Shown here: positions 1-64,000 of the stretch, in pieces
How positions within the stretch are numbered: the first letter of the stretch is position 1
Layout: each line of letters opens with the position of its first letter
Origin: a virus
Taxonomy: Duplodnaviria > Heunggongvirae > Uroviricota > Caudoviricetes
DNA length: 64,000 nucleotides
IMG/VR virus record: IMGVR_UViG_3300035210_000151
Direction: 5' to 3' (one strand)
Notes under the pieces: model-generated
Told to the model about the DNA's origin: nothing
Seen by the model: only the letters and a program-made list of their open reading frames with translations
Database searches by the model: none
Position numbers and translations under genes: made by a program

Positions 1-548
1 TTGATGTATTTATCTTTCAAGTTTTTAACCACTTCGGTGGCACCAGATAACCAACCAGAATGCAAGTTTGTTCCGCCGTTAGCACGTAATTCGCTAATCG
101 CTCTGATCATTTCTAGTTTTGATTCTGATGTTACTTTTGTTGCATCTTTAACAACAGATGCCGAAGAGTGGAAGACTACAAGGGATACAAAGTCACCCTC
201 TTTCAAGCTTTCAACTGCTTTGATAGCTGCTTTTTTGACGAGTTCCATTTTGCTCATAGACGGTTGACGATTAATACCGCTTTCTGGAAACTGGTGGAAT
301 GGATTACCTATCATTGCTCTCATTGCCATTTGTGTTTGAAGACTTGAATTGATTTCAGCCATTGGTTGATATGAAATAAATTCTTGCATGGAACCTGATA
401 CGTCAATCACTAAGCTGAGATTTAGTTTTTGTCTTTTGATAGCTTTGTTTACTGCTTTTTTCACGCCTTCAAGTTCAACTAGGAAAAGTCCTGATTTCGC
501 TTGGTTATTTAGAGCAGCTTTTTCTGTAAAATATTTTATGTTGATCAT
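1..548 (-). CDS. VWA (von Willebrand factor A) domain protein, 3' end beyond the window
   Basis: Not in the ORF track because it runs off the edge. Manual minus-strand translation: MINIKYFTEK...LNLSLVIDVSGSM...SKMELVKKAAIKAVESLKEGDFVSLVVF...LRANGGTNLHSGW. MIDAS DxSxS and GGT motifs; AGGAGA RBS upstream. Confidence 0.9.
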   Translation of the reverse strand, partial: MINIKYFTEKAALNNQAKSGLFLVELEGVKKAVNKAIKRQKLNLSLVIDVSGSMQEFISYQPMAEINSSLQTQMAMRAMIGNPFHQFPESGINRQPSMSKMELVKKAAIKAVESLKEGDFVSLVVFHSSASVVKDATKVTSESKLEMIRAISELRANGGTNLHSGWLSGATEVVKNLKDKYI

Positions 549-550
549 GA

Positions 551-1243
551 TTATTCTCCTAGTCCTAATATTTGTTTAATTTTTTCGAGCATTTCTTCTT
601 TGTTTGTTACTGTAAAACCTTGTTCCATCTTTAAAAACAACTTTCCGTTATCATCAAGTGGATATTCACTGAACACCTTAACACTTGTCTTGTGAGAATC
701 TATGTAACTCGTTCCAGCTTTAAAGAGATCATTTCCTTGACCAGAAGCACCTAAAATAATGCTTTCCATTGTTCCTCTTTTTAGTGAAGAGTTAGCCATG
801 ACCTGTGGCATAATGGTGCCTGATGGACTTTCTAAACTGGCACCTTTATTACCCATGCTTCTGGCTGTAATAGAATTTAATACACTCATTGCATTGGCTT
901 TTAAATCACTATCTGTGTCTGTGTAATCATTTGTCGCTACTTCTTGTTCACCTGTATTAAGATATGAACCATAACTCAGTCCTCTTAATAGTTTTTCGCT
1001 TGCACCTTCTTTTTGAAGGGATTTAATGTTTAAAATTTGTTCTACATGTCCATCATCAAAATAGTTTTGACGACCATCTTTTACTGGTGGATTGATCAGT
1101 CGTTTGGCGAGTAAGTCTCGAACTTTCCTTACAGTGATTGTTTCAGAGAGTCGGCCATCGGCATTCTGGACATTCTCTTTCGTTTCTGCTATAATTCGGT
1201 TTACTTCGTCAACAAGCTGATCAAGTGTATATTGTTTTAGCAT
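551..1243 (-). CDS. MerR-family HTH transcriptional regulator with low-complexity C-terminal region
   Basis: ITVRKVRDLLAKRLINPPVKDGRQNYFDDGHVEQILNIKSLQKEGAS fits the MerR winged HTH; stop lies 2 bp from the VWA start. Confidence 0.75.
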   Translation of the reverse strand: MLKQYTLDQLVDEVNRIIAETKENVQNADGRLSETITVRKVRDLLAKRLINPPVKDGRQNYFDDGHVEQILNIKSLQKEGASEKLLRGLSYGSYLNTGEQEVATNDYTDTDSDLKANAMSVLNSITARSMGNKGASLESPSGTIMPQVMANSSLKRGTMESIILGASGQGNDLFKAGTSYIDSHKTSVKVFSEYPLDDNGKLFLKMEQGFTVTNKEEMLEKIKQILGLGE

Positions 1244-1273
1244 ATTGGTTACTCCGTTGATGTATATATATTT

Positions 1274-1310
1274 ACACTAATTGATGTCAATTGTCAATAG
1301 ATAGTGTCAA
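1274..1310 (-). promoter_or_regulatory. Promoter/operator region of the MerR-VWA operon
   Basis: Three TTGACA hexamers on the minus strand (1285-1290, 1292-1297, 1305-1310) within an imperfect inverted repeat ACACTA-ATTGA...TCAAT-aga-TAGTGT. Confidence 0.5.
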
Positions 1311-1346
1311 CGTTATTTAAAAATACTTTAATACTTGGGGATTTTA

Positions 1347-2093
1347 ATGAAACTTACCGATGAGTTTATGAGTGCAATCAAGAACTCTTTATTTGATACA
1401 TACAATATAAAATGTGAAATCTCTCTTAATTCTTTTACTTCCCAAGATGTGTTTCTGCGATTGGAAGGCACTATTAATGAGCGTGTCTTTGTGGGAACCA
1501 TGACTATTCTTAAAAGCTATTCAATCGAAAATAAATTTTCATTTTTTATTGATGGTCGTTTTGTGGGCGAACTTCATGATGATTTTATTAAGCATATTTC
1601 ATCCACTAATCCTTTATTTGTGGCAATGCATGAAGTAAACCAATTTGTCATTGAACAATTTTCTCGGAAAATACCTTTTGTTTACAAATCTTTTTATATT
1701 GGTGTTGGTGAGTTTTTCTATATCAATAATCAAATTGAGCAATTAAAGATTGATATGACCCCCGAGTTCTATCTCAACCTTTCAATTGGTATAAAACTTC
1801 ATGATAAAGATAGCAATTTAGACGGCAAGACTGATTTGCTTTTTGTTTCATACTCTACAAAAAATAACTTAAAGCAGATTCAGTACCAACTTCCAGCTTG
1901 TTTAACCATGAAAAAATTAAATGAGCATGATGATCTTGATGAGTTTAAAAAGACATTATTAAGAGAGTATATGAGCCGCTATTCTAGAATTACAAAGAAT
2001 AGATTATTGTTGCCAATTGAAAACTTTGATATTTTATCTTATGGGGTAATACTTGACCATCTTAAAATTCAGTCTATGAATGACATTGTATAA
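1347..2093 (+). CDS. Hypothetical protein, family A, C-terminal tag (DHLKIQSMNDIV)
   Basis: ORF; paralog of 2581..3303 (MKL..EF...IK.SLFD.Y, F.IG.GEF, KK.LLREYM..YS). Confidence 0.85.
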   Translation: MKLTDEFMSAIKNSLFDTYNIKCEISLNSFTSQDVFLRLEGTINERVFVGTMTILKSYSIENKFSFFIDGRFVGELHDDFIKHISSTNPLFVAMHEVNQFVIEQFSRKIPFVYKSFYIGVGEFFYINNQIEQLKIDMTPEFYLNLSIGIKLHDKDSNLDGKTDLLFVSYSTKNNLKQIQYQLPACLTMKKLNEHDDLDEFKKTLLREYMSRYSRITKNRLLLPIENFDILSYGVILDHLKIQSMNDIV

Positions 2094-2170
2094 GAGATAA
2101 ATAGTTTGATTAAAGATGTGTTTTGTGATAAAATAATCACTCTCATCAACCCCAATTAAGGTAAATAAAA

Positions 2171-2584
2171 ATGACAGAAACTCAAATGCATTATGTAAAC
2201 CAACTGTTTTTTGGATTGCCAGAAGATATGCAACAATTCATGATCAAAGATTTGGAATCTCGATTAACCCTAGAACAAATTGAAGAATCTAAGCAAACTT
2301 CTGAACAAATTTATTCTATTCTGTCTAACGTGGATTCGCTCTTGCTTTCTCATCATTTAGGTGAAGACAATCAATCTCATCAATCCGCTAATCTAAATTT
2401 TCTTTATTGTGAGAATTTACTTAATACTGTCGATGATGATTCAGTTGTTGCCTTTATTAAATTACTTGAAATGAACTTTACTCAAAAGGCTCTCGATGGT
2501 TTTATGCTCATTGCCGCACAAAAAAATGCGAGGTCTTTAGAGTTTGATCAGCTTTTTGCAGCCGCTAAACAGGATTTTTCATGA
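2171..2584 (+). CDS. Hypothetical protein
   Basis: 137 aa ORF, AAGGT RBS, upstream TGATAAAAT -10; ATGA overlap with the next gene. Confidence 0.8.
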   Translation: MTETQMHYVNQLFFGLPEDMQQFMIKDLESRLTLEQIEESKQTSEQIYSILSNVDSLLLSHHLGEDNQSHQSANLNFLYCENLLNTVDDDSVVAFIKLLEMNFTQKALDGFMLIAAQKNARSLEFDQLFAAAKQDFS

Positions 2585-3303
2585 AATTAAGTAAAGAATT
2601 TGAAACCCTCATTAAACAGTCTTTGTTTGATCGTTATGCTGTTGAAGATCTAAAAATCACTCGTGAACAACAGAAAGACTTTATACGATTTTCGTTAAAA
2701 GGTCTTGTTAATAATGAATCTTTTGTGGGATCTTTAAATATTGTCGAACATAAAGATAGCACAGCTTCATTTACGATGACAGGATGGTTTGATGGCAATA
2801 GTCGAAGTTTTATGAACCATGTATTGAAAGATAACATTTATACCAACACTATCAGTGAAATTGGTGAATTCTTGCATTCTAATTTTAGCAGACCTATTAC
2901 TACTGTCGTCGGTCGTTTTCACATTGGTATGGGCGAATTTTCTTTGGATGGGAAAAAAATTACTAATATCTCAATTAATGCTAATCCAGCGTTTAGGTCA
3001 CGAATTGAAATAATTCCAAAAGAAAAAGATAAAGTTATTGATAATATTTTGCTTGAAATTTCTTATATTGTTAAAGATGGTCAATCTCATTTTAATTATG
3101 CAACAAAGGATGAAGCTGTCTTTTATACTTCTGTTAATAATATGGACTTGGATTCATTAAAAAAAATCTTGCTTCGTGAATACATGACCGCTTATTCTTT
3201 ATTGACTGAAATCCCAAATTTATTAAGTTTTGATGAATTCAATACATTAAGTTATCAACACATCATTGATTATTTGACCGTTCAACAGATGAATGATATT
3301 TAA
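2581..3303 (+). CDS. Hypothetical protein, family A, C-terminal tag (DYLTVQQMNDI)
   Basis: 240 aa ORF; paralog of 1347..2093. Confidence 0.85.
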   Translation: MKLSKEFETLIKQSLFDRYAVEDLKITREQQKDFIRFSLKGLVNNESFVGSLNIVEHKDSTASFTMTGWFDGNSRSFMNHVLKDNIYTNTISEIGEFLHSNFSRPITTVVGRFHIGMGEFSLDGKKITNISINANPAFRSRIEIIPKEKDKVIDNILLEISYIVKDGQSHFNYATKDEAVFYTSVNNMDLDSLKKILLREYMTAYSLLTEIPNLLSFDEFNTLSYQHIIDYLTVQQMNDI

Positions 3304-3326
3304 CAATTTTAAAGAGGTGTTTTGTT

Positions 3327-4145
3327 ATGCTCACTGATAAATGTAAGAAACAGCTCAAAGAGCTATTAAGAGAGCGATATAACATTGATTGTCACAGAAT
3401 TGTTCAAGCTCAGGAAAATGCCTATAATTATTTTTACTTCACCTTAATTTGTGTTTGTGAAAATAAAGGTTTTGAAATGTTGTTGACCATTTCCCGTCAC
3501 ATGCGTTATCCAACGGTATTGAGAACTAATGTGGTGTTTGGCACCATTCAGGCTGATATTGAAGCGGATGAGTTCATTGATGATTATGATTTTACGATTC
3601 AGATTGACTCTAAAAATACCGACTTGGTTCGAATTTTATCCAACCAAATGTACGATAACCCTATTGTTAGTTCAATGAATAATATCAATAAACAATTTTC
3701 TCTAGGTATTGATAGCAAGTATTATATGTTGTATACAAAAATCATCCCTATTGTGGGGTTAATGAAAAAAGATAAGGGTTGGTTTAATATTAAGACCATC
3801 AGTGAAACACCTTATTTCGTAGGCAATCTCTGCAGTTCTTTTATTCATCCTAAACGTGCAACACCTGTAAATGAAGTATTGTTTAATTTCTTTATATTTG
3901 GTGATCAATTTAACTATGTTACAGGAACAAGAGCTACTTCGTCGGCCTATAACACAGAACCGTTGTTGCCCATCAATCCAGACACATTGAAATGTTTTGA
4001 AAAAGACATCTTTCAAGAAATCTTTTTTGCTTATTCAAAACTGTTTGATTTTAAGATTGAAGATATGTCAAAAGAAGAGCTTCGAGAGTTGGATATTGAT
4101 GATTTCTTACAATACATAGAAGTCCAGAAAATGGCACAAATTTAA
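3327..4145 (+). CDS. Hypothetical protein, family B, C-terminal tag (QYIEVQKMAQI)
   Basis: 272 aa ORF, GAGGTG RBS; paralog of 4159..4908 (IKTISETPYF/LKTISNYPTF, FQEIFF/FQELFL). Confidence 0.85.
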   Translation: MLTDKCKKQLKELLRERYNIDCHRIVQAQENAYNYFYFTLICVCENKGFEMLLTISRHMRYPTVLRTNVVFGTIQADIEADEFIDDYDFTIQIDSKNTDLVRILSNQMYDNPIVSSMNNINKQFSLGIDSKYYMLYTKIIPIVGLMKKDKGWFNIKTISETPYFVGNLCSSFIHPKRATPVNEVLFNFFIFGDQFNYVTGTRATSSAYNTEPLLPINPDTLKCFEKDIFQEIFFAYSKLFDFKIEDMSKEELRELDIDDFLQYIEVQKMAQI

Positions 4146-4158
4146 ATGAGGCATAGAA

Positions 4159-4908
4159 ATGTTAACCAGTGAATCAAAATCAAAAATCATAGATGAACTA
4201 GCCAAAAATGACATTGTTTGTACTAGTTTTATTGAAGTCTTGTCCATGAAAGAAAGTTATCCTAACTATAATATTTCAGCTATTTTTGAAGGCCATGAGA
4301 TTACATTAAAACTGATGTCTTGTGTTCTGGATAAGAATTATAATGTATTAGGTATGAAATTAGAACCAGATGGCAAGAATCGAGATGAAATTGTTAACTT
4401 CAGCGTTTCTTTACAAGGTGATAACTTGCACATTTTCAATAATTTTATTCAAAATAAATATTTGGAACAAGAGCTAAATGAAGTGGATAAAATTAACAAA
4501 GATTTTCCTTTTGATGTTGATTATGAAATTGCTTTATTTTATGATTCTTTTTGTTTTGCAACTGGCACAATGGTTTATGTTGATCGTTGTTATGAGTTGA
4601 AAACAATATCTAATTATCCAACATTTACGATTGGAGCTTATGCACATTATCCTACGGCTACATTTTATAGCAAAGGTAAATTACTTTTAAAATTTCATAA
4701 AAATAGATATAGAATTGCCTATAATTATACATTCACACCTATTGATGAGACTAAACCTTTACGATTAAAACTTTTTCAAGAGCTATTTTTGTATTATATG
4801 GAAAAAACAAAATTTAAAATGAATGTGTTAGACATGGATGAAATGTTATTGATGGATTATGATGATTTAATTGCTTATATAACTGTTCAGAAAATGGTTG
4901 ACATTTAA
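4159..4908 (+). CDS. Hypothetical protein, family B, C-terminal tag (AYITVQKMVDI)
   Basis: 249 aa ORF, GAGG RBS; paralog of 3327..4145. Confidence 0.85.
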   Translation: MLTSESKSKIIDELAKNDIVCTSFIEVLSMKESYPNYNISAIFEGHEITLKLMSCVLDKNYNVLGMKLEPDGKNRDEIVNFSVSLQGDNLHIFNNFIQNKYLEQELNEVDKINKDFPFDVDYEIALFYDSFCFATGTMVYVDRCYELKTISNYPTFTIGAYAHYPTATFYSKGKLLLKFHKNRYRIAYNYTFTPIDETKPLRLKLFQELFLYYMEKTKFKMNVLDMDEMLLMDYDDLIAYITVQKMVDI

Positions 4909-4985
4909 ATAAAAAGCTAAATAAAACTTTAAATGTTAACGAATTTATGATACAATACACTAAATTAAAAAACCGGAGTCCACGT

Positions 4986-5471
4986 ATGTCAAAAGTCCTA
5001 CAGTTCCCAGTTCGGCACAAAATAGATCCTGCCACTGTCGAGTTTTATGCTGAACTTTTAGAGAAAAAATCTGCCTTGCTCAATAATCAAGAACTCATTC
5101 TTGATAATTCTAACACTAATCGTCGTTTTAGTGGCTGCCACAACTCACTTGGGCCACTCTCAGAGCAAACTTATCGCTTGTTACTGGCCTTTGCTAATCA
5201 ACCTATTGAAGAAAACTGGGTTGCTGTAAAGGATACTCGTATTTTTGGTCGTATGACTCCTTTTGATATTGTGGCAGACAGTTATCCAGAATATACGGAA
5301 CCAGCCTCAGTCAATAAAGTGCCTTCCGCTGAAACGTTTAGTTTTGCCTTTTCTGTTATCAAACAGAAATTTTTAATGAAACAGTCATTGCTTTTAAACG
5401 AATATCAGGCTAGTATTGATGACATAGAAAATGAATACCCAGAATTGAAATCTACTTTTAAGGTAAAATAA
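4986..5471 (+). CDS. Hypothetical protein
   Basis: GGAG RBS before ATG 4986; TGATACAAT -10 upstream. Confidence 0.8.
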   Translation: MSKVLQFPVRHKIDPATVEFYAELLEKKSALLNNQELILDNSNTNRRFSGCHNSLGPLSEQTYRLLLAFANQPIEENWVAVKDTRIFGRMTPFDIVADSYPEYTEPASVNKVPSAETFSFAFSVIKQKFLMKQSLLLNEYQASIDDIENEYPELKSTFKVK

Positions 5472-5473
5472 CC

Positions 5474-5905
5474 ATGTTAACCAAAGTCACTATTCAAAAC
5501 ATTGATGCGAACACAGAGTTTAAGAAACTCTTTACCCGTCATGCATCTTACGAATTTGATACGCTTAATTTTGAAAAAGCCGTTTTGTTTGCAGTCAAGC
5601 GTGAATATGGCTACGGTGCGACTATTTCTAATAATACACTTGAGCAGTCGAGACATCATCATTCAGATTACTTTCTGGTGACTGATGTAGAATATGATGC
5701 TCGTGTTGATGATAAATATGATATGCTGGTTAATGGTGAAATCAAGCAAGGCACCAAGAAGGTCAATGGTCGTTTGAAAACTCGCATTCGAGTTGAAGTT
5801 AAAGTTGATCACATGGCCGCAAAAAAACTAGGAAAATTTGAGAAATTTATGTTAGAATGGCGGTTCAAAAAAAATGCTTACCAAACATACGGAATTAAGA
5901 AGTAA
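5474..5905 (+). CDS. Hypothetical protein
   Basis: 143 aa ORF, AAGGT RBS, directly follows the upstream gene. Confidence 0.8.
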   Translation: MLTKVTIQNIDANTEFKKLFTRHASYEFDTLNFEKAVLFAVKREYGYGATISNNTLEQSRHHHSDYFLVTDVEYDARVDDKYDMLVNGEIKQGTKKVNGRLKTRIRVEVKVDHMAAKKLGKFEKFMLEWRFKKNAYQTYGIKK

Positions 5906-5934
5906 TCAATTAAATTAAAAAATTAGGAGAAATT

Positions 5935-6243
5935 ATGTCAAAAGTTAACACCCCAGAAGTTACAGCAAAAGAATTTGCAACCGTTATCAGTGCAGCAATC
6001 ATGGATAAAGGTGCTACAGGTATTCAACATGTGCTAACTCAATATATGTTTGGTGAAAAGAAGTTTCTGAATGGTCTGTTGGAAGCAACACCGACTGATG
6101 AAGCACGTATGGCTGTTGTTCATATGGTTATTGATAATATCAAAGAAGCTTTTCAAGCCGGTGGTCGCCGCAATCTTGTTGTTGTTCTTGATCATTTGAT
6201 TGAACAATCAGCAGCTAAAAAATGTGGTATGGAAACGCTTTAA
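5935..6243 (+). CDS. Hypothetical protein
   Basis: 102 aa ORF, AGGAGA RBS. Confidence 0.8.
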   Translation: MSKVNTPEVTAKEFATVISAAIMDKGATGIQHVLTQYMFGEKKFLNGLLEATPTDEARMAVVHMVIDNIKEAFQAGGRRNLVVVLDHLIEQSAAKKCGMETL

Positions 6244-6257
6244 AAAGGAGTTTAACT

Positions 6258-6518
6258 TTGAAACAAATGATTTTGATTTATGATCCAGAGCTAGGTTGTA
6301 CAATGCCCACTGGTAAGATTGCCAGCTCTGTTAGTGGTTGTTTTGTTGCTTATGAAAAAGAAGGCTTCTTTAAATCTTCTTATGGTAGTTTTTCTATTAT
6401 TGAAGAGTTTTTGAAACAGGCAATTGAAAAGAAAATGGGACTGGAAGCAATTACCATTATCTATAGGATTGGTGATGATGATATTGAAATCAAGGCTTCC
6501 AGTAAATTAGCCACTTGA
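6258..6518 (+). CDS. Hypothetical protein
   Basis: AAGGAG RBS before TTG 6258 (alternative ATG 6267). Confidence 0.7.
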   Translation: MKQMILIYDPELGCTMPTGKIASSVSGCFVAYEKEGFFKSSYGSFSIIEEFLKQAIEKKMGLEAITIIYRIGDDDIEIKASSKLAT

Positions 6519-6671
6519 TTTAATTTTATAGAAGTTTAGAAGCCATACTTTTTTGTTGTTATCGACAAGACAGTTTGGTTTTTTTGTTTGTTTTCTAAAT
6601 AGAGATTGAATGTTTTTGTTTATTTTGATATACTCATCACTTAAATGATGCATTCAATTTAGGAAAACTTA

Positions 6672-7874
6672 ATGACACCCACCTTAGATGAAATATCAGT
6701 TAATCCAGATCTATTACGTCTTTTTTTGATTAATCAAGGATTAACAGAAGAATTTAAGGAATTTCCCTCTTTTTATTTTGATTATAAGGTTGAAAATGAG
6801 GCTTCATTTTTATGGGGTCACTGCATGAAGTTTATGGTTAGTAGAGGTGGTATTTATACTTATAAATTCAAAAATGAAGTGTTATTCTATTCTATTGTTT
6901 TTCCACTATTTAATCGTTCTGAAATTAATCAATTAGATTCTCTTTTTCGATTTATTGAAGATTTTTTCTATGATGGATCTTTAATAGAAAAAGAAAACTC
7001 ATATGAGATTAGTGTAACCAAGCCTGTTATTACTTCATCTAATGATCGTTTTGTTCTTCTTAAAAAAAGCAATAGTGATTTTAGATTATCAAATAAGTAC
7101 ATAACCGTTAATCTAAAAAACATTGAATTTGAGACAATCTATTCAAGCATCCTTGCTGAATTTAAAAATAAACTAGATATTTATCTGGATAAAAAAGATT
7201 CAATCATCACGATTGATGTCTTTAACTCAATCTTTAATGAAAGTGTTCCTATTTTAATTAATCGACTATTTAATAAATTAAGTGTCATTCCTGTTTGTAA
7301 TCAGACTTTTCTAGAATGCTTTGATGAGCAAACACTCTCGGTTGTCTCTAAAAACAATAAAAAATTAAAAGAGTTTATTCTAGACATAGAATCTGATCAT
7401 ATTTTTAGGGTTGATAACGATATCTATTATCACGTTTATTTTTATATTGATAGTATTTCTGTACTTAGAAGTCTACTTAAAAAATCAATGAGCTTAGAAG
7501 ATATTAATTTTCTGATACAGATTATTTCAATGACATTTTTTTATCACAATATTATGAACCCTGATAATAAGTTAATTTATTTTTCATTTGCTCGTTATAA
7601 TATATTTAACATGAATAAATTGAGAATTTTAGATGAAAAATTTTTTTATGACCTTGAATTTGGTGATTACTCAATTAAGTTAGGTAAAGATATAGTGATG
7701 GAATTTACAAATTTTATTGATGGTAGTGAACAATCATTTACAGTATCTACCATGCAAGAATTATATCAAAATCAATTTGATTTTATTACTGCCTCTATTT
7801 GTAAATCATTGTCAGCAGAACCTCATAATATCTGTATTCGAGATCTGAAAGTAATTGAGATGTTATTGCTGTAA
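6672..7874 (+). CDS. Hypothetical protein, family C, C-terminal tag (DLKVIEMLLL)
   Basis: 400 aa; first of three collinear tandem paralogs (NP..L..F, EN...F.W, LFY.I..P....SEI.QL); own TGATATACT -10. Confidence 0.88.
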   Translation: MTPTLDEISVNPDLLRLFLINQGLTEEFKEFPSFYFDYKVENEASFLWGHCMKFMVSRGGIYTYKFKNEVLFYSIVFPLFNRSEINQLDSLFRFIEDFFYDGSLIEKENSYEISVTKPVITSSNDRFVLLKKSNSDFRLSNKYITVNLKNIEFETIYSSILAEFKNKLDIYLDKKDSIITIDVFNSIFNESVPILINRLFNKLSVIPVCNQTFLECFDEQTLSVVSKNNKKLKEFILDIESDHIFRVDNDIYYHVYFYIDSISVLRSLLKKSMSLEDINFLIQIISMTFFYHNIMNPDNKLIYFSFARYNIFNMNKLRILDEKFFYDLEFGDYSIKLGKDIVMEFTNFIDGSEQSFTVSTMQELYQNQFDFITASICKSLSAEPHNICIRDLKVIEMLLL

Positions 7875-7955
7875 TTTCTTTCTCATAGAAATAGATGATT
7901 TTTTCACTGACATATGATATAATTCATGCTCTCAATACATTACAAGGGTTATTAA

Positions 7956-9161
7956 ATGACACCTACATTAAATGAAATTGAATCAAATCCAGAAATTTTA
8001 AGAGATTTTCTTATCTCACACAATCTTTCTGAGACGTATGTTGAAACACGGTCAATGAGTGATATTAATTATCCTATTGAGAATACTGATGAGTTTGTAT
8101 GGTCACACATTAAGACTTTCATGGCTTTTCGTGGTGGATATTATAACTTTAAGTTTAATAATCTAGACTTGTTCTATGCTATTATTTTTCCAACCTATTC
8201 GAATTCTGAGATTATTCAGTTAACGACTGTGCTGACATTTATTGATAAGTTATTTAATATGGATAAATACAAAATTCCAACCAATAGTTGCTCAATTACA
8301 GTTGTTAAACCAACCATTTCTGCTGATAATTCATATTTTACTATTATGCAGAAAAGTCCTAACAATTATCTTTTTAAAACAAAGCATATGGAAATTACGG
8401 TTAGAAGCCTTTCATTTGAGATACTTTATCATGCTATTTTGGTTGATTTGAAATTACATATTGAAAACTACTTTGGCGAAGAATTGCCTATTATTGATAC
8501 GGTTGTATTCAAAAATATGTTAAATGAAACGGCTAAATCTTATACTGATAGATTATTCAGCACTTCTGTTGTTAAGCCTATTACAAAAGAAGAATTTCTT
8601 GAATGTCTTGAACCTGTCAAATCAATTATTGTTAATGATGTAATTAAAGGCAACAATTATGGTAGTGGTTTTTGTGTGAATAAAGAAAAATTTATAAATA
8701 TTAACAGTGATGATCATAAGTATGGGTTTAGTTTTTTTATAAGTCTTAACAACATGTCACTACTTAAAACTATATTGAATAAGTCTATGTCATCAGAAAA
8801 TATTGATTTGTTGATTCACAACATCGCAATGACAGCCTTTTATCAGAATATTACAATGCCTAATGAACAAGTCACCTATATTGAGTTTTCTCGCTGTGAA
8901 ATATGTCATATGAACAAAACTCAAATTGCCCGAAAAGATTATTTTTATTCTATTACAGTGGGTCGTGACATGTTTACGTTAGGCATGGAGTTAGGTATCA
9001 ATATTATCCATGCTCCACATTGTATTAGAACAGAATCAATGCAAGACCTCTATCAGCAACAATTTAATAAGATTACGTCTAAAATTTGTGATATTTTGGA
9101 TACAGATTGTAATAATGTTACCGTAGCCGATCTTCAAGTTATTGATATGGCTTTGTTTTAA
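7956..9161 (+). CDS. Hypothetical protein, family C, C-terminal tag (DLQVIDMALF)
   Basis: 401 aa paralog; own TGATATAAT -10. Confidence 0.88.
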   Translation: MTPTLNEIESNPEILRDFLISHNLSETYVETRSMSDINYPIENTDEFVWSHIKTFMAFRGGYYNFKFNNLDLFYAIIFPTYSNSEIIQLTTVLTFIDKLFNMDKYKIPTNSCSITVVKPTISADNSYFTIMQKSPNNYLFKTKHMEITVRSLSFEILYHAILVDLKLHIENYFGEELPIIDTVVFKNMLNETAKSYTDRLFSTSVVKPITKEEFLECLEPVKSIIVNDVIKGNNYGSGFCVNKEKFININSDDHKYGFSFFISLNNMSLLKTILNKSMSSENIDLLIHNIAMTAFYQNITMPNEQVTYIEFSRCEICHMNKTQIARKDYFYSITVGRDMFTLGMELGINIIHAPHCIRTESMQDLYQQQFNKITSKICDILDTDCNNVTVADLQVIDMALF

Positions 9162-9221
9162 AGATTGTTGATTTTATAAATATATTTTGTTATAATCACA
9201 ACTATAATTAAAGGTGAATAA

Positions 9222-10421
9222 ATGGCCACACTACTCCAACAAATAACATATAATCCAGATATCTTGCATAATTTTTTTATGGAAAATAACCTTACGCCTA
9301 TTTTTAAAGAACAATCAGACTTTATGTTTAATTTTATGGTAGAAAATAAAGATTCATTCTTATGGGGGAAATACTTTCCAAATCCTCTTAACCAAATGGC
9401 AATTTATAATTTTAAATTTATTAATGATGATTTATTTTATTCTATAATTATGCCTAATTATACGAAATCAGAAATTAAACAATTGATTACTTTATTGTCT
9501 TTTATTGACACCTTATTTGATGGTGAGATTCGTAAATCTTATAATGATAGTTGCTCTTTTACTGTTTTACCCAATCATGTATATGCTGAAAACTCATATT
9601 TTCAGATTGACTGTTTTGGCTTAGAAAATTTTTCGTTGTCTACACTACATAGTGTAATTAAGTTAGATAATCTCTCTTTCAATTGTGTTTATTTTTCTTT
9701 ATTAAATAATTTAAAAAACAAAATAGATGGATATTTTAATCAGCCAAATATGATTATTGATAACACTGTTTTTAAAAATATGTTAAATGAAACTCATGAG
9801 GAATACATTAATAGAACTTACATTAATTCTCTGGTTCACCCTATATCTAACAATGAACTCACAGAGATTATTAACCAAAGTGATGTTAAATCAGTTGTCA
9901 TGAAGTCTGTAGAAAAAAAGATGCTGTGGGATAACACAATTTCGATTATTGATAATCGCCTTATTATTGATGATAGCCAACCATTTATTAGGATGAATAT
10001 TTGTCTTGATGATTTGTCCATTCTTAAAAAAATATTTAAAAATTCAATGAATGAAAGGGATGTTGGATTGCTTATTAATACACTTTCTATGATGTTTTTT
10101 TATTACAAAATGACAAAGAGAAATCAAAAAATTAAAGATTTATCACTAACTTTTTCTAATAATTCCTTTTCATCTAAAACTGATATAGATGCAATGGATA
10201 CTTTATTTTTTATCGAGATTGGATCAGATATATTTACTTTTGGACATAGTATTGGTATTAACATTGTAACAAATCCGACATCTCCAAAAATTGATACTTT
10301 TGAAAAGTTTTATCAAAAACAATTTAATGAAGTAACATCAACAATTTGCGATATTCTAGCCACAGATCGAGACAACATCACAGTAAAAGATTTTCAAGTT
10401 CTTGATATGGCATTATTTTAA
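9222..10421 (+). CDS. Hypothetical protein, family C, C-terminal tag (DFQVLDMALF)
   Basis: 399 aa paralog; own TGTTATAAT -10 and AAGGTG RBS. Confidence 0.88.
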   Translation: MATLLQQITYNPDILHNFFMENNLTPIFKEQSDFMFNFMVENKDSFLWGKYFPNPLNQMAIYNFKFINDDLFYSIIMPNYTKSEIKQLITLLSFIDTLFDGEIRKSYNDSCSFTVLPNHVYAENSYFQIDCFGLENFSLSTLHSVIKLDNLSFNCVYFSLLNNLKNKIDGYFNQPNMIIDNTVFKNMLNETHEEYINRTYINSLVHPISNNELTEIINQSDVKSVVMKSVEKKMLWDNTISIIDNRLIIDDSQPFIRMNICLDDLSILKKIFKNSMNERDVGLLINTLSMMFFYYKMTKRNQKIKDLSLTFSNNSFSSKTDIDAMDTLFFIEIGSDIFTFGHSIGINIVTNPTSPKIDTFEKFYQKQFNEVTSTICDILATDRDNITVKDFQVLDMALF

Positions 10422-10494
10422 ATTTTTTACATTTTAATTTGATCTCAGCTTCTTTTTTTGCTATAATGGTCATCTATTCATTGGAGGTCTACAT

Positions 10495-11142
10495 ATGAAA
10501 GTTGTTTTACTCGGTGCTCCCGGTTCTGGCAAAGGGACACAAGCAAAATTTATTTCAGAAAAATTCTCGATTCCACACATTTCGACTGGCGATATGCTTC
10601 GTCTCGAAAAAGAAAGCGGTACCGAACGTGGTGATTTGATTAAATCCCTTATTGATAATGGTCAATTCGTTTCTGATGAAATGATTATTTCTATCATCGA
10701 AGATCGTATTGCCCAACCAGACTGTAAAAATGGCTTCATTCTTGATGGTTTTCCGCGAACTCATGTTCAAGCCCTCAAAATGACCAGTATGGGCATTAAT
10801 GTGGACTATGTGATTGAAATTCGTGTGCCATTTGATTTGATTGTTGAACGTATCACTGGCCGTCTTGTCCATGAGCCATCAGGTCGTGTTTACCACAAAA
10901 TCTTCAATAAGCCAAAAGTAGAATGGCTGGATGATGAAACAGGTGAAGCGTTGATTCAACGTAAAGATGACACGGCAGAAGTGATTCTACCACGCCTTAG
11001 CACTTATGCGGAAAAGACCATGCCAGTGGTTGAGTATTACCGTGCAGAAGGTGAAGCAGGCCGTATTAACTTCGTCAGCATTGATGGTGTGGGTGAACTC
11101 AGCGTTATTACGCAGTCTGTTTTAGATGCACTGTCCTCATAA
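10495..11142 (+). CDS. adk: Adenylate kinase
   Basis: GAPGSGKGTQA P-loop, HISTGDMLR, GFILDGFPRT, zinc-free Gram-negative LID (VHEPSGRVYH...DDETGE), QRKDD. Confidence 0.97.
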   Translation: MKVVLLGAPGSGKGTQAKFISEKFSIPHISTGDMLRLEKESGTERGDLIKSLIDNGQFVSDEMIISIIEDRIAQPDCKNGFILDGFPRTHVQALKMTSMGINVDYVIEIRVPFDLIVERITGRLVHEPSGRVYHKIFNKPKVEWLDDETGEALIQRKDDTAEVILPRLSTYAEKTMPVVEYYRAEGEAGRINFVSIDGVGELSVITQSVLDALSS

Positions 11143-11154
11143 GAAAGACTAAAT

Positions 11155-11179
11155 AAAAACCCCTTCCGAGGGGTTTTTT
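11155..11179 (+). terminator. Intrinsic terminator after adk
   Basis: AAAAACCCCT-TCCG-AGGGGTTTTTT hairpin with U tract. Confidence 0.85.
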
Positions 11180-11241
11180 ATTGCTTGTTATTCGTGAAAG
11201 TAGTATAATAATGCTTCAAACAAATCATTTTGGAGGCTGCA

Positions 11242-11616
11242 ATGACTGATATCATCGTTACGAGCAAAGAAAAAAATCCCTGCGTAGGCTGTGGTGCCTG
11301 CTGTGCTTTCTTTCGAGTCTCCTTTCACTGGCTTGAAGCACAATCAGCCGGTGGCACAGTCCCTGATGAGGATACTGTAACAATCAGTCAGCCCCACCTT
11401 ATTGCTATGAAAGGTACTGACACAGCCAAAGACCCTCGTTGTGTTAACCTTGTAGGCACCATTGGCAAAGACAGTCAATGCAGTAAATATGAAACACGTT
11501 CTAGCTCTTGTAGAGACTTTGATGGTTCGTACCAATTTGGTCAGAAAGAGCCACGATGTGACCGTGCAAGGGCAAAGCATGGCCTTCCAGAATTGGCTCC
11601 AAGTGACTGGATTTGA
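11242..11616 (+). CDS. YkgJ-family CxxCxxCC cysteine-cluster (Zn/Fe-chelating) protein
   Basis: NPCVGCGACCAFFRVSFHWLE, MKGT, RCVNLVG, CSKYETRSSSCRDF, CDRARAKHGLP; GGAGG RBS. Confidence 0.88.
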   Translation: MTDIIVTSKEKNPCVGCGACCAFFRVSFHWLEAQSAGGTVPDEDTVTISQPHLIAMKGTDTAKDPRCVNLVGTIGKDSQCSKYETRSSSCRDFDGSYQFGQKEPRCDRARAKHGLPELAPSDWI

Positions 11617-11670
11617 TTTTTCGATATAAAATGTTATAATAGGGGTAACCAATTGTTGTTGGAGGTACCT

Positions 11671-11844
11671 ATGGATAACTATTTCTTTACGAACTTAGCC
11701 ATAATGGTAATACTGCTTACATCGCTTGTTCCTTTAAGCTTTTTTTACTTTTTAACAGTGAGAGCTAATCCAGAGAAAGACAAGCGAAAAAAAAGACCGA
11801 CCGTAGACCTTAAGTCTCTTGATGACTTAAATGAACCAAAATGA
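11671..11844 (+). CDS. Small single-pass membrane protein
   Basis: GGAGGT RBS, TGTTATAAT -10; hydrophobic helix followed by a basic tail. Confidence 0.7.
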   Translation: MDNYFFTNLAIMVILLTSLVPLSFFYFLTVRANPEKDKRKKRPTVDLKSLDDLNEPK

Positions 11845-11887
11845 AACCTTAATTTAAGAGCCTGATGGCTCTTTTTTTTGTCTCCAA

Positions 11888-11943
11888 TTTTCAATAAAAC
11901 TTTTCAATAAAACGTTGCCGTAATAGTTGAATAGTGTTATAAT
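11888..11943 (+). promoter_or_regulatory. Sigma70 promoter preceded by a perfect 13-bp tandem repeat
   Basis: TTTTCAATAAAAC twice (11888-11913), then TTGCCG-17 bp-TATAAT with TG extension. Confidence 0.75.
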
Positions 11944-11969
11944 TTTGTCCACTTAAAAGAGGATATTAC

Positions 11970-12239
11970 ATGTTTAAATCTATTTCTTTTGTTGTTTTGG
12001 CTATCGCTGTGAGTGTTGCACATGCTGACAACTTTGATAAAGAACAATCGACCATAACAACTCTTTCAAATACAATTTTTATGAACGAAAAAACAGTCTT
12101 TGATGATTCATTTACCAGTGAGCTAACGGTTTCACCGGCTGATCTTGTGTATGGTGGTAGTGAACAAAACACTGACGCAGCTAATTTTGATGCTTTCAAC
12201 AAAGACAGCATTTCCAAAGAACTCTCTGCTAAACAATAG
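11970..12239 (+). CDS. Small secreted/periplasmic protein
   Basis: Sec signal MFKSISFVVLAIAVSVAHA; GAGGA RBS. Confidence 0.75.
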   Translation: MFKSISFVVLAIAVSVAHADNFDKEQSTITTLSNTIFMNEKTVFDDSFTSELTVSPADLVYGGSEQNTDAANFDAFNKDSISKELSAKQ

Positions 12240-12260
12240 TTATAAATATCAATATTTTTA

Positions 12261-12289
12261 TTGACCAAAAGCTAGATAAATGATACAAT
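12261..12289 (+). promoter_or_regulatory. Sigma70 promoter
   Basis: TTGACC-17 bp-TACAAT with TG extension. Confidence 0.75.
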
Positions 12290-12319
12290 CCATCAACTAA
12301 TTTTAATAGGAAGTCCATC

Positions 12320-12868
12320 ATGCAATATAAATCACTTGAAATGTTTCAGTTCTTTCTGCAGAACTATAAACTGAACCCAGTTGCTGTTTTGGAATTCAAT
12401 TTTGAACCGACTGGTGCTGATGACCAAGAAAAGCGTAAGGCGTCTATGTCGTTTGTTAAGCGTATGAACACTGTTTCACCCGCTCTTAATGAACTGTATG
12501 ACGCTCAATGTCGTATGTTGGGTGATTATCCAGAAATGCGAGTTGTTTATAAACTGGGGTTCAACCTTCATGCTTATAACGTATTGGCTCCACTGTATGC
12601 AAAGCTCGAAAAGAATGTTAAAGAGTTTCAACGTCTGTTGAAGAAACATTCTAGCCATCCAGACGTGGTTGAATATTACAAACTAGCCGAAGACCAGCTT
12701 CCATCTAATGTCTACGAAATGATGAAAGAAGACTTTGCTGCTTTTGAAACCGTCACTGTTCCACGTCTTGAAGACGCAAAAGCAAAATATCCTGACTGGG
12801 ATATGTGGGATGGAGCTTCACCTGACTGGGAACATGTTAATCAACTCTACAAAAACGCAAAAAAATAA
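12320..12868 (+). CDS. Hypothetical protein
   Basis: 182 aa ORF with promoter, AGGA RBS and terminator. Confidence 0.85.
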   Translation: MQYKSLEMFQFFLQNYKLNPVAVLEFNFEPTGADDQEKRKASMSFVKRMNTVSPALNELYDAQCRMLGDYPEMRVVYKLGFNLHAYNVLAPLYAKLEKNVKEFQRLLKKHSSHPDVVEYYKLAEDQLPSNVYEMMKEDFAAFETVTVPRLEDAKAKYPDWDMWDGASPDWEHVNQLYKNAKK

Positions 12869-12870
12869 CG

Positions 12871-12891
12871 GAAGCCTCTTCGGAGGTTTTT
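12871..12891 (+). terminator. Intrinsic terminator (UUCG loop)
   Basis: GAAGCCTC-TTCG-GAGGTTTTT. Confidence 0.8.
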
Positions 12892-12916
12892 CTGTTTTCA
12901 CTGAATAGGAGAATTT

Positions 12917-13465
12917 ATGGGATATACTACAGACTTTGAAGGTCAAATATCATTATCACGAGCTTTAACAGAAGAACAAGCTCATTACATTACTCAATTT
13001 TCTGATACGAGACGAATGGGCAGAGATGCCAATATTTGTCAAGAATTTGATGATCCTGTACGCGAAATGGTTGGATTACCTATTGGCGTTGAAGGTGAAT
13101 TCTGCGTATTTGACTATGGGTATAAAGATCGATCTGTTATTGACCACAATCAACCACCTTCCACGCAACCGGGACTTTGGTGTAATTGGGTCGCTACAGA
13201 AGATCTATCAGCTATTAAATGGAATGGTGCTGAAAAATTCTATTATTATTTAGAATGGCTAGTTTATATTCATGACAATATGCTGGTTAAGTGGGGTATT
13301 ACCTATACAACCGATGGCAAGTTAACGTATCAAGGTGAAGAAGATAGTGATAATGGTGAAATCTTCATCAGCGGTGGGTCTATCGTTAAAACAAATAAAG
13401 AAGGTTTTAATGAAGTCTGTGAACTAAAACCCGTCGAGAACAATAAAATAACAGGAGATAATTGA
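12917..13465 (+). CDS. Hypothetical protein of a type common in phages
   Basis: MGYTTDFEG, QPGLWCNW, WNGAEKFY.YLEWL, QGEE..D.G; AGGAGA RBS. Confidence 0.8.
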   Translation: MGYTTDFEGQISLSRALTEEQAHYITQFSDTRRMGRDANICQEFDDPVREMVGLPIGVEGEFCVFDYGYKDRSVIDHNQPPSTQPGLWCNWVATEDLSAIKWNGAEKFYYYLEWLVYIHDNMLVKWGITYTTDGKLTYQGEEDSDNGEIFISGGSIVKTNKEGFNEVCELKPVENNKITGDN

Positions 13466-13467
13466 TT

Positions 13468-14523
13468 ATGGGTTCTTTTTACATGAATTGTGCCGTAACA
13501 CGTCATCCATTTTGCTACGATCAGGAAGACGCCGTACTTATTCCTATTTTCGTAAAATATAGCAAAGAACGACCTGTTTATATGCATGACAACTGCTCTA
13601 TTTTTCCCTTATTTGTGAATGCTAAATATCACGACTATGGTCAGTTTGAAGTTGAAGAAGGCCCAATGTCTGAACGTGTTCTAGACTTGCTGGCGGCGGC
13701 TCTTGAAAATGGCGTTACAGGTGGTAGGCGTCGTAGTGATGATGAAGAAGACGAAATTGATATTGAAAATTTCAACTGGGATACCTTCTTTGAACTCACT
13801 CACGAAAACAAATCCTGTAGTTATGGCCGTATTAGTTATGTTGCTGTTCATAAAAAAGTTTTTGACCGAATTATTTCAGACTATACTTTGTATGGTAAGT
13901 TGGATACGAGTATAGAGGGATATACATCTGAAAATTATGGCAGTTATGGCTTCGACCATTATCTGGCGGAAGAGATAAAATCTATGGCTGATAAACAAGT
14001 GAAAGCTGATGAGGTTTCAAAAGACTATGCTGATCGTATTGCTGCTCTTACTGCCAAAGAATTGGCAGCTCATCTTGCCAACGGTAATGATGAAGCATCT
14101 TTTACTCCCAGCACAGATCTCATGTTATTAGGTTTCCGTCGAGACATGAAAGTCAATGAAATACTCAGTGAACCTAACTATGGTGAATATGCTTACTTAA
14201 AAGCAAATCAGTTGGCTCCAGACTTACCAAGCTTGGGTGATGAAGAGTTTTTGAATGCTCAAAAAATCAAATTCTTCAGTGCATTCATGGCAGGTATTAA
14301 TATGCCTTGGGCTGAATCTGTTTATGCTGGTCAAGAGTGTGATACTGACGGCTATAAAGTGCTTCGTAATTGCTATGCTGATTTGACTGTTCAAAGCACT
14401 ATTAACCATTTTGAAGAAAACTGTGCCAGCAAGGATGATGTTGTGATTGATAAAAATGATAAAATCCTGATGGAACTTATGGATAAGCTCAATCATATTG
14501 ATGTAGAATATATCAAAGAATAA
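13468..14523 (+). CDS. Hypothetical acidic protein
   Basis: ~350 aa ORF (MGSFYMNCAVT...YHDYGQ...YAGQ); GGAGA RBS. Confidence 0.85.
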   Translation: MGSFYMNCAVTRHPFCYDQEDAVLIPIFVKYSKERPVYMHDNCSIFPLFVNAKYHDYGQFEVEEGPMSERVLDLLAAALENGVTGGRRRSDDEEDEIDIENFNWDTFFELTHENKSCSYGRISYVAVHKKVFDRIISDYTLYGKLDTSIEGYTSENYGSYGFDHYLAEEIKSMADKQVKADEVSKDYADRIAALTAKELAAHLANGNDEASFTPSTDLMLLGFRRDMKVNEILSEPNYGEYAYLKANQLAPDLPSLGDEEFLNAQKIKFFSAFMAGINMPWAESVYAGQECDTDGYKVLRNCYADLTVQSTINHFEENCASKDDVVIDKNDKILMELMDKLNHIDVEYIKE

Positions 14524-14537
14524 TAGTTAGCCTGTAT

Positions 14538-14560
14538 AAAAAAGGAGCTTCGGCTCCTTT
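14538..14560 (+). terminator. Intrinsic terminator (UUCG loop)
   Basis: AAAGGAGC-TTCG-GCTCCTTT. Confidence 0.85.
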
Positions 14561-14649
14561 CTGTTTTCTTATTCTTAGAAATGTGTAGATTCAATTGATC
14601 TTTTTGATTATTTCAGGTATAATTGTATAAATTTAACGAGGACGTTACC

Positions 14650-15849
14650 GTGGACATTCAGGATATTTTAAAAAATCACTACAATGTTAGCCAATTTATT
14701 GAAATGGTTGGTGATAAATTCCCTCTGCTCACAAAATTTAAAGATACCCATCAAGATAAAATTTGGCACGCAGAAGGGGATGTTCATATTCACACCGATA
14801 TGGTGCTGGATCAAACCTATGACCTTATTGCTAACCAAGCTTCTTATCTCAGTGATGATGATAAGTTTTCATTGATTATTGGTGCATTGCTCCATGACAT
14901 TGCTAAACCTTTGGTGACGAAAGAAGCCGAACGCAATGGTCGTGTTTGTGTGATTGCTCCAAAACATGAGTATGTCGGTATCTCTTACCTTATTCATCGC
15001 ATTCAATCACTCAATATTTCACAAGAAAATATTTTGAAAATTATGGGGCTTGTTGGATATCACCAAGTACCTAAATTGATGATCATGCGAGACAAAAGCC
15101 ACTGGGAGTATTTTAACCTTTCTCAGAAAGCTCGTTTGGATCTCTTGTATTTTCTTGAAATTGCAGACATGAAAGGTCGTATTGGTGAAGATCTTGAAAA
15201 CCAACTTGAATACCTTGAACTGTTTAAGTTGTATGCTCAGGAACAGGGCTGCTTTGAAGGGGCCAAACTTCCAGTTATCAGTGATAATGAATATGTGCAA
15301 ATGAAAGGTTTTAAAGCGTTGCTTAATGGCACTATTCATATGCCAGAAGAAGCCGAAAGCAAATTCTTTGCTCACAAAGATGAACATGGTGAACTGGTTG
15401 TAATGGCCGGTATCAGTGGCGTTGGTAAATCCACTTATATTAAGCAAAAGTATCCTGATCATGTTTTGGTATCTCTTGATGAAATTCGGGCTGATTTGGG
15501 CAAGAATAGACAAGATCACACCAATGAAGACAAAGTTCTGCAGGTGGCAAGGTTGAAAATCAAGACGTTGTTGGCGAAAAAGAACAAAGTTGTTTATGAC
15601 GCTACCAACATTCGTCGTGACTTCCGTGATAAAGTGTTGACGATTGGTCATAACTACAATGCTTTGACTCGTGTCGATTTCTTGACCGACTCGTTGACTA
15701 ACATTGTAAAACGTGACAATGAGCGGGAACATTCAGTGGGGGCTAAAATTATTCATTATCAAGATGATCGATTTGAATATCCAGAATTTGATGAATGTGA
15801 TTCTTACAGCATCGTTTTCAGTGATGCCAGCAAGAAAAAGAAATGGTAA
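14650..15849 (+). CDS. HD-domain phosphohydrolase fused to a P-loop (AAA_33/PNK-like) kinase
   Basis: QDKIWHAEGDVHIHT, ALLHDIAKP, ADMKGR; GISGVGKST Walker A, SLDEIR, VYDATN...R; GAGGA RBS before GTG 14650. Confidence 0.9.
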   Translation: MDIQDILKNHYNVSQFIEMVGDKFPLLTKFKDTHQDKIWHAEGDVHIHTDMVLDQTYDLIANQASYLSDDDKFSLIIGALLHDIAKPLVTKEAERNGRVCVIAPKHEYVGISYLIHRIQSLNISQENILKIMGLVGYHQVPKLMIMRDKSHWEYFNLSQKARLDLLYFLEIADMKGRIGEDLENQLEYLELFKLYAQEQGCFEGAKLPVISDNEYVQMKGFKALLNGTIHMPEEAESKFFAHKDEHGELVVMAGISGVGKSTYIKQKYPDHVLVSLDEIRADLGKNRQDHTNEDKVLQVARLKIKTLLAKKNKVVYDATNIRRDFRDKVLTIGHNYNALTRVDFLTDSLTNIVKRDNEREHSVGAKIIHYQDDRFEYPEFDECDSYSIVFSDASKKKKW

Positions 15850-15871
15850 CTGTTTTTTAAATGTAAGCAAT

Positions 15872-15900
15872 AAAAAAGACCCTTCTGGGTCTTTTTTTTT
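15872..15900. terminator. Bidirectional intrinsic terminator
   Basis: AAAAAAGACCC-TTCT-GGGTCTTTTTTTTT between convergent genes. Confidence 0.85.
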
Positions 15901-16528
15901 ACATCTTTATTTTAGGTATTGGTGGCTTAACACATTGTGGTACCGCAGCTACTTGTGGAATTTTGACCATTTGAACAGCAACTTCGTCATCAGGATCTCT
16001 TGGTGTTTGTCTGGCGAAAAACCTACGAGTAGCTTCTACGTGGAATTCGTTTGGATTCCATAAACCCATTTCTCTGGCATGATCTTCTGCACCAGAAACA
16101 GAAGCTTTAATGGTTGGGCGTCCTGACACAATCGTCCCAGCTAGACGATGGTTGCCATCATCAAGAATATAATCTGGGTAATGACCCATGCTTGGAATAC
16201 CTACATCTATGGAGATAACTTTTTCAGGTTCGTTGAGTGCAAAAAAGGCTATTTTTTTGACATGGTTTTCACGAATTTCTTCTGGTGTTAGTTCAACCTT
16301 CTTGAAGGCAATGTCATACCAACTTGGTGTAATAGCTAATTCTGCTTTACCGTCTTTTATACATTGTTTTACTTCTTCAATGGTAATAGGTTTATCTAAT
16401 TCCATCCAACAGCCATTGAATGGATTAGCATATTCCATAATTTTTGCCACATCAAGTGTGTGATGTTCTAGTTTATCTAATTCATCATCAGTGTAGGAAG
16501 ATAAGTCTTTTTTATTCGCTTTTGACAT
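15899..16528 (-). CDS. ParB/Srx-like domain protein with basic C-terminal tail
   Basis: ILDDGNHRLAG motif preceded by VISIDVG; ends KPPIPKIKM. Start uncertain. Confidence 0.6.
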   Translation of the reverse strand: MSKANKKDLSSYTDDELDKLEHHTLDVAKIMEYANPFNGCWMELDKPITIEEVKQCIKDGKAELAITPSWYDIAFKKVELTPEEIRENHVKKIAFFALNEPEKVISIDVGIPSMGHYPDYILDDGNHRLAGTIVSGRPTIKASVSGAEDHAREMGLWNPNEFHVEATRRFFARQTPRDPDDEVAVQMVKIPQVAAVPQCVKPPIPKIKM

Positions 16529-16613
16529 CTTTAATCTCATTGTTTTCTTATATTTTAACATTATTTGAGAAATATTAAAGTATGATCACTAATATAAAAT
16601 GATGACAATTTGC

Positions 16614-17024
16614 TTATGGTTTCTTTTTAGTTTTTTTCAAACTGTTTACATAGGCTTTTTGTTCATCATTCAAAAGACTTGGATCAAGATTTAAAATGAA
16701 TTCTTTCATTTCTTTGTTTTCTTGCATGAGTGGCCTAATCACCAGACTGGTGTGGTAGGAATACGCTTGAGAAATACTTTTACGAACATCTTTGAGTTCA
16801 TCAGGTGTTAATTTAATGACGGGTTCATCGGTATAGATAATGAACTTACCATTATCCCAATCAATACCACATACCATGTCTCTAATTTTGACAGTAGGCA
16901 TTCCACCAATCGATCCTTGAGATACAATTGCAATCTCAACTGTGTTGTCTAACTCTCGTGGTCGATTTTTTTCAATGTGTTCAATAAATAACTTCAAGTC
17001 ATTTAATGTCTCAAATTTAATCAT
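16614..17024 (-). CDS. Hypothetical phage-type protein with basic tail
   Basis: 136 aa, GSIGGMPTV...GIDWDNGKFII; AGGAGA RBS; ends KKTKKKP. Confidence 0.8.
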   Translation of the reverse strand: MIKFETLNDLKLFIEHIEKNRPRELDNTVEIAIVSQGSIGGMPTVKIRDMVCGIDWDNGKFIIYTDEPVIKLTPDELKDVRKSISQAYSYHTSLVIRPLMQENKEMKEFILNLDPSLLNDEQKAYVNSLKKTKKKP

Positions 17025-17099
17025 GAGTAATTCTCCTATATTCGCCGTATTTTATCACAAATGATGTTCGTGGTCAATCGCTGTCAAATCTCAATTAAA

Positions 17100-17129
17100 T
17101 TGACAGTAAATTAATCCCTATGGTATAAT
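17100..17129 (+). promoter_or_regulatory. Sigma70 promoter
   Basis: TTGACA-18 bp-TATAAT with TG extension. Confidence 0.8.
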
Positions 17130-17152
17130 GACGTTCATTTAGGAGACTTTTC

Positions 17153-17452
17153 ATGACTGTATTAACCGCTGAAATCCTTCACGAATTGGTAAGCAATGGC
17201 TTTAACCAACTGGTGATTTCTCATGACTTGTCAATTAAGCGTCTTGTGGGCTATATTGATGGTGAGGATGACTATTACTACATCTTGAAGAATACTTATG
17301 GTTCTGTTCATGACTACACCAATGTATCGGCTGTCATGCCACTTTACTTCTTGAAAGATTCCACTGAGCCTGATGTTTATACGCAACTTGATTCGATGGC
17401 TTCCATGAATGGAGCTGATTGCGAATCAAACATGATTGTCAAAAAAGAATAA
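17153..17452 (+). CDS. Hypothetical protein
   Basis: 99 aa, AGGAGA RBS, consensus promoter. Confidence 0.8.
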   Translation: MTVLTAEILHELVSNGFNQLVISHDLSIKRLVGYIDGEDDYYYILKNTYGSVHDYTNVSAVMPLYFLKDSTEPDVYTQLDSMASMNGADCESNMIVKKE

Positions 17453-17499
17453 TCATTAACATAAGAAGCTGCCAAGCTTCTTATGCTTCCAATTTTCAA

Positions 17500-18090
17500 T
17501 TACAAATTACCGTCGAATTCTAGTTTTTTCTTTGACATTTGTAATTTATATCCATATTTCGCACAAAACCAGAGCACAAAATCAATAATAAATATAGTCC
17601 CATCTCTATCATCCACTTCAGATAAAGAATGCCCATATTTTTTTAGATTATCTTCATGTCGGTGTAAATCTCTGAATATGTATTTGAACCTATCAAAATT
17701 ATTCATGAATTCAGGAAGAAACAATAACTCTTGACGATAACGATCAATTTCAAACCACATCGTTGTTGTTTGTGGTGTAAAGTCTTCGTTTAGACCACAT
17801 TCAAAGTCTTTGAAAGCTTTTAGTTCTTGTTCTAAATTTAAAAACTCAATACGCTTATGCTTAATCGGCTGGAGTGTCAGTCCATTACTAGCAAAGTAAT
17901 CAAAAAATACATTAAATAGGTATTTCTTTAAGATGGCAAGTGAATGAGTGTTCAACGGATTTGATGCTTCTGCATTTGAATAATAATGTGAGAGCAATCT
18001 GAGAAAGTTGTCTTGTGATTCTGGGTCACGTAAAAATACAGGTAAGTGTTCGCCCTTTCTTTTCCATTCTATTAATTTATCATTTGACAT
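17500..18090 (-). CDS. Hypothetical protein made of two internal repeats
   Basis: HLPVFLRD...FFDYFASNGLTLQ...IEF.NL repeated as FLPEFMNN...VLWFCAKYGYKLQ...LEF.GNL; AGGAGA RBS. Confidence 0.8.
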   Translation of the reverse strand: MSNDKLIEWKRKGEHLPVFLRDPESQDNFLRLLSHYYSNAEASNPLNTHSLAILKKYLFNVFFDYFASNGLTLQPIKHKRIEFLNLEQELKAFKDFECGLNEDFTPQTTTMWFEIDRYRQELLFLPEFMNNFDRFKYIFRDLHRHEDNLKKYGHSLSEVDDRDGTIFIIDFVLWFCAKYGYKLQMSKKKLEFDGNL

Positions 18091-18249
18091 ATAATGGTTC
18101 TCCTAGTGCCGCTATTTTAGCATACTCTCTCTTTTTTTTAAAGTTATTTCTTTCTTAAAAACCATAGTATTTTAATAAAAGGTTGTTGCTCTATATTCCA
18201 TTGTTTGCTATAATCATTCATAATAATTAAACATAAGGATGATTTTTGT

Positions 18250-18696
18250 ATGAGCGAGAAAAAGATTCTGCAAGTTGGCGACTTGATCAAGGCAACCGGG
18301 TTTACTTTCAGTATGGAAGCGTCAATTGAGCTAATTTCTGGCCCATTCGGAGCTGAACATCGCCGTCTTCGTGTTTTCCATTTGAATGGATTGAAATGTT
18401 CTAACCCAGCTTGTCGTAACGTAGGCACCCGTCTTATTCAAGGCATTGACAAAGCCGGTGGTATTCATTGGGATGTTTATACTGATAGTATGATTCTGAT
18501 GAACGTTGACCATATTATCCCTAAACATCATGGCGGTAACAACTACATCAAGAACTTGCAACCTTTGTGCTTGAACTGTAACTGCTTGAAAGGTGATCGT
18601 ATGATTACCAACGAAGAACTCGCTGTTCTGTATCATGAAAACTTGAAGCGTCGTCGTGGTAAGCAAAAGGTTCGTGAACTTCGTGAACCATGCTAA
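18250..18696 (+). CDS. HNH endonuclease
   Basis: CSNPAC...MNVDHIIPKHHGGNNYIKNLQPLCLNCNCLKG. Confidence 0.9.
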   Translation: MSEKKILQVGDLIKATGFTFSMEASIELISGPFGAEHRRLRVFHLNGLKCSNPACRNVGTRLIQGIDKAGGIHWDVYTDSMILMNVDHIIPKHHGGNNYIKNLQPLCLNCNCLKGDRMITNEELAVLYHENLKRRRGKQKVRELREPC

Positions 18697-18705
18697 CAAC
18701 TTAAC

Positions 18706-18733
18706 AAAAAAGCCAGCCTAGTGTTGGCTTTTT
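18706..18733 (+). terminator. Intrinsic terminator
   Basis: AAAAAAGCCAGC-CTAGT-GTTGGCTTTTT. Confidence 0.8.
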
Positions 18734-18791
18734 CTTGAAGGCGATTTAACAATGTGTTATAATTAACGAAATTCTTTGGAGAGATAAAGAA

Positions 18792-19235
18792 ATGTTGTCT
18801 AAACTAAAAAAAATGTTTGGTAAAAGTGGTGATAAAATTGAAGCCTTTAACGAATCGAGTAGTCATCGTAAGTATGGTATTCAGATTTCTCAACATATTG
18901 ACAATGGCAAGCACATGGTTTATGTCAATGATAGTTTTCAAGACGACACGGTTATTGCAATCTTTGAAAATGAACAGCAAGTTTCAGAGTTTATTGATGA
19001 GTTGACCTCTGAAATTTCTCATACGGCCAAGCAGCGGAAAGCTGACATTGAAGCACGTCTTGTAAAAGATTTAAACAAGCTTGCTTACTTGCATAAAAGC
19101 AATTGCAAAGAAATGTTTATCAGTCAGTATAAAAAGACAATTTTATCAATTTATCTTAACAAGAAAGTGGTTAAGCATGTTAATGACTATATTGAAGAGA
19201 AGATTGTTGGAGAAACCAATGAACTACCAAGCTGA
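18792..19235 (+). CDS. Hypothetical protein
   Basis: 147 aa; GGAGA RBS; TTGAAG...TGTTATAAT promoter. Confidence 0.8.
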   Translation: MLSKLKKMFGKSGDKIEAFNESSSHRKYGIQISQHIDNGKHMVYVNDSFQDDTVIAIFENEQQVSEFIDELTSEISHTAKQRKADIEARLVKDLNKLAYLHKSNCKEMFISQYKKTILSIYLNKKVVKHVNDYIEEKIVGETNELPS

Positions 19236-19305
19236 AAGTCAGAAAATTGTTGATGCCATTAACAAATCATTAGAAATCTTGAAGAGAATTGAAAGTAAAC
19301 GATAA
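19219..19305 (+). CDS. Putative 28-aa small protein (MNYQAESQKIVDAINKSLEILKRIESKR)
   Basis: GGAGA RBS inside the upstream gene's 3' end; amphipathic helix; fills the gap to the convergent gene. Confidence 0.5.
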   Translation: MNYQAESQKIVDAINKSLEILKRIESKR

Positions 19306-19306
19306 T

Positions 19307-19918
19307 CTACTTTCTTTTCTTTTCATATTCTAAGAGTGGATTAACGGTGTAGAAACCAAAATATTGATACACTTTGACATCAAGACCTAATAATTTGTCA
19401 GCCAAGTCTTTTGTAATAATAATCTCTTTAGACAATGCTTCTCTGGCTAGGAGCATTGTTTCTGTGCTATTGGTCTTAAAACATCTTTCTTTGTAATATA
19501 AGAAATGATTATCCTCACTATACACCGATACAGAATTTTCATGATTAATGGCTGATACTTCGTCTAGCAGTTTAATGATGTAATAATCGTTCAGTTCTCT
19601 ATTGTCTCTCGCATAGATAGCGGCTGGTTCAATATATTCAATACGACTTGATGTTAAACTATCCAGTATCACTTTAAACTTTTTACTGACCAATAACTGC
19701 CCGCCTATCATCCATAAACAATCAAATTTTATTAATCTGTCATATTTTTCTTTAAAATAGATAGTAGGCTTATCCATATGAGAACTAAATGGTGTAGTGT
19801 TATACAAACTGAGATAATCAAAGTTATCACTATCTGAGGCGTAATCACCTTCATTTTCCCCATATGAGCCTATCAAAAGTGATGAGTAATATATGGGTGT
19901 TGACCAGTTTAAATACAT
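19307..19918 (-). CDS. Imm11/DUF1629-like immunity-protein homolog
   Basis: LLVSKKFKVILD...IEYIEPAAIY...DYYIIKLLDEVSAINHENS...IIITKDLADKL pattern. Confidence 0.55.
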   Translation of the reverse strand: MYLNWSTPIYYSSLLIGSYGENEGDYASDSDNFDYLSLYNTTPFSSHMDKPTIYFKEKYDRLIKFDCLWMIGGQLLVSKKFKVILDSLTSSRIEYIEPAAIYARDNRELNDYYIIKLLDEVSAINHENSVSVYSEDNHFLYYKERCFKTNSTETMLLAREALSKEIIITKDLADKLLGLDVKVYQYFGFYTVNPLLEYEKKRK

Positions 19919-21021
19919 ATATTACCTATTTTTTTCTTCGATAATGGTTTGTTGAGATCTACTGTTGTATAGTTGTCTCTATTCTTTGAATATTCTAAAT
20001 GATCATTATAATACCTAACTGTTTTGAACCCATTTTCTTTCAACATACTTAATAATAGTTCTTTTCTTTCGTCTTCAAATGAAACTTTAAAGGTTTCTTT
20101 TAAATTCAATATGGTGTTCATTTGATCAAAGGTTATAAATTCTTTGGAACGAGCGGATATTACAAACGAATTGAAGTTAACAAATATATTTCTTTCTTCA
20201 ACTACTGTGTTATTAAATAATACACCCAAGTTAGCTTCTTTGTCTTTAATGCCCAGTGTGCGATCTAAGTATTCATCTGGTTGGTAAAGACCTAATTCAG
20301 ATTTTGCTTGTTTATAGATTTGATATTTGATATCACCGATTCTAACTCTTACATCATCATTTCTTTCTCTTACTGTCTCCAAGAAACTAGAAAATTCTCT
20401 TGTTAGTTTTTTGAAGTCATCTTTAATGTATCTATCAAAATTATGCAAAGCATCGACTTTTTTCTCTTGTTGTTCCTGAACTTCACTTTTATAAAATTCA
20501 ATCAAACCTAGACATTCATCAGTGTTCTGTCCTTTAACGGTTAAAAATAATAGTTCTTTTTCTTGATTTGTTAATAATTTTTGTTGTTTCACTTCTTCAT
20601 CTTTGGCTTCCAACAAGTCATGTCTATAATCTTGCCATTGTTCAATGAGTCCATTAATCTCTGTGGCATATTCTCTTAGTTCAGATTTATAATCGGTATT
20701 GATGGAGTTTATTAATTTATCATAGTCGTCTTCATAGTTGAAAACTTCACCTAACACGCCATTGTATAAATGTTCTGGCAACTTGTTAACAAGTTTAATA
20801 ATATCATTTGACCATTGATCAAGGTCATACATTGCTTTAAATAGTTCAGTAAGGTTGATTTTTAATTCTTCAGGTTCTTGTTCCAAGTCTTCTTCATAAA
20901 TCCTTGTGGCATTTCTACTACTAAATTGCAATACATTTATTCTAGGACAGGTAATATCATGTACGTCATGAACACCCAATAATCTATCTATGCTGACTTG
21001 TTTTTTATTATCGTGACCCAT
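19909..21021 (-). CDS. Hypothetical coiled-coil protein (370 aa paralog pair)
   Basis: KKQVSID.LLGVHD.H.ITCPRIN.LQF shared with 21107..22219. Confidence 0.85.
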   Translation of the reverse strand: MGHDNKKQVSIDRLLGVHDVHDITCPRINVLQFSSRNATRIYEEDLEQEPEELKINLTELFKAMYDLDQWSNDIIKLVNKLPEHLYNGVLGEVFNYEDDYDKLINSINTDYKSELREYATEINGLIEQWQDYRHDLLEAKDEEVKQQKLLTNQEKELLFLTVKGQNTDECLGLIEFYKSEVQEQQEKKVDALHNFDRYIKDDFKKLTREFSSFLETVRERNDDVRVRIGDIKYQIYKQAKSELGLYQPDEYLDRTLGIKDKEANLGVLFNNTVVEERNIFVNFNSFVISARSKEFITFDQMNTILNLKETFKVSFEDERKELLLSMLKENGFKTVRYYNDHLEYSKNRDNYTTVDLNKPLSKKKIGNICI

Positions 21022-21106
21022 GTCTAACCTTTCTATGACTAATTGATATAATTACAGTATAGCATAAGAAATATTAAGTTTAAGATCTGTTATGTTGTAT
21101 CTAGTC

Positions 21107-22219
21107 TTAACCATTCTTAAACTTAGGTTTGTATAGAGGTGTATTAAGTTGTTGTTCAGTATAAGCATCTCTGTTCTGTTTATATTCTTTTTGATCGTTG
21201 TAATACCTAACAGTAATCACACCATTTGTTTTTAACATATCAAGTAGAGTTGATTTCTTAACTTCTCGATGATCAGTGTTAACTACTTCCTTTTCATTTA
21301 GATCAATCAGGGTGTTTAATTGTTCAAAGGTAATAAAACGTTTAGCCCTCATTCCAAGAGCAAAGCTTTTAAAGTTAACTTTCTCATTTCTTGCATCGGT
21401 TTCAGTATCATTAAAGATAACACCTAAGTTAGCCACGGATGGTTGTATGCCAAATTTAAGATCCAAATATTCGTCTGGTTGGTAGATGTTTAATAGTTCT
21501 TTGACGTGTTTTTCCATTTGGGTTTTTATTTCACCAATACCACATCTTAAATCATCGTTTCTATTTCTTACGTCTTCGAGAAAATATGAGAATTTTTTAA
21601 CTTGTTTCTCGAAGTCATCTTTCACATAACGTTCAAAATTAGTTTTGGCGTCATCTTTCTTTTCTGTTTGTTCGTAGACTTCATCTTTATAGAATTCAAT
21701 TAATCCCATACAGTCTTCTAAATCTTTACCATTCAATTTTAAAAAGAGTAATTCTTTTTCTTGTTCTTCTAATAATGCTTGTTGCTTTAACTCTTCTGTA
21801 TGGGCTTCTGCATAATCATTTCTATACGTTTGCCATTCTTCTATCAATCCATTAATAGATTCGGCATACTCAGTGATTTCTGGCTTATGGTCTATTTCAA
21901 GATCTTCTAGCCTTTGGGTATATTCATGATCAGTTAAAAAGGCTTCGCTTAAAATGATGTATTTTTTTATATCTGGTAGGTTATTCAACACCGCTATGAT
22001 GTCAGCAGACCATTTATCTAAATCATTCATGGCTTTGAATAACTCAGTTAAATTTAATTTTAAATTTTCTGGATCGAAATCAAGTTCTACTTTATAGACC
22101 TTAGTAGCACATTCGGTATCGAACTGAAGTGGGTTAATTCGTGGGCAAGTGATTTCATGTTTATCATGAACACCTAATAGACTGTCTATACTGACTTGTT
22201 TTTTATACTCGTATGGCAT
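21107..22219 (-). CDS. Hypothetical coiled-coil protein (370 aa paralog pair)
   Basis: Collinear paralog of 19909..21021; ends KPKFKNG. Confidence 0.85.
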   Translation of the reverse strand: MPYEYKKQVSIDSLLGVHDKHEITCPRINPLQFDTECATKVYKVELDFDPENLKLNLTELFKAMNDLDKWSADIIAVLNNLPDIKKYIILSEAFLTDHEYTQRLEDLEIDHKPEITEYAESINGLIEEWQTYRNDYAEAHTEELKQQALLEEQEKELLFLKLNGKDLEDCMGLIEFYKDEVYEQTEKKDDAKTNFERYVKDDFEKQVKKFSYFLEDVRNRNDDLRCGIGEIKTQMEKHVKELLNIYQPDEYLDLKFGIQPSVANLGVIFNDTETDARNEKVNFKSFALGMRAKRFITFEQLNTLIDLNEKEVVNTDHREVKKSTLLDMLKTNGVITVRYYNDQKEYKQNRDAYTEQQLNTPLYKPKFKNG

Positions 22220-22299
22220 TTAAGTTCCGTTTCATCACTGATTGATATATTAATATTATACCATAATAAATCTACACTTTCTGTAATTTAATGATTATT

Positions 22300-22926
22300 T
22301 TAAATTTCAATTATTGTAGGTTCATAATATTCTTTTACTGGTTTACCCACAACAGATTTAAAAAATAATTTAAAATCTTTAACATCCTTCTTATTCATCG
22401 GTTTTTTCAATCTGTTATAAATAGTTATAAAGTCTTTTGTGTTAATGAAGTAACGTGGGTTGTTTTCTTTCTTTTTGAATATATCAAAAATTGAAAAATC
22501 CGCTGAATTGTCTAAGTATAAAATGCCATCACTATTTATTTTAATAGATAATCTTCCTTGATATGATATGTCTGTATCTGTTTGGTCTATCCTTAACCTC
22601 ATATTGGGTGAACGATTTTCTAAACGTTTTAATTCTTCCACATCATACTGATCAAAACCGCCTACCATAGAAGATTGTATTCCTTTATTTTCTATGTAAA
22701 GAAAATAAGAACATAAAAATCTCTCTACCATTATAAAGGAAATTGAATTTAAATAGTTTATACAGTTTTCAAAACTCTTATCTAAATGGCTTGGCATTTC
22801 CAATTCAAATTCATTTAAAAAACCATTAAAATATTTTAAAAACAATCCGTTGTCATTACAGTGATATCCGGCTTCAGCGAGTGTAAGAAGTTTTGCATAT
22901 TTATATTTTTTCATTTTTTTATACAT
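22300..22926 (-). CDS. Hypothetical protein (paralog of 24083..24682)
   Basis: YFNGFL.EF.LEM, FENC.N.LNSIS.IMVERFLC shared. Confidence 0.85.
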   Translation of the reverse strand: MYKKMKKYKYAKLLTLAEAGYHCNDNGLFLKYFNGFLNEFELEMPSHLDKSFENCINYLNSISFIMVERFLCSYFLYIENKGIQSSMVGGFDQYDVEELKRLENRSPNMRLRIDQTDTDISYQGRLSIKINSDGILYLDNSADFSIFDIFKKKENNPRYFINTKDFITIYNRLKKPMNKKDVKDFKLFFKSVVGKPVKEYYEPTIIEI

Positions 22927-23031
22927 TATTGATTTAATACATCTTAAATATTCTTAAACGGATGTCAAATAGGCTTCTAATTTTGCTATAATTATGATAT
23001 AATGCATCATCAAATCAATTAGAGGATAGCT

Positions 23032-23481
23032 ATGAGCATTTTTAACTTCTTAATGCGTAAACTACATGATGGTGTAGATGAAAAAGCTAACATCTTGCTT
23101 ATTTTGTTTGCGGCTGCTGTTACAGTTCCTATGCAATGGATGATGCCTAAACGGTATGCACAGTATTTTTATGATAAAAATAGACGTGTCGAAGCAGAGA
23201 TTGGACCTCCTAAGTTTCGAGCTAAGATGGAAGTTAATGTCTTAACACGTAGTATGGTTGATGAAAGATTCATTATTAAGGCAACTTATCTTAACAATGC
23301 CCAAAAGATTTACATGTATAATTTGGAAGATGTTAAAGATGGCACCCAATATGACATGGTTCCAGAGAAATTCTTATGCCCACTTAAACCAGACGCATTA
23401 GCCAGTAACAACGTTTCATTCAGTGATTTTATGGCGACATTGAATGAAGGTAAGAAAACACACCACGACATTGCTTGGTAG
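23032..23481 (+). CDS. Hypothetical protein, possible N-terminal membrane anchor
   Basis: 149 aa, GAGGA RBS, TGATATAAT -10. Confidence 0.8.
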   Translation: MSIFNFLMRKLHDGVDEKANILLILFAAAVTVPMQWMMPKRYAQYFYDKNRRVEAEIGPPKFRAKMEVNVLTRSMVDERFIIKATYLNNAQKIYMYNLEDVKDGTQYDMVPEKFLCPLKPDALASNNVSFSDFMATLNEGKKTHHDIAW

Positions 23482-23506
23482 TCGATATTAGGTAAATGTT
23501 GAATAC

Positions 23507-23536
23507 AAAAAAAACACACTGCGAAGTGTGTTTTTT
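23507..23536. terminator. Bidirectional intrinsic terminator
   Basis: AAAAAAAACACACT-GCGA-AGTGTGTTTTTT. Confidence 0.85.
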
Positions 23537-23548
23537 ATTATCTGTGAT

Positions 23549-24049
23549 CTAACTGGAATGAATGTTATAAAACGCACCAATCAAATTGTCCATTTTAAGT
23601 TTCTGGTAATCGTATGGTGCAAATAATTTTTCTGCCAACTCTTCAAATAAGTTAGACAGTCTGGTTATCTCTGTCATGTTAACATTTATTTTACCGACTT
23701 CTGTATCTGGCAATGGACAAAGTTTTTCAATATAACATCCAAAAATTGCAGGATTTTCATTCCCACCATTATATCTAACTTCAAAGTCAATAGGATAATC
23801 TGTTACAAAAGTTTGAAAATTTTCGTATCCGGGGGAATTGTTAAACAGCTTTTCAATATTTTCCATCAGTGTTAAGGCAGAAGGTGATAATTCATCAAAA
23901 ATTGATTTATCATCCAAGTATCGCTGAATGGTTAAATCTTCGCTTACTAAATCTTCCAATTCTTGTATGAATTTTTTTGATGATAATCTTGCATTGTATG
24001 CATGTTGATTCAATGGAATGCCAATAAATGGCTGTAAATAAGTATACAT
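23549..24049 (-). CDS. Hypothetical protein
   Basis: 166 aa, AGGAGA RBS. Confidence 0.8.
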   Translation of the reverse strand: MYTYLQPFIGIPLNQHAYNARLSSKKFIQELEDLVSEDLTIQRYLDDKSIFDELSPSALTLMENIEKLFNNSPGYENFQTFVTDYPIDFEVRYNGGNENPAIFGCYIEKLCPLPDTEVGKINVNMTEITRLSNLFEELAEKLFAPYDYQKLKMDNLIGAFYNIHSS

Positions 24050-24082
24050 TATGAAAATCTCCTATTGTTTTGCTGCAAAATA

Positions 24083-24682
24083 TTAACACAATTCATAGGA
24101 TTTTTCAATAGGTTTTCCGATTATCGTTTTATAAAATGATTGGATATCTTTTATTTCATCTTTTGTTAATTTTACTGTTGTTCTCCTTAGATATTCACCT
24201 AAGTCTTTTACATTAATGAAATAACGACTGTCTTCTTCTGGTTTAGTTAATAATTTGAACAGTGACCACTTTTTAGGTTTATTGGTGTAAAATATTCCAT
24301 CTTTGTTCATTCTAATAGATAATGCAGTTTCTGTAGATGGTGTTTGGGTATGGTGGTTAACTATTATTCTCATTGTTACTGATGGTTTATCGAACCATTT
24401 CAATCTATTCAGATCGTAAACAGAAAAGCCATCCATTATAGGCTTTTGACCTCTCTCATAATAGAAGTGATACGCACACAAAAATCGTTCAACCATGATG
24501 TACGAAATTGAATTCAAAAAATTGAGACAGTTCTCAAATGTTTTTTCTTCTGTTTCTTTCATTTCCAAATCGAATTCTTCTAGGAAACCATTAAAATATT
24601 GAACAAATTTTTCTTGTCCATAACAATAATAGCTTAGTTCTGCAAATTTTAAGGCTCTCTGATATTTAAATTCTGTGTTCAT
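24083..24682 (-). CDS. Hypothetical protein (paralog of 22300..22926)
   Basis: 199 aa, AGGAGA RBS. Confidence 0.85.
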   Translation of the reverse strand: MNTEFKYQRALKFAELSYYCYGQEKFVQYFNGFLEEFDLEMKETEEKTFENCLNFLNSISYIMVERFLCAYHFYYERGQKPIMDGFSVYDLNRLKWFDKPSVTMRIIVNHHTQTPSTETALSIRMNKDGIFYTNKPKKWSLFKLLTKPEEDSRYFINVKDLGEYLRRTTVKLTKDEIKDIQSFYKTIIGKPIEKSYELC

Positions 24683-24857
24683 AATATAATCTCCTACCTA
24701 TAATTTACTATTTTTGAATACACTGTCAAAGAAAATAAATATTATGCAAACAAAATAAAGGTATTTAAGTTTTAAATACTTGATTTCTACTGCATTTAAA
24801 AAGCTTTCATTTTTAAGACTCTTCTGTTATCATAGTGACTCACTTTGGAGAATTATT

Positions 24858-25559
24858 ATGTTCAAAAAGATTATGTCAGTTATGTTTCTGCTTTGTTTAG
24901 CATTTCAGTCGTTGGCTGACGTTGCTGTAAACGACCTCTATGCACCTCTTGAAAACAAAAAATTTGACAAACCTTATACGAATTTCATTGAACCCCTATC
25001 AAAAATCATCGGGACTATTGAGCCTATTCCAAAAAGTTTGGACTCTGTTGAGTTTATTCAAGATGTAACAGGATTAAAATTTTCTAGATTTTATGAAACA
25101 CCTATTATTGAACAAGAAAGGAAAATTGTTCAATATGATTTTAAGACAGATGGTTATAGAAATAAAGCTGCAGAAAATTTCTTGGTGTCATTTTTTGTTG
25201 TTAACCATAAAGTTGAAAAAATTCTACTAAACGTTCAATCTCAATATGGTGATGATTATTATCTGTTCCATAGTAAAGACGAGGCGAGAGATAATAGAGC
25301 ATACCTCAATAAAAAATTGACTGAATCTGGCTGGTCATTAGAGAATCCTTGGACTTCGTTAATTACAAGTAACTATGTTTATAAAAAAGGCAACATTGAA
25401 CTTGTTTCCCGTGATAGTGTCTTCTATCCACTTGAAATAGATATCAAACGTACTGATTTGGTTAATGAACGTGATAGGTTTGATGACCTGACCGAATTGG
25501 ATCGTGAAATGTTGACTCAAAAGGTTGAAGAAAATAGAAAAAAACGTTTCGAAGACTAA
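24858..25559 (+). CDS. Secreted/periplasmic hypothetical protein
   Basis: GGAGA RBS; signal peptide MFKKIMSVMFLLCLAFQSLA. Confidence 0.8.
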   Translation: MFKKIMSVMFLLCLAFQSLADVAVNDLYAPLENKKFDKPYTNFIEPLSKIIGTIEPIPKSLDSVEFIQDVTGLKFSRFYETPIIEQERKIVQYDFKTDGYRNKAAENFLVSFFVVNHKVEKILLNVQSQYGDDYYLFHSKDEARDNRAYLNKKLTESGWSLENPWTSLITSNYVYKKGNIELVSRDSVFYPLEIDIKRTDLVNERDRFDDLTELDREMLTQKVEENRKKRFED

Positions 25560-25623
25560 CAATCACTACCAAAATTATTGTGTTCGTGGTATAATAGCGA
25601 ACACTTTAAAAGAGGATTAAAAG

Positions 25624-26280
25624 TTGAAAAAACTATTGACATTTATCAAGCATGATTTCGTCTCTCAGGTGTTTTTATTCAACCTTTTGCTTATTGTTAT
25701 TTATGCCTACTTCTCATTCAGTGACACGTCGAGTTTGACGCGAGCATTGATTGTGTTGGCAGTAATATTTTCAGCAGGTTCTTCTTACTTTCTATTCAGT
25801 TCGAAGGTCACTGTTCGTTTTGAACTTGTCTTAGCACTACCCCTTAGCATTTTTGTGATGTGTTTGTTCTTTGGGGTTCTCAACAAGTATAATGAAGTCG
25901 CCTCCTTAAATGAGTTATTCACTTATCAGTCAATGGAACGCTTGATTGACTTTGGCATCGGTGCCGCCTTGTTTTATGGAAGCTTTCTTGCTTTGATGGG
26001 ATTAAGTTGTGCTAACGCTGCACCTGATAGTTTTAATATTCAGGCTGGCAATATTGAAACATTGACTGGTAAACAACATGATTTTATTCATTATCGAATT
26101 ACAAAAAGCTATTCGTCAATCTTGACATTGAATAATTCTATTTTTGGTAAAAATGGTTTGATTGTTAATGGTAGTGTGATTGGATATAATGAATTATATA
26201 ACTATTTAAAAGATCAGAACATGCGGTTTAACGCCTTAACGGATGATGATTTTCTTGTTATGAATATGGTTAAAATTTGA
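25624..26280 (+). CDS. Four-TM membrane protein with C-terminal tag (DDFLVMNMVKI)
   Basis: Four hydrophobic segments then a soluble tail; GAGGA RBS, TTG start, TGGTATAAT -10. Confidence 0.8.
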   Translation: MKKLLTFIKHDFVSQVFLFNLLLIVIYAYFSFSDTSSLTRALIVLAVIFSAGSSYFLFSSKVTVRFELVLALPLSIFVMCLFFGVLNKYNEVASLNELFTYQSMERLIDFGIGAALFYGSFLALMGLSCANAAPDSFNIQAGNIETLTGKQHDFIHYRITKSYSSILTLNNSIFGKNGLIVNGSVIGYNELYNYLKDQNMRFNALTDDDFLVMNMVKI

Positions 26281-26326
26281 AAAGTTGTAGAAGTATGGTA
26301 ATAATTATTAATCATTTGGAGAGTTT

Positions 26327-26932
26327 ATGAAAATAGGTAATGACAGTATATTAGAAAAGGGGTTCTTGCTTCCCTATGAAAAAGATGTATTCAGGGCAGT
26401 TCAGACCGTTCTTAAAGCTGCTTACTGGAATGATATTCATACTAAAAGCGGCCACAAAATGTCTATTAAGATTACTAATTGTGGTGACTTGGGGTGGTTC
26501 TCTGATCACAAGGGCTACTATTATTCAGAAGTCAATCCAGTGACCAATAAACTGTGGCCTCCTATGCCAGACATCTTGAAAGAACTTGCGATTAAAGCTG
26601 CAGAACTGGCTGGGTATAACGACTTTATCCCAGATTGTTGTTTACTTAACCGTTACAGTGTAGGAACCAAGCTCTCATTACATCGTGACGTTGATGAAAA
26701 AGATACTACTCAGCCTATTGTTTCTTTCTCACTGGGTATTCCAGCAGAGTTTCTTTGGGGTGGTTTGAAGCGAGATGATGATGTAGAGACGTTTACCCTT
26801 GAACATGGTGATGTCATTGTGTTTGGTGGTGAAGACAGACTTAGATTTCATGGTGTAGCACCTATTAAGTCATATCATCATCCTATTCTTGGTGATCTTC
26901 GTATCAATCTCACGTTTCGAAAGGCTGCTTAA
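26327..26932 (+). CDS. alkB: AlkB Fe(II)/2-oxoglutarate dioxygenase (alkylated DNA/RNA repair)
   Basis: TNCGDLGW, WPPMP, PDCCLLNRY, LHRD.DE (HxD), PIVSFSLG, LEHGDVIVFGG, RFHGV, RINLTFRKA. Confidence 0.96.
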   Translation: MKIGNDSILEKGFLLPYEKDVFRAVQTVLKAAYWNDIHTKSGHKMSIKITNCGDLGWFSDHKGYYYSEVNPVTNKLWPPMPDILKELAIKAAELAGYNDFIPDCCLLNRYSVGTKLSLHRDVDEKDTTQPIVSFSLGIPAEFLWGGLKRDDDVETFTLEHGDVIVFGGEDRLRFHGVAPIKSYHHPILGDLRINLTFRKAA

Positions 26933-26967
26933 TAAAAAACCACTAGATTTCTAGTGGTTATATGTAT

Positions 26968-27339
26968 TCAAACAATCAAGACAACATCAACATCTTTCGA
27001 GACTTCATTGCTTTGAAATTTCATTAATACATCGTCTAGCATTATTTTCCAGTTTTGGCTTTTCTTAGGATCATATAGCACTTCGCTTTCAATAGCGACA
27101 ACTTGCATGGCATACACTTTAAAATTCTCGAAAGGTGTATTGAAAAAATCTTGTGGTTCATAATTAAAAATGACTTTATCTTCTTTCCCAAAGCCCATAA
27201 CAACAATTGTCCCATCATTTTTTAATCGGATGTATCTATTCTTTCCAGCCAATACCAATTCGTTCTTGATGACTTCTAAAATTTTGTCATACGCGGTAAA
27301 AAGTGCTGTTCTTTGGTTTCTTTCGAATCTGTCATTCAT
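26968..27339 (-). CDS. Hypothetical protein
   Basis: 123 aa, AAGGAGA RBS; hairpin at 26934-26959 shared with alkB. Confidence 0.8.
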   Translation of the reverse strand: MNDRFERNQRTALFTAYDKILEVIKNELVLAGKNRYIRLKNDGTIVVMGFGKEDKVIFNYEPQDFFNTPFENFKVYAMQVVAIESEVLYDPKKSQNWKIMLDDVLMKFQSNEVSKDVDVVLIV

Positions 27340-27469
27340 TTAATGTCTCCTTTTAGATAAATAGTTTATCAATCTTTAAAAAAATCGCAAATAATGCTTG
27401 CATGTTTTTTTTATGGCTTTATTTTGTGTTTTATGCTATAATAAACAAAATTCAAATGAGGCTTCAATT

Positions 27470-28282
27470 ATGTCACATATTACAATGGGTCGTGAGATGT
27501 TCTACATTGCGGATCAAATTGCACAAAAGGAAATTCCTTCAGATGATATTTTGTTGTCTCGACTTGAAGAAACGCTTAATGGACGAGATTGCTTTATGAT
27601 ATGTGGAAAATCATTTGATCTACTTCATCAGCTTGGCTTTGTAGAAACGTGTAAATATGATGCTGAGTCTGCAAATCCTATTTATTATGTTAATGTGATT
27701 GCACAATCAGTCATGTATCGTGAACATATTGTTCATCCTTATGAGCGAACGTTTCAAAAAGTAGATGGTAACCGGGTTACTGAGCTTTATTTTAAGCGTG
27801 AAGATTTTGTATTTAAAGAAGATCACAATGATTATTTCTATAACCTTGTTTTGAAAGGCACTTATCTTAAGGACTCTCTTCCAGAAGGTGAACTTACTTA
27901 TATTAATCTGAGCGAAATAAAATTTCCAAAATTGGGGACGCCTTCAATTATTGGTTACAAAAAAAATGGTGAGATCTCCGTAACTTGCACTGTGAACAAA
28001 AATCGCGTTATTTGGTTTTTTGATGGCGATCATACTTACCAAGATGATGTTATCTATAAAGAGTATGAATCTAATAACTTATTTGACATTGCGATTGTTA
28101 ATTATACGCATAAGAAACGTATTGAATCGGTTGTCTTTCGCCTTGGCAACAGACAAATTGATATTGAACAAATCGCTGATGTCGTTCCTGCGTTAGTGGG
28201 GTTGAAACCTATTGAACAATTGAATTGGGAACGTTATGTGACTCCCGAACAAATCCTCGTTCTTGAAATGAGGGCCATTTAA
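27470..28282 (+). CDS. Hypothetical protein, family E, C-terminal tag (EQILVLEMRAI)
   Basis: GAGG RBS, TGCTATAAT -10; paralog of 28284..29003 (LGF, ELY.K, PSII.Y, VVPAL, LNW..YVT.E). Confidence 0.85.
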   Translation: MSHITMGREMFYIADQIAQKEIPSDDILLSRLEETLNGRDCFMICGKSFDLLHQLGFVETCKYDAESANPIYYVNVIAQSVMYREHIVHPYERTFQKVDGNRVTELYFKREDFVFKEDHNDYFYNLVLKGTYLKDSLPEGELTYINLSEIKFPKLGTPSIIGYKKNGEISVTCTVNKNRVIWFFDGDHTYQDDVIYKEYESNNLFDIAIVNYTHKKRIESVVFRLGNRQIDIEQIADVVPALVGLKPIEQLNWERYVTPEQILVLEMRAI

Positions 28283-28283
28283 G

Positions 28284-29003
28284 ATGGCTGAAATGATTGA
28301 TAGTAAACTTGATGAGATTAAGACAGCCTTAGCTAATAATAAGTGTTTTACCGTTAAGGGGCACTTTAAGGAGCTTTATGATCTAGGTTTTTATCAACAG
28401 GCTGATAACAATCCAGATTTTGTTAAGGACGATGACAACCCTAATTTCTTTTTGAATATTTATAACCTTATCAATGAGCAACATTCAGAGTTAACTGAAT
28501 ATGATTACACTTTTTATAAAATCATTGGCGATGAAGTGATTGAACTGTATTTAAAAGAATGTTCAAAAGAATATGGTTACAAGGGTAAAGAACGTGAATA
28601 CGTCCTTGCTTTTAAAGGTCGTTATTATTTAGACACATGTAAATTAGTCCCCTCTAAAAAGCCATCTATTATAGCTTACAACTGGTATGGTCAACCTACG
28701 CTTATGGTGACTATCCGAGGGCAAGAAACAGAATGGTTTATTACTTCACATGCAAGTGCTGCTGATTATTTTGGTAAGTTTTTTGATTCTGACTTACACT
28801 TTGGTCTGCATCGTGTTGATTATGATTCTACGAAAAAAACGATTACTGATGTTTATTTTAAAGTCGGTGAGAATTTTATTACGGCTGTTGAACTTGGTGA
28901 AGTAGTTCCGGCTTTGAAAGACTGCAGTTATTTAAAATTGTTAAACTGGCAAAAATATGTAACATCTGAGCATATTACGGTGTTGGAAATGACTTTAATT
29001 TAA
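28284..29003 (+). CDS. Hypothetical protein, family E, C-terminal tag (EHITVLEMTLI)
   Basis: 239 aa paralog of the upstream gene. Confidence 0.85.
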   Translation: MAEMIDSKLDEIKTALANNKCFTVKGHFKELYDLGFYQQADNNPDFVKDDDNPNFFLNIYNLINEQHSELTEYDYTFYKIIGDEVIELYLKECSKEYGYKGKEREYVLAFKGRYYLDTCKLVPSKKPSIIAYNWYGQPTLMVTIRGQETEWFITSHASAADYFGKFFDSDLHFGLHRVDYDSTKKTITDVYFKVGENFITAVELGEVVPALKDCSYLKLLNWQKYVTSEHITVLEMTLI

Positions 29004-29012
29004 GGATATTGT

Positions 29013-29237
29013 ATGGCTTTTATTATTTCTTGGTTCATCGTTGGATTTATTGGTGGAATACTGTGTTCATGTGTGGATATTTTTGTTAACAGACACCCTA
29101 CTTTTGAAATTAAGATGCCTATTTTGCTGTCTTTCTTTGGTGCTTTGCTTATTCTTTGGTTTTTCATTTATCATAGACAATCGAAAATAGATAGAAAAAA
29201 CTCATGTTTTACAGATTCATATTTTCCTCTACCTTAA
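29013..29237 (+). CDS. Small two-TM membrane protein
   Basis: 74 aa, AAGGA RBS, two hydrophobic segments. Confidence 0.7.
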   Translation: MAFIISWFIVGFIGGILCSCVDIFVNRHPTFEIKMPILLSFFGALLILWFFIYHRQSKIDRKNSCFTDSYFPLP

Positions 29238-29291
29238 AGTTGATTATTATTGATTTATATGTTATTTTCTTATAAAATATAGGAGATATAT

Positions 29292-29936
29292 ATGGATTAT
29301 GATGATGACAATACCGTATTTGTTATTAAATTAAAAGATAATGCACCCTTAAACCTTCAATCGTTGTTTGAAGGCATTAGAAAGGTTGGTAATATCGTTG
29401 TTAGTTACAGTGCTGCTGAGCAAAAAACTGAAATGCCTGATATTCAAGAAAAAGCATTGTTTATTTCTTTTGACGGTTCAGAATTTAGTGATTATGAAGA
29501 AATTCTTTTTTATTCGTTACTCTACAAGATTGCTGAGAAATTTGGTGTTCAAAAAAGAGATATCAAAACAGGAATGAATTTCCCTTGCATCCATGACGAT
29601 GTGGAAGTGTTCAGTATCTTAATAAAAAGTTCTCAATGGAATAATAAATATGATGAAGATTATTTGGTTGAAACAGCCACAGGTCGAATTATTTCCAATG
29701 AAGAAGCTGATGATCTTGATTATAATTACGATATAGATGATGAAAATGACACGACTTATGACAAATATTCACGTTTTTGGTATACAGAGATTGTGGATAA
29801 TGTAAAGTATGATGAAGATGAACCATTTTTCTTTCTATCGAAGATATTTTGGCGTAAAAGAAAAGAGAAATATGAGGCAGAAGCTAAGGCAGCTCTTGCT
29901 GAATCTGATAAATTGTGGCAAAAAATTCGTTACTAA
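29292..29936 (+). CDS. Hypothetical acidic protein
   Basis: 214 aa, AGGAGA RBS; terminator at 29951-29984. Confidence 0.8.
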   Translation: MDYDDDNTVFVIKLKDNAPLNLQSLFEGIRKVGNIVVSYSAAEQKTEMPDIQEKALFISFDGSEFSDYEEILFYSLLYKIAEKFGVQKRDIKTGMNFPCIHDDVEVFSILIKSSQWNNKYDEDYLVETATGRIISNEEADDLDYNYDIDDENDTTYDKYSRFWYTEIVDNVKYDEDEPFFFLSKIFWRKRKEKYEAEAKAALAESDKLWQKIRY

Positions 29937-30002
29937 TAATTTGTAATAATAAAAAAAGCGATTGTATGGGACAGTCGCTTTTTTATTATTTTAAGCTGTT
30001 GT

Positions 30003-30512
30003 TTATTTCAATTTTACAACAAATAGACATCCTTTTGTATTAAAACATTCTTCTAATGTTACAGAGTTATCATCTTTTGTAGAATAATACACATCAACAT
30101 TCTTATTTTTCAGATCTTTTTCAATGTATTGATAATACTCTTTCATTCGTTCTCTTGTTTCTTCTGATATGCTATCAGCACGGCGAATGGCTTCAAACTT
30201 ATAAATGAATTTGTCTGGTGTGTTGTCTGGTTTCAATTTAATCACAACGTCCGTATTTTTAATCATCTCATTTTGATATTCAGTCACATAAGAACAGGTT
30301 AAGCCTTCACAATTTATTCTAGAATTCAATTTATACTTATAATTATTGAAATCGACGCCTTTATTTTCATTAGCGATGTCGATAAATTGATGTATATTAT
30401 TCGTATACACTTTCAATATCGTTCTGGTATTCATGGACGCCATCAATGTGATTGCACTACCCACTATAACTACCAATAATCCGGTAGCGACTAAGCCTTC
30501 TTTAAATGTCAT
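30003..30512 (-). CDS. Membrane-anchored hypothetical protein
   Basis: AGGGAGA RBS before ATG 30512; N-terminal TM helix. Confidence 0.75.
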   Translation of the reverse strand: MTFKEGLVATGLLVVIVGSAITLMASMNTRTILKVYTNNIHQFIDIANENKGVDFNNYKYKLNSRINCEGLTCSYVTEYQNEMIKNTDVVIKLKPDNTPDKFIYKFEAIRRADSISEETRERMKEYYQYIEKDLKNKNVDVYYSTKDDNSVTLEECFNTKGCLFVVKLK

Positions 30513-30762
30513 AACAATCTCCCTTTCATTAAATATATAGTAGTTGATAATAATTTCAAGGTTGCCAATATACCACTGCATATTTGTTTGTTACAAAGAT
30601 CATATCATAATCAAATTTTAATAAGCATCTTAAAAAATAAATAATATCTCAAATTAAGTTTGTTAAGTAATAATAAGCAATAAACATTGAATACTATATT
30701 ATAATAGTGTATTGACATTTAACAGTAATAAAAATATAGTATAAAAAACATCGAGTTCTTCA

Positions 30763-31725
30763 ATGGAAGGAAAAAACGTTGTCTATCTTGTAGCTTTAAT
30801 TGTTACTTGCCTATTTGTTGTTCTTGTATTAGCTTATATTCCAAATTTAAAAGATGCTTTTCAAAATGCTGATCAATCTAGTAATCTTATCAATCATATT
30901 GAAAACAATATTGATTATGATAGCACTAATGATAATAATCAATCACTGCCAGTTTTAAAAAAAATTGACAAACCTGTAGAAAATCCAAAAACTGCAGTTA
31001 ATCACATACAATATCAAAAACAAAAGATTGAGAATATTCAAAAACAGACAGCAAAGCCACTTGATTTATCTAATATAAATGAACAATTAAATAACCCAAA
31101 AGATTTTATAGACTATAAAGACATTGTTAATCAATCTCTGGAATCTTTGGTCACTCCAAGAAATGAGAGTATTAACGAAAGTGAAGTTGACTCAAGTAGA
31201 CCATTTATGGAATTTAATGTACCTAACGATCTGAGCATAAACCAACGATCATCAGAAACTGGAAATGATTTTAGTTATGAAGTAAAATATAATTTTGGAT
31301 GGCATACTACTGACATGCAGTTACTGCAAAATACTACTGATTTTCAAGACAATCTTGCTGAACGTGGCTATGCTTCTATAACATACCGATATACCGAAGA
31401 TAAAAATAAATCAACAAGAGATTCTATGTTATCTAATAGTAAAAACAACAAGGATATGAGAACATACATCTCAAATAACTATCCAGTAAAAGCATCATTA
31501 GAACAACGTGTTGAATTTTTTATGTGGGATGTCAAATTCAATAAGTCTTTAAGAATGCCTAAAAAATTAATTATTTGGAATGAACATTCAACTGAGTTAT
31601 TTCCATGTTACATGATTGAACATGATTTTCCACATGGTGGTACAAGTTATAATGTTGAGTACACTTGCAAGAAGCTTCCTAATTTTAATGATTATGGCGG
31701 AAATTTAAAACTTATATTTAATTAA
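30763..31725 (+). CDS. N-terminally anchored periplasmic/surface protein (paralog pair)
   Basis: TM helix; C-terminal YP..A...Q.V.F.M...KF, IWNE.S.ELFPC, C.KLPN.NDY.GNLK shared with the next gene. Confidence 0.85.
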   Translation: MEGKNVVYLVALIVTCLFVVLVLAYIPNLKDAFQNADQSSNLINHIENNIDYDSTNDNNQSLPVLKKIDKPVENPKTAVNHIQYQKQKIENIQKQTAKPLDLSNINEQLNNPKDFIDYKDIVNQSLESLVTPRNESINESEVDSSRPFMEFNVPNDLSINQRSSETGNDFSYEVKYNFGWHTTDMQLLQNTTDFQDNLAERGYASITYRYTEDKNKSTRDSMLSNSKNNKDMRTYISNNYPVKASLEQRVEFFMWDVKFNKSLRMPKKLIIWNEHSTELFPCYMIEHDFPHGGTSYNVEYTCKKLPNFNDYGGNLKLIFN

Positions 31726-31737
31726 ATGGTATTTAAA

Positions 31738-32688
31738 ATGAAAAAAAATATTATTGTTTCAATAACGATTGTATCAATTGTTATCATTATATTAGCGGTG
31801 TTTATTTATAAAAAACAATCTAAAGAAAATGAAAATACTAATGCCTTTCAAATGAATGTATTTGGGCAAATTGATCGCTCTAATTCTGGCATTGGTTTTT
31901 CCGATAAGATTGCACAAAAAATAAAAGATCAAGAAGAATACGCTAAAAATATTAAAAAAACTATGACATCTAGTAATATTCCTAATATTAAGAATGAACA
32001 AATTATGGAAGCCTTGAATACATTGGTTAATGATAATTCAGGTATTAATCATTATGATCCTAATCAAAGTCAATTTAAAATGGAATTTGAATTAACTCAT
32101 GTCCCTCTTATTAGTCAATATAAAATAGCTGATGGAATTGATCATTACTCTTACCGAATAGATTATGAACATATTATACATGAAGAAAATTATACTGGAT
32201 TTAATGATATTCCAGAAGTAAATAATATGACTCTTATTGAAAATAATACTTTCATTAATCCAACAATGGCCCGTTATTTTTCAGTTAGTATTTATATGAA
32301 TTATGATGCAGACGAAAATTATACATCAAGAAAAAGGAGTTATCAACACGTCTCAGATACAACCGAAAATTCAGAATCAAGAGATATAATGCTTTCTAAA
32401 GTGGAAGAAGACTACCCAGAAAGAGCTAAATTTACTCAGGGTGTTAGTTTTATAATGCGAAATATAAAATTTGCTGGTAAATTAAATGTTCCTAAAGTCA
32501 TTACCATTTGGAACGAAAATTCATCTGAATTATTTCCATGTCATTTATATTCAAATGAGTTAATTCAAGGTTATAAAGAATCTCCTGATACCGTTATCAA
32601 TAATGATGAGTATAGTTTGCAATATTACTGTTTAAAACTACCTAATTATAATGATTATATTGGTAATTTAAAAATATTGTTTGATTAA
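31738..32688 (+). CDS. N-terminally anchored periplasmic/surface protein (paralog pair)
   Basis: Same architecture and C-terminal domain as 30763..31725. Confidence 0.85.
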   Translation: MKKNIIVSITIVSIVIIILAVFIYKKQSKENENTNAFQMNVFGQIDRSNSGIGFSDKIAQKIKDQEEYAKNIKKTMTSSNIPNIKNEQIMEALNTLVNDNSGINHYDPNQSQFKMEFELTHVPLISQYKIADGIDHYSYRIDYEHIIHEENYTGFNDIPEVNNMTLIENNTFINPTMARYFSVSIYMNYDADENYTSRKRSYQHVSDTTENSESRDIMLSKVEEDYPERAKFTQGVSFIMRNIKFAGKLNVPKVITIWNENSSELFPCHLYSNELIQGYKESPDTVINNDEYSLQYYCLKLPNYNDYIGNLKILFD

Positions 32689-32773
32689 CCATTCGTAGCA
32701 AAATAATAAAATAGCTTGTTGTATAGGGCTATTTTTGTTATAATAGTATCACTAAATTACTGAGGTGTTTCTT

Positions 32774-33235
32774 ATGAACTCACAACAAAGTGGTATGATG
32801 ATGGCATGTGGTCTGTTAGCCCTCATGATCTTATGTATGTTTTCAGTTTGTATTTCTTTTTTCATTTTTGCCATCTTTGGATTGCAAGAATCCTCACTTG
32901 GCCCGCTTATGCTTGGTAGCATGGTAGGACTCATTAGTCTATTGGTTTATATGTTTAAACGCGATGACAAAAAATTTGAGCAAGAACAAGTGCAATCTCA
33001 ACTTGACTATGAACTTCACTGGCAGAAACGTAATTTGGTTAATCTCGCAACTGATTTTGATGATAGCCGCAAAAATATTGCAGAACGATTTAAACAAGCA
33101 CAAATCAAACAAGACAGAGAAGCAAGAATTAAAGCTCGCAGGCTAAATGATGGCTACGATGATGGCGATGATTGTTGTTATTATGCGGATGAAATGTGTT
33201 GCTCGGCAGATGATCCAAGTTACATGGACGATTGA
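32774..33235 (+). CDS. Two-TM membrane protein with acidic Cys-containing tail
   Basis: GAGGTG RBS; ends DDGDDCCYYADEMCCSADDPSYMDD. Confidence 0.75.
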   Translation: MNSQQSGMMMACGLLALMILCMFSVCISFFIFAIFGLQESSLGPLMLGSMVGLISLLVYMFKRDDKKFEQEQVQSQLDYELHWQKRNLVNLATDFDDSRKNIAERFKQAQIKQDREARIKARRLNDGYDDGDDCCYYADEMCCSADDPSYMDD

Positions 33236-33317
33236 CACTAGCGTCCAGTAAAGAAATGGTTGTTTTTTTAACTGGTTTAGTGTAGTATAGCATTCCTATA
33301 TTGGGAGTATTATAAGA

Positions 33318-34637
33318 ATGCTAAATAAACTATTAAGTCTACCAAACCAAGACAATAAATATTATGTTTTAGATGCTTTAAGCATTGATCGTGAAGCCGA
33401 ACAGGCTCTTCTCTTTCATCACAATGGAAAACTTGTTATTCTAGGCTTTGCTTATGCGGGCTTTTGTTTTGAAACGATTGATACTATTCCTGAATTTACT
33501 TATGATCCTTTTGAATCAATTGATAACTTCCATCTTATTGAAATCCCTGAATCAGAAGCCCTTTCTTGTTTGCGTTTCTATATGGAAACAGAAGTATCTG
33601 ATAGCACTGTTTACTTACCATCCGGTGTTGAAAAACAATTCTTTATTGATTCCATGCTTTCTTTGATTAATCGTTTTGGTTCTATGATTGGCGAAGAAGA
33701 CAAAGCTTCTTTTGAATGCTTATTGAATAATGTTGAAATAGAACTTCGTGAACCTGTTTCAAAAGGTGATAACGATGGATTTTGTGAATCTGATCATCTT
33801 ATTGTCCCTGACAAATTGGTAGACCTTACCACAATGCCTTATCTTTTCTCTGGTCGTGAAGAAACTCTTAACATGATCTCTTACTATCAAAATTTTGATG
33901 AAAATCTTTCTATGGTTATTTCCAAATCATCAGAAGCTGTTGCTCCTAATGTAGATGGCAATGTGATTGGAGAGGGTGCATCACTTGATGACATTATTAA
34001 ATCACAAAAAGGCATTCGATTTATTATTAATGGTGGCTTTAACCATTATCGTAAAAACTTCTACCAATGGAAGGCCGATGACTTTAACGTTGGTGACCCA
34101 GTTGGTTTGGTTAAAATTAGAGAAAACCTTTTTGAAGATTATATCGACATTAAAGATTATGGCTTTTTGACACAAGAAAATAAAGGTGATTACTGGAAAA
34201 TCACTAATTACGAAAATCTTAACAAGGACTCTAAATACATTTTGGGATGTACACCGTTGTTAATTAATAAAGGTAAAGCCGTTCCTATTTCAGTCGAAGA
34301 CATGATCCCTGTAAAAGAGGGTGAAATCAATCCACCTAGTTTTCTTGGACATGGCATGCAGATTCACCCACGAACAGCAGTCGCTACAATGGGACGAGAG
34401 CTAATCTTTATTGTGATTGAAAATAATGCTGCTGGTACAGGTGGTTGCACACTTCAAGAACTTCAAAATCTTGGGTTAGCGATGGGATTTGATTATATGT
34501 TGAATTTGGATGGTGGAGGTTCATCACAATTTAAGTTTATGACAGATAATGGTTTTATTTCTAACTATGTATTACCAGAAGATCAAAACCGTGTTCTTGG
34601 ACATTCACTTATTATTTTTGATGAAAAATTGAAATAG
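33318..34637 (+). CDS. Phosphodiester glycosidase (NAGPA-like) family protein with N-terminal extension
   Basis: IINGGF, GCTPLLI..G, HPRTAVA, GCTLQEL, LNLDGGGSSQ. Confidence 0.85.
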   Translation: MLNKLLSLPNQDNKYYVLDALSIDREAEQALLFHHNGKLVILGFAYAGFCFETIDTIPEFTYDPFESIDNFHLIEIPESEALSCLRFYMETEVSDSTVYLPSGVEKQFFIDSMLSLINRFGSMIGEEDKASFECLLNNVEIELREPVSKGDNDGFCESDHLIVPDKLVDLTTMPYLFSGREETLNMISYYQNFDENLSMVISKSSEAVAPNVDGNVIGEGASLDDIIKSQKGIRFIINGGFNHYRKNFYQWKADDFNVGDPVGLVKIRENLFEDYIDIKDYGFLTQENKGDYWKITNYENLNKDSKYILGCTPLLINKGKAVPISVEDMIPVKEGEINPPSFLGHGMQIHPRTAVATMGRELIFIVIENNAAGTGGCTLQELQNLGLAMGFDYMLNLDGGGSSQFKFMTDNGFISNYVLPEDQNRVLGHSLIIFDEKLK

Positions 34638-34698
34638 TTATTTTCTTATACATGGTTTTATGCTATAATTGAAGTCAACTTTAAGGAGATATTGCTGG

Positions 34699-35097
34699 AT
34701 GAATAGTGAACTTATCACATTGTCAGATCCTGTAACCCAAGAAAAAAAATCTCAGGATCTTAAAGCTATTTTGGATGGTCAAAATGAAATTGACAGTCAA
34801 AAAATTGCAGAAACCTATCCGTTGGAGAGCCTAACTAATCAGCCATTTATTTTATGGTATTCAAATGATTTTGTTTTTCAAGGTTCCTTTGAAGTCAATA
34901 ATCTACCGGGGGCTGAACAATATCAAGCATATGCTTATGTTAATTCAACTGATATTGAACTGTTTCTAAGTTCTCGTGAAAGGTCGTTGCAAGATATTAT
35001 TTCTGGTCATTATGTAATGCATGTAGCAGTTACTCATGATATCAATAATATTGACCCACAGTTTGTCAGTGCTTTATTCATTAAAACAACTTTTTAA
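34699..35097 (+). CDS. Hypothetical protein (paralog of 35241..35663)
   Basis: AAGGAGA RBS; YP..SL..Q.FILW, G.F....GA....AY..V, ALFIK. Confidence 0.8.
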   Translation: MNSELITLSDPVTQEKKSQDLKAILDGQNEIDSQKIAETYPLESLTNQPFILWYSNDFVFQGSFEVNNLPGAEQYQAYAYVNSTDIELFLSSRERSLQDIISGHYVMHVAVTHDINNIDPQFVSALFIKTTF

Positions 35098-35240
35098 TTT
35101 ATTTAAGGAGTGGTTTTATTTATAAATATATGGGACTAAGGTTTTTCTAACTTAGTTCCTTTTTTTTAATTAATCTTTTATCTTTACATTTAGACTGTTT
35201 TTTGATATAATCAAGGTCTAATTTTCAGGATCTCTACTCT

Positions 35241-35663
35241 ATGACCAACCCATTATCAGGCTGTTCAGAATCACTTAATCTGGTTACGAGATTGAAAAAT
35301 GTTTTGGATTATCAAAATAATATAATTCGAAAACAAATCGAAGACCACTATCCATTCTCCAGTCTGAGCGAACAAGATTTTATTTTGTGGTGTGTTAATG
35401 GGGCTGTCTATCATGGTGCATTCCAACCCCGTGAAATTGCTGGAGCCGCAAAATTTAAAGCCTATGATTTTGTTGACGCCGAATACATTACTGCATTCTT
35501 TCAGCAACAAGAAACCAATAACCCCTATGAATCAGAATTGCCCGCCATTGCTACTGGTGATTACTTTATGTTTGTTCGGGTTAACGCTGATAGTGAGCTT
35601 AATAGTAAAGATCTTGATATTATGTATGCTTTGTTTATAAAATCACCCATTGAAGTTAATTAA
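35241..35663 (+). CDS. Hypothetical protein (paralog of 34699..35097)
   Basis: 140 aa; TTTACA...TGATATAAT promoter. Confidence 0.8.
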   Translation: MTNPLSGCSESLNLVTRLKNVLDYQNNIIRKQIEDHYPFSSLSEQDFILWCVNGAVYHGAFQPREIAGAAKFKAYDFVDAEYITAFFQQQETNNPYESELPAIATGDYFMFVRVNADSELNSKDLDIMYALFIKSPIEVN

Positions 35664-35672
35664 GGAGTATTT

Positions 35673-36002
35673 ATGTCTTTCATGTTAGATGACACTATTG
35701 AGATTGAAATGTCGTTTGTAGAAAAACGTAATAGAGGCACTAAGAAATTTGAATGTTACCTTGAAGTTACAGTTTCTCCTGATGCTGACTGCCCTTGTCA
35801 GATGATTTATCCTCTTGGAGACACTTGGGCTAAAGTGAAAAAGCATTATCCTGCCTTTACTGATATTATGCAACAGATTCATGGTCTTCATGAAATTTGT
35901 CGGGAACTTAATCAAATTCGAATCCTTAGTATTGATGGTGACGAAGGTCTATATGATCAAAACATTGATGAATGGAACAACAACTTACAGGATAACGAAT
36001 AA
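35673..36002 (+). CDS. Hypothetical protein
   Basis: 109 aa, AAGGAG RBS. Confidence 0.8.
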   Translation: MSFMLDDTIEIEMSFVEKRNRGTKKFECYLEVTVSPDADCPCQMIYPLGDTWAKVKKHYPAFTDIMQQIHGLHEICRELNQIRILSIDGDEGLYDQNIDEWNNNLQDNE

Positions 36003-36367
36003 TGTCATGGTCAATTGATTTACAATATAACTCATTGAAACTCAATGAAGCAGCGATTAATGCTCTGTTTGAATATAGAGCAGACAATTATGATGATGAT
36101 ATTGATTATGTTGTCGATGAAGATGGCTATATACTGTTTAACCCAGATGATATGGAACACATGGATTTCTTGTGGGATCATGCAGTTCAAGACATCATCA
36201 CTTTGAATGGGTGTTCTGGTACCGTTATTTTCAGTTCCAGTGAAGGTGACAATAAAGGCCAATTCTGGGGCTGGGTGTTCACACCTGAACTTATTGATGT
36301 TCTTGATAAAAAACAATCATTGAAATTCCTTGCGGATAACGATGAAAGTCCACACAAAGGAGCTTGA
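36002..36367 (+). CDS. Small very acidic hypothetical protein
   Basis: 121 aa, TAATG coupling with the upstream gene; DNYDDDIDYVVDEDG. Confidence 0.8.
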   Translation: MSWSIDLQYNSLKLNEAAINALFEYRADNYDDDIDYVVDEDGYILFNPDDMEHMDFLWDHAVQDIITLNGCSGTVIFSSSEGDNKGQFWGWVFTPELIDVLDKKQSLKFLADNDESPHKGA

Positions 36368-36370
36368 AAT

Positions 36371-36730
36371 ATGCAGCATTATTTAAATTATGGTTATGGT
36401 TTCCCATCTTCTATTTTGACGGAAGAAGAATTTGATCGTGTAATGGATCAGAATTTTTACGATTATGACACTAAAAAATACAATTTGAGTTGTGTATCAT
36501 TTACAGAAGATGAATGCACTCGTGGTTGGTCTTGTATTGTTCTGTATCCAATTGGAGAAGTTAACTCACCTGCTAAAATGCTTACACTTTCTGAAATCAA
36601 TACAATGGCTGCAAAATATGGAACCATTTCCAATGAACGGAAAGAAAAGTTTTTAGAAGTATTAGAAACTGCTGGTTTAGGGCATTATGTTGATAAAGTT
36701 GAGTTAGTGTTCTATTCAGATAATTATTAA
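36371..36730 (+). CDS. Hypothetical protein
   Basis: 119 aa, AAGGAG RBS. Confidence 0.8.
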   Translation: MQHYLNYGYGFPSSILTEEEFDRVMDQNFYDYDTKKYNLSCVSFTEDECTRGWSCIVLYPIGEVNSPAKMLTLSEINTMAAKYGTISNERKEKFLEVLETAGLGHYVDKVELVFYSDNY

Positions 36731-36739
36731 GGAGAGTTT

Positions 36740-36766
36740 ATGCAAGAAGAATATGAAGGTCTTTAA
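36740..36766 (+). CDS. Putative 8-aa minigene MQEEYEGL
   Basis: TAAGGAGA RBS overlapping the upstream stop, ATG CAA GAA GAA TAT GAA GGT CTT TAA, then hairpin AGCCAC-TTTACT-GTGGCT; homologous to 37461..37487. Confidence 0.6.
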   Translation: MQEEYEGL

Positions 36767-36854
36767 ACAATATTAATTGATAGCCACTTTACTGTGGCTT
36801 TCTTTTTTGTAAAAAATAATGTATACTTGCTTCATTAACTATTAAGGTGAACAA

Positions 36855-37379
36855 ATGATTAAAATGAAAATGACTGTTAGCGAAGTGGTCACTGTTGTTG
36901 ATAACTTTATTAAACACTACCTCTCTTTTGAACAACGCACTAATGACAGGTATGAACTGGAACGTGTGATCCCTAAAATTACCAACCAGACTGCAGTGGC
37001 AGCTCTTCAAAAAGAGATTAACCACATTAAGCAAGAAGAAGACACCATTGGAATCAATCACCAGTTGCTTATTCAACAACTTGTTGAGTATATTTTCCAT
37101 AACGATTTCCGTAAAAATTTGCTGGTAATCGAAACCTATTTTGATACTCAATCTTATAGAAATAGTTCGGGTGGTTATGATGACTTTTTCTATTTCGTCT
37201 TCACGGGTGAGCTGGGTAAACCTTTGTATGACATCATGACATTGAGTTCTTACTATGAATTTTATGCCAATGATAAGAAAGTTCCTGAAGAAAAACAATT
37301 GAGCAATAAGATGAGTTACCAAGAATTTGCTAGTGTTGTTAATAAATACTATATTGGCGAAGGGGAGCCGTTGTCTTAA
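36855..37379 (+). CDS. Hypothetical protein
   Basis: 174 aa, TAAGGTG RBS, upstream TATACT -10. Confidence 0.8.
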   Translation: MIKMKMTVSEVVTVVDNFIKHYLSFEQRTNDRYELERVIPKITNQTAVAALQKEINHIKQEEDTIGINHQLLIQQLVEYIFHNDFRKNLLVIETYFDTQSYRNSSGGYDDFFYFVFTGELGKPLYDIMTLSSYYEFYANDKKVPEEKQLSNKMSYQEFASVVNKYYIGEGEPLS

Positions 37380-37399
37380 TGCTTGGTTGACTGTTTTGC

Positions 37400-37428
37400 T
37401 TTACATCTAACCACTATCTTGTTATAAT
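37400..37428 (+). promoter_or_regulatory. Sigma70 promoter of the minigene MREEDHGF
   Basis: TTTACA-17 bp-TATAAT with TG extension. Confidence 0.8.
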
Positions 37429-37460
37429 ATACAGGTAACATTCTTGAAAGGAGATATCTA

Positions 37461-37487
37461 ATGAGAGAAGAAGACCACGGATTCTAG
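37461..37487 (+). CDS. Putative 8-aa minigene MREEDHGF
   Basis: AAAGGAGA RBS 6 nt upstream; ATG AGA GAA GAA GAC CAC GGA TTC TAG; own promoter and terminator. Confidence 0.65.
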   Translation: MREEDHGF

Positions 37488-37496
37488 AATCCACTT

Positions 37497-37524
37497 AAAA
37501 AAGCCACTTCGTTGTGGTTTTTTT
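37497..37524 (+). terminator. Intrinsic terminator of the minigene unit
   Basis: AAAAAAGCCAC-TTCGTT-GTGGTTTTTTT. Confidence 0.8.
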
Positions 37525-37543
37525 GTGCTTAAAATTTGAATAC

Positions 37544-37566
37544 AAAAAAGAGGCCGAAGCCTCTTT
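37544..37566 (-). terminator. Intrinsic terminator (UUCG loop)
   Basis: Minus strand AAAGAGGC-TTCG-GCCTCTTTTTT; near-identical copy at 39271-39294. Confidence 0.85.
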
Positions 37567-37583
37567 CTTTATTTTGTGTCCAG

Positions 37584-39212
37584 TTAACTGGCAGCTTTCA
37601 CTTTTTGTAGTACTTCTTCATCATAGTATTCTTCAAATACTTTTTCCAAAGCATCCTTGCAAGCGATAGCTTCCTTGTCATCAGGGTTTTTAATCGCCCA
37701 GTCCATCAAATAAACAGCCATCTCGAAAACAACTTTACGCCATTCTTCTGGTAAATCTTTTGGCAGGTGGAACAAGAGTGAACTTGAACCAAATGCAAAA
37801 GCTCGTTCTGATTGCAATGGGCTGTAATCATTTTCAGCTTCATTCGGATCGTAGTCTTTTAATACGTTTTGACCATCTGTAAAGGTTTTGCCATTCCAAC
37901 CAAACCCTGTCCCCATACAAGTAAACAAATAATGCAATGCTGCCGAACGACTGTTAGAAAAACCAGTGGTCATACTACGAATGAAATATTCAGGGGAATT
38001 GATATCCATATCGGTTAAAACCAATACATCTCGATTAACACCATATTCCTCAGTCATCAGACTGTTACTGTAACTCAGTTCAAATGCCAATGAGTTAAAT
38101 TCCATGTAATGAGCTGTCATGTAACCTTTTTCAGAGTCATAAACCAAATCGTTGGTAGCAGTTTCAAATTCTTCCAGCAAGAGATCAACACTTTTACGAT
38201 AACCATCCGCATTAAATTCAAATGGATAGTCATATTGATTGGCATATTTGGCATTAGTAAAGTCTTGTAGGTATTCTGCCACATTGAAGACTGTGTTATC
38301 ATCTTCATCAATATCAGCCATATCATGAATACGTTCCATCCAATCTTCATTGATACGCATTGTATTCCAAACTTTGAGCACGTTTGTTTTAGTATTACGA
38401 GCGACCAAAAACATGTTGTTCTGGCTGATATAGACGTTGCCTTGAATATCACCTTTTTCAACATAGTAAAGGAAGTTGTCCATGTCGTTCGATTCAACTT
38501 CGTTATCAATATCATGACCATTTTCTTTCAATATATTAAACGTTTGCATCATTTCGAGCCGCATAACACTTTCAAGTTCTGGAAACCGAACCGCAGAATC
38601 ACCCAACATGAAAATGTCAATTAGCATGTTTGATTCAGTTGGTCGAATAAGCCCAAGTTGTTTACTGATAAAGCCAAACAACAGCCACCCTAACTGACGG
38701 TCAATACAGTAGGCACCATCATAAGTAATACCCATTACTGTTTCTTCATAAGACGATTCATCTTCTGCATTCAGTAGAGAAACATCTTCTTGAATAAACT
38801 TTTCAATGATAGCTCTGACCGCCACTTCATCAGCTTTTGGGTCATCACTTAGCATGATAGTTAGATCTTTTTTATCAAAGTGCTCATAAATCGAAGGCAC
38901 TCTTCCTGTCATTTTCTTTTTGATGACAAATTCACCCATCGAAATTTTTGCAACATAATCACCATTTGGCAGCGTAAAGCTTAGTTTTGTTTTATTAAAG
39001 TCACTCATGTCCATATCAGGCATATCGGGCAGGCTTAGACCCGCAAACTTTTTACCAAAATCTTCGTCTTCTAAAACGATGTTGGTGATACCTGCTTGAC
39101 GTTGAACACCCGTACCGTCATCAAAGTTAGGTTGACCGATTCCTTGAAGTACCTTGCGGATAATTTCAAGTGTTGGCTTTTTGTCGATAGGTCGTGCAAA
39201 CAAATTCATCAT
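37584..39212 (-). CDS. Large acidic hypothetical protein (paralog of 53800..55323)
   Basis: P.FD.GTG....AG.TN, I.KQLG.I..TE.N.L.D, LK.NGHD..NE...NDMDNFL.Y.E, QNNMFL.A.NT.T.VLK.WNT. Confidence 0.88.
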   Translation of the reverse strand: MMNLFARPIDKKPTLEIIRKVLQGIGQPNFDDGTGVQRQAGITNIVLEDEDFGKKFAGLSLPDMPDMDMSDFNKTKLSFTLPNGDYVAKISMGEFVIKKKMTGRVPSIYEHFDKKDLTIMLSDDPKADEVAVRAIIEKFIQEDVSLLNAEDESSYEETVMGITYDGAYCIDRQLGWLLFGFISKQLGLIRPTESNMLIDIFMLGDSAVRFPELESVMRLEMMQTFNILKENGHDIDNEVESNDMDNFLYYVEKGDIQGNVYISQNNMFLVARNTKTNVLKVWNTMRINEDWMERIHDMADIDEDDNTVFNVAEYLQDFTNAKYANQYDYPFEFNADGYRKSVDLLLEEFETATNDLVYDSEKGYMTAHYMEFNSLAFELSYSNSLMTEEYGVNRDVLVLTDMDINSPEYFIRSMTTGFSNSRSAALHYLFTCMGTGFGWNGKTFTDGQNVLKDYDPNEAENDYSPLQSERAFAFGSSSLLFHLPKDLPEEWRKVVFEMAVYLMDWAIKNPDDKEAIACKDALEKVFEEYYDEEVLQKVKAAS

Positions 39213-39270
39213 TGAGAATACCTCTGTTAATTAGATGGATATTATATCAAAAATCATAAATAATTACAAC

Positions 39271-39294
39271 AAAAAAGAGGCCGAAGCCCCTTTT
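39271..39294 (-). terminator. Intrinsic terminator (UUCG loop)
   Basis: Minus strand AAAAGGGGC-TTCG-GCCTCTTTTTT. Confidence 0.85.
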
Positions 39295-39302
39295 CATTTT
39301 TG

Positions 39303-40130
39303 TTATTGTGTGTAAACGTTTAGCTTTCTAGCAATAAACGCATATTCTTCTACACGTTGTTCAGCGGCTTCATCAGGACTGGCTTCATGCCATTTCATGA
39401 AATCACAAAACAAGGTTTTGGTCAGATTGATGAACAGATCCTTTTGTTCATTGGAATATTCACCATTGTTAAATTTTAGGTACATGGCAGTATCTGCATC
39501 CGCTGGCATATCATCATTGTCTTCAAAGTCTTCCATATCGGCTTCATCGTCATCTGATTGGCTAGTTGAGAACCATTTGTAGACAACAGTAGTCAACATA
39601 TAATGAGCGGTTAAATCGTCAATAAATGCACCGCATGGAACGTTTAGAATATCTTTTGCAGTAATTGTATCTGGAATATCAAAGTCCATATAAGTATCAT
39701 GGTGGAACATCAATAAAGATTCATTGTTCTTCAAATTCCAGACAGACACCACAGGTGGATTACACTCTGCTGGATAGGCGTTTTGTTTCGTATGCTTGAT
39801 GATATAGGCTTCAAGTTCTTTTTCAGATTGTTCGATGAGTTCTTTCTGCCCATACAGAATACGACCACAAATGTAATCAGCACCAAAGAAGACACCTTCG
39901 TCATAATTGAGTGGTAGCATATACAGTTCTTTATCAATATCAACAGTGACATCAAGACCAGCAACACCATCAAGATCGCGGTTAGTTGTCAGGATTTTAA
40001 AGCTATCAGGAGCTGGCATTTTGTTACTTTCTGGAAAGGTGAGTACACCACTTAACCAACTTACGGGAGAACCACTACCATCGGTCAGGGATTTGTTATC
40101 ATTGATACGCAGGATATAGTCTTTACTCAT
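39303..40130 (-). CDS. Hypothetical acidic protein
   Basis: 275 aa, GGAGA RBS, TGTTATAAT -10. Confidence 0.85.
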   Translation of the reverse strand: MSKDYILRINDNKSLTDGSGSPVSWLSGVLTFPESNKMPAPDSFKILTTNRDLDGVAGLDVTVDIDKELYMLPLNYDEGVFFGADYICGRILYGQKELIEQSEKELEAYIIKHTKQNAYPAECNPPVVSVWNLKNNESLLMFHHDTYMDFDIPDTITAKDILNVPCGAFIDDLTAHYMLTTVVYKWFSTSQSDDDEADMEDFEDNDDMPADADTAMYLKFNNGEYSNEQKDLFINLTKTLFCDFMKWHEASPDEAAEQRVEEYAFIARKLNVYTQ

Positions 40131-40211
40131 GTGATATTCTCCAATTATTTAATTGTTGCCATTATAACATAATAAGTTAATTTTGTCTCTTTTTTGTTGA
40201 ATACTTTATTA

Positions 40212-41957
40212 TTAAGATTGTTCTTCAATATTTTTAACCGCTAGATTTTTATTAATTAATTTGATAAATCTGTTAACATTTTCTTGGTTAATATGTGTAT
40301 CATCTTTTTGGTGAGCGGTCACGTATTCACCTTTTTTATTTAAAGAAATACCAATCATTGACGACATGGAATTTGATTTTTTGCTAAAATCATAAATGAA
40401 ATATTGTTTACCTTCATTTTCTGTATATTTATTAAATAGTGAATTACTGTAACAAATACACCATGAGGATGAACCCAACATAACACTCTGTAGGTAGTTT
40501 TCAATTTCACAAATCAATAGATTATTTTGTGTCATATAATTATTAATATTATTTCGTTTAAATTTATCAATCATAGCATCAATGGTAAATCCATCAAAAA
40601 TATCAATTTGTTTTTGCAATGCTTTATTTAAATCAGATGAAGTTTTAAACAACGCAATTTTTTTACCGATTAAACTTTGTAATTGATTTTCCGTTACCTT
40701 CATGTCCATTAATGTCTTGAACAGTTTTAAGCTCGTTTCATCATATAAATGTTTATACTTATTACTGATGATACTGTTTGTATATTTATTTAATTTATGA
40801 TTATTAACGATTTTTAGCATGTTATCAAAAATCTTTTCAAGATCCTCTATTGTTTGTTCAATTAAGTTGAATCCTTCCAATTTAAGAATGTCTTTGTTTT
40901 CCAAATAATAATTACAGAAATCAATAACAAATAAACAATTATTGTTTTTAGTCATTGATTTTAATTTCTTTAACACATAAGGATGTTTATGTAATTTATC
41001 ATGTAGGAGGTCATTACAATATTCATTGATGTAAACGAATAGTTCTGTGTTATCTGGTATTGATGTAAAACTCTCGCCATGTTCAAGTAATACACTGTTA
41101 TCATTAAAAAAATGCAGTATGCGATTATTTTTTAAATTGATATTAAACGACCAATGCTTATTTTTAATAATATGCTCATGTTTATCAATATTATTGTAGC
41201 GTAGTGGAATCGCCAAGTGAGATTGATTCATAGCTGACCATACATGTCTTATAGTCTTTTCATAAAGATGAGAAAACTCGACACGAATCAATTCACAAGT
41301 TTCAATAATTTTATTTTTACTCATAAATTCTTGAATATTCCGAAAGCCTACTTTATTGATCAGATAACTTTTATTTTTAATTAATTTAAGTAATTCTTTT
41401 ACATGGCTATCAATATTAACATCAGGAGATTTTCGTGCAAACGCACTAATATCTTGTGAATACTTTAAAATAATATCTAGTTCTTCACGGACAATATCTA
41501 GATTATTAAGTTTTTCTAGTCTTTTTAAGTAGCGTTTGATATTTTGAATATGTTTTTTAAAATATTTGGACGCATCGAACTCATCACTAAAAATCTGCCA
41601 TTTTTCTAACGCTAGACGTATATTATTGTCCACTATTTCTGGATTATAATGTCTATCTAGTTGTATGAAAGTTTGATAAATTATAGAATCAAGTGAGTTA
41701 ACTTGTCCTATGTCATAATATTTTAAAAATGTTTTTCCATCCTTAATATTATGAAATGTCTCATTAAATCTCAAAAAAATAAGATCGTATTTTCTGTTGA
41801 AATCATGGCTGTAGATGTTTCCAGTAGTAGATAGACCTACACGGAATAAAAATTTATCAAAATTTTCATAACCAATGAATGAACTATTATTGATAGGGAT
41901 TTCAGCCGTATAAGTTTCATAGGCTGCCATTTTATCTAAAATATCCTGCTCGGTCAT
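40212..41957 (-). CDS. Large hypothetical protein with conserved LGSSSWCI C-terminal domain (tentatively PcfJ-like)
   Basis: SNKY.HLY, IGKKIA, LGSSSWCI, QYFIYDF, SMIG, AHQKDD shared with 58936..60834 and 60964..62907; GAGGA RBS. Confidence 0.8.
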   Translation of the reverse strand: MTEQDILDKMAAYETYTAEIPINNSSFIGYENFDKFLFRVGLSTTGNIYSHDFNRKYDLIFLRFNETFHNIKDGKTFLKYYDIGQVNSLDSIIYQTFIQLDRHYNPEIVDNNIRLALEKWQIFSDEFDASKYFKKHIQNIKRYLKRLEKLNNLDIVREELDIILKYSQDISAFARKSPDVNIDSHVKELLKLIKNKSYLINKVGFRNIQEFMSKNKIIETCELIRVEFSHLYEKTIRHVWSAMNQSHLAIPLRYNNIDKHEHIIKNKHWSFNINLKNNRILHFFNDNSVLLEHGESFTSIPDNTELFVYINEYCNDLLHDKLHKHPYVLKKLKSMTKNNNCLFVIDFCNYYLENKDILKLEGFNLIEQTIEDLEKIFDNMLKIVNNHKLNKYTNSIISNKYKHLYDETSLKLFKTLMDMKVTENQLQSLIGKKIALFKTSSDLNKALQKQIDIFDGFTIDAMIDKFKRNNINNYMTQNNLLICEIENYLQSVMLGSSSWCICYSNSLFNKYTENEGKQYFIYDFSKKSNSMSSMIGISLNKKGEYVTAHQKDDTHINQENVNRFIKLINKNLAVKNIEEQS

Positions 41958-42131
41958 GAAAAAATCCTCTATTAATAGCATTTGATTATAGCATAACGTC
42001 TATTTTTTCGCAACAAAAAGCAATCCCGATATCTTCTTTATACCTATATTTATGTTTATTTATACAATCAATTTTGTTTGTTTAATTCTTAAAAAATGCT
42101 ACACTACTATTAATAATAATAAGTAAAACTA

Positions 42132-43076
42132 ATGATAGAACAAAAATTATTCAAATGGATTGGCGGTAAAAAGTGGTTATCAGACAACTTGAACTCTGTA
42201 TTTGGCGAAGCTCTTGCTAACAAACAAATAGATACCTATATAGAACCTTTTGCGGGTGGTCTAGGTTCATTCCTCTATACACTTGATACACTTAAACAAG
42301 GTGGCATTCAAAAAGCTATTCTGAATGATGTTAATTCGAATATCATTAATCTCTATTCCAAAATACAAAAAGAAGATAATTTGAAACCTTTCTTTAACTT
42401 GTATTGGAAGTTAGAAAAGGATTATCAATCCCAAGTCACTAAGGGAGCCAGAGATCTTCACTACATAAAAGACAAAGATGCCTTGAAAACGGAACTACTT
42501 CCAGCTAAGGTGTTTTTTGAAGGTGTTCGTAGAGATTACAATACCTTGAAAGGTTCCGATGGTTTACAACGTACTGTTATGTTTCTATTTCTTATGAAGC
42601 ATTCTTTTAATGGTCTTTACAGGGAGAATAGCAAAGGTGACTGTAATTCACCATTCAACTGGAAACAAGGCGTATTTGATAAAGATAAGACGTTCAGCAC
42701 CTTCCAAACCTATAACAAGGTGTTCAATTCATTCAACATCTCTTTTGAGAATAAAGATGTGTTCCAACTCATTGAAGAACATAAGGCTAATAAAGCCAGT
42801 TCACTCTTCTATTTTGATCCACCTTACCTTAACGAAGGTACAACGGGTGAGAACAAGTATGATAAAGACCACTTCACCCGTGACCATCAAGTGAGATTAT
42901 TAGAAGTTTACAAGAATTTGGACAATGTGGTTTTCAGTAACCATTATTTGGAGTTATTTAAAGACTTCTGTAAAGATGAAGGTTTTGAGTATCAAGAGAT
43001 TCTTCGAAACAACGTGATGAACCCAAAATCTACTGAAAACACTAAAATATCAGAAATTCTCGCAGCAAAATTCTAA
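42132..43076 (+). CDS. dam: Dam-family (D12 class) N6-adenine DNA methyltransferase, orphan
   Basis: KWIGGK, YIEPFAGG, LNDVN, FNGLYREN.KG, YFDPPY, SN. Target sequence not determinable by eye. Confidence 0.88.
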   Translation: MIEQKLFKWIGGKKWLSDNLNSVFGEALANKQIDTYIEPFAGGLGSFLYTLDTLKQGGIQKAILNDVNSNIINLYSKIQKEDNLKPFFNLYWKLEKDYQSQVTKGARDLHYIKDKDALKTELLPAKVFFEGVRRDYNTLKGSDGLQRTVMFLFLMKHSFNGLYRENSKGDCNSPFNWKQGVFDKDKTFSTFQTYNKVFNSFNISFENKDVFQLIEEHKANKASSLFYFDPPYLNEGTTGENKYDKDHFTRDHQVRLLEVYKNLDNVVFSNHYLELFKDFCKDEGFEYQEILRNNVMNPKSTENTKISEILAAKF

Positions 43077-43136
43077 ACATCTTGTCATCTTCTTAATATT
43101 TTGCTATAATCGGCATTATATTTTGAGGATGATATT

Positions 43137-43841
43137 ATGATTTCAGTTGAGGGCTGGGTAGAGCGTAAAGATAAACGCATTGAATTTTTCAATAACAATC
43201 GTAAAGTCATTTCAGCTATGGTTCAAAAAGCTCATCGTGTAAATTTAATGCCAGAAGCTATCACCCTTGCCAGCAATCATGACATTTTTGGGGGCAGTTT
43301 CTTTTCTGATGCCGTTTTCAATAGTTGTGCCTATATTGCTAAAGTCAGTAAAGATGAATTAGCTTTTTACAGAACGATTTACAAACATTCCCAACACAGC
43401 AATAATAAATGTTCGTCTCCACTAAAAATTGAAACAACTCTGAAAAACGAGTATTTTCGTCAATATTGTGACCGTGTGCTGGCGGTATTTTCAACGTTTT
43501 ATGAAGAAGTGAATATCGTTTGGATTACTTCAGGTGAAATTGAAGGTGATGTCACTAGTTTTTTTAGCAAATTTGTTACACCAAGCTATAAGATTAATGA
43601 CAACTATCTCAAATTTGTGGGTGAACGACCACGCTATAAAAAATTTGATAATGTTCCTGATTTCCTTAACATTAATGAATTTAATTTCATGAACAACGAT
43701 TCTGATTATTTCATGAATACTTTTTTTGATAGATTTAACACCCGAATTATCCCTGATGAACCTGATCTTAAATTAAATAAGGATATGGATTTACAGACAT
43801 TGAAAGATAGGTTGACGCTTATTTCTATGGTAATGATTTGA
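43137..43841 (+). CDS. Hypothetical protein, family F, C-terminal tag (DRLTLISMVMI)
   Basis: Paralog of 43861..44547 (EL.F.R..Y.HS, FYE.V.IVWI..G.IE, P.Y.I.DN.LK, PRY..F...P.F); GAGGA RBS. Confidence 0.85.
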   Translation: MISVEGWVERKDKRIEFFNNNRKVISAMVQKAHRVNLMPEAITLASNHDIFGGSFFSDAVFNSCAYIAKVSKDELAFYRTIYKHSQHSNNKCSSPLKIETTLKNEYFRQYCDRVLAVFSTFYEEVNIVWITSGEIEGDVTSFFSKFVTPSYKINDNYLKFVGERPRYKKFDNVPDFLNINEFNFMNNDSDYFMNTFFDRFNTRIIPDEPDLKLNKDMDLQTLKDRLTLISMVMI

Positions 43842-43860
43842 ATCATTATTAGGAGGTTAT

Positions 43861-44547
43861 ATGTTTATGCTTGATGGTTATACAGAAGAAGCTGATACTG
43901 ATGAGCGTTTTAGGTTTCTTTATAATGAATCCAATCTTAACTTGATTACTCATTTTATTGAGAACGCACATAACATTCAATTACCCCGTGATGGCATTGT
44001 TATTGATGAAAATGATGATATTTTAGCTATTGATTACTTTGATAACAGAACTTTTAATAATCATGTCACTGTTGCTAATGTTAGTCCACGAGAACTTTCA
44101 TTTTTTAGATCTGTTTATCGACATTCAATATCACAAGAAAAAATCAGTATTGACTATAAACCTAAATACTTTTCAGAATATTATGAAAGAATAATTGCTG
44201 TTTATTCTAACTTTTATGAAGATGTTGAAATTGTGTGGATTAGCAATGGTCAAATTGAAAATAATACTAATAATGATGTAATGCCAACCTATAATATTCA
44301 AGATAACATTTTAAAAATTATTGGTATTAATCCACGCTATAGTGTATTTAAAGATATTCCTTATTTTATTCAAATGAATGAAATCAATTTTAATAATAAA
44401 AGTGGATCGGATAACTTTTTGGATCTTTTCTTTGAACGCATTAATCAACACGTAATACCAAAAAATGTTGATATTGAACTTCATAGATTAACTGACATTG
44501 ATACATTGAACGAGCAGCTTGTTCTTATTTGTATGTGTATTGTTTAA
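43861..44547 (+). CDS. Hypothetical protein, family F, C-terminal tag (EQLVLICMCIV)
   Basis: AGGAGG RBS; paralog of the upstream gene. Confidence 0.85.
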   Translation: MFMLDGYTEEADTDERFRFLYNESNLNLITHFIENAHNIQLPRDGIVIDENDDILAIDYFDNRTFNNHVTVANVSPRELSFFRSVYRHSISQEKISIDYKPKYFSEYYERIIAVYSNFYEDVEIVWISNGQIENNTNNDVMPTYNIQDNILKIIGINPRYSVFKDIPYFIQMNEINFNNKSGSDNFLDLFFERINQHVIPKNVDIELHRLTDIDTLNEQLVLICMCIV

Positions 44548-44629
44548 TATTAAAATATAATTTTCTTTTAATAAATTGACTTATTTTATTGTTGATGTAA
44601 GATGCTCATACAAAAAAATGGAGATTATA

Positions 44630-45268
44630 ATGAAAATTAAATTAGGTAGCATTGCTAAAGTAGTTTATCCACTTATTTTAGGCTGGTCTATTTTCTTTTT
44701 GTGGCGAGTTTCAACTATTGAACAAATAGTTAAACCTATGTATTGGCCTTTTTTGATTGGTATCATTTTAAGTCTTTCTATTCTTATTGGTTTTTTCTTT
44801 TTTGGTGGATTATTTGCTGTTGATTCTCGGAAAGACAAACTAAAATACCTTTCATTACTTGCCATTTCTTTTGGAGCATCAAGCATAGCTCTTATTCAGT
44901 ATACAGATAATTCAATATATGAAGGCAGGTATGCTAATTTGGAAGATTCGATTCACTATTTTAATAAAAACAAAAATTATCTAACCAGTAAGCCATATGC
45001 TGAATTTTTGCAGGCAAAAGAATCATTAGACGTTACTAAATTAAAAGAATACACAAAAAGTATTGATAACCTTATCAGCATCGACAAAAACCTTTCAATG
45101 ACACTGGTGCTAGTCAAAGAAACTGTAACTAGTTTCAATATTAACTATAAATTTAATGAAATCAATTCAGATAACTTTGTTTCAAAAACTGAATACAATG
45201 CATTTAGAGATTATATTTTAGAACACTCAAAAGGAAATGAACGAGTCGCTTTGGTAATGGCTCATTAA
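44630..45268 (+). CDS. Three-TM membrane protein
   Basis: GGAGA RBS; three hydrophobic segments followed by a soluble domain. Confidence 0.8.
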   Translation: MKIKLGSIAKVVYPLILGWSIFFLWRVSTIEQIVKPMYWPFLIGIILSLSILIGFFFFGGLFAVDSRKDKLKYLSLLAISFGASSIALIQYTDNSIYEGRYANLEDSIHYFNKNKNYLTSKPYAEFLQAKESLDVTKLKEYTKSIDNLISIDKNLSMTLVLVKETVTSFNINYKFNEINSDNFVSKTEYNAFRDYILEHSKGNERVALVMAH

Positions 45269-45318
45269 AATCTTTCGATATTAAATAGAAGACTGTCTGA
45301 CAGTCTTTTTTATTTTCA

Positions 45319-45828
45319 GTGTCCTTGTTTAATTCAATAAATAGAGTATTATTTATAGATGTAATCATCGGAGCTTTAATGTTTTTAATATTTGTTATTG
45401 CCATATTGATATGGTTGTCAACAATATGTGTTATCAATTTAAATCGTAACGTTGTCGCTATTAATGATAGACATTCTCACAAAGTATTGTTTAAACAAGA
45501 TAAGTTTTTTTTCAAATTGCCTTATCCTTTACAAATTGTTGAACAACGGATATCGCTGGATGTGATATCTATCAATAGGTATCTTCAAATAGGGGGTGTA
45601 GATTTTGATTTTAACTGTCAATATCAAATCGTAGATGCACAAGTAGCCTACTTTAAACTTGCCGATTTTGAAGAGTATTTTCTTGAATTGTTGACTAACT
45701 TCATTATTCAGTCATTTGAAAAGGAAATAGAGAGTAAAGACGATAAAGAGATATATGTTAGAGATAAATTAACAACGGCATTAGGCCGATATGGATTTAA
45801 TGTCATTCAGTTAACGTTTAAAAAATAA
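45319..45828 (+). CDS. SPFH/Band-7 domain membrane protein (short)
   Basis: TM helix, FFFKLPYP.QIV..RISL, F.CQYQIVD...AYFKL, V...L...L.RYGF.V; lacks the C-terminal coiled coil. Start uncertain. Confidence 0.6.
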   Translation: MSLFNSINRVLFIDVIIGALMFLIFVIAILIWLSTICVINLNRNVVAINDRHSHKVLFKQDKFFFKLPYPLQIVEQRISLDVISINRYLQIGGVDFDFNCQYQIVDAQVAYFKLADFEEYFLELLTNFIIQSFEKEIESKDDKEIYVRDKLTTALGRYGFNVIQLTFKK

Positions 45829-45851
45829 AAAACCAGCACTAGCTGGTTTTT
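45827..45851. terminator. Bidirectional intrinsic terminator
   Basis: AAAAACCAGC-ACTA-GCTGGTTTTT. Confidence 0.8.
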
Positions 45852-46297
45852 TCTTCTGTTTTGTAATGTGTCATGTCTTTCGGCTTAGCTTTTATTTTTT
45901 CTATCATTCCATCACTTTCAAGAATAATGTAATTAATTTTTTTTCTATAGTCTTTAATACTTGCCCTTATTGAAAAAAAGATTAGTGGAGTTAACACTAT
46001 GAATAAAAAATCTAAGGGTACTGATAACATAACCCCAAAATCCGCCGTTTTATTAATAATTGAATAATACAATTCTTTTAACGTAGCGTCTTCTAAAACC
46101 ACATTCAAGTTCATGGCGACGAAACCTAACAAGCCGAGCCAAATACCGAGTATGCACTTTGTATTATTAATTAGCACTTCATATTGCTCAATTAATTGTG
46201 TTCCTTTATAAAGATAGTTTTCGCCGTCATGTGTAGTGGCTTTGAAAACAGTTTCTTTATTTGGTATTTTTTTGTGTACATCTATTTTACTATACAT
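45839..46297 (-). CDS. Two-TM membrane protein
   Basis: 152 aa, GAGG RBS. Confidence 0.75.
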   Translation of the reverse strand: MYSKIDVHKKIPNKETVFKATTHDGENYLYKGTQLIEQYEVLINNTKCILGIWLGLLGFVAMNLNVVLEDATLKELYYSIINKTADFGVMLSVPLDFLFIVLTPLIFFSIRASIKDYRKKINYIILESDGMIEKIKAKPKDMTHYKTEEKTS

Positions 46298-46307
46298 ATA
46301 TTTTTCC

Positions 46308-47141
46308 TCATGTTATGTTTAACGCCATTAATTCTTTCATTAAATCTTCCAGTGGAGCTAAATAAGTCCCAGAACCATTGAAACAGTTATATTCAACAAT
46401 CTCTATTGAACCGTTATTCAGCAATGCCAAATCCATCGTAAATACCTTATCAGGTTGATATGCTTTTGCAAGTTCAACAGCCATTTTTTGAACTTCTTCA
46501 GGAATATCTACTGAAGCATTTACTTCTTTATTAAGCATATAACGAGAACCTGTGACGACACGATCACTGACTACGAAGAAACGGTACTCAGAATGAATAT
46601 TCTTTACCTCAGCGATTAAGGTTGGTTCACTTTTCCAGTGAGGCATGTAACTACCCTTCATCAAGAAGTCATAGATAGTTGTTCCCACAGGAATAATGCC
46701 ACCAATGTAACCTTTTAAATCACTGGTAGGTTTGATAAATACTTCTCGATCAAATGTTCTATCCAAGTTATCAGCCAAATTAATGACATCACCAGAACCA
46801 TTCAGCAAGGGCAGTCCAAGGTTCTTGTAATACTTTTGGTCAAACTTGTCAGCATCTTCGTAAAAAAAGGCAGTTTGATAAGTGCTAGCATGTTTTTGAT
46901 ACAGTTCTTCACTGCCAAAATGTTCTGGTGTGAGTTCTTTACTCAACTTCAATGCTTTAATCGTAGCGAATGCAATGTAATCATTGTTCACAAAATTATC
47001 AGGCAAGTTGTCAATAAGATTCGTAGTGCTATAAATGGAATAGAAATGATATTCCGCACCTACATGCTTCAAGGCGTTCATATAGTTCATCAGTTGATGG
47101 TTTTGCATGGATAGTTGCATGATAAATTTGTTCATTTTCAA
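46308..47141 (-). CDS. ATP-grasp domain protein (R2K/DUF4343-like)
   Basis: LPLLN, VFIKPTSDLK...G, I.SEYRFFVV..RVVTGSRY, YQPD.VF.MDLA, IVEYNCFNGSG.Y. Confidence 0.82.
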   Translation of the reverse strand: MKMNKFIMQLSMQNHQLMNYMNALKHVGAEYHFYSIYSTTNLIDNLPDNFVNNDYIAFATIKALKLSKELTPEHFGSEELYQKHASTYQTAFFYEDADKFDQKYYKNLGLPLLNGSGDVINLADNLDRTFDREVFIKPTSDLKGYIGGIIPVGTTIYDFLMKGSYMPHWKSEPTLIAEVKNIHSEYRFFVVSDRVVTGSRYMLNKEVNASVDIPEEVQKMAVELAKAYQPDKVFTMDLALLNNGSIEIVEYNCFNGSGTYLAPLEDLMKELMALNIT

Positions 47142-47245
47142 TACTCTTCTATAAGGTCTACTATTATACCTTATTTAGAAGAAAAATACTATACTTGACG
47201 ATTTTAATATTTCGTCTATTATGATTACTTAAAAAGGTGATTACA

Positions 47246-47755
47246 ATGTCAAACCATAATAACAAAGAATCATTTTCAGAAAAATTAAAACGATGGGAAG
47301 AAGAAAGAAAGTCGAGAGTAGAAAGAATCAACTCTCAAGACATTCCAAAATCTAGTCAAAAGGCTAGCATTATTATTCATGTTTTTTCTATTGCTGCCAT
47401 TTTCTTATTAGCTCAAACTAATATGAATAATAACTGGTTAGAATTATTTATGTGCTTTTACTTGACCGTAGCTCTGATCTGGATGGCTCACCATTATCGA
47501 GATAGAACGCATGTGCCGACTCAGAAAGCCACACGAGTGATTCTTTTAGCCACAGTGTTTGGTTTGGCACTTGGTTTTGGTACTTACTACACGCCTGTTG
47601 GGGAGTCGTTAGAAAGAAAACAATTCGATACATTTTTTGAAAATAATAAAGCATTAGTTGGTCAAGAATATTATGATATGTATATTAAAAACAAAGACAA
47701 TATAGACGAACTTAAAATATTAAGAAAACGAATACATGATGATTTAGCCATATAA
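47246..47755 (+). CDS. Three-TM membrane protein
   Basis: AAGGTG RBS; hydrophobic segments. Confidence 0.8.
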   Translation: MSNHNNKESFSEKLKRWEEERKSRVERINSQDIPKSSQKASIIIHVFSIAAIFLLAQTNMNNNWLELFMCFYLTVALIWMAHHYRDRTHVPTQKATRVILLATVFGLALGFGTYYTPVGESLERKQFDTFFENNKALVGQEYYDMYIKNKDNIDELKILRKRIHDDLAI

Positions 47756-47756
47756 C

Positions 47757-47783
47757 AAAAAAAGCCTATTGGATAGGCTTTTT
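47757..47783. terminator. Bidirectional intrinsic terminator
   Basis: AAAAAAAGCCTAT-TGG-ATAGGCTTTTT. Confidence 0.8.
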
Positions 47784-47800
47784 GTTTATCTTTATTTTAA

Positions 47801-48175
47801 TTAGAATTCAATTGCTGTTAGGTTTTCATAAGATTTTTCTAACATTGTTAAGGTAATAACCTTAGAACTATCAGAAGGATCTTTATAAATAATGGCTAGA
47901 TCTGAATGACCACCACCATCATAATAAAAACCCTCTCCGTTTTCAACCAGTGGATAATCAAACAAATAAGCAGTCACCAGTTTAATTTGATCATCTCGCA
48001 AGATGCGATCACTTACCACTTTTTTAACCATATTACTGGCTTTGTAGTTCAGTTGTTTTCCATCAATAAGCATTTCACTTGAGTGCTTAACAAATTCAAC
48101 GTTATCTAATGTGCTCAATAGCTTGCCTGACTTGCTGAAGATGAACAGCGAACCAAAATCATTTTTAATACTCAT
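47801..48175 (-). CDS. Hypothetical protein
   Basis: GGAGA RBS before ATG 48175. Confidence 0.75.
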   Translation of the reverse strand: MSIKNDFGSLFIFSKSGKLLSTLDNVEFVKHSSEMLIDGKQLNYKASNMVKKVVSDRILRDDQIKLVTAYLFDYPLVENGEGFYYDGGGHSDLAIIYKDPSDSSKVITLTMLEKSYENLTAIEF

Positions 48176-48309
48176 TATTATATCTCCATAGCATAATTGA
48201 CATCGAGTATACACAAAAATGTCTTTGTAGTCAAAGGATATCAAAGCATAAACACATTGACACGGTTTTGTTTTCTTGATAATCTAGTGAGCGGTATTAA
48301 GGAGAGACG

Positions 48310-48528
48310 ATGAAGAAAATAAAGATTTACGACGACTGTGGTCGAAATTCAGATTACACCTGTACAGCTATCTATGAAGATGACTTCATCATCTTGGCTC
48401 TTATTGACGAAGTGGAGGCGGATGGCTATTTAACCGAAGCTGAACGTAGGGTTGTTATTAACAAAGAAAATAGACAAGTTCTTTTCTACAATAACCAATT
48501 CTATTATATGGAAAAAGAAAGCACATAA
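48310..48528 (+). CDS. Small acidic hypothetical protein
   Basis: TAAGGAGA RBS; TTGACA...TGATAAT promoter. Confidence 0.75.
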   Translation: MKKIKIYDDCGRNSDYTCTAIYEDDFIILALIDEVEADGYLTEAERRVVINKENRQVLFYNNQFYYMEKEST

Positions 48529-48547
48529 ATTAACCAGAGGATACATC

Positions 48548-49240
48548 ATGATTAAACAAATTATAGCAATGGCCGCAATAACACTTTTAGCTGGATGTTC
48601 CTTTTATCCTGTATCAAAAGAAACTAAAACATCCGTCACTGATATTGTGCCTATTTATGGGGAATATAAGCCTGTTACTTATTCACAAACGATTATCGAA
48701 GAACTTGTTGATGCCGATAAGAACGTTAACCATGTACCAGTTAATGTTATGAGTGGAGCAACGTACTGGAAGGAGGGTTATTATGTTGTTCCTAATATTT
48801 TCGTTGATGAAAAAAAATCGTGTGTTGATTGTCTCGTTACCTTTGTGAAAGCTGAAAATATTGATCGGAAACAAGGCATTACTGATAGCAAAATTGAATG
48901 GCGAGAACGACAAGATGGGGAATATACGTTCAGTGGCTGGATTGGTAGAAATGGTGTGACATATTATTCTTATATTATTGATATGGCTCAACCTGTAACG
49001 GGTGCTAAATTTGTTCAAAACCGCAATACTGTCATTGATCCTATGACTAGAACAATTCATGTGGGCAGTGTAACACCTGCTGGTATTATGGCTGGTGCTC
49101 CTTTGTTTTCAGTCGATCAGAAGATTATTGGCATGACAATGACGTTCGACAACCTTACGATTGACTCAAAAAATACAGTATATATTTCAAAATCGGAAAT
49201 TGAAAAAGATTGGGCTATATTCCAAAAAAGCATTAAATAA
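48548..49240 (+). CDS. Lipoprotein with degenerate trypsin-like serine protease fold
   Basis: Lipobox LLAG-C; GIMAGAPLFSVDQKIIGM aligns to G.SG.P....G..IG with Ala at the catalytic Ser position. Confidence 0.6.
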   Translation: MIKQIIAMAAITLLAGCSFYPVSKETKTSVTDIVPIYGEYKPVTYSQTIIEELVDADKNVNHVPVNVMSGATYWKEGYYVVPNIFVDEKKSCVDCLVTFVKAENIDRKQGITDSKIEWRERQDGEYTFSGWIGRNGVTYYSYIIDMAQPVTGAKFVQNRNTVIDPMTRTIHVGSVTPAGIMAGAPLFSVDQKIIGMTMTFDNLTIDSKNTVYISKSEIEKDWAIFQKSIK

Positions 49241-49340
49241 AAAATAAAGCTATCACAATAACGCTGTTTATCTTGTATAAATGGCGTTTTTTGTGTATAA
49301 TAGGTTCTATTATTTAATTAATTTACATTGGAGTATCTAC

Positions 49341-50042
49341 ATGACTGACTATCGTAACGCTGAAACGCTTGAAGAGTTAACGATTTTGAAAGAAAATTTC
49401 AAACTAGCCACGGTAGAAGAACGTGATATGTTTACCCGTTATCTTGATCAAACTCTACCTGCAGAAGAATTTATTAGTAATGGTGGTTTTGAACTCTTTG
49501 TAAGGCTTGGCTACTTTATTCCTAATGTTCCTAGTATTAATGCTATCATTGGTTCTTATGAAGATTTTGGCATTAAAGCTGAGCCGTTGAAAGGAACAAG
49601 CTGGCATACGCCTACAATGGTTGCTATTAACCATGATGGTGTTCAATATGGCCTTGATGAACGAGGAAAATATTTTCTTGATAATGACAAGAAAACGATT
49701 GAAAATACTATTTATCAATTTCAATTAATCAGTACTCACTATCATCAGCGTGTGAAAGAAGTGTATGATTATTTGAAAACCAAGACTAGTGATGATATTT
49801 GGGCGATGGTGAGTGGTGGGCAAGTATTTTTTGGTCACAAGGATGGTTATATTGCTATCCTTTACTTTGATTCTGGTGATTATGTCAAACTAGGTGTTCA
49901 AGATGATAAAAAGGCATTAAAAATTAGCACGAAAAAATATACGTTGGCGGTACAGTTTTCTAAAAACAACCATTATTTTCATAAACACACTCTTAAAAAT
50001 TTTAAAATTCAAAAAAGTGATTGTGAAAAAAATAAATATTAA
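49341..50042 (+). CDS. Hypothetical protein
   Basis: GGAG RBS before ATG 49341; TATAAT upstream. Confidence 0.8.
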   Translation: MTDYRNAETLEELTILKENFKLATVEERDMFTRYLDQTLPAEEFISNGGFELFVRLGYFIPNVPSINAIIGSYEDFGIKAEPLKGTSWHTPTMVAINHDGVQYGLDERGKYFLDNDKKTIENTIYQFQLISTHYHQRVKEVYDYLKTKTSDDIWAMVSGGQVFFGHKDGYIAILYFDSGDYVKLGVQDDKKALKISTKKYTLAVQFSKNNHYFHKHTLKNFKIQKSDCEKNKY

Positions 50043-50061
50043 TTAAAGAAAGGTTTTTAAT

Positions 50062-50616
50062 ATGAATAAATACGAACCAGAAAAAAAAGAACTTGATATA
50101 TCATCCACAGCGTTATATTGCGGATTAGCAGTAATCTTGGTATTTGCTGTATTAGGCGGATTAATGTTCTTCCATCTTGAAGTCTTTAATTTTATTGGCA
50201 TGGTTATTGTTGGTTTTTGTTCTGGTATTGCTGCTTTTATTGGTTTTGTTTTTCAAGTAACGAAACCACTTAATGAAAGCGTTGGTGCTTATCTTTGCTA
50301 TCTATTGTTAGCTATTTCTATGTGGGCCTACTGTGTTCATCATAAGATATATGATTGGTTCGAGGCTTCAAAGAAAAGATGGCTACTGACACATCGCTTA
50401 TTCTATGTTTTATTCCTTATTTCAACAATTTTTGTTATTTATTTTCACTTCTCAATACGAAGTGATAGTTACACGCCAACTTATCTAATGCTATTCTTTT
50501 TTGCTAGTATTTGTTTTAAGATATATGTTGTTTGTCAACAAAGCGATCATAGACCTAGTTCATTTGAAATAGAACACACAGAATACATGAAAAAAAGAGT
50601 TCGAGGCGAACAATAA
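50062..50616 (+). CDS. Multi-pass (about 5 TM) membrane protein
   Basis: 184 aa hydrophobic ORF, AAGGT RBS. Confidence 0.8.
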   Translation: MNKYEPEKKELDISSTALYCGLAVILVFAVLGGLMFFHLEVFNFIGMVIVGFCSGIAAFIGFVFQVTKPLNESVGAYLCYLLLAISMWAYCVHHKIYDWFEASKKRWLLTHRLFYVLFLISTIFVIYFHFSIRSDSYTPTYLMLFFFASICFKIYVVCQQSDHRPSSFEIEHTEYMKKRVRGEQ

Positions 50617-50628
50617 ATTTAGCCTATT

Positions 50629-50655
50629 AAAAAACTACTTCGGTAGTTTTTTTTT
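50629..50655 (+). terminator. Intrinsic terminator (UUCG loop)
   Basis: AAAAAACTAC-TTCG-GTAGTTTTTTTT. Confidence 0.85.
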
Positions 50656-50723
50656 GTTTCATCCTATTTGACAAGTTATATTCAAAATGTTATTTTGTCC
50701 TTAATTTAATATATAAAAATAAT

Positions 50724-52166
50724 ATGATTAAGCGAAAAAGTAAAAGTATCGAAACTGAACATAAAATAAACCTTCATCGTCATTTCACAATGAGTGAATA
50801 CCTTGCCCTACACAATACTGAGGATTACAACATTGTTGACTGCAATAGTCTTGAAGTTAACAGAGAATCTTTAGTCAGTTTTATTGACGATTACTTATTA
50901 AAAAAATATACTCAAGTCATTGATAATAAATTAGCCATAGCTTATGGTGTGGATAAAAAATATTCTTATTTTGATTTGTTTGAATATGTTCTTAATGTCA
51001 ATAAGCTTGTCCATCATTCAAAGATTTATTTCATTAAAGAACTAGGTTTTAGAGAGCTTTATTATGCTTTAAAGAACTTTAATGAAGTCTCTACTTACAA
51101 AGAGGGGATGTTTTTTGAATTGGGCTACAAAATTCATAAAGGTTTGATTAAATATAATGAAGTTTACAAAAACATTCAAGAGATTGTTATTCAAGAAGCT
51201 CAGTTAAGACGGGACAATAAAGTATTGCTTTCCACAATGACCATTCCAGACATGAATGAAGCAGAGATTGAGGCTGTGTCTAATCGTTCGCTACCGATTG
51301 TCCTCCCTGATTTAAATAATACCTATAACGACCATTTAAACTATCTTAATGATGACACAAAGAAAAAGTCTCTTCAATCATCAAAGATTCTTCATGCTAA
51401 TTCAAAATTGAAGTCTACTATTCTTGGATATAAAGAGAAAAAAGGCTTCTTTGGCAACGACACCAGCTATCTGGTTGAGAAGGCTCCCTTCACTGGTTTT
51501 ATGTATGGCAGTCATTATCATAGTAGCGGATACTTTCAAAACTTTATGTATCAATCCATTTTTAACAAAAAAGGATTTATCTATTTTAATTTTGGATCAA
51601 CTGGTATGGAAACCTATATTAATCATTATGCGTATACCTTTAACGTCATAGATGAAGTTGTTTATGTGTATCATGGCACCCAAGAATTTTATGACCTTGA
51701 TTTAAATGCAATGATTAGAAATAATAAAATCGTGGTTATTCAATTTCCTAATACTGAGCGTGTTTCTGATAAACTTGTCTTGGAAGGTTACAAGGATTTC
51801 GACAATTTAATTTCAAGCATTACTATTGATAGTTCTTCTGATTATCCTTATTCTATCTTTCTAGGATTCCCAGACAGATATCCTAAAAACTTTTATGATA
51901 GTTTAGATAAATTATCAGATCTAAAAAATCTTGGTTATAGCAGCCTTGTCGTTATAAATCATGTTGATAACGATCCTTTATTAGTGGCTTCTTTTGATTA
52001 TATATTCCTATTGAGAGTTAACGAACCCTCTAAGTTCTTAATGGCTTTATTAAATGGGCAGAAATTTAGCGTAAGGGATGTTGTTAGCATGGAAGATGAC
52101 CATTTTTATTTTTATGCTAATGGCACAACAGATGGTCAATATTATACAGGGCTTCGTTTTCTTTAA
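50724..52166 (+). CDS. Degenerate DotL/IcmO (TrbC)-like type IV coupling-protein homolog with unrelated N-terminal half
   Basis: C-terminal half shows collinear IcmO-like blocks: YQSIFNKKGFIYF, DLDLNAMIRNNKIVVIQFPNTER, YPYSIFL, LKNLGYS, ASFDYIFLLRVNEP, VRDVVSMEDDHFYFY. Walker A and B are not intact. Confidence 0.6.
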   Translation: MIKRKSKSIETEHKINLHRHFTMSEYLALHNTEDYNIVDCNSLEVNRESLVSFIDDYLLKKYTQVIDNKLAIAYGVDKKYSYFDLFEYVLNVNKLVHHSKIYFIKELGFRELYYALKNFNEVSTYKEGMFFELGYKIHKGLIKYNEVYKNIQEIVIQEAQLRRDNKVLLSTMTIPDMNEAEIEAVSNRSLPIVLPDLNNTYNDHLNYLNDDTKKKSLQSSKILHANSKLKSTILGYKEKKGFFGNDTSYLVEKAPFTGFMYGSHYHSSGYFQNFMYQSIFNKKGFIYFNFGSTGMETYINHYAYTFNVIDEVVYVYHGTQEFYDLDLNAMIRNNKIVVIQFPNTERVSDKLVLEGYKDFDNLISSITIDSSSDYPYSIFLGFPDRYPKNFYDSLDKLSDLKNLGYSSLVVINHVDNDPLLVASFDYIFLLRVNEPSKFLMALLNGQKFSVRDVVSMEDDHFYFYANGTTDGQYYTGLRFL

Positions 52167-52226
52167 AATGGGTTTACATTCTAATGGCATTTTAGTATAC
52201 TAGGTTATTCACTAGGAGAAATTAAT

Positions 52227-52523
52227 TTGAAAACTAAAAAGAATCTGTTCGCAGCAGTTGTTATTGGCATGGCGTTGATGGTTCCTGTTGTGGCACAGGC
52301 TGATATTGCTACCACCTTGGCTATTCACGCTGCAAAATCATATGCAGAAAAAGCTATTCAAGATCCTGTTATGCAGTCACAAATTATTGAAAAAATTAAA
52401 AATGATCCGGGTCTGAAAGATCGCCTTGTTGCGGGAATTAAGAATGTTATTGCTGATCCTAAATATGCCGCACACCGAGAAAAAGCGATTGCATTTCTTT
52501 CTAATGTTCAGCAAACAAAATAA
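52227..52523 (+). CDS. Small secreted protein
   Basis: AGGAGA RBS, TTG start; signal peptide ending VVAQA. Confidence 0.8.
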   Translation: MKTKKNLFAAVVIGMALMVPVVAQADIATTLAIHAAKSYAEKAIQDPVMQSQIIEKIKNDPGLKDRLVAGIKNVIADPKYAAHREKAIAFLSNVQQTK

Positions 52524-52570
52524 TTCAGTAAATTAATAGGAAGCTTATTCAATCAAGCTTCCTAATTTTT

Positions 52571-52837
52571 TTAATGTTTTAATAATGCACATTTAGTATT
52601 TTTAGATAATACCAAATTAGAAATATCGACCACTTTTGATCCCACTTCTCGCCAGTTATTTTCAACTGCTATTTTTCTGACAGTGGTTTCAAATTGTGAT
52701 AATTCATCTTTATTGAGCATCATTTCAATTTCATTGGTGTCATTGATGTAATACAATGTGCCATCATGTTCATAAGTCCTAAAACTTAACTTATCATCTT
52801 TGTCTACGAATAATCGTAAGGAAACATACTTATTCAT
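52571..52837 (-). CDS. Hypothetical protein
   Basis: 88 aa, AGGAGGT RBS; hairpin at 52538-52563. Confidence 0.8.
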   Translation of the reverse strand: MNKYVSLRLFVDKDDKLSFRTYEHDGTLYYINDTNEIEMMLNKDELSQFETTVRKIAVENNWREVGSKVVDISNLVLSKNTKCALLKH

Positions 52838-52997
52838 AGCTACCTCCTAATAGTTTTTATTAATAATATCATAAAAAATAGAAAAATATATAGTGGCATT
52901 CTATCTTCTGGCTGAGTGGTATATTCTTCAAAACTTTAACCTTGTATATTTTTGTGTTTTTTGCTATACTGCTTGTCTAATTTAAAAGGTATCTATT

Positions 52998-53735
52998 ATG
53001 TCTAATTTTCTTAAAATTTTTGTTCGCAATGACCTGAAAATGCGAAAAGGTAAGATGGCCGCTCAATCCGGTCACGCTGCCATGAAGCTTTTCTTTGAGG
53101 CTATGAAAAAAAGCCACACCCGTATGACATTGCTAGCAAAACAAAAAGCCGAATTCTTGGAGTTCTTCAGTAACCCAGTGGTTGAAATTGTTATGGTTAA
53201 AGACGAAGATGAACTTCATGCTATTTTAGCTCCACTGGCTCCTGTGTCTGTCATCGTAGATAATGGTCGCACTGAGTTTCATGGTGTTGCAACCACTACC
53301 TGTGCTGCACATGGTATTTTCACACCTTGTGATTTGACCGTGATGAATGTACCTCAGACTTACGGTACCGAAATTAAGTCCAAGCAAATCTTTGTATTCA
53401 ACAAAGACAAACCACTCAGTAAAGAGAAGGCTTGTCAGCAAGCCGTGATTTCTTGCTTGAAGTTGCTGTATAATCAAATGTTGGATGATGAAGATGGTAA
53501 TAAGTATTTTGACATCACTCAGAAGAATGCATTAACTGACTGGATTATGAATGCTTTTGCTAAAATTGCATTGTCTACCAAGACGATGGATGAATTAGAT
53601 GAAGTTGAGCGTCAATTGAAGGCGTCTGGTTTTGTGGTCGAACGCATTGTTGATGATGGTAACGATTGTTTATGTGTGTCGCCACAATACCCTGATGACA
53701 TTGACCCTATTACACGTCACCTGTCGTTGATTTGA
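52998..53735 (+). CDS. pth2: Peptidyl-tRNA hydrolase type 2 (Pth2) with a tandem degenerate second Pth2 domain
   Basis: VRNDLKMRKGKMAAQSGHAA, IVDNGRTEFHG..T.TC; second domain KQIFVFNKD..LSKEK..QQ...W....AKI...IVDDG...P.....IDPITRHLSLI. Confidence 0.85.
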   Translation: MSNFLKIFVRNDLKMRKGKMAAQSGHAAMKLFFEAMKKSHTRMTLLAKQKAEFLEFFSNPVVEIVMVKDEDELHAILAPLAPVSVIVDNGRTEFHGVATTTCAAHGIFTPCDLTVMNVPQTYGTEIKSKQIFVFNKDKPLSKEKACQQAVISCLKLLYNQMLDDEDGNKYFDITQKNALTDWIMNAFAKIALSTKTMDELDEVERQLKASGFVVERIVDDGNDCLCVSPQYPDDIDPITRHLSLI

Positions 53736-53799
53736 ATTGAAATACGAGCATTATAATGGTATAATGCTCACCTAATTTAGTCTTTTAAGGACATTCTTC

Positions 53800-55323
53800 A
53801 TGAAATCTTTTAATGCCGGTTTGGAAGCAGATACAGTTGTAAAAATCTTTGAAAAAATCATTGTGGGTATGTCAAAACCAGATTTTGACGAAGGCACTGG
53901 TATCGCTCAACGTGCTGGGCTTACAAATTTTGATTATAAAGATCGTAGTTTCTCTAAGGATCTATCTTTTGATTCTATTTATGGTCATGTAAAGATTGAA
54001 ATTAGAATGTTTCAGGTCAAAGTCGAACTTAAACCAAGCCTTATTGAAGAAAAACTTGACATTGAAGGTCGAGCGGCTTTTTCTTGTGCGGTTTCTGACG
54101 ATTTCAATGATGTTGATTATAATAATGTTTTGGCAGTTCTTAATAAAATGGGTAAAGAAGACCCTATTACTTTTAAGATTAATGGCATGATTGGTGGGGA
54201 CACTTATCGCACCGTTATCAATGCTTGGGATGATTCCTTTACCACTAGCCATCGTGAGCTGACTGATTTGTTGGTCAATATCATTGGTAAACAGTTAGGT
54301 TTCATTACTTCCACAGAGGCTAATATTTTGAATGATGCGTATTGCCTTGGTAACGAGCCTCTCCATCGTGAGCACTACACTCAGCTTCTCATTCCACACT
54401 TTGAAACATTGTTTACTGCTTTGAAAGACAATGGACATGATGCTGAAAACGAATTTGATTTTAACGACATGGACAATTTCCTTCATTACATTGAGAGTGA
54501 AGATGAGACGGTTCGTGGCGTAGTTTTACAAACTCAGAATAATATGTTCTTGTTTGCTAAAAACACAGATACAGGTGTTTTGAAAATTTGGAATACCATT
54601 TTACTGCGTGAGTATAATGAAAGTGATGTATTTGATAAAGTCGAAGACGGTGTATTTGATGGAGCAGCATATCTTTCACCTATGTTGTTCTCTATGTTTG
54701 GTGAACGCTATGAATACCCTTGTGAACTTGAAGGCTCTGCATATCGTAAACTGCCCAGCACACTGATTGAATCGTTTGACGAGTATAATGCTCATTTGAT
54801 TTATAGTTCTGACGAAGGTTTCTATCCATTGCAAGGTCATAAAGCTCAGCGGGCGTTTGATGAAATTGATTGGGCTAGCGAAGTATTGGGTGATGAATAT
54901 GCGATTGAACCCGCAATTATTAATCAGAGTGCCATTGATTATAAGTCTCCAACCTATGTCATTCGCAAACTGACATCAGATTCATTTACCACAGATCGTG
55001 TAGCTGCGTTGATTAGGTTATTCACTGTGATGAGTGGTGATTATCATTGGGACGGAGAAGGTTTTGTTGATGGCTCTAACTACATTGTTAATCTTGACGA
55101 AAACGAATATGAAAATAAGTTAGTAAAAATCAACCGGGAATGTTTCTTGTTTGGTAAATCTTGCATTATCTTTAACCTGCCACAAAATATTACTCCCGAA
55201 TGGCTTGAAGTGGCTCGTGAGTTTGTAGGTCATTACAAAGAATGGGTCGATAATCATGATGACAAAACTTCTGCTGAATATTTAGAAGCAAAAGGTCGAT
55301 TGGATGAGCTTGTTACTATTTAA
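53800..55323 (+). CDS. Large acidic hypothetical protein (paralog of 37584..39212)
   Basis: Shares the motif blocks listed for 37584..39212; AAGGA RBS, TGGTATAAT -10. Confidence 0.88.
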   Translation: MKSFNAGLEADTVVKIFEKIIVGMSKPDFDEGTGIAQRAGLTNFDYKDRSFSKDLSFDSIYGHVKIEIRMFQVKVELKPSLIEEKLDIEGRAAFSCAVSDDFNDVDYNNVLAVLNKMGKEDPITFKINGMIGGDTYRTVINAWDDSFTTSHRELTDLLVNIIGKQLGFITSTEANILNDAYCLGNEPLHREHYTQLLIPHFETLFTALKDNGHDAENEFDFNDMDNFLHYIESEDETVRGVVLQTQNNMFLFAKNTDTGVLKIWNTILLREYNESDVFDKVEDGVFDGAAYLSPMLFSMFGERYEYPCELEGSAYRKLPSTLIESFDEYNAHLIYSSDEGFYPLQGHKAQRAFDEIDWASEVLGDEYAIEPAIINQSAIDYKSPTYVIRKLTSDSFTTDRVAALIRLFTVMSGDYHWDGEGFVDGSNYIVNLDENEYENKLVKINRECFLFGKSCIIFNLPQNITPEWLEVAREFVGHYKEWVDNHDDKTSAEYLEAKGRLDELVTI

Positions 55324-55363
55324 ATAAGGCCGGAAAGGGCTTTGTTTTACTTATGAGGTTATT

Positions 55364-56152
55364 ATGGATATTTCAGAAAAAACAGCCGCTACAATTAATG
55401 ATATTTTCAACAATACTAATGATCCTTTGAATCTAGAATGTCTTAAAGATCCTCTTGTATATCGACAACCTGCACTTAAAGGTGAATATCCTAATTTAAT
55501 TACACATGAGATCCATCACTGCCAGTCATCTTTTGATAACTTGCTACATCTGGCAAGTGAGCGTTTTTATAATGTTAGAGACAGAAACTTTTTAAGTAGT
55601 GATATTTGTTACTTTTTAAACATGTATTTTCAATATGACTATAAACCATTTTTGTTTGTTAAAAATTTTGGATTCTATAAAATAGTGGTTGTTGTCAAAC
55701 CTTTACAGCGAATTGAATCTGATCTTGTTAAAACAGAATATTGTATAGTTGCTAAGCTTCTACTTGATGCAGATAATCAACTGGTTAAACATGCTGATAA
55801 ACCCGTTATTCTTTTATTTGAAGAAAATTGTCAACTCTTTAAATTCTTTAAGTTTCACGAAAACTACTATACACAGATATCGTTAGATAGCTTTGATCAG
55901 TTATCAAATTATTCTGTTGTGTGTAAAAAATACGATCATAGCATTATCGGTAGATCTTATTACAATCATTATTCACTAGATTTCATCCCTGTTAATCGTT
56001 TCCAATTTCGAATAAAAGATAAAGACTATTCATTCGATGTTCTTTTGAACTATGATGATGATTTTAAAAATTACACACTAGAAGAACTCATTAAACACAT
56101 GGCAACACTGGATAAAGAGCACATTGACTTATTAGCGATGTATTTGATATAA
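55364..56152 (+). CDS. Hypothetical protein, family G, C-terminal tag (EHIDLLAMYLI)
   Basis: Paralog of 56180..56962 (YPNL.T..I..C...F.NL, FVK.F...KI.VV, AK.LLD..., Y.H.II); GAGGT RBS. Confidence 0.85.
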   Translation: MDISEKTAATINDIFNNTNDPLNLECLKDPLVYRQPALKGEYPNLITHEIHHCQSSFDNLLHLASERFYNVRDRNFLSSDICYFLNMYFQYDYKPFLFVKNFGFYKIVVVVKPLQRIESDLVKTEYCIVAKLLLDADNQLVKHADKPVILLFEENCQLFKFFKFHENYYTQISLDSFDQLSNYSVVCKKYDHSIIGRSYYNHYSLDFIPVNRFQFRIKDKDYSFDVLLNYDDDFKNYTLEELIKHMATLDKEHIDLLAMYLI

Positions 56153-56179
56153 TAGACTACTTTGTAAAGGTGATTGACC

Positions 56180-56962
56180 ATGAATACAGACGATATTACT
56201 AATCCAACTGCAATAGCTACTGAAGCTGTTGAGTTTGATATACAATATCCTAATTTGTTTACATATGATATTGCGAATTGCAAACAGACATTTCCTAATT
56301 TGTCATTACTGCTCGATCAAGGTTTTAAACCCGTCAAGTCGGTAAGTGATGAAATTATTGATCTTTTCAAACGGGATGAGCTTTTCTTAAATTTACAAGT
56401 CTCTCAAAATGTCTTTGTTAAAGAGTTCGATTATTTTAAAATCATGGTGGTTCTTTCTATTGCTCCATCAAGAGTTGAATTCCCAGACTTATTGCCAACC
56501 AATAATCATCCTTACTACATTCTTGCTAAGGTGCTTCTGGATAAACATGATAATCTTTTAAAAAAACTTGAATATGATCTACCTTCGATGACATTTTATC
56601 GTAAAGAAGGCGGTATATCATCAAATAGAAGCAATGTTATTCTAGACAGTTATTATACTTTCTTTGATACTCATTATGCAGTGACAGATATTGAAGAATT
56701 TGATCACTACAATTCTAAGTATTATTTTGTTTTCAGAGAATACAATCATAACATTATTGCGACCGCTGTTCACTGTGATTCAGCGATTGAACTCATTAGT
56801 TTGAAAAACAGCACATTTTACATGAATGGGATAGTGTACAATCCCGATATTTTGTTTGAAATTGAAGGCACCGTAAAAGGTAGCCATTTTAGAGATTATC
56901 TTGATTGTCGAATTTCGATGACACAAGATAAGCTTGATTTGTTAGCCATGACCATGATATAA
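56180..56962 (+). CDS. Hypothetical protein, family G, C-terminal tag (DKLDLLAMTMI)
   Basis: AAGGTG RBS; paralog of the upstream gene. Confidence 0.85.
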   Translation: MNTDDITNPTAIATEAVEFDIQYPNLFTYDIANCKQTFPNLSLLLDQGFKPVKSVSDEIIDLFKRDELFLNLQVSQNVFVKEFDYFKIMVVLSIAPSRVEFPDLLPTNNHPYYILAKVLLDKHDNLLKKLEYDLPSMTFYRKEGGISSNRSNVILDSYYTFFDTHYAVTDIEEFDHYNSKYYFVFREYNHNIIATAVHCDSAIELISLKNSTFYMNGIVYNPDILFEIEGTVKGSHFRDYLDCRISMTQDKLDLLAMTMI

Positions 56963-56984
56963 TCACAAAAATTTGGAGTCTAAA

Positions 56985-57635
56985 ATGAATATTAACGAAA
57001 TGTTTGATAAAGTTAAAGAGCGTGCCTATTCCATGTTTGGCTTAGAAAAAATCAGTATTGATCCTGCATTCTTCTCAAAATTTGATGACGAATTTAAAAA
57101 TAGTGAAGTTTTTAATTCTTTTATGACTCAGACTGGAAATTCATTTACCTATGTGACTGATCGTCTAACTGACCCCGTTATTCAGCCTATTGTTGAATCT
57201 TACTTTGTATTTTGTCGAGAAAAGTTTGAATCGCTTTCTATTGATGATCAAGTAGACTTGGCTGCAGAAACTTTTTTGAAGAATCTTAGTTATTATCGAG
57301 GTTCAAAGCTTCATGGTGTTCTTGATGGCGTTAGGAAAGAACTGTTCATGTCAGATATTGAAACATTGTTTGATGGCGACTATTATGCTGATGTCGTCTT
57401 TGCTATTGGCGGTCACTTTCAAAAAGCTGTCAACATGAAAGATATTAAATCAAATTTAAAGAAAGAAATCGCTAGACTTCGTGATGGTAAAAAAGTGGCC
57501 TATCTGATTCGTGAGCAACATTGTTTTAAATATATGACATGTGTTGATGCCATTTTTAAGGTTGCGGCACTTAAAAAAGAAATAAAAACGATTAAAATCA
57601 AACATGGAATTATAGAAATTAAAGAAGACCTTTGA
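56985..57635 (+). CDS. Hypothetical protein
   Basis: GGAG RBS before ATG 56985. Confidence 0.8.
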   Translation: MNINEMFDKVKERAYSMFGLEKISIDPAFFSKFDDEFKNSEVFNSFMTQTGNSFTYVTDRLTDPVIQPIVESYFVFCREKFESLSIDDQVDLAAETFLKNLSYYRGSKLHGVLDGVRKELFMSDIETLFDGDYYADVVFAIGGHFQKAVNMKDIKSNLKKEIARLRDGKKVAYLIREQHCFKYMTCVDAIFKVAALKKEIKTIKIKHGIIEIKEDL

Positions 57636-57705
57636 GAAATCAGAGGTTTTTCACTTTTAAAAACTAGAAAATATGCTATTATTTTAATATAACATTAGAG
57701 TAAAC

Positions 57706-58485
57706 ATGGATATTAAATCATTTTTAGAACATAAAATTTTAACAGATCTCGATTTTGTGAAGCAATCTATTGAAAATTATTCATCTCAAACCGTTTGGCA
57801 TGCTATTGATGAGAAACACATTACTCAAATTCTAGACAACATGTCATTACAACCTTTTACAGCACAACGTTACTGGGAGAATGGTCAGCGTTATAAAGAT
57901 GATCATCCAGAATATGAAAACAGTAAATGGATGTACGGTTGGAGCATGACCAGAAAGAAAGAATATGCAATGGGATGGAATTCTATTGTTGTTGAATTAG
58001 ACCTTGATAAGATTAAAGAACAATTTGAAGTTAAACCATTCGCTTGGAATTTCCTCTTTAAACACAAAACTGATAATCGTAAAGAACACGAAGAATTTGT
58101 TATTGCTCACTATGGTAAAGAAAGTATTCCAGAAATGAAACAAGCAGACCTTGATCGAGATGTTCTTATTGGTGAATTAGAAGACAAACTCTATTCGTTA
58201 ACTAATGATGATGAGAAAGCAAAGTTAAAAGCTGAAATAGATGAATTGTATGATGTTCCTACTTGGTATAAGCGTTGGGATACTTGTTATGGTAAGAATC
58301 TTGATTTAAAGAGTTGTTTGAAAGGTGTTTATATTTCACAAAGCTCTCTGGAAATATTTGGTGCTGATCATCCTGCTTTCAAACGTGTTATGGAAGATCC
58401 TTTGTATAAAGGTATATTTGTATCACCTAATGACAAAGCTAAGCAAAAAGAAGAACAGAAGAAAACTAAGACATTAAAACCATAA
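57706..58485 (+). CDS. Putative ADP-ribosyltransferase-fold protein with basic C-terminal tail
   Basis: VWHAI......IL....L, GWSMTR, VVELD, KEHEEFV match the H / S-x-T / E-x-E strand order of ART folds; ends KKTKTLKP. The ORF is secure, the function is inferred. Confidence 0.5.
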   Translation: MDIKSFLEHKILTDLDFVKQSIENYSSQTVWHAIDEKHITQILDNMSLQPFTAQRYWENGQRYKDDHPEYENSKWMYGWSMTRKKEYAMGWNSIVVELDLDKIKEQFEVKPFAWNFLFKHKTDNRKEHEEFVIAHYGKESIPEMKQADLDRDVLIGELEDKLYSLTNDDEKAKLKAEIDELYDVPTWYKRWDTCYGKNLDLKSCLKGVYISQSSLEIFGADHPAFKRVMEDPLYKGIFVSPNDKAKQKEEQKKTKTLKP

Positions 58486-58560
58486 GTCGCTTAGGCGGCT
58501 TTTTTGTTGACTTTACTTTTTTTGTTTTTGTGTTATTTTCTTATAAAAGAGGATATTATC

Positions 58561-58911
58561 ATGAGAATGCCATCATTACGCTTAAATGTTCCACAAGACA
58601 CTGTATTTCCAGAATCTCAACCATTGAGTGTATGGTTAGAACAAATCATGTATTTGACTAAGACTTATGGTGAAGACATGGTATTATATGTTGTCTCAGA
58701 AGAACCTGTCTTATTTAAACTCTCTACCCATGCTAATTTTTCTATGGATCTTGAACAAAAGAGCATTCCTGACGATGTTGAAATGACATTGAAGCAATGG
58801 AAAGAAGGTTTGAATAGACTCATTCACAAATATTCAGAAGATACGCTTCTATACCCTGTTTCAGAAGGGAAAACACTTGTGTTTTATATTTCCCCTATTA
58901 AACGAGATTAA
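58561..58911 (+). CDS. Hypothetical protein with two internal repeats
   Basis: LSVWLEQIMYLTKTYGEDMVLYVVSE / LKQWKEGLNRLIHKYSEDTLLYPVSE; GAGGA RBS. Confidence 0.8.
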   Translation: MRMPSLRLNVPQDTVFPESQPLSVWLEQIMYLTKTYGEDMVLYVVSEEPVLFKLSTHANFSMDLEQKSIPDDVEMTLKQWKEGLNRLIHKYSEDTLLYPVSEGKTLVFYISPIKRD

Positions 58912-58935
58912 TCGTATCAATAATTACTATGAGTA

Positions 58936-60834
58936 TTAAGAAATACTCATTCTTGCTGTTCTATTAACAGTGTCTTTATAATTAACTTCATTGACCACTT
59001 CATGAGCATATTCAAGTGTTTCATCTGACGATTCAACTTCGTCATCATTTTTGTAATGGGCGGCATAATGCTCACCATCAATATCTATAGTAAAACCTAT
59101 CATGGACTCATTATCAGCGGATTCTTTTGAAAAATCAAAAAGGAAGTATTGTTTATTACCACCATCCGTATAACTGTTGAAATACGATTCATCTCTTACG
59201 ATACACCAAGAACTACTACCTAAAAGTTTGCTTTGTTCATAGTCTTCTATTTGAACAATTAAAATATCATCGGATTGGCTCATAATTTTCACGCCCGCGT
59301 TTTCAGCTTTGTTTAAAACGGCATCCATTGTGAAATCATTAAAGGAATCTAAAAACTTTTTTAAGCCTTCATTGAATTCTTCTGGTGTTTTGTAAGCGGC
59401 TATTTTCTTGCCTATATAATTTTGAAACACATCTGTCTTTAATTTTAAATCGTAAATGTTTTCAATTATTTTATAGGATTCATCATTATAAAGGTTCATG
59501 TATTTATTACTGGCTATACTGTGAGCAAATAGTTGAACTTTGTGGTCTTTTATCTTTTTGTTCATTTTGTCATCTAAGTCTTCAACCGCTCTGTATTTAT
59601 CTGGTTTAATAAGTTCTGACTTCTCGTATTCAGCTTTAATATCAAAAGGCTTACTATTAAAAAAATCTAAATTTGTAGAATATGTGTTAACAGCAACAAG
59701 AAGCTTACCTAAATTAATTAAAGAGTTTTCTCTTTTAAAAATATCAATAAAATTCTTGGCAACTGTTGGGTTTTTCTTAAATACATTTCTGATATGCTCA
59801 GCTACAATGGAGTCTTTTAAAGAATGTAGTTGTTTTGATGTAAACACATCGGCATAGGTGTTATCACTTTTTTTCATAACCACACTTCTATCAGAGAACA
59901 ATATAATTTCTTTTATTTTACTATGATTAAATTCCATGACATTTTTTATACCTTGTTCTTCTAATGTCTTCTCAGTAATTTTTTCATTTAAGAAAGTTGT
60001 AATATCTTTTGCTACTGGTTTTGATTGATTTTCAATCATGAATGTATCGGCTAGTTTAAGTGGAATACCCGCGTCTCTCAATTTTATAAAAGCTTCTATA
60101 TTTTCTTTGTTAAGCCTATCCACATAATCTTCTATAATTGAATAATTAAATAAATTTGGTTCTTTTAAAGTCCTATTGTTTTCAAATATTCCAGACTCTT
60201 CATCAATAAATTTTTTCATTGCAGCTAAATCTTCATTGGTATCTATGTTATTATCATACTCAATGAAGTCATAGTTCCTTATATTAGGATCGATTTCTTT
60301 TACAGTCTTTTTCATTGCATGAACACATTCTTGAATTGCTAAATCCCATGTATTTACAGCATCTTTTTTCTTTTGAAGATGGTTTTTGATGTTTGTTATT
60401 TTTGGGTCGTTTTTATATTCTTCTAATATACGGCCTATATTGGTTAAATTGTCTGTAATGTCTATATTATGTTCTTCAGCGAATAACTTTATTTTTTCGA
60501 TGTGTCTTGTTATTTTTTCTGGGAATAGGTTGATACTTCTTTCACTTTCTTCTAGGTGTAATTTTACCCAATGGGCTGATACTGTATTATTATCGAATAA
60601 ATTAAATCTGCCATCGACTTTTCTTGTTCTCATCATGCTATATAGTTTTTCAATGTACATGTCGTGAGCTTTTTTATTTCTGAATAAATCTTGATAACCA
60701 TAGCATACTGTGGGTTCTGGGGTAGGATGTCCTACAATTTGACGTATTTTAATGGAACCAGAAAATTGATTAACAAGTGGAGCGAATTTTTTTTCTATTG
60801 ACATAATATAATTAATTTGGTTTCTATCTTTCAT
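58936..60834 (-). CDS. Large hypothetical protein with LGSSSWCI domain (tentatively PcfJ-like)
   Basis: SNKYMNLY, IGKKIAAYKTP, LGSSSWCI.R....F..Y, QYFLFDF, SMIG, AHYKND. Confidence 0.82.
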   Translation of the reverse strand: MKDRNQINYIMSIEKKFAPLVNQFSGSIKIRQIVGHPTPEPTVCYGYQDLFRNKKAHDMYIEKLYSMMRTRKVDGRFNLFDNNTVSAHWVKLHLEESERSINLFPEKITRHIEKIKLFAEEHNIDITDNLTNIGRILEEYKNDPKITNIKNHLQKKKDAVNTWDLAIQECVHAMKKTVKEIDPNIRNYDFIEYDNNIDTNEDLAAMKKFIDEESGIFENNRTLKEPNLFNYSIIEDYVDRLNKENIEAFIKLRDAGIPLKLADTFMIENQSKPVAKDITTFLNEKITEKTLEEQGIKNVMEFNHSKIKEIILFSDRSVVMKKSDNTYADVFTSKQLHSLKDSIVAEHIRNVFKKNPTVAKNFIDIFKRENSLINLGKLLVAVNTYSTNLDFFNSKPFDIKAEYEKSELIKPDKYRAVEDLDDKMNKKIKDHKVQLFAHSIASNKYMNLYNDESYKIIENIYDLKLKTDVFQNYIGKKIAAYKTPEEFNEGLKKFLDSFNDFTMDAVLNKAENAGVKIMSQSDDILIVQIEDYEQSKLLGSSSWCIVRDESYFNSYTDGGNKQYFLFDFSKESADNESMIGFTIDIDGEHYAAHYKNDDEVESSDETLEYAHEVVNEVNYKDTVNRTARMSIS

Positions 60835-60963
60835 TGTATCATATTTTTGTTATTAAAAAAGAACATTAATTATTCATTTTCTGTTTCCGTTAAAATAGAT
60901 ATCTATTGATTCTAGTTTGTGTTTTGTGGTAAAATAAGACAACTTTTTAATGAGTATTTCCTT

Positions 60964-62907
60964 ATGTATATGACTCCAAGCTGGACTGGTTTAACTCTCT
61001 TAGAACATATGGTATTTCCTGCCATCTTTCAGCATGAAATGGAAACAAGGACTAGAGTTTTTAATCCTAATGCTCAATTATCCAATATTTCGGATGTTTA
61101 CTGTTGCATGGGATTATATTTGGATTCTATTCATGACACTGTAAAATATCAGACATCTTCGGTGTATAAAGAATACATGGAATTGGATATGAATTCAGAA
61201 AAATTTAAGTCAATTCGAGCCTTTGTCAATGGAGAAGAATTATTTTCATTTAAAAAAGAACCAAAATTAATAAAAAATATTTTTAAAGGGCATGAGTTTG
61301 AAAATATCTTTATGGTAAATGAACTTCAGGCTGAAACTCGACAGCTTATGAACTTGATTCGGTCAATAATGTCTCTTTCAATGAATAATTTTGTTGATTA
61401 TTGGGAAAATGTTATTGCTCCATCAACGTCTTATGACATCAACAAAGAACTTAAAATTTTGCGTGAAATTTCTGATAAATACTTTACATCAATTGAATAT
61501 CTTTCTCTTTATAATCTGATTTCAGAATCAAATGAATATACATTTCATGATGGTTTTTTTGACAAGAACACTGTGAAACGTGCTGCTGTTCATGAAAAAT
61601 ATAAAATGTTCTTCACTCGTGTTTTTAATATTTTCAATGGTGGAAAAATTGGAGATCGTTTTGATCTTACATCCTTTAAAAATGATATTGGCATCATTCA
61701 ATCCACATTGCTGTCGTTAACTAATAAGTATCCAACACTTTTTAACGCTTTAAACATTCAAGAAATTCAGGCGATTCAATATATTGATTCAAATCATTCT
61801 GTTAACGCAACAATGGACGAAATGGATAATTTTCCTATACTCGCTAAATATTCACCATCCAATGGTCAATACCGTTCAATGATCTTCTTTTACGACCATT
61901 CAGTGTTAGCACAACGTCATATAAATGGGCCGTTTGAACTTTTTTATGACTACAAATCAATTCCATCACTTGTGAATGAAGCGTTCTATCAACATTTAAA
62001 AAATATGACACGGAAATCACCTACCATTTCAAAATACTTTTTGGCGGGTTACAAGACTTTGTTTGACTATTATAATGAAAAAGATAAAAAATCTCCATAT
62101 TGCCGAAATCTTCTTGTAGGCTGTAATCACACGCTTAGAGATTATTATGAACATGAGAACATTTTAAAAGTAAACAATTATAATATTCTTGATGTGTTTG
62201 ATAATCATGACGACTATGATCAATGGTGTGAACGTGTAACTGATAAAATGTATATGGTTATTAAAAACCATGCCATTAATAAATACTCAAAATCATTATT
62301 TAGTAATAAGTATCGTCACCTTTATTCAGATAGTCTGCTGACTATTTTTAATGAACTGTATAGGTTGAAAATCCCATGCAGTTACATTCAGGATACTGTT
62401 GGTAAAAAGATGGCATCATTTAATACGCCTGATGAGTTGTATGCAGCACTTGAAAACATGCTCAACTTGTTAGACAACTTCTCATTTGACATGGTGATGG
62501 ACAATGTGAAAAAAGTTAATGCTGATGTTATATCGAGCGAGGATAATAAATTGTTAATTAGAATAAACACCTTTGAACAATCCACATTGCTGGGAAGTTC
62601 TTCATGGTGCATTTCTCGTGAAGAAAGTCATTTTTTAAATTACACGGTAAACAACAACCAACAATATTTTATGTATGATTTTAATAAACAATCAAGAGAT
62701 AATGATTGTATTATTGGTTGCACATTGGGATCTAATTTGAAATTAAAAGTGGCACATTACAAAAATGACCAAGAAATTTATGAAGATGAATCTATTGATT
62801 ACATTATTAAGAAAGTGAAAGATTATAAAAAAGAATCTATGGTTAGTCTTAATTTTATTCAAAAAATAACTAATGTTGCAAAAAAGTCAGTGAACGTATT
62901 TCAATAA
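60964..62907 (+). CDS. Large hypothetical protein with LGSSSWCI domain (tentatively PcfJ-like)
   Basis: SNKYRHLY, VGKKMASFNTP, LGSSSWCI.R, QYFMYDF, AHYKND; divergent from its paralog. Start uncertain. Confidence 0.82.
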   Translation: MYMTPSWTGLTLLEHMVFPAIFQHEMETRTRVFNPNAQLSNISDVYCCMGLYLDSIHDTVKYQTSSVYKEYMELDMNSEKFKSIRAFVNGEELFSFKKEPKLIKNIFKGHEFENIFMVNELQAETRQLMNLIRSIMSLSMNNFVDYWENVIAPSTSYDINKELKILREISDKYFTSIEYLSLYNLISESNEYTFHDGFFDKNTVKRAAVHEKYKMFFTRVFNIFNGGKIGDRFDLTSFKNDIGIIQSTLLSLTNKYPTLFNALNIQEIQAIQYIDSNHSVNATMDEMDNFPILAKYSPSNGQYRSMIFFYDHSVLAQRHINGPFELFYDYKSIPSLVNEAFYQHLKNMTRKSPTISKYFLAGYKTLFDYYNEKDKKSPYCRNLLVGCNHTLRDYYEHENILKVNNYNILDVFDNHDDYDQWCERVTDKMYMVIKNHAINKYSKSLFSNKYRHLYSDSLLTIFNELYRLKIPCSYIQDTVGKKMASFNTPDELYAALENMLNLLDNFSFDMVMDNVKKVNADVISSEDNKLLIRINTFEQSTLLGSSSWCISREESHFLNYTVNNNQQYFMYDFNKQSRDNDCIIGCTLGSNLKLKVAHYKNDQEIYEDESIDYIIKKVKDYKKESMVSLNFIQKITNVAKKSVNVFQ

Positions 62908-62928
62908 GGATATATGCATGTTTGCATT

Positions 62929-62955
62929 AAAAAAGCCTATCCGAAGATAGGCTTT
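62929..62955. terminator. Intrinsic terminator (UUCG loop on minus strand)
   Basis: AAAAAAGCCTATC-CGAA-GATAGGCTTT. Confidence 0.85.
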
Positions 62956-62970
62956 CTTTTGTATTCTCAG

Positions 62971-64000
62971 TTATTGAATTATCTTCACTGGTATTGTGTA
63001 GCCATCAGCGTTGTACACTCGTAAGTTACTTGGTTTCAAGTCTTCAAAGGATTCGACACCACAGGAGTGAGCAATACCAATAAGGTCTTTCATCATGTTC
63101 TTGTGGTAGTTGTAAACACGAACAGCTTTTATTTCTGGGTCAAGTCCCTTGGTGTAACGTCTATCATGCGTTGTAATACCAGTAGGGCATGTGCCTTTGC
63201 TGCATTTCATTGCTTGAATACAACCAAGAGAGAACAAGAAGCCACGAGCAGTACTCACTGAATCAGCACCCATTGCGTAAGCCCAAGCCGCTTCAATAGG
63301 CGTAATCATCTTACCACTCACAATCACTTTTATTTTGTCTCTTAATTTGTAGCGTTCTAGGGCATTAATCACGATAGGCATAGAGTCTTTCAATTCAAGC
63401 CCCATTGCCATCAAATGAGCCATTGGAGCAGCACCAGTACCACCTAAGCTGCTGTCGATGGTAATAAAGCTTGGGCAATAGAAATGACCTGTCACAGCAT
63501 CTTTCTCCATTTTCTCTTTAATCTTGTTTAACAACAAGCTGATATCTTCTGGATCGCCTACCACTAATTTGATACCTGTTGGTAGATTGGATTCTTTTTG
63601 AACCGTATAAATCAAGTCCACTAGATCACTGAGGTTGGTACCATCAACGTGAGCATTCGGGCTGATTGAGGCTTTGCCTTTTTCAATTCCACGAATTTCA
63701 GCAATTTCAGCCGTCACTTTTTCTGCAGGAAGAATACCACCTTTACCCGGCTTAGCACCTTGGCTGAGTTTTATCTCTATCATTTTTACATTGTCAATCA
63801 CACTTAAATCTTTCAATTTCTGGATGTTCAAGGTTTTGTCTGGATTACCAACGCCATACTTTGCGGTACCGATTTGAAACACGATATCTGCACCACCTTC
63901 GATGTGATGTGGTGATAATGCACCTTCACCTGTGTTCATCCAACCACCGGCCATTTTGATACCACTGCTTAATGCTAATACCGCTTCTTTTGATATAGCT
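62971..64000 (-). CDS. FMN-binding glutamate synthase family protein, 5' end beyond the window
   Basis: NTGEG, FQIGTAKYG, EIKLSQGAKPGKGGILP, GGTGAAP, LGCIQAMKC....CPTGITT; the frame stays open to the edge (AISKEAVLALSSGIKMAGG). Confidence 0.93.
   Translation of the reverse strand, partial: AISKEAVLALSSGIKMAGGWMNTGEGALSPHHIEGGADIVFQIGTAKYGVGNPDKTLNIQKLKDLSVIDNVKMIEIKLSQGAKPGKGGILPAEKVTAEIAEIRGIEKGKASISPNAHVDGTNLSDLVDLIYTVQKESNLPTGIKLVVGDPEDISLLLNKIKEKMEKDAVTGHFYCPSFITIDSSLGGTGAAPMAHLMAMGLELKDSMPIVINALERYKLRDKIKVIVSGKMITPIEAAWAYAMGADSVSTARGFLFSLGCIQAMKCSKGTCPTGITTHDRRYTKGLDPEIKAVRVYNYHKNMMKDLIGIAHSCGVESFEDLKPSNLRVYNADGYTIPVKIIQ

Follow-up and report, generated by a model that had tools for sequence, protein, structure and literature searches.

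Fourteen proteins encoded in the 64,000-nucleotide stretch of DNA analysed here (the window) end in a shared C-terminal motif, and this motif is real and far larger in extent than the window. An earlier note on the same DNA had named these 14 C-termini with their stop coordinates; all read exactly as claimed, including the placement of Met at position -4 in 13 of them and at -5 in the ORF ending at 2093. The carriers are listed below with the tails claimed for 13 of them, together with one untagged gene pair that serves as context and lies outside the tag system.

1347..2093, + strand: carrier A1, 248 aa, one extra residue past the tag; paralog of A2 (E 4e-32)
2581..3303, + strand: carrier A2, 240 aa, DYLTVQQMNDI; in relatives the body is swapped and the last 79 nt are identical
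3327..4145, + strand: carrier B1, 272 aa, QYIEVQKMAQI; predicted alpha/beta fold with the tag in the last helix (residues 257-271)
4159..4908, + strand: carrier B2, 249 aa, AYITVQKMVDI; A and B form one remote family
6672..7874, + strand: carrier C1, 400 aa, RDLKVIEMLLL
7956..9161, + strand: carrier C2, 401 aa, ADLQVIDMALF; the contigs of three relatives join across it
9222..10421, + strand: carrier C3, 399 aa, KDFQVLDMALF
25624..26280, + strand: carrier D, 218 aa, DDFLVMNMVKI; N-terminal half multi-pass membrane, C-terminal half soluble with the tag
27470..28282, + strand: carrier E1, 270 aa, EQILVLEMRAI; predicted beta-meander with a small helical end, the tag being the last helix (residues 259-269)
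28284..29003, + strand: carrier E2, 239 aa, EHITVLEMTLI
43137..43841, + strand: carrier F1, 234 aa, DRLTLISMVMI; homolog in record G004
43861..44547, + strand: carrier F2, 228 aa, EQLVLICMCIV
55364..56152, + strand: carrier G1, 262 aa, EHIDLLAMYLI
56180..56962, + strand: carrier G2, 260 aa, DKLDLLAMTMI
19909..22219, - strand: untagged paralog pair, a clade marker that connects the window to contigs of 0.44-1.86 Mb

A regular expression for the tail matched 14 of the 84 mechanically called ORF ends in the window, exactly the 14 carriers, and 16 of 17,944 internal positions. This comparison with internal positions, which the earlier note had proposed, gives a binomial P of about 1e-23 for an expression that was drawn up after the motif had been seen. 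When matrices were built with each family left out (A and B omitted together), every one of the 14 tails ranked within the top 2% of internal windows, and all but two (12/14) within the top 0.51%. The full matrix scored the carriers at 19-27 bits, and the next-best terminus in the window reached -2.7. The tag is hydrophobic at -13, -9, -7, -6, -3 and -1, has Met at -4 and is often acidic at -5 and -11. Among 98 family representatives the hydrophobic share was 90% at -1, 73% at -3 and, by selection, 100% at -4. The last 25 residues are acidic overall, with a net charge of -1.6 in tagged proteins vs +0.1. The codons differ between copies of the tail, as had been claimed, and because they differ between families we rejected a DNA-level repeat or shuffling cassette. 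That all 14 carriers lie on the + strand also holds but is not a property of the tag, since 61 of the 84 window ORFs are on that strand and the carriers of G004 occupy both (76 +, 12 -); strand specificity was rejected on the latter ground.

The motif recurs in related records. Met stood at -4 in 60 of 301 ORFs of G001, where Met frequency predicts about 2.5%, and in 102/575 ORFs of G004, 56/263 of G005, 43/247 of G006, 46/212 of G007 and 21/356 of G008 (first 195 of 290 kb). A matrix trained on the window and G001 found 35 carriers in G007, a record outside the training set, and only 7 of these resemble any protein of the earlier elements. G004, a 437 kb piece, holds 88 carriers spread along its whole length (3-16 per 40 kb). 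Carriers have expanded as tandem paralogs, with up to 14 in about 12 kb, and account for up to a fifth of examined genes. None of 1,329 ORFs from 79 chance loci was tagged. The 40-kb pieces sampled from two further megaplasmids and from two giant phages contain 234 ORFs, and these too were all untagged. On the strength of the internal-position, chance-locus and other-element controls, an artefact of chance or composition was rejected. A DNA-pattern search returned a carrier cluster in one of 80 flanked loci, most matches being chance. No relative of carriers or clade markers turned up in PLSDB, GTDB genomes or the ESM Atlas. Searches of JGI metagenomes with the A/B tail pattern and of IMG/VR with C2 found nothing, and the motif was not found in the literature.

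About 100 families, some with remote links to one another, account for the 264 carriers, whose lengths run from 188 to 366 aa between the 5th and 95th percentiles. No Pfam domain was found in 121 carriers, in keeping with the earlier statement that none is a recognisable enzyme, and no effector domain was recognised either. The 14 window carriers had no useful match in Pfam or PHROGs (a single PHROG reached E 0.009), and none of them was reported by PADLOC. The seven window groups, to which the profile-profile comparison was confined, had been described as about seven dissimilar families with a possible link between A and B. That link proved correct: with the tag removed, hhalign still aligns the two as homologs across 200 columns (E 5e-4), and the window therefore holds six families. 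The dissimilarity stands for the other 20 of 21 pairs, which showed no profile similarity (E >= 0.11, hhalign with shallow alignments).

Carrier bodies change more quickly than the remaining genes do, whereas the tail and the position of the end are kept. Between G001 and G005, orthologs were 46% identical in tagged bodies and 73% in untagged ones (P 7e-8). The tail was more conserved than the body in 35 of 39 tagged and 36 of 79 untagged ortholog pairs, a comparison that is partly circular because pairs were picked for the tag in both members; ends were flush in 39/39 and 64/79 pairs, respectively. In the DNA of relatives, the last 79 nt of A2 are unchanged and its body has been replaced. Tagged orthologs of carrier D are present at two further loci (L287 and L288). 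Tagged bodies are rich in Phe (8.3%) and Tyr (6.0%) compared with 5.9% and 4.8%.

Structure prediction places the tag as the terminal helix of compact folded proteins. Confident models were obtained for two families, represented by B1 and E1; the order of their elements differs, and each chain finishes with the tag helix. Short helices precede the tail in either model, no stretch falls below pLDDT 50 and there is no long disordered linker. Projected on a helical wheel, positions -7, -4 and -1, which vary least, share one face, and the more variable hydrophobic positions (-13, -9 and -6) occupy the opposite one. The terminal amphipathic helix suggested earlier is thus borne out as a modelled last helix in two families, but it is hydrophobic on two faces and not simply amphipathic. 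Foldseek found no match at E <= 0.001 in the PDB for B1 or E1, or in BFVD for E1; E1 gave weak MORN-like beta-meander matches (E >= 2e-3), and the weak fold matches of B1 and E1 differ too. A complex prediction for B1 with E1 scored 0.00 and is evidence neither way.

We consider it quite likely that one shared partner reads the tail. Such a common reader of a terminal helix had been proposed in the earlier note, and the proposal is backed indirectly by the spread of the tag over about 100 families, its retention as bodies diverge, its absence from the controls and its modelled position as a last helix; the partner itself was not found. Only tentatively do we suggest that this partner is a secretion system. 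In its specific form, which we advance with the same reserve but prefer to its rivals, the tail would dock, as a helix at the very end of the protein, on an adaptor or coupling protein belonging to a type IVB secretion system, probably that of a conjugative megaplasmid. The last 13 or so residues would form the docking helix, its variable face resting against the body of the protein that carries it and its Met face held by the common partner. The element would be a pMEGA-like plasmid encoding a Vir/Dot/Icm system, and the tagged proteins its cargo. Once delivered to a recipient or a competing bacterium, these proteins might use their beta-rich, variable bodies to bind targets that belong to defence or to rival elements.

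The secretion reading is favoured by the range of proteins that bear the tag, 146 of 160 carriers being soluble and 11 multi-pass membrane proteins, and by the rarity of signal-peptide-like starts among them (3/160 vs 34/466). Carrier D had been called a four-TM membrane protein, a count not upheld by a crude scan, which gives three hydrophobic segments. A hydrophobic residue at the extreme C-terminus, present in 90% of the representatives, is a known Dot/Icm signal (PMC7251119), and an F-type conjugation system translocates plasmid proteins (PMC8406263). Against the secretion reading, described T4SS signals vary widely (PMC11288057), and here Met is near-invariant. The lack of a recognisable enzyme or effector domain in the 121 carriers and the near-absence of the established Dot/Icm motifs weigh on the same side. 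The narrow size range and the profile links between families also count against it and would fit shared ancestry of many carriers.

The size and content of the related elements bear on this reading. The contig that carries a syntenic homolog with 85% identity is 1,859,102 bp long, and the contigs of further relatives measure 1,539,155, 1,843,594 and 1,917,244 bp. A replicon size of more than 1 Mb is thus seen for the relatives. The records have 31-34% GC and, in 437 kb, 26 tRNA calls. They carry genes for translation, NAD and RNA repair, including aminoacyl-tRNA synthetases, GatAB, TilS, Thg1, NadE, NAPRTase and RNA ligases. The R2K, PTH2 and T4-type RNA ligase families of the clade belong to the core of pMEGA, the most similar described elements, which carry Vir/Dot/Icm genes and a coupling protein (Guitor et al., 10.1101/2025.09.30.679422 = PMC12633466); the term "C-terminal" occurs zero times in the main text of that paper. 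The pMEGA of Enterobacteriaceae, especially clade 2, are alike in Mb size, low GC, mostly hypothetical genes, many tRNAs, NAD and translation genes, a core set with R2K ATP-grasp, PTH2 and RNA ligases, tandem clusters of unknown proteins and expanded RNase H-like families. They differ in size and GC (1.31-1.58 Mb and 26-29.6%, against up to 1.86-1.92 Mb and 28-34% for the relatives here) and in source, the best samples for the relatives being peat metagenomes. PLSDB matches to the clade were at most 37% identical, and a clade gene had no blastn match in E. coli genomes. The related elements on contigs of 1.5-1.9 Mb are likely plasmids, and the clade is likely pMEGA-like, a likening by annotation, size and GC only. 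The coupling protein suggested as a possible reader fits this likely element class, but PF12696 matched none of five partial records (G001, G004, G007, G008 and G009), each only part of a Mb-size element, and did match two unrelated megaplasmids. Among the best 120 of 2,889 IcmO-like proteins, none was assigned to a contig of a length known from the clade.

An unrecognised giant phage, or another particle or scaffold for which the tail is the loading signal, strikes us as very unlikely. Several related records sit in IMG/VR, the accessory genes are phage-like (RNA ligases, RegB-like, tRNAs) and for two window genes there are weak matches to Rak2-like jumbo phages. On the other hand, five of the six examined IMG/VR records were cut from longer contigs as "provirus"; contigs reach 1.92 Mb; no structural Pfam family (and no ribosomal one) occurs among 287 large proteins, covering part of the element; and the tag is absent from the sampled pieces of two giant phages. 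Terminase_6N was found in none of four partial records (G001, G004, G007 and G008), with phage CBB matching at E 2e-17 as control, and the earlier suggestion of a capsid-loading factor is weakened for this reason. Gp23 was likewise absent from four partial records in a search without a positive control. We judge it decidedly unlikely, if less so, that the tail is a structural relic with no other reader. It would then be the closing helix of a small C-terminal subdomain that one or a few superfamilies, since diverged beyond recognition, inherited and retain for folding or self-association. The merger of A and B, the narrow carrier lengths, the tandem growth of paralogs and the short helices just ahead of the tag in both models favour such a relic, as does the finding that, among relatives, profiles without the last 15 residues still link many families (for example, a chain of about ten around family C). 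The objection raised in advance, that all carriers share one fold, is thus partly borne out among relatives but not in the window, where one of 21 pairs is linked. The different element orders and weak fold matches of B1 and E1 also tell against a relic, as does the tag at the end of multi-pass membrane proteins, and a structural helix alone would not be expected to fix Met, or the distance to the stop, across unlike bodies.

A docking site on an AAA+ protease or chaperone (ClpA/ClpP, FtsH) of the element or host is unlikely, though it deserves more weight than a relic. As interchangeable adaptors, the carriers might use their variable bodies to catch host-defence or rival-element proteins and deliver them for destruction through the shared tail, in an F-box-like manner; as a degron, the tail would keep its carriers short-lived. 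Non-polar C-termini act as degrons and SspB docks through its tail; the SspB tail, ssrA and the non-polar ends read by Prc/Tsp and FtsH each offer a short terminal motif with a non-polar end to one machine. These docks and degrons are short and usually unstructured, whereas the tail here is a predicted folded helix of 11-15 residues, and the B1 and E1 tails lack the long disordered linker of flexible adaptor tails. A residue that hardly changes and keeps the same spacing to the end suits a defined pocket, and the aromatic, in E1 weakly MORN-like, bodies resemble binding surfaces. Record G007 has a gene for a ClpA/B-like ATPase, pMEGA4 encodes ClpP and three FtsH-like proteins, and membrane carriers would suit a membrane protease. 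The spread of carriers along all of G004 speaks against a protease dock.

Among known secretion signals, those of Legionella Dot/Icm (RalF-type terminal hydrophobic residue, E-block, LvgA-bound FxxxLxxxK; PMC7251119) are similarly C-terminal, helical and hydrophobic at the end, net acidic upstream and carried by many unrelated proteins including membrane ones. Here, by contrast, Met hardly varies and keeps a set distance to the stop, and both motifs are near-absent: EExxE occurs in 1/98 family representatives vs 9/456 untagged proteins, with only a mild acidic bias, and FxxxLxxxK in 1/98 vs 7/456. Furthermore, the likely targets here are bacteria, and no cognate secretion system was seen in the partial records. 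Conjugation cargo (F plasmid pED208) is alike in being plasmid-encoded and moved by a conjugative T4SS through C-terminal or internal signals. For such cargo the signals are loose, either positive or hydrophobic, and the proteins are counted in tens (PMC8406263, PMC11288057); in contrast, the present tail is strict, acidic-hydrophobic and found on 88 proteins in one 437-kb piece.

It is possible, but on balance doubtful, that in a clade of 1.5-1.9 Mb plasmids some 200-400 genes, a figure extrapolated from 0.1-0.3 carriers per kb, are interchangeable hypervariable binders that plug into one element-encoded machine via a strict terminal helix. If true, either these proteins would make up an arsenal of Legionella size that is injected into other bacteria, or they would parallel, in bacteria, the expansions of F-box adaptors, with captured targets passed to a protease. 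In described Mb-size Gammaproteobacterial plasmids about 80% of genes are without annotation, and a strict terminal motif groups up to a fifth of such orphans as one functional class that is predictable from sequence alone, as the G007 carriers and untagged control ORFs illustrate. With a 13-residue peptide and one point variant it becomes directly testable what cargo these plasmids pass to recipient cells and how a secretion or proteolysis machine picks hundreds of unrelated substrates. Since the carriers are fast-evolving and copy-variable, they are candidate new counter-defence or plasmid-competition proteins.

Upstream of the genes, no 6- to 8-mer within 100 nt pointed to a promoter shared by tagged genes (157 tagged vs 455 untagged). 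A shared upstream motif was rejected, the enriched words being read as overlap with the tail codons of the preceding gene. TATAAT-like words were rarer before tagged genes (12/157) than before untagged ones (89/455).

All 14 shared ORF ends reported in the earlier note read exactly as written there, and the comparison with internal positions that it proposed shows the tail, with its Met at position -4 from the C terminus, to be strongly enriched at ORF ends. A regular expression for the motif matched 14 ORF ends in the window and 16 of its 17,944 internal positions. With a position score matrix the carriers (the proteins ending in the tag) scored 19-27 bits against -2.7 for the best non-carrier terminus in the window, and with leave-one-family-out matrices 14/14 tails fell within the top 2% of internal windows. 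By mechanical ORF calls, Met occupies -4 in 15 of 84 window ORFs, compared with a Met frequency of 2.6%. Codons are indeed unlike between copies, and the constraint is therefore on the protein. About seven dissimilar families, A to G, had been proposed; the dissimilarity held, as 20 of the 21 family pairs showed no similarity in hhalign with the tag removed (alignments of 2-9 members each, two possibly enlarged), but the number did not. The suspected link between A and B proved to be homology (tag-stripped E 5e-4 over 200 columns), and the window therefore holds six families.

A degenerate DNA pattern covering tail and stop led to a 193-kb IMG/VR record, G001, tied to the window by no more than 10 protein links, and two further DNA patterns led to records G004, G005, G006, G007 and G008. 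One tail match led to each record, so discovery was selected, whereas the totals are unselected. Met was at -4 in 60 of 301 ORFs of G001, on both strands, in 102/575 of G004 (437 kb), 56/263 of G005, 43/247 of G006, 46/212 of G007 and 21/356 of G008 (195 of 290 kb covered). When a matrix was trained on window plus G001 sequences, 35 ORFs of G007 exceeded 8 bits, and only 7 of these were similar to any protein of the earlier elements. The same matrix picked out none of 1,329 ORFs at 79 chance loci, and none of 234 from 40-kb pieces of one Vibrio and one Pseudomonas megaplasmid, phage CBB and a 642-kb phage. This stop-anchored scan, which had been suggested for the relatives, thus found the tag abundant there, and we conclude that the tag is a clade-wide feature.

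Among 98 family representatives, for which Met at -4 was the selection criterion, hydrophobic residues make up 56% at -13, 80% at -9, 89% at -7, 74% at -6, 73% at -3 and 90% at -1, where they are mostly Ile or Tyr; an acidic residue is found at -5 in 45% and at -11 in 40%. Deviations are few: some carriers have an additional residue, and in some Met is replaced by Ile or Ala. In confident models of carriers B1 (pLDDT 88) and E1 (pLDDT 89) the tag is the last helix. The B1 model runs from an N-terminal helix through two beta-rich regions to three closing helices, and that of E1 from a helical N-terminal part through a long beta-meander to four short closing helices. Neither had a structural match in the PDB at E <= 0.001, and their weak matches were unlike each other, E1 weakly resembling MORN-type meanders (E >= 2e-3). 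Plotted as a helical wheel, positions -7, -4 and -1 point to 60, 0 and 300 degrees, and positions -13, -9 and -6 to 180, 220 and 160. The terminal amphipathic helix proposed earlier is thus terminal in both models, but on the wheel it is hydrophobic on two faces, one of which bears the least variable residues. One face would pack on each variable body, leaving the Met face free for a shared partner.

BLAST without the last 15 residues placed 264 carriers, a few of them false calls, in 102 families. The tag is inherited within families: of the 38 with several members and at least one carrier, 29 are fully tagged, several of the others being false calls or degenerate tails, and it is retained in 17/17 full-ended homologs of B1 and 17/17 of E1. 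In G001, 14 tagged paralogs lie in tandem at 169034-180847 (pieces L120 and L121), from a family of 39 members in four records. Carriers measure 188-366 aa (5th-95th percentile). No recognisable enzyme had been seen among the 14 of the window, and Pfam agreed, matching 0 of 121 carriers (sets of 14, the window's own, 55 and 52) compared with 12/56, 26/140 and 56/111 untagged proteins, the last set of at least 280 aa. By a crude hydropathy scan, 146 of 160 carriers are soluble and 11 multi-pass, and a single N-terminal hydrophobic segment occurs in 3/160 carriers vs 34/466 untagged proteins. T4SS membrane effectors are reportedly the subject of published papers.

Carrier bodies diverge faster than untagged genes in 5/5 element pairs (G001-G005 identity 46% vs 73%, P 7e-8). 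Among orthologs of these two records, the final 10 residues were better conserved than the body in 35/39 tagged pairs vs 36/79 untagged, a partly circular comparison, and C-terminal alignment was flush in 39/39 vs 64/79. In three relatives the A2 body is replaced at the DNA level with the last 79 nt unchanged; in these relatives an additional A-like tail also lies close by, and the middle C copy is missing. In run X10, contigs break within A1 at window 1587-1588 with loose ends on both sides, which suggests an insertion element in that relative.

Features of the window other than carriers.
19307-19918, minus strand: Imm11 immunity-family gene, no recognised toxin adjoining
19909-22219, minus strand: untagged marker family, two 370-aa paralogs of an orphan family
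40212-41981, 58936-60834 and 60919-62907: three paralogs of ~600 aa with a conserved C-terminal block
52998-53735, plus strand: PTH2, 245 aa, two matched stretches
62971-63954, minus strand: glutamate-synthase FMN domain on its own, truncated at the end of the window

Synteny joins the window to G004 at ~294-320 kb, and 31 window ORFs match that record. The marker paralogs, which start with a conserved His-x-x-Thr-Cys-Pro-x-Ile-Asn and have three more copies in G004, are a good clade marker. Together with their neighbours and tagged genes they recur on metagenome contigs of 1,859,102 (85% identical), 1,539,155, 604,313 and 520,353 bp, and carrier homologs lie on contigs of 1,843,594 and 1,917,244 bp. 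G004 encodes 26 tRNA calls, four aminoacyl-tRNA synthetases, GatAB, TilS, Thg1 and DnaK, as well as NAD-synthesis genes, RNA ligases, an efflux triple and nine DEDDh paralogs; G007 encodes a ClpA/B-like ATPase, RtcB, GAPDH and HipA-like and Ser/Thr kinases. The IMG/VR record G004 (437,043 bp) is rated a 98% complete virus; its genes are 100% identical on the 604-kb contig, with relatives to 1.9 Mb. Several pieces of such elements are probably filed as phages in IMG/VR. Window DNA appears in peat metagenomes (six runs with over half its words besides the possible source, perhaps one campaign), and contigs from one food, one groundwater and one organism-labelled run are ~91-95% alike over long pieces.

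The relatives resemble, by annotation, size and GC, the Mb-size Enterobacteriaceae megaplasmids termed pMEGA, especially clade 2, for which the available preprint text describes tandem 'unknown' families and RNase H-like expansions; it also lists Vir/Dot/Icm genes, a coupling protein, ClpP and three FtsH-like proteins (10.1101/2025.09.30.679422). Because no coupling protein was found in five partial related records and the likeness to pMEGA is one of annotation, size and GC, we infer, rather than observe, a conjugative megaplasmid. No contig of the lengths known for the clade was among the best 120 of 2,889 IcmO-like matches.

The tag would be of the same kind as known C-terminal addressing signals; its motif is undescribed and unusually strict, and its substrate set is unusually large. 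Our full-text literature search, covering few subscription papers, found no paper describing the motif, and the term 'C-terminal' is absent from the main text of the pMEGA preprint (10.1101/2025.09.30.679422). We tentatively favour, as quite possible though short of probable, an export signal: a type IVB system would read the tail helix through its adaptor or coupling protein, and the carriers would be exported as cargo into recipient or competing bacteria. The terminal position, the hydrophobic end with acidic bias, the fast evolution, the scarcity of the tag on signal-peptide-like proteins and the machinery of pMEGA, the most similar elements in the descriptions available, argue for it. In the portions available, Dot/Icm work describes an extreme C-terminal hydrophobic residue as a recognised signal (PMC7251119), and other reports describe plasmid proteins moved by conjugation systems (PMC8406263, PMC11288057). 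Against it, no secretion gene was found in the related records searched, E-block and FxxxLxxxK each occur in 1/98 family representatives, and T4SS signals, as described in the text available, are looser than the tag's fixed Met (PMC11288057).

That an AAA+ protease reads the tail, as a docking site or a degron, seems rather unlikely; G007 has its ClpA/B-like ATPase, and the tag helix is the proposed contact here too. A structural relic is more doubtful still. The earlier note had raised one homologous fold, against which the 20 unlinked window pairs speak, yet many of the relatives' families are linked by profiles even without the tag: a chain of about ten families surrounds C, and another group joins A, B and two others. 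Some of the '100 families' thus collapse into a few superfamilies that diverge fast, with which the narrow length range agrees, and the number of independent carriers is accordingly lower. Such links leave the tag on membrane proteins, its presence on unlinked folds and the fixed Met unexplained. That the tail loads the carriers into a virion or some other particle is improbable; no structural Pfam was found among 287 large proteins, which had no ribosomal Pfam either, and no terminase in four related records, the control phage being matched.

The ~600-aa paralog family has 11 members in four records; two phages of 630-640 kb matched it weakly, and Pfam gave nothing. The nine untagged DEDDh/RNase H-like paralogs of G004 are scattered, with variable N-termini, and recall the RNase H1 expansions described for pMEGA clade 2 in the available text. 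G004 and G001 encode NadE, NAPRTase, NAD kinase, Sir2, ADP-ribosylglycohydrolase, three RNA ligases and PNKP, an NAD and RNA-repair set that likely serves counter-defence. Within a tRNA block of G004 (L263:5447-5520), ARAGORN called a CTA-anticodon tRNA that it labelled Pyl and that may be an amber suppressor; TAG is still the stop of about 10% of called ORFs. A weak Mbeg1-like match came from a G007 ORF of 2,309 aa (L329:8679-15608). Finally, G004 carries an MFS-HlyD-OEP efflux triple and a methyl-accepting chemotaxis protein (L249:15540-19632, L248:7426-9084), and its outer-membrane factor points to a Gram-negative host.
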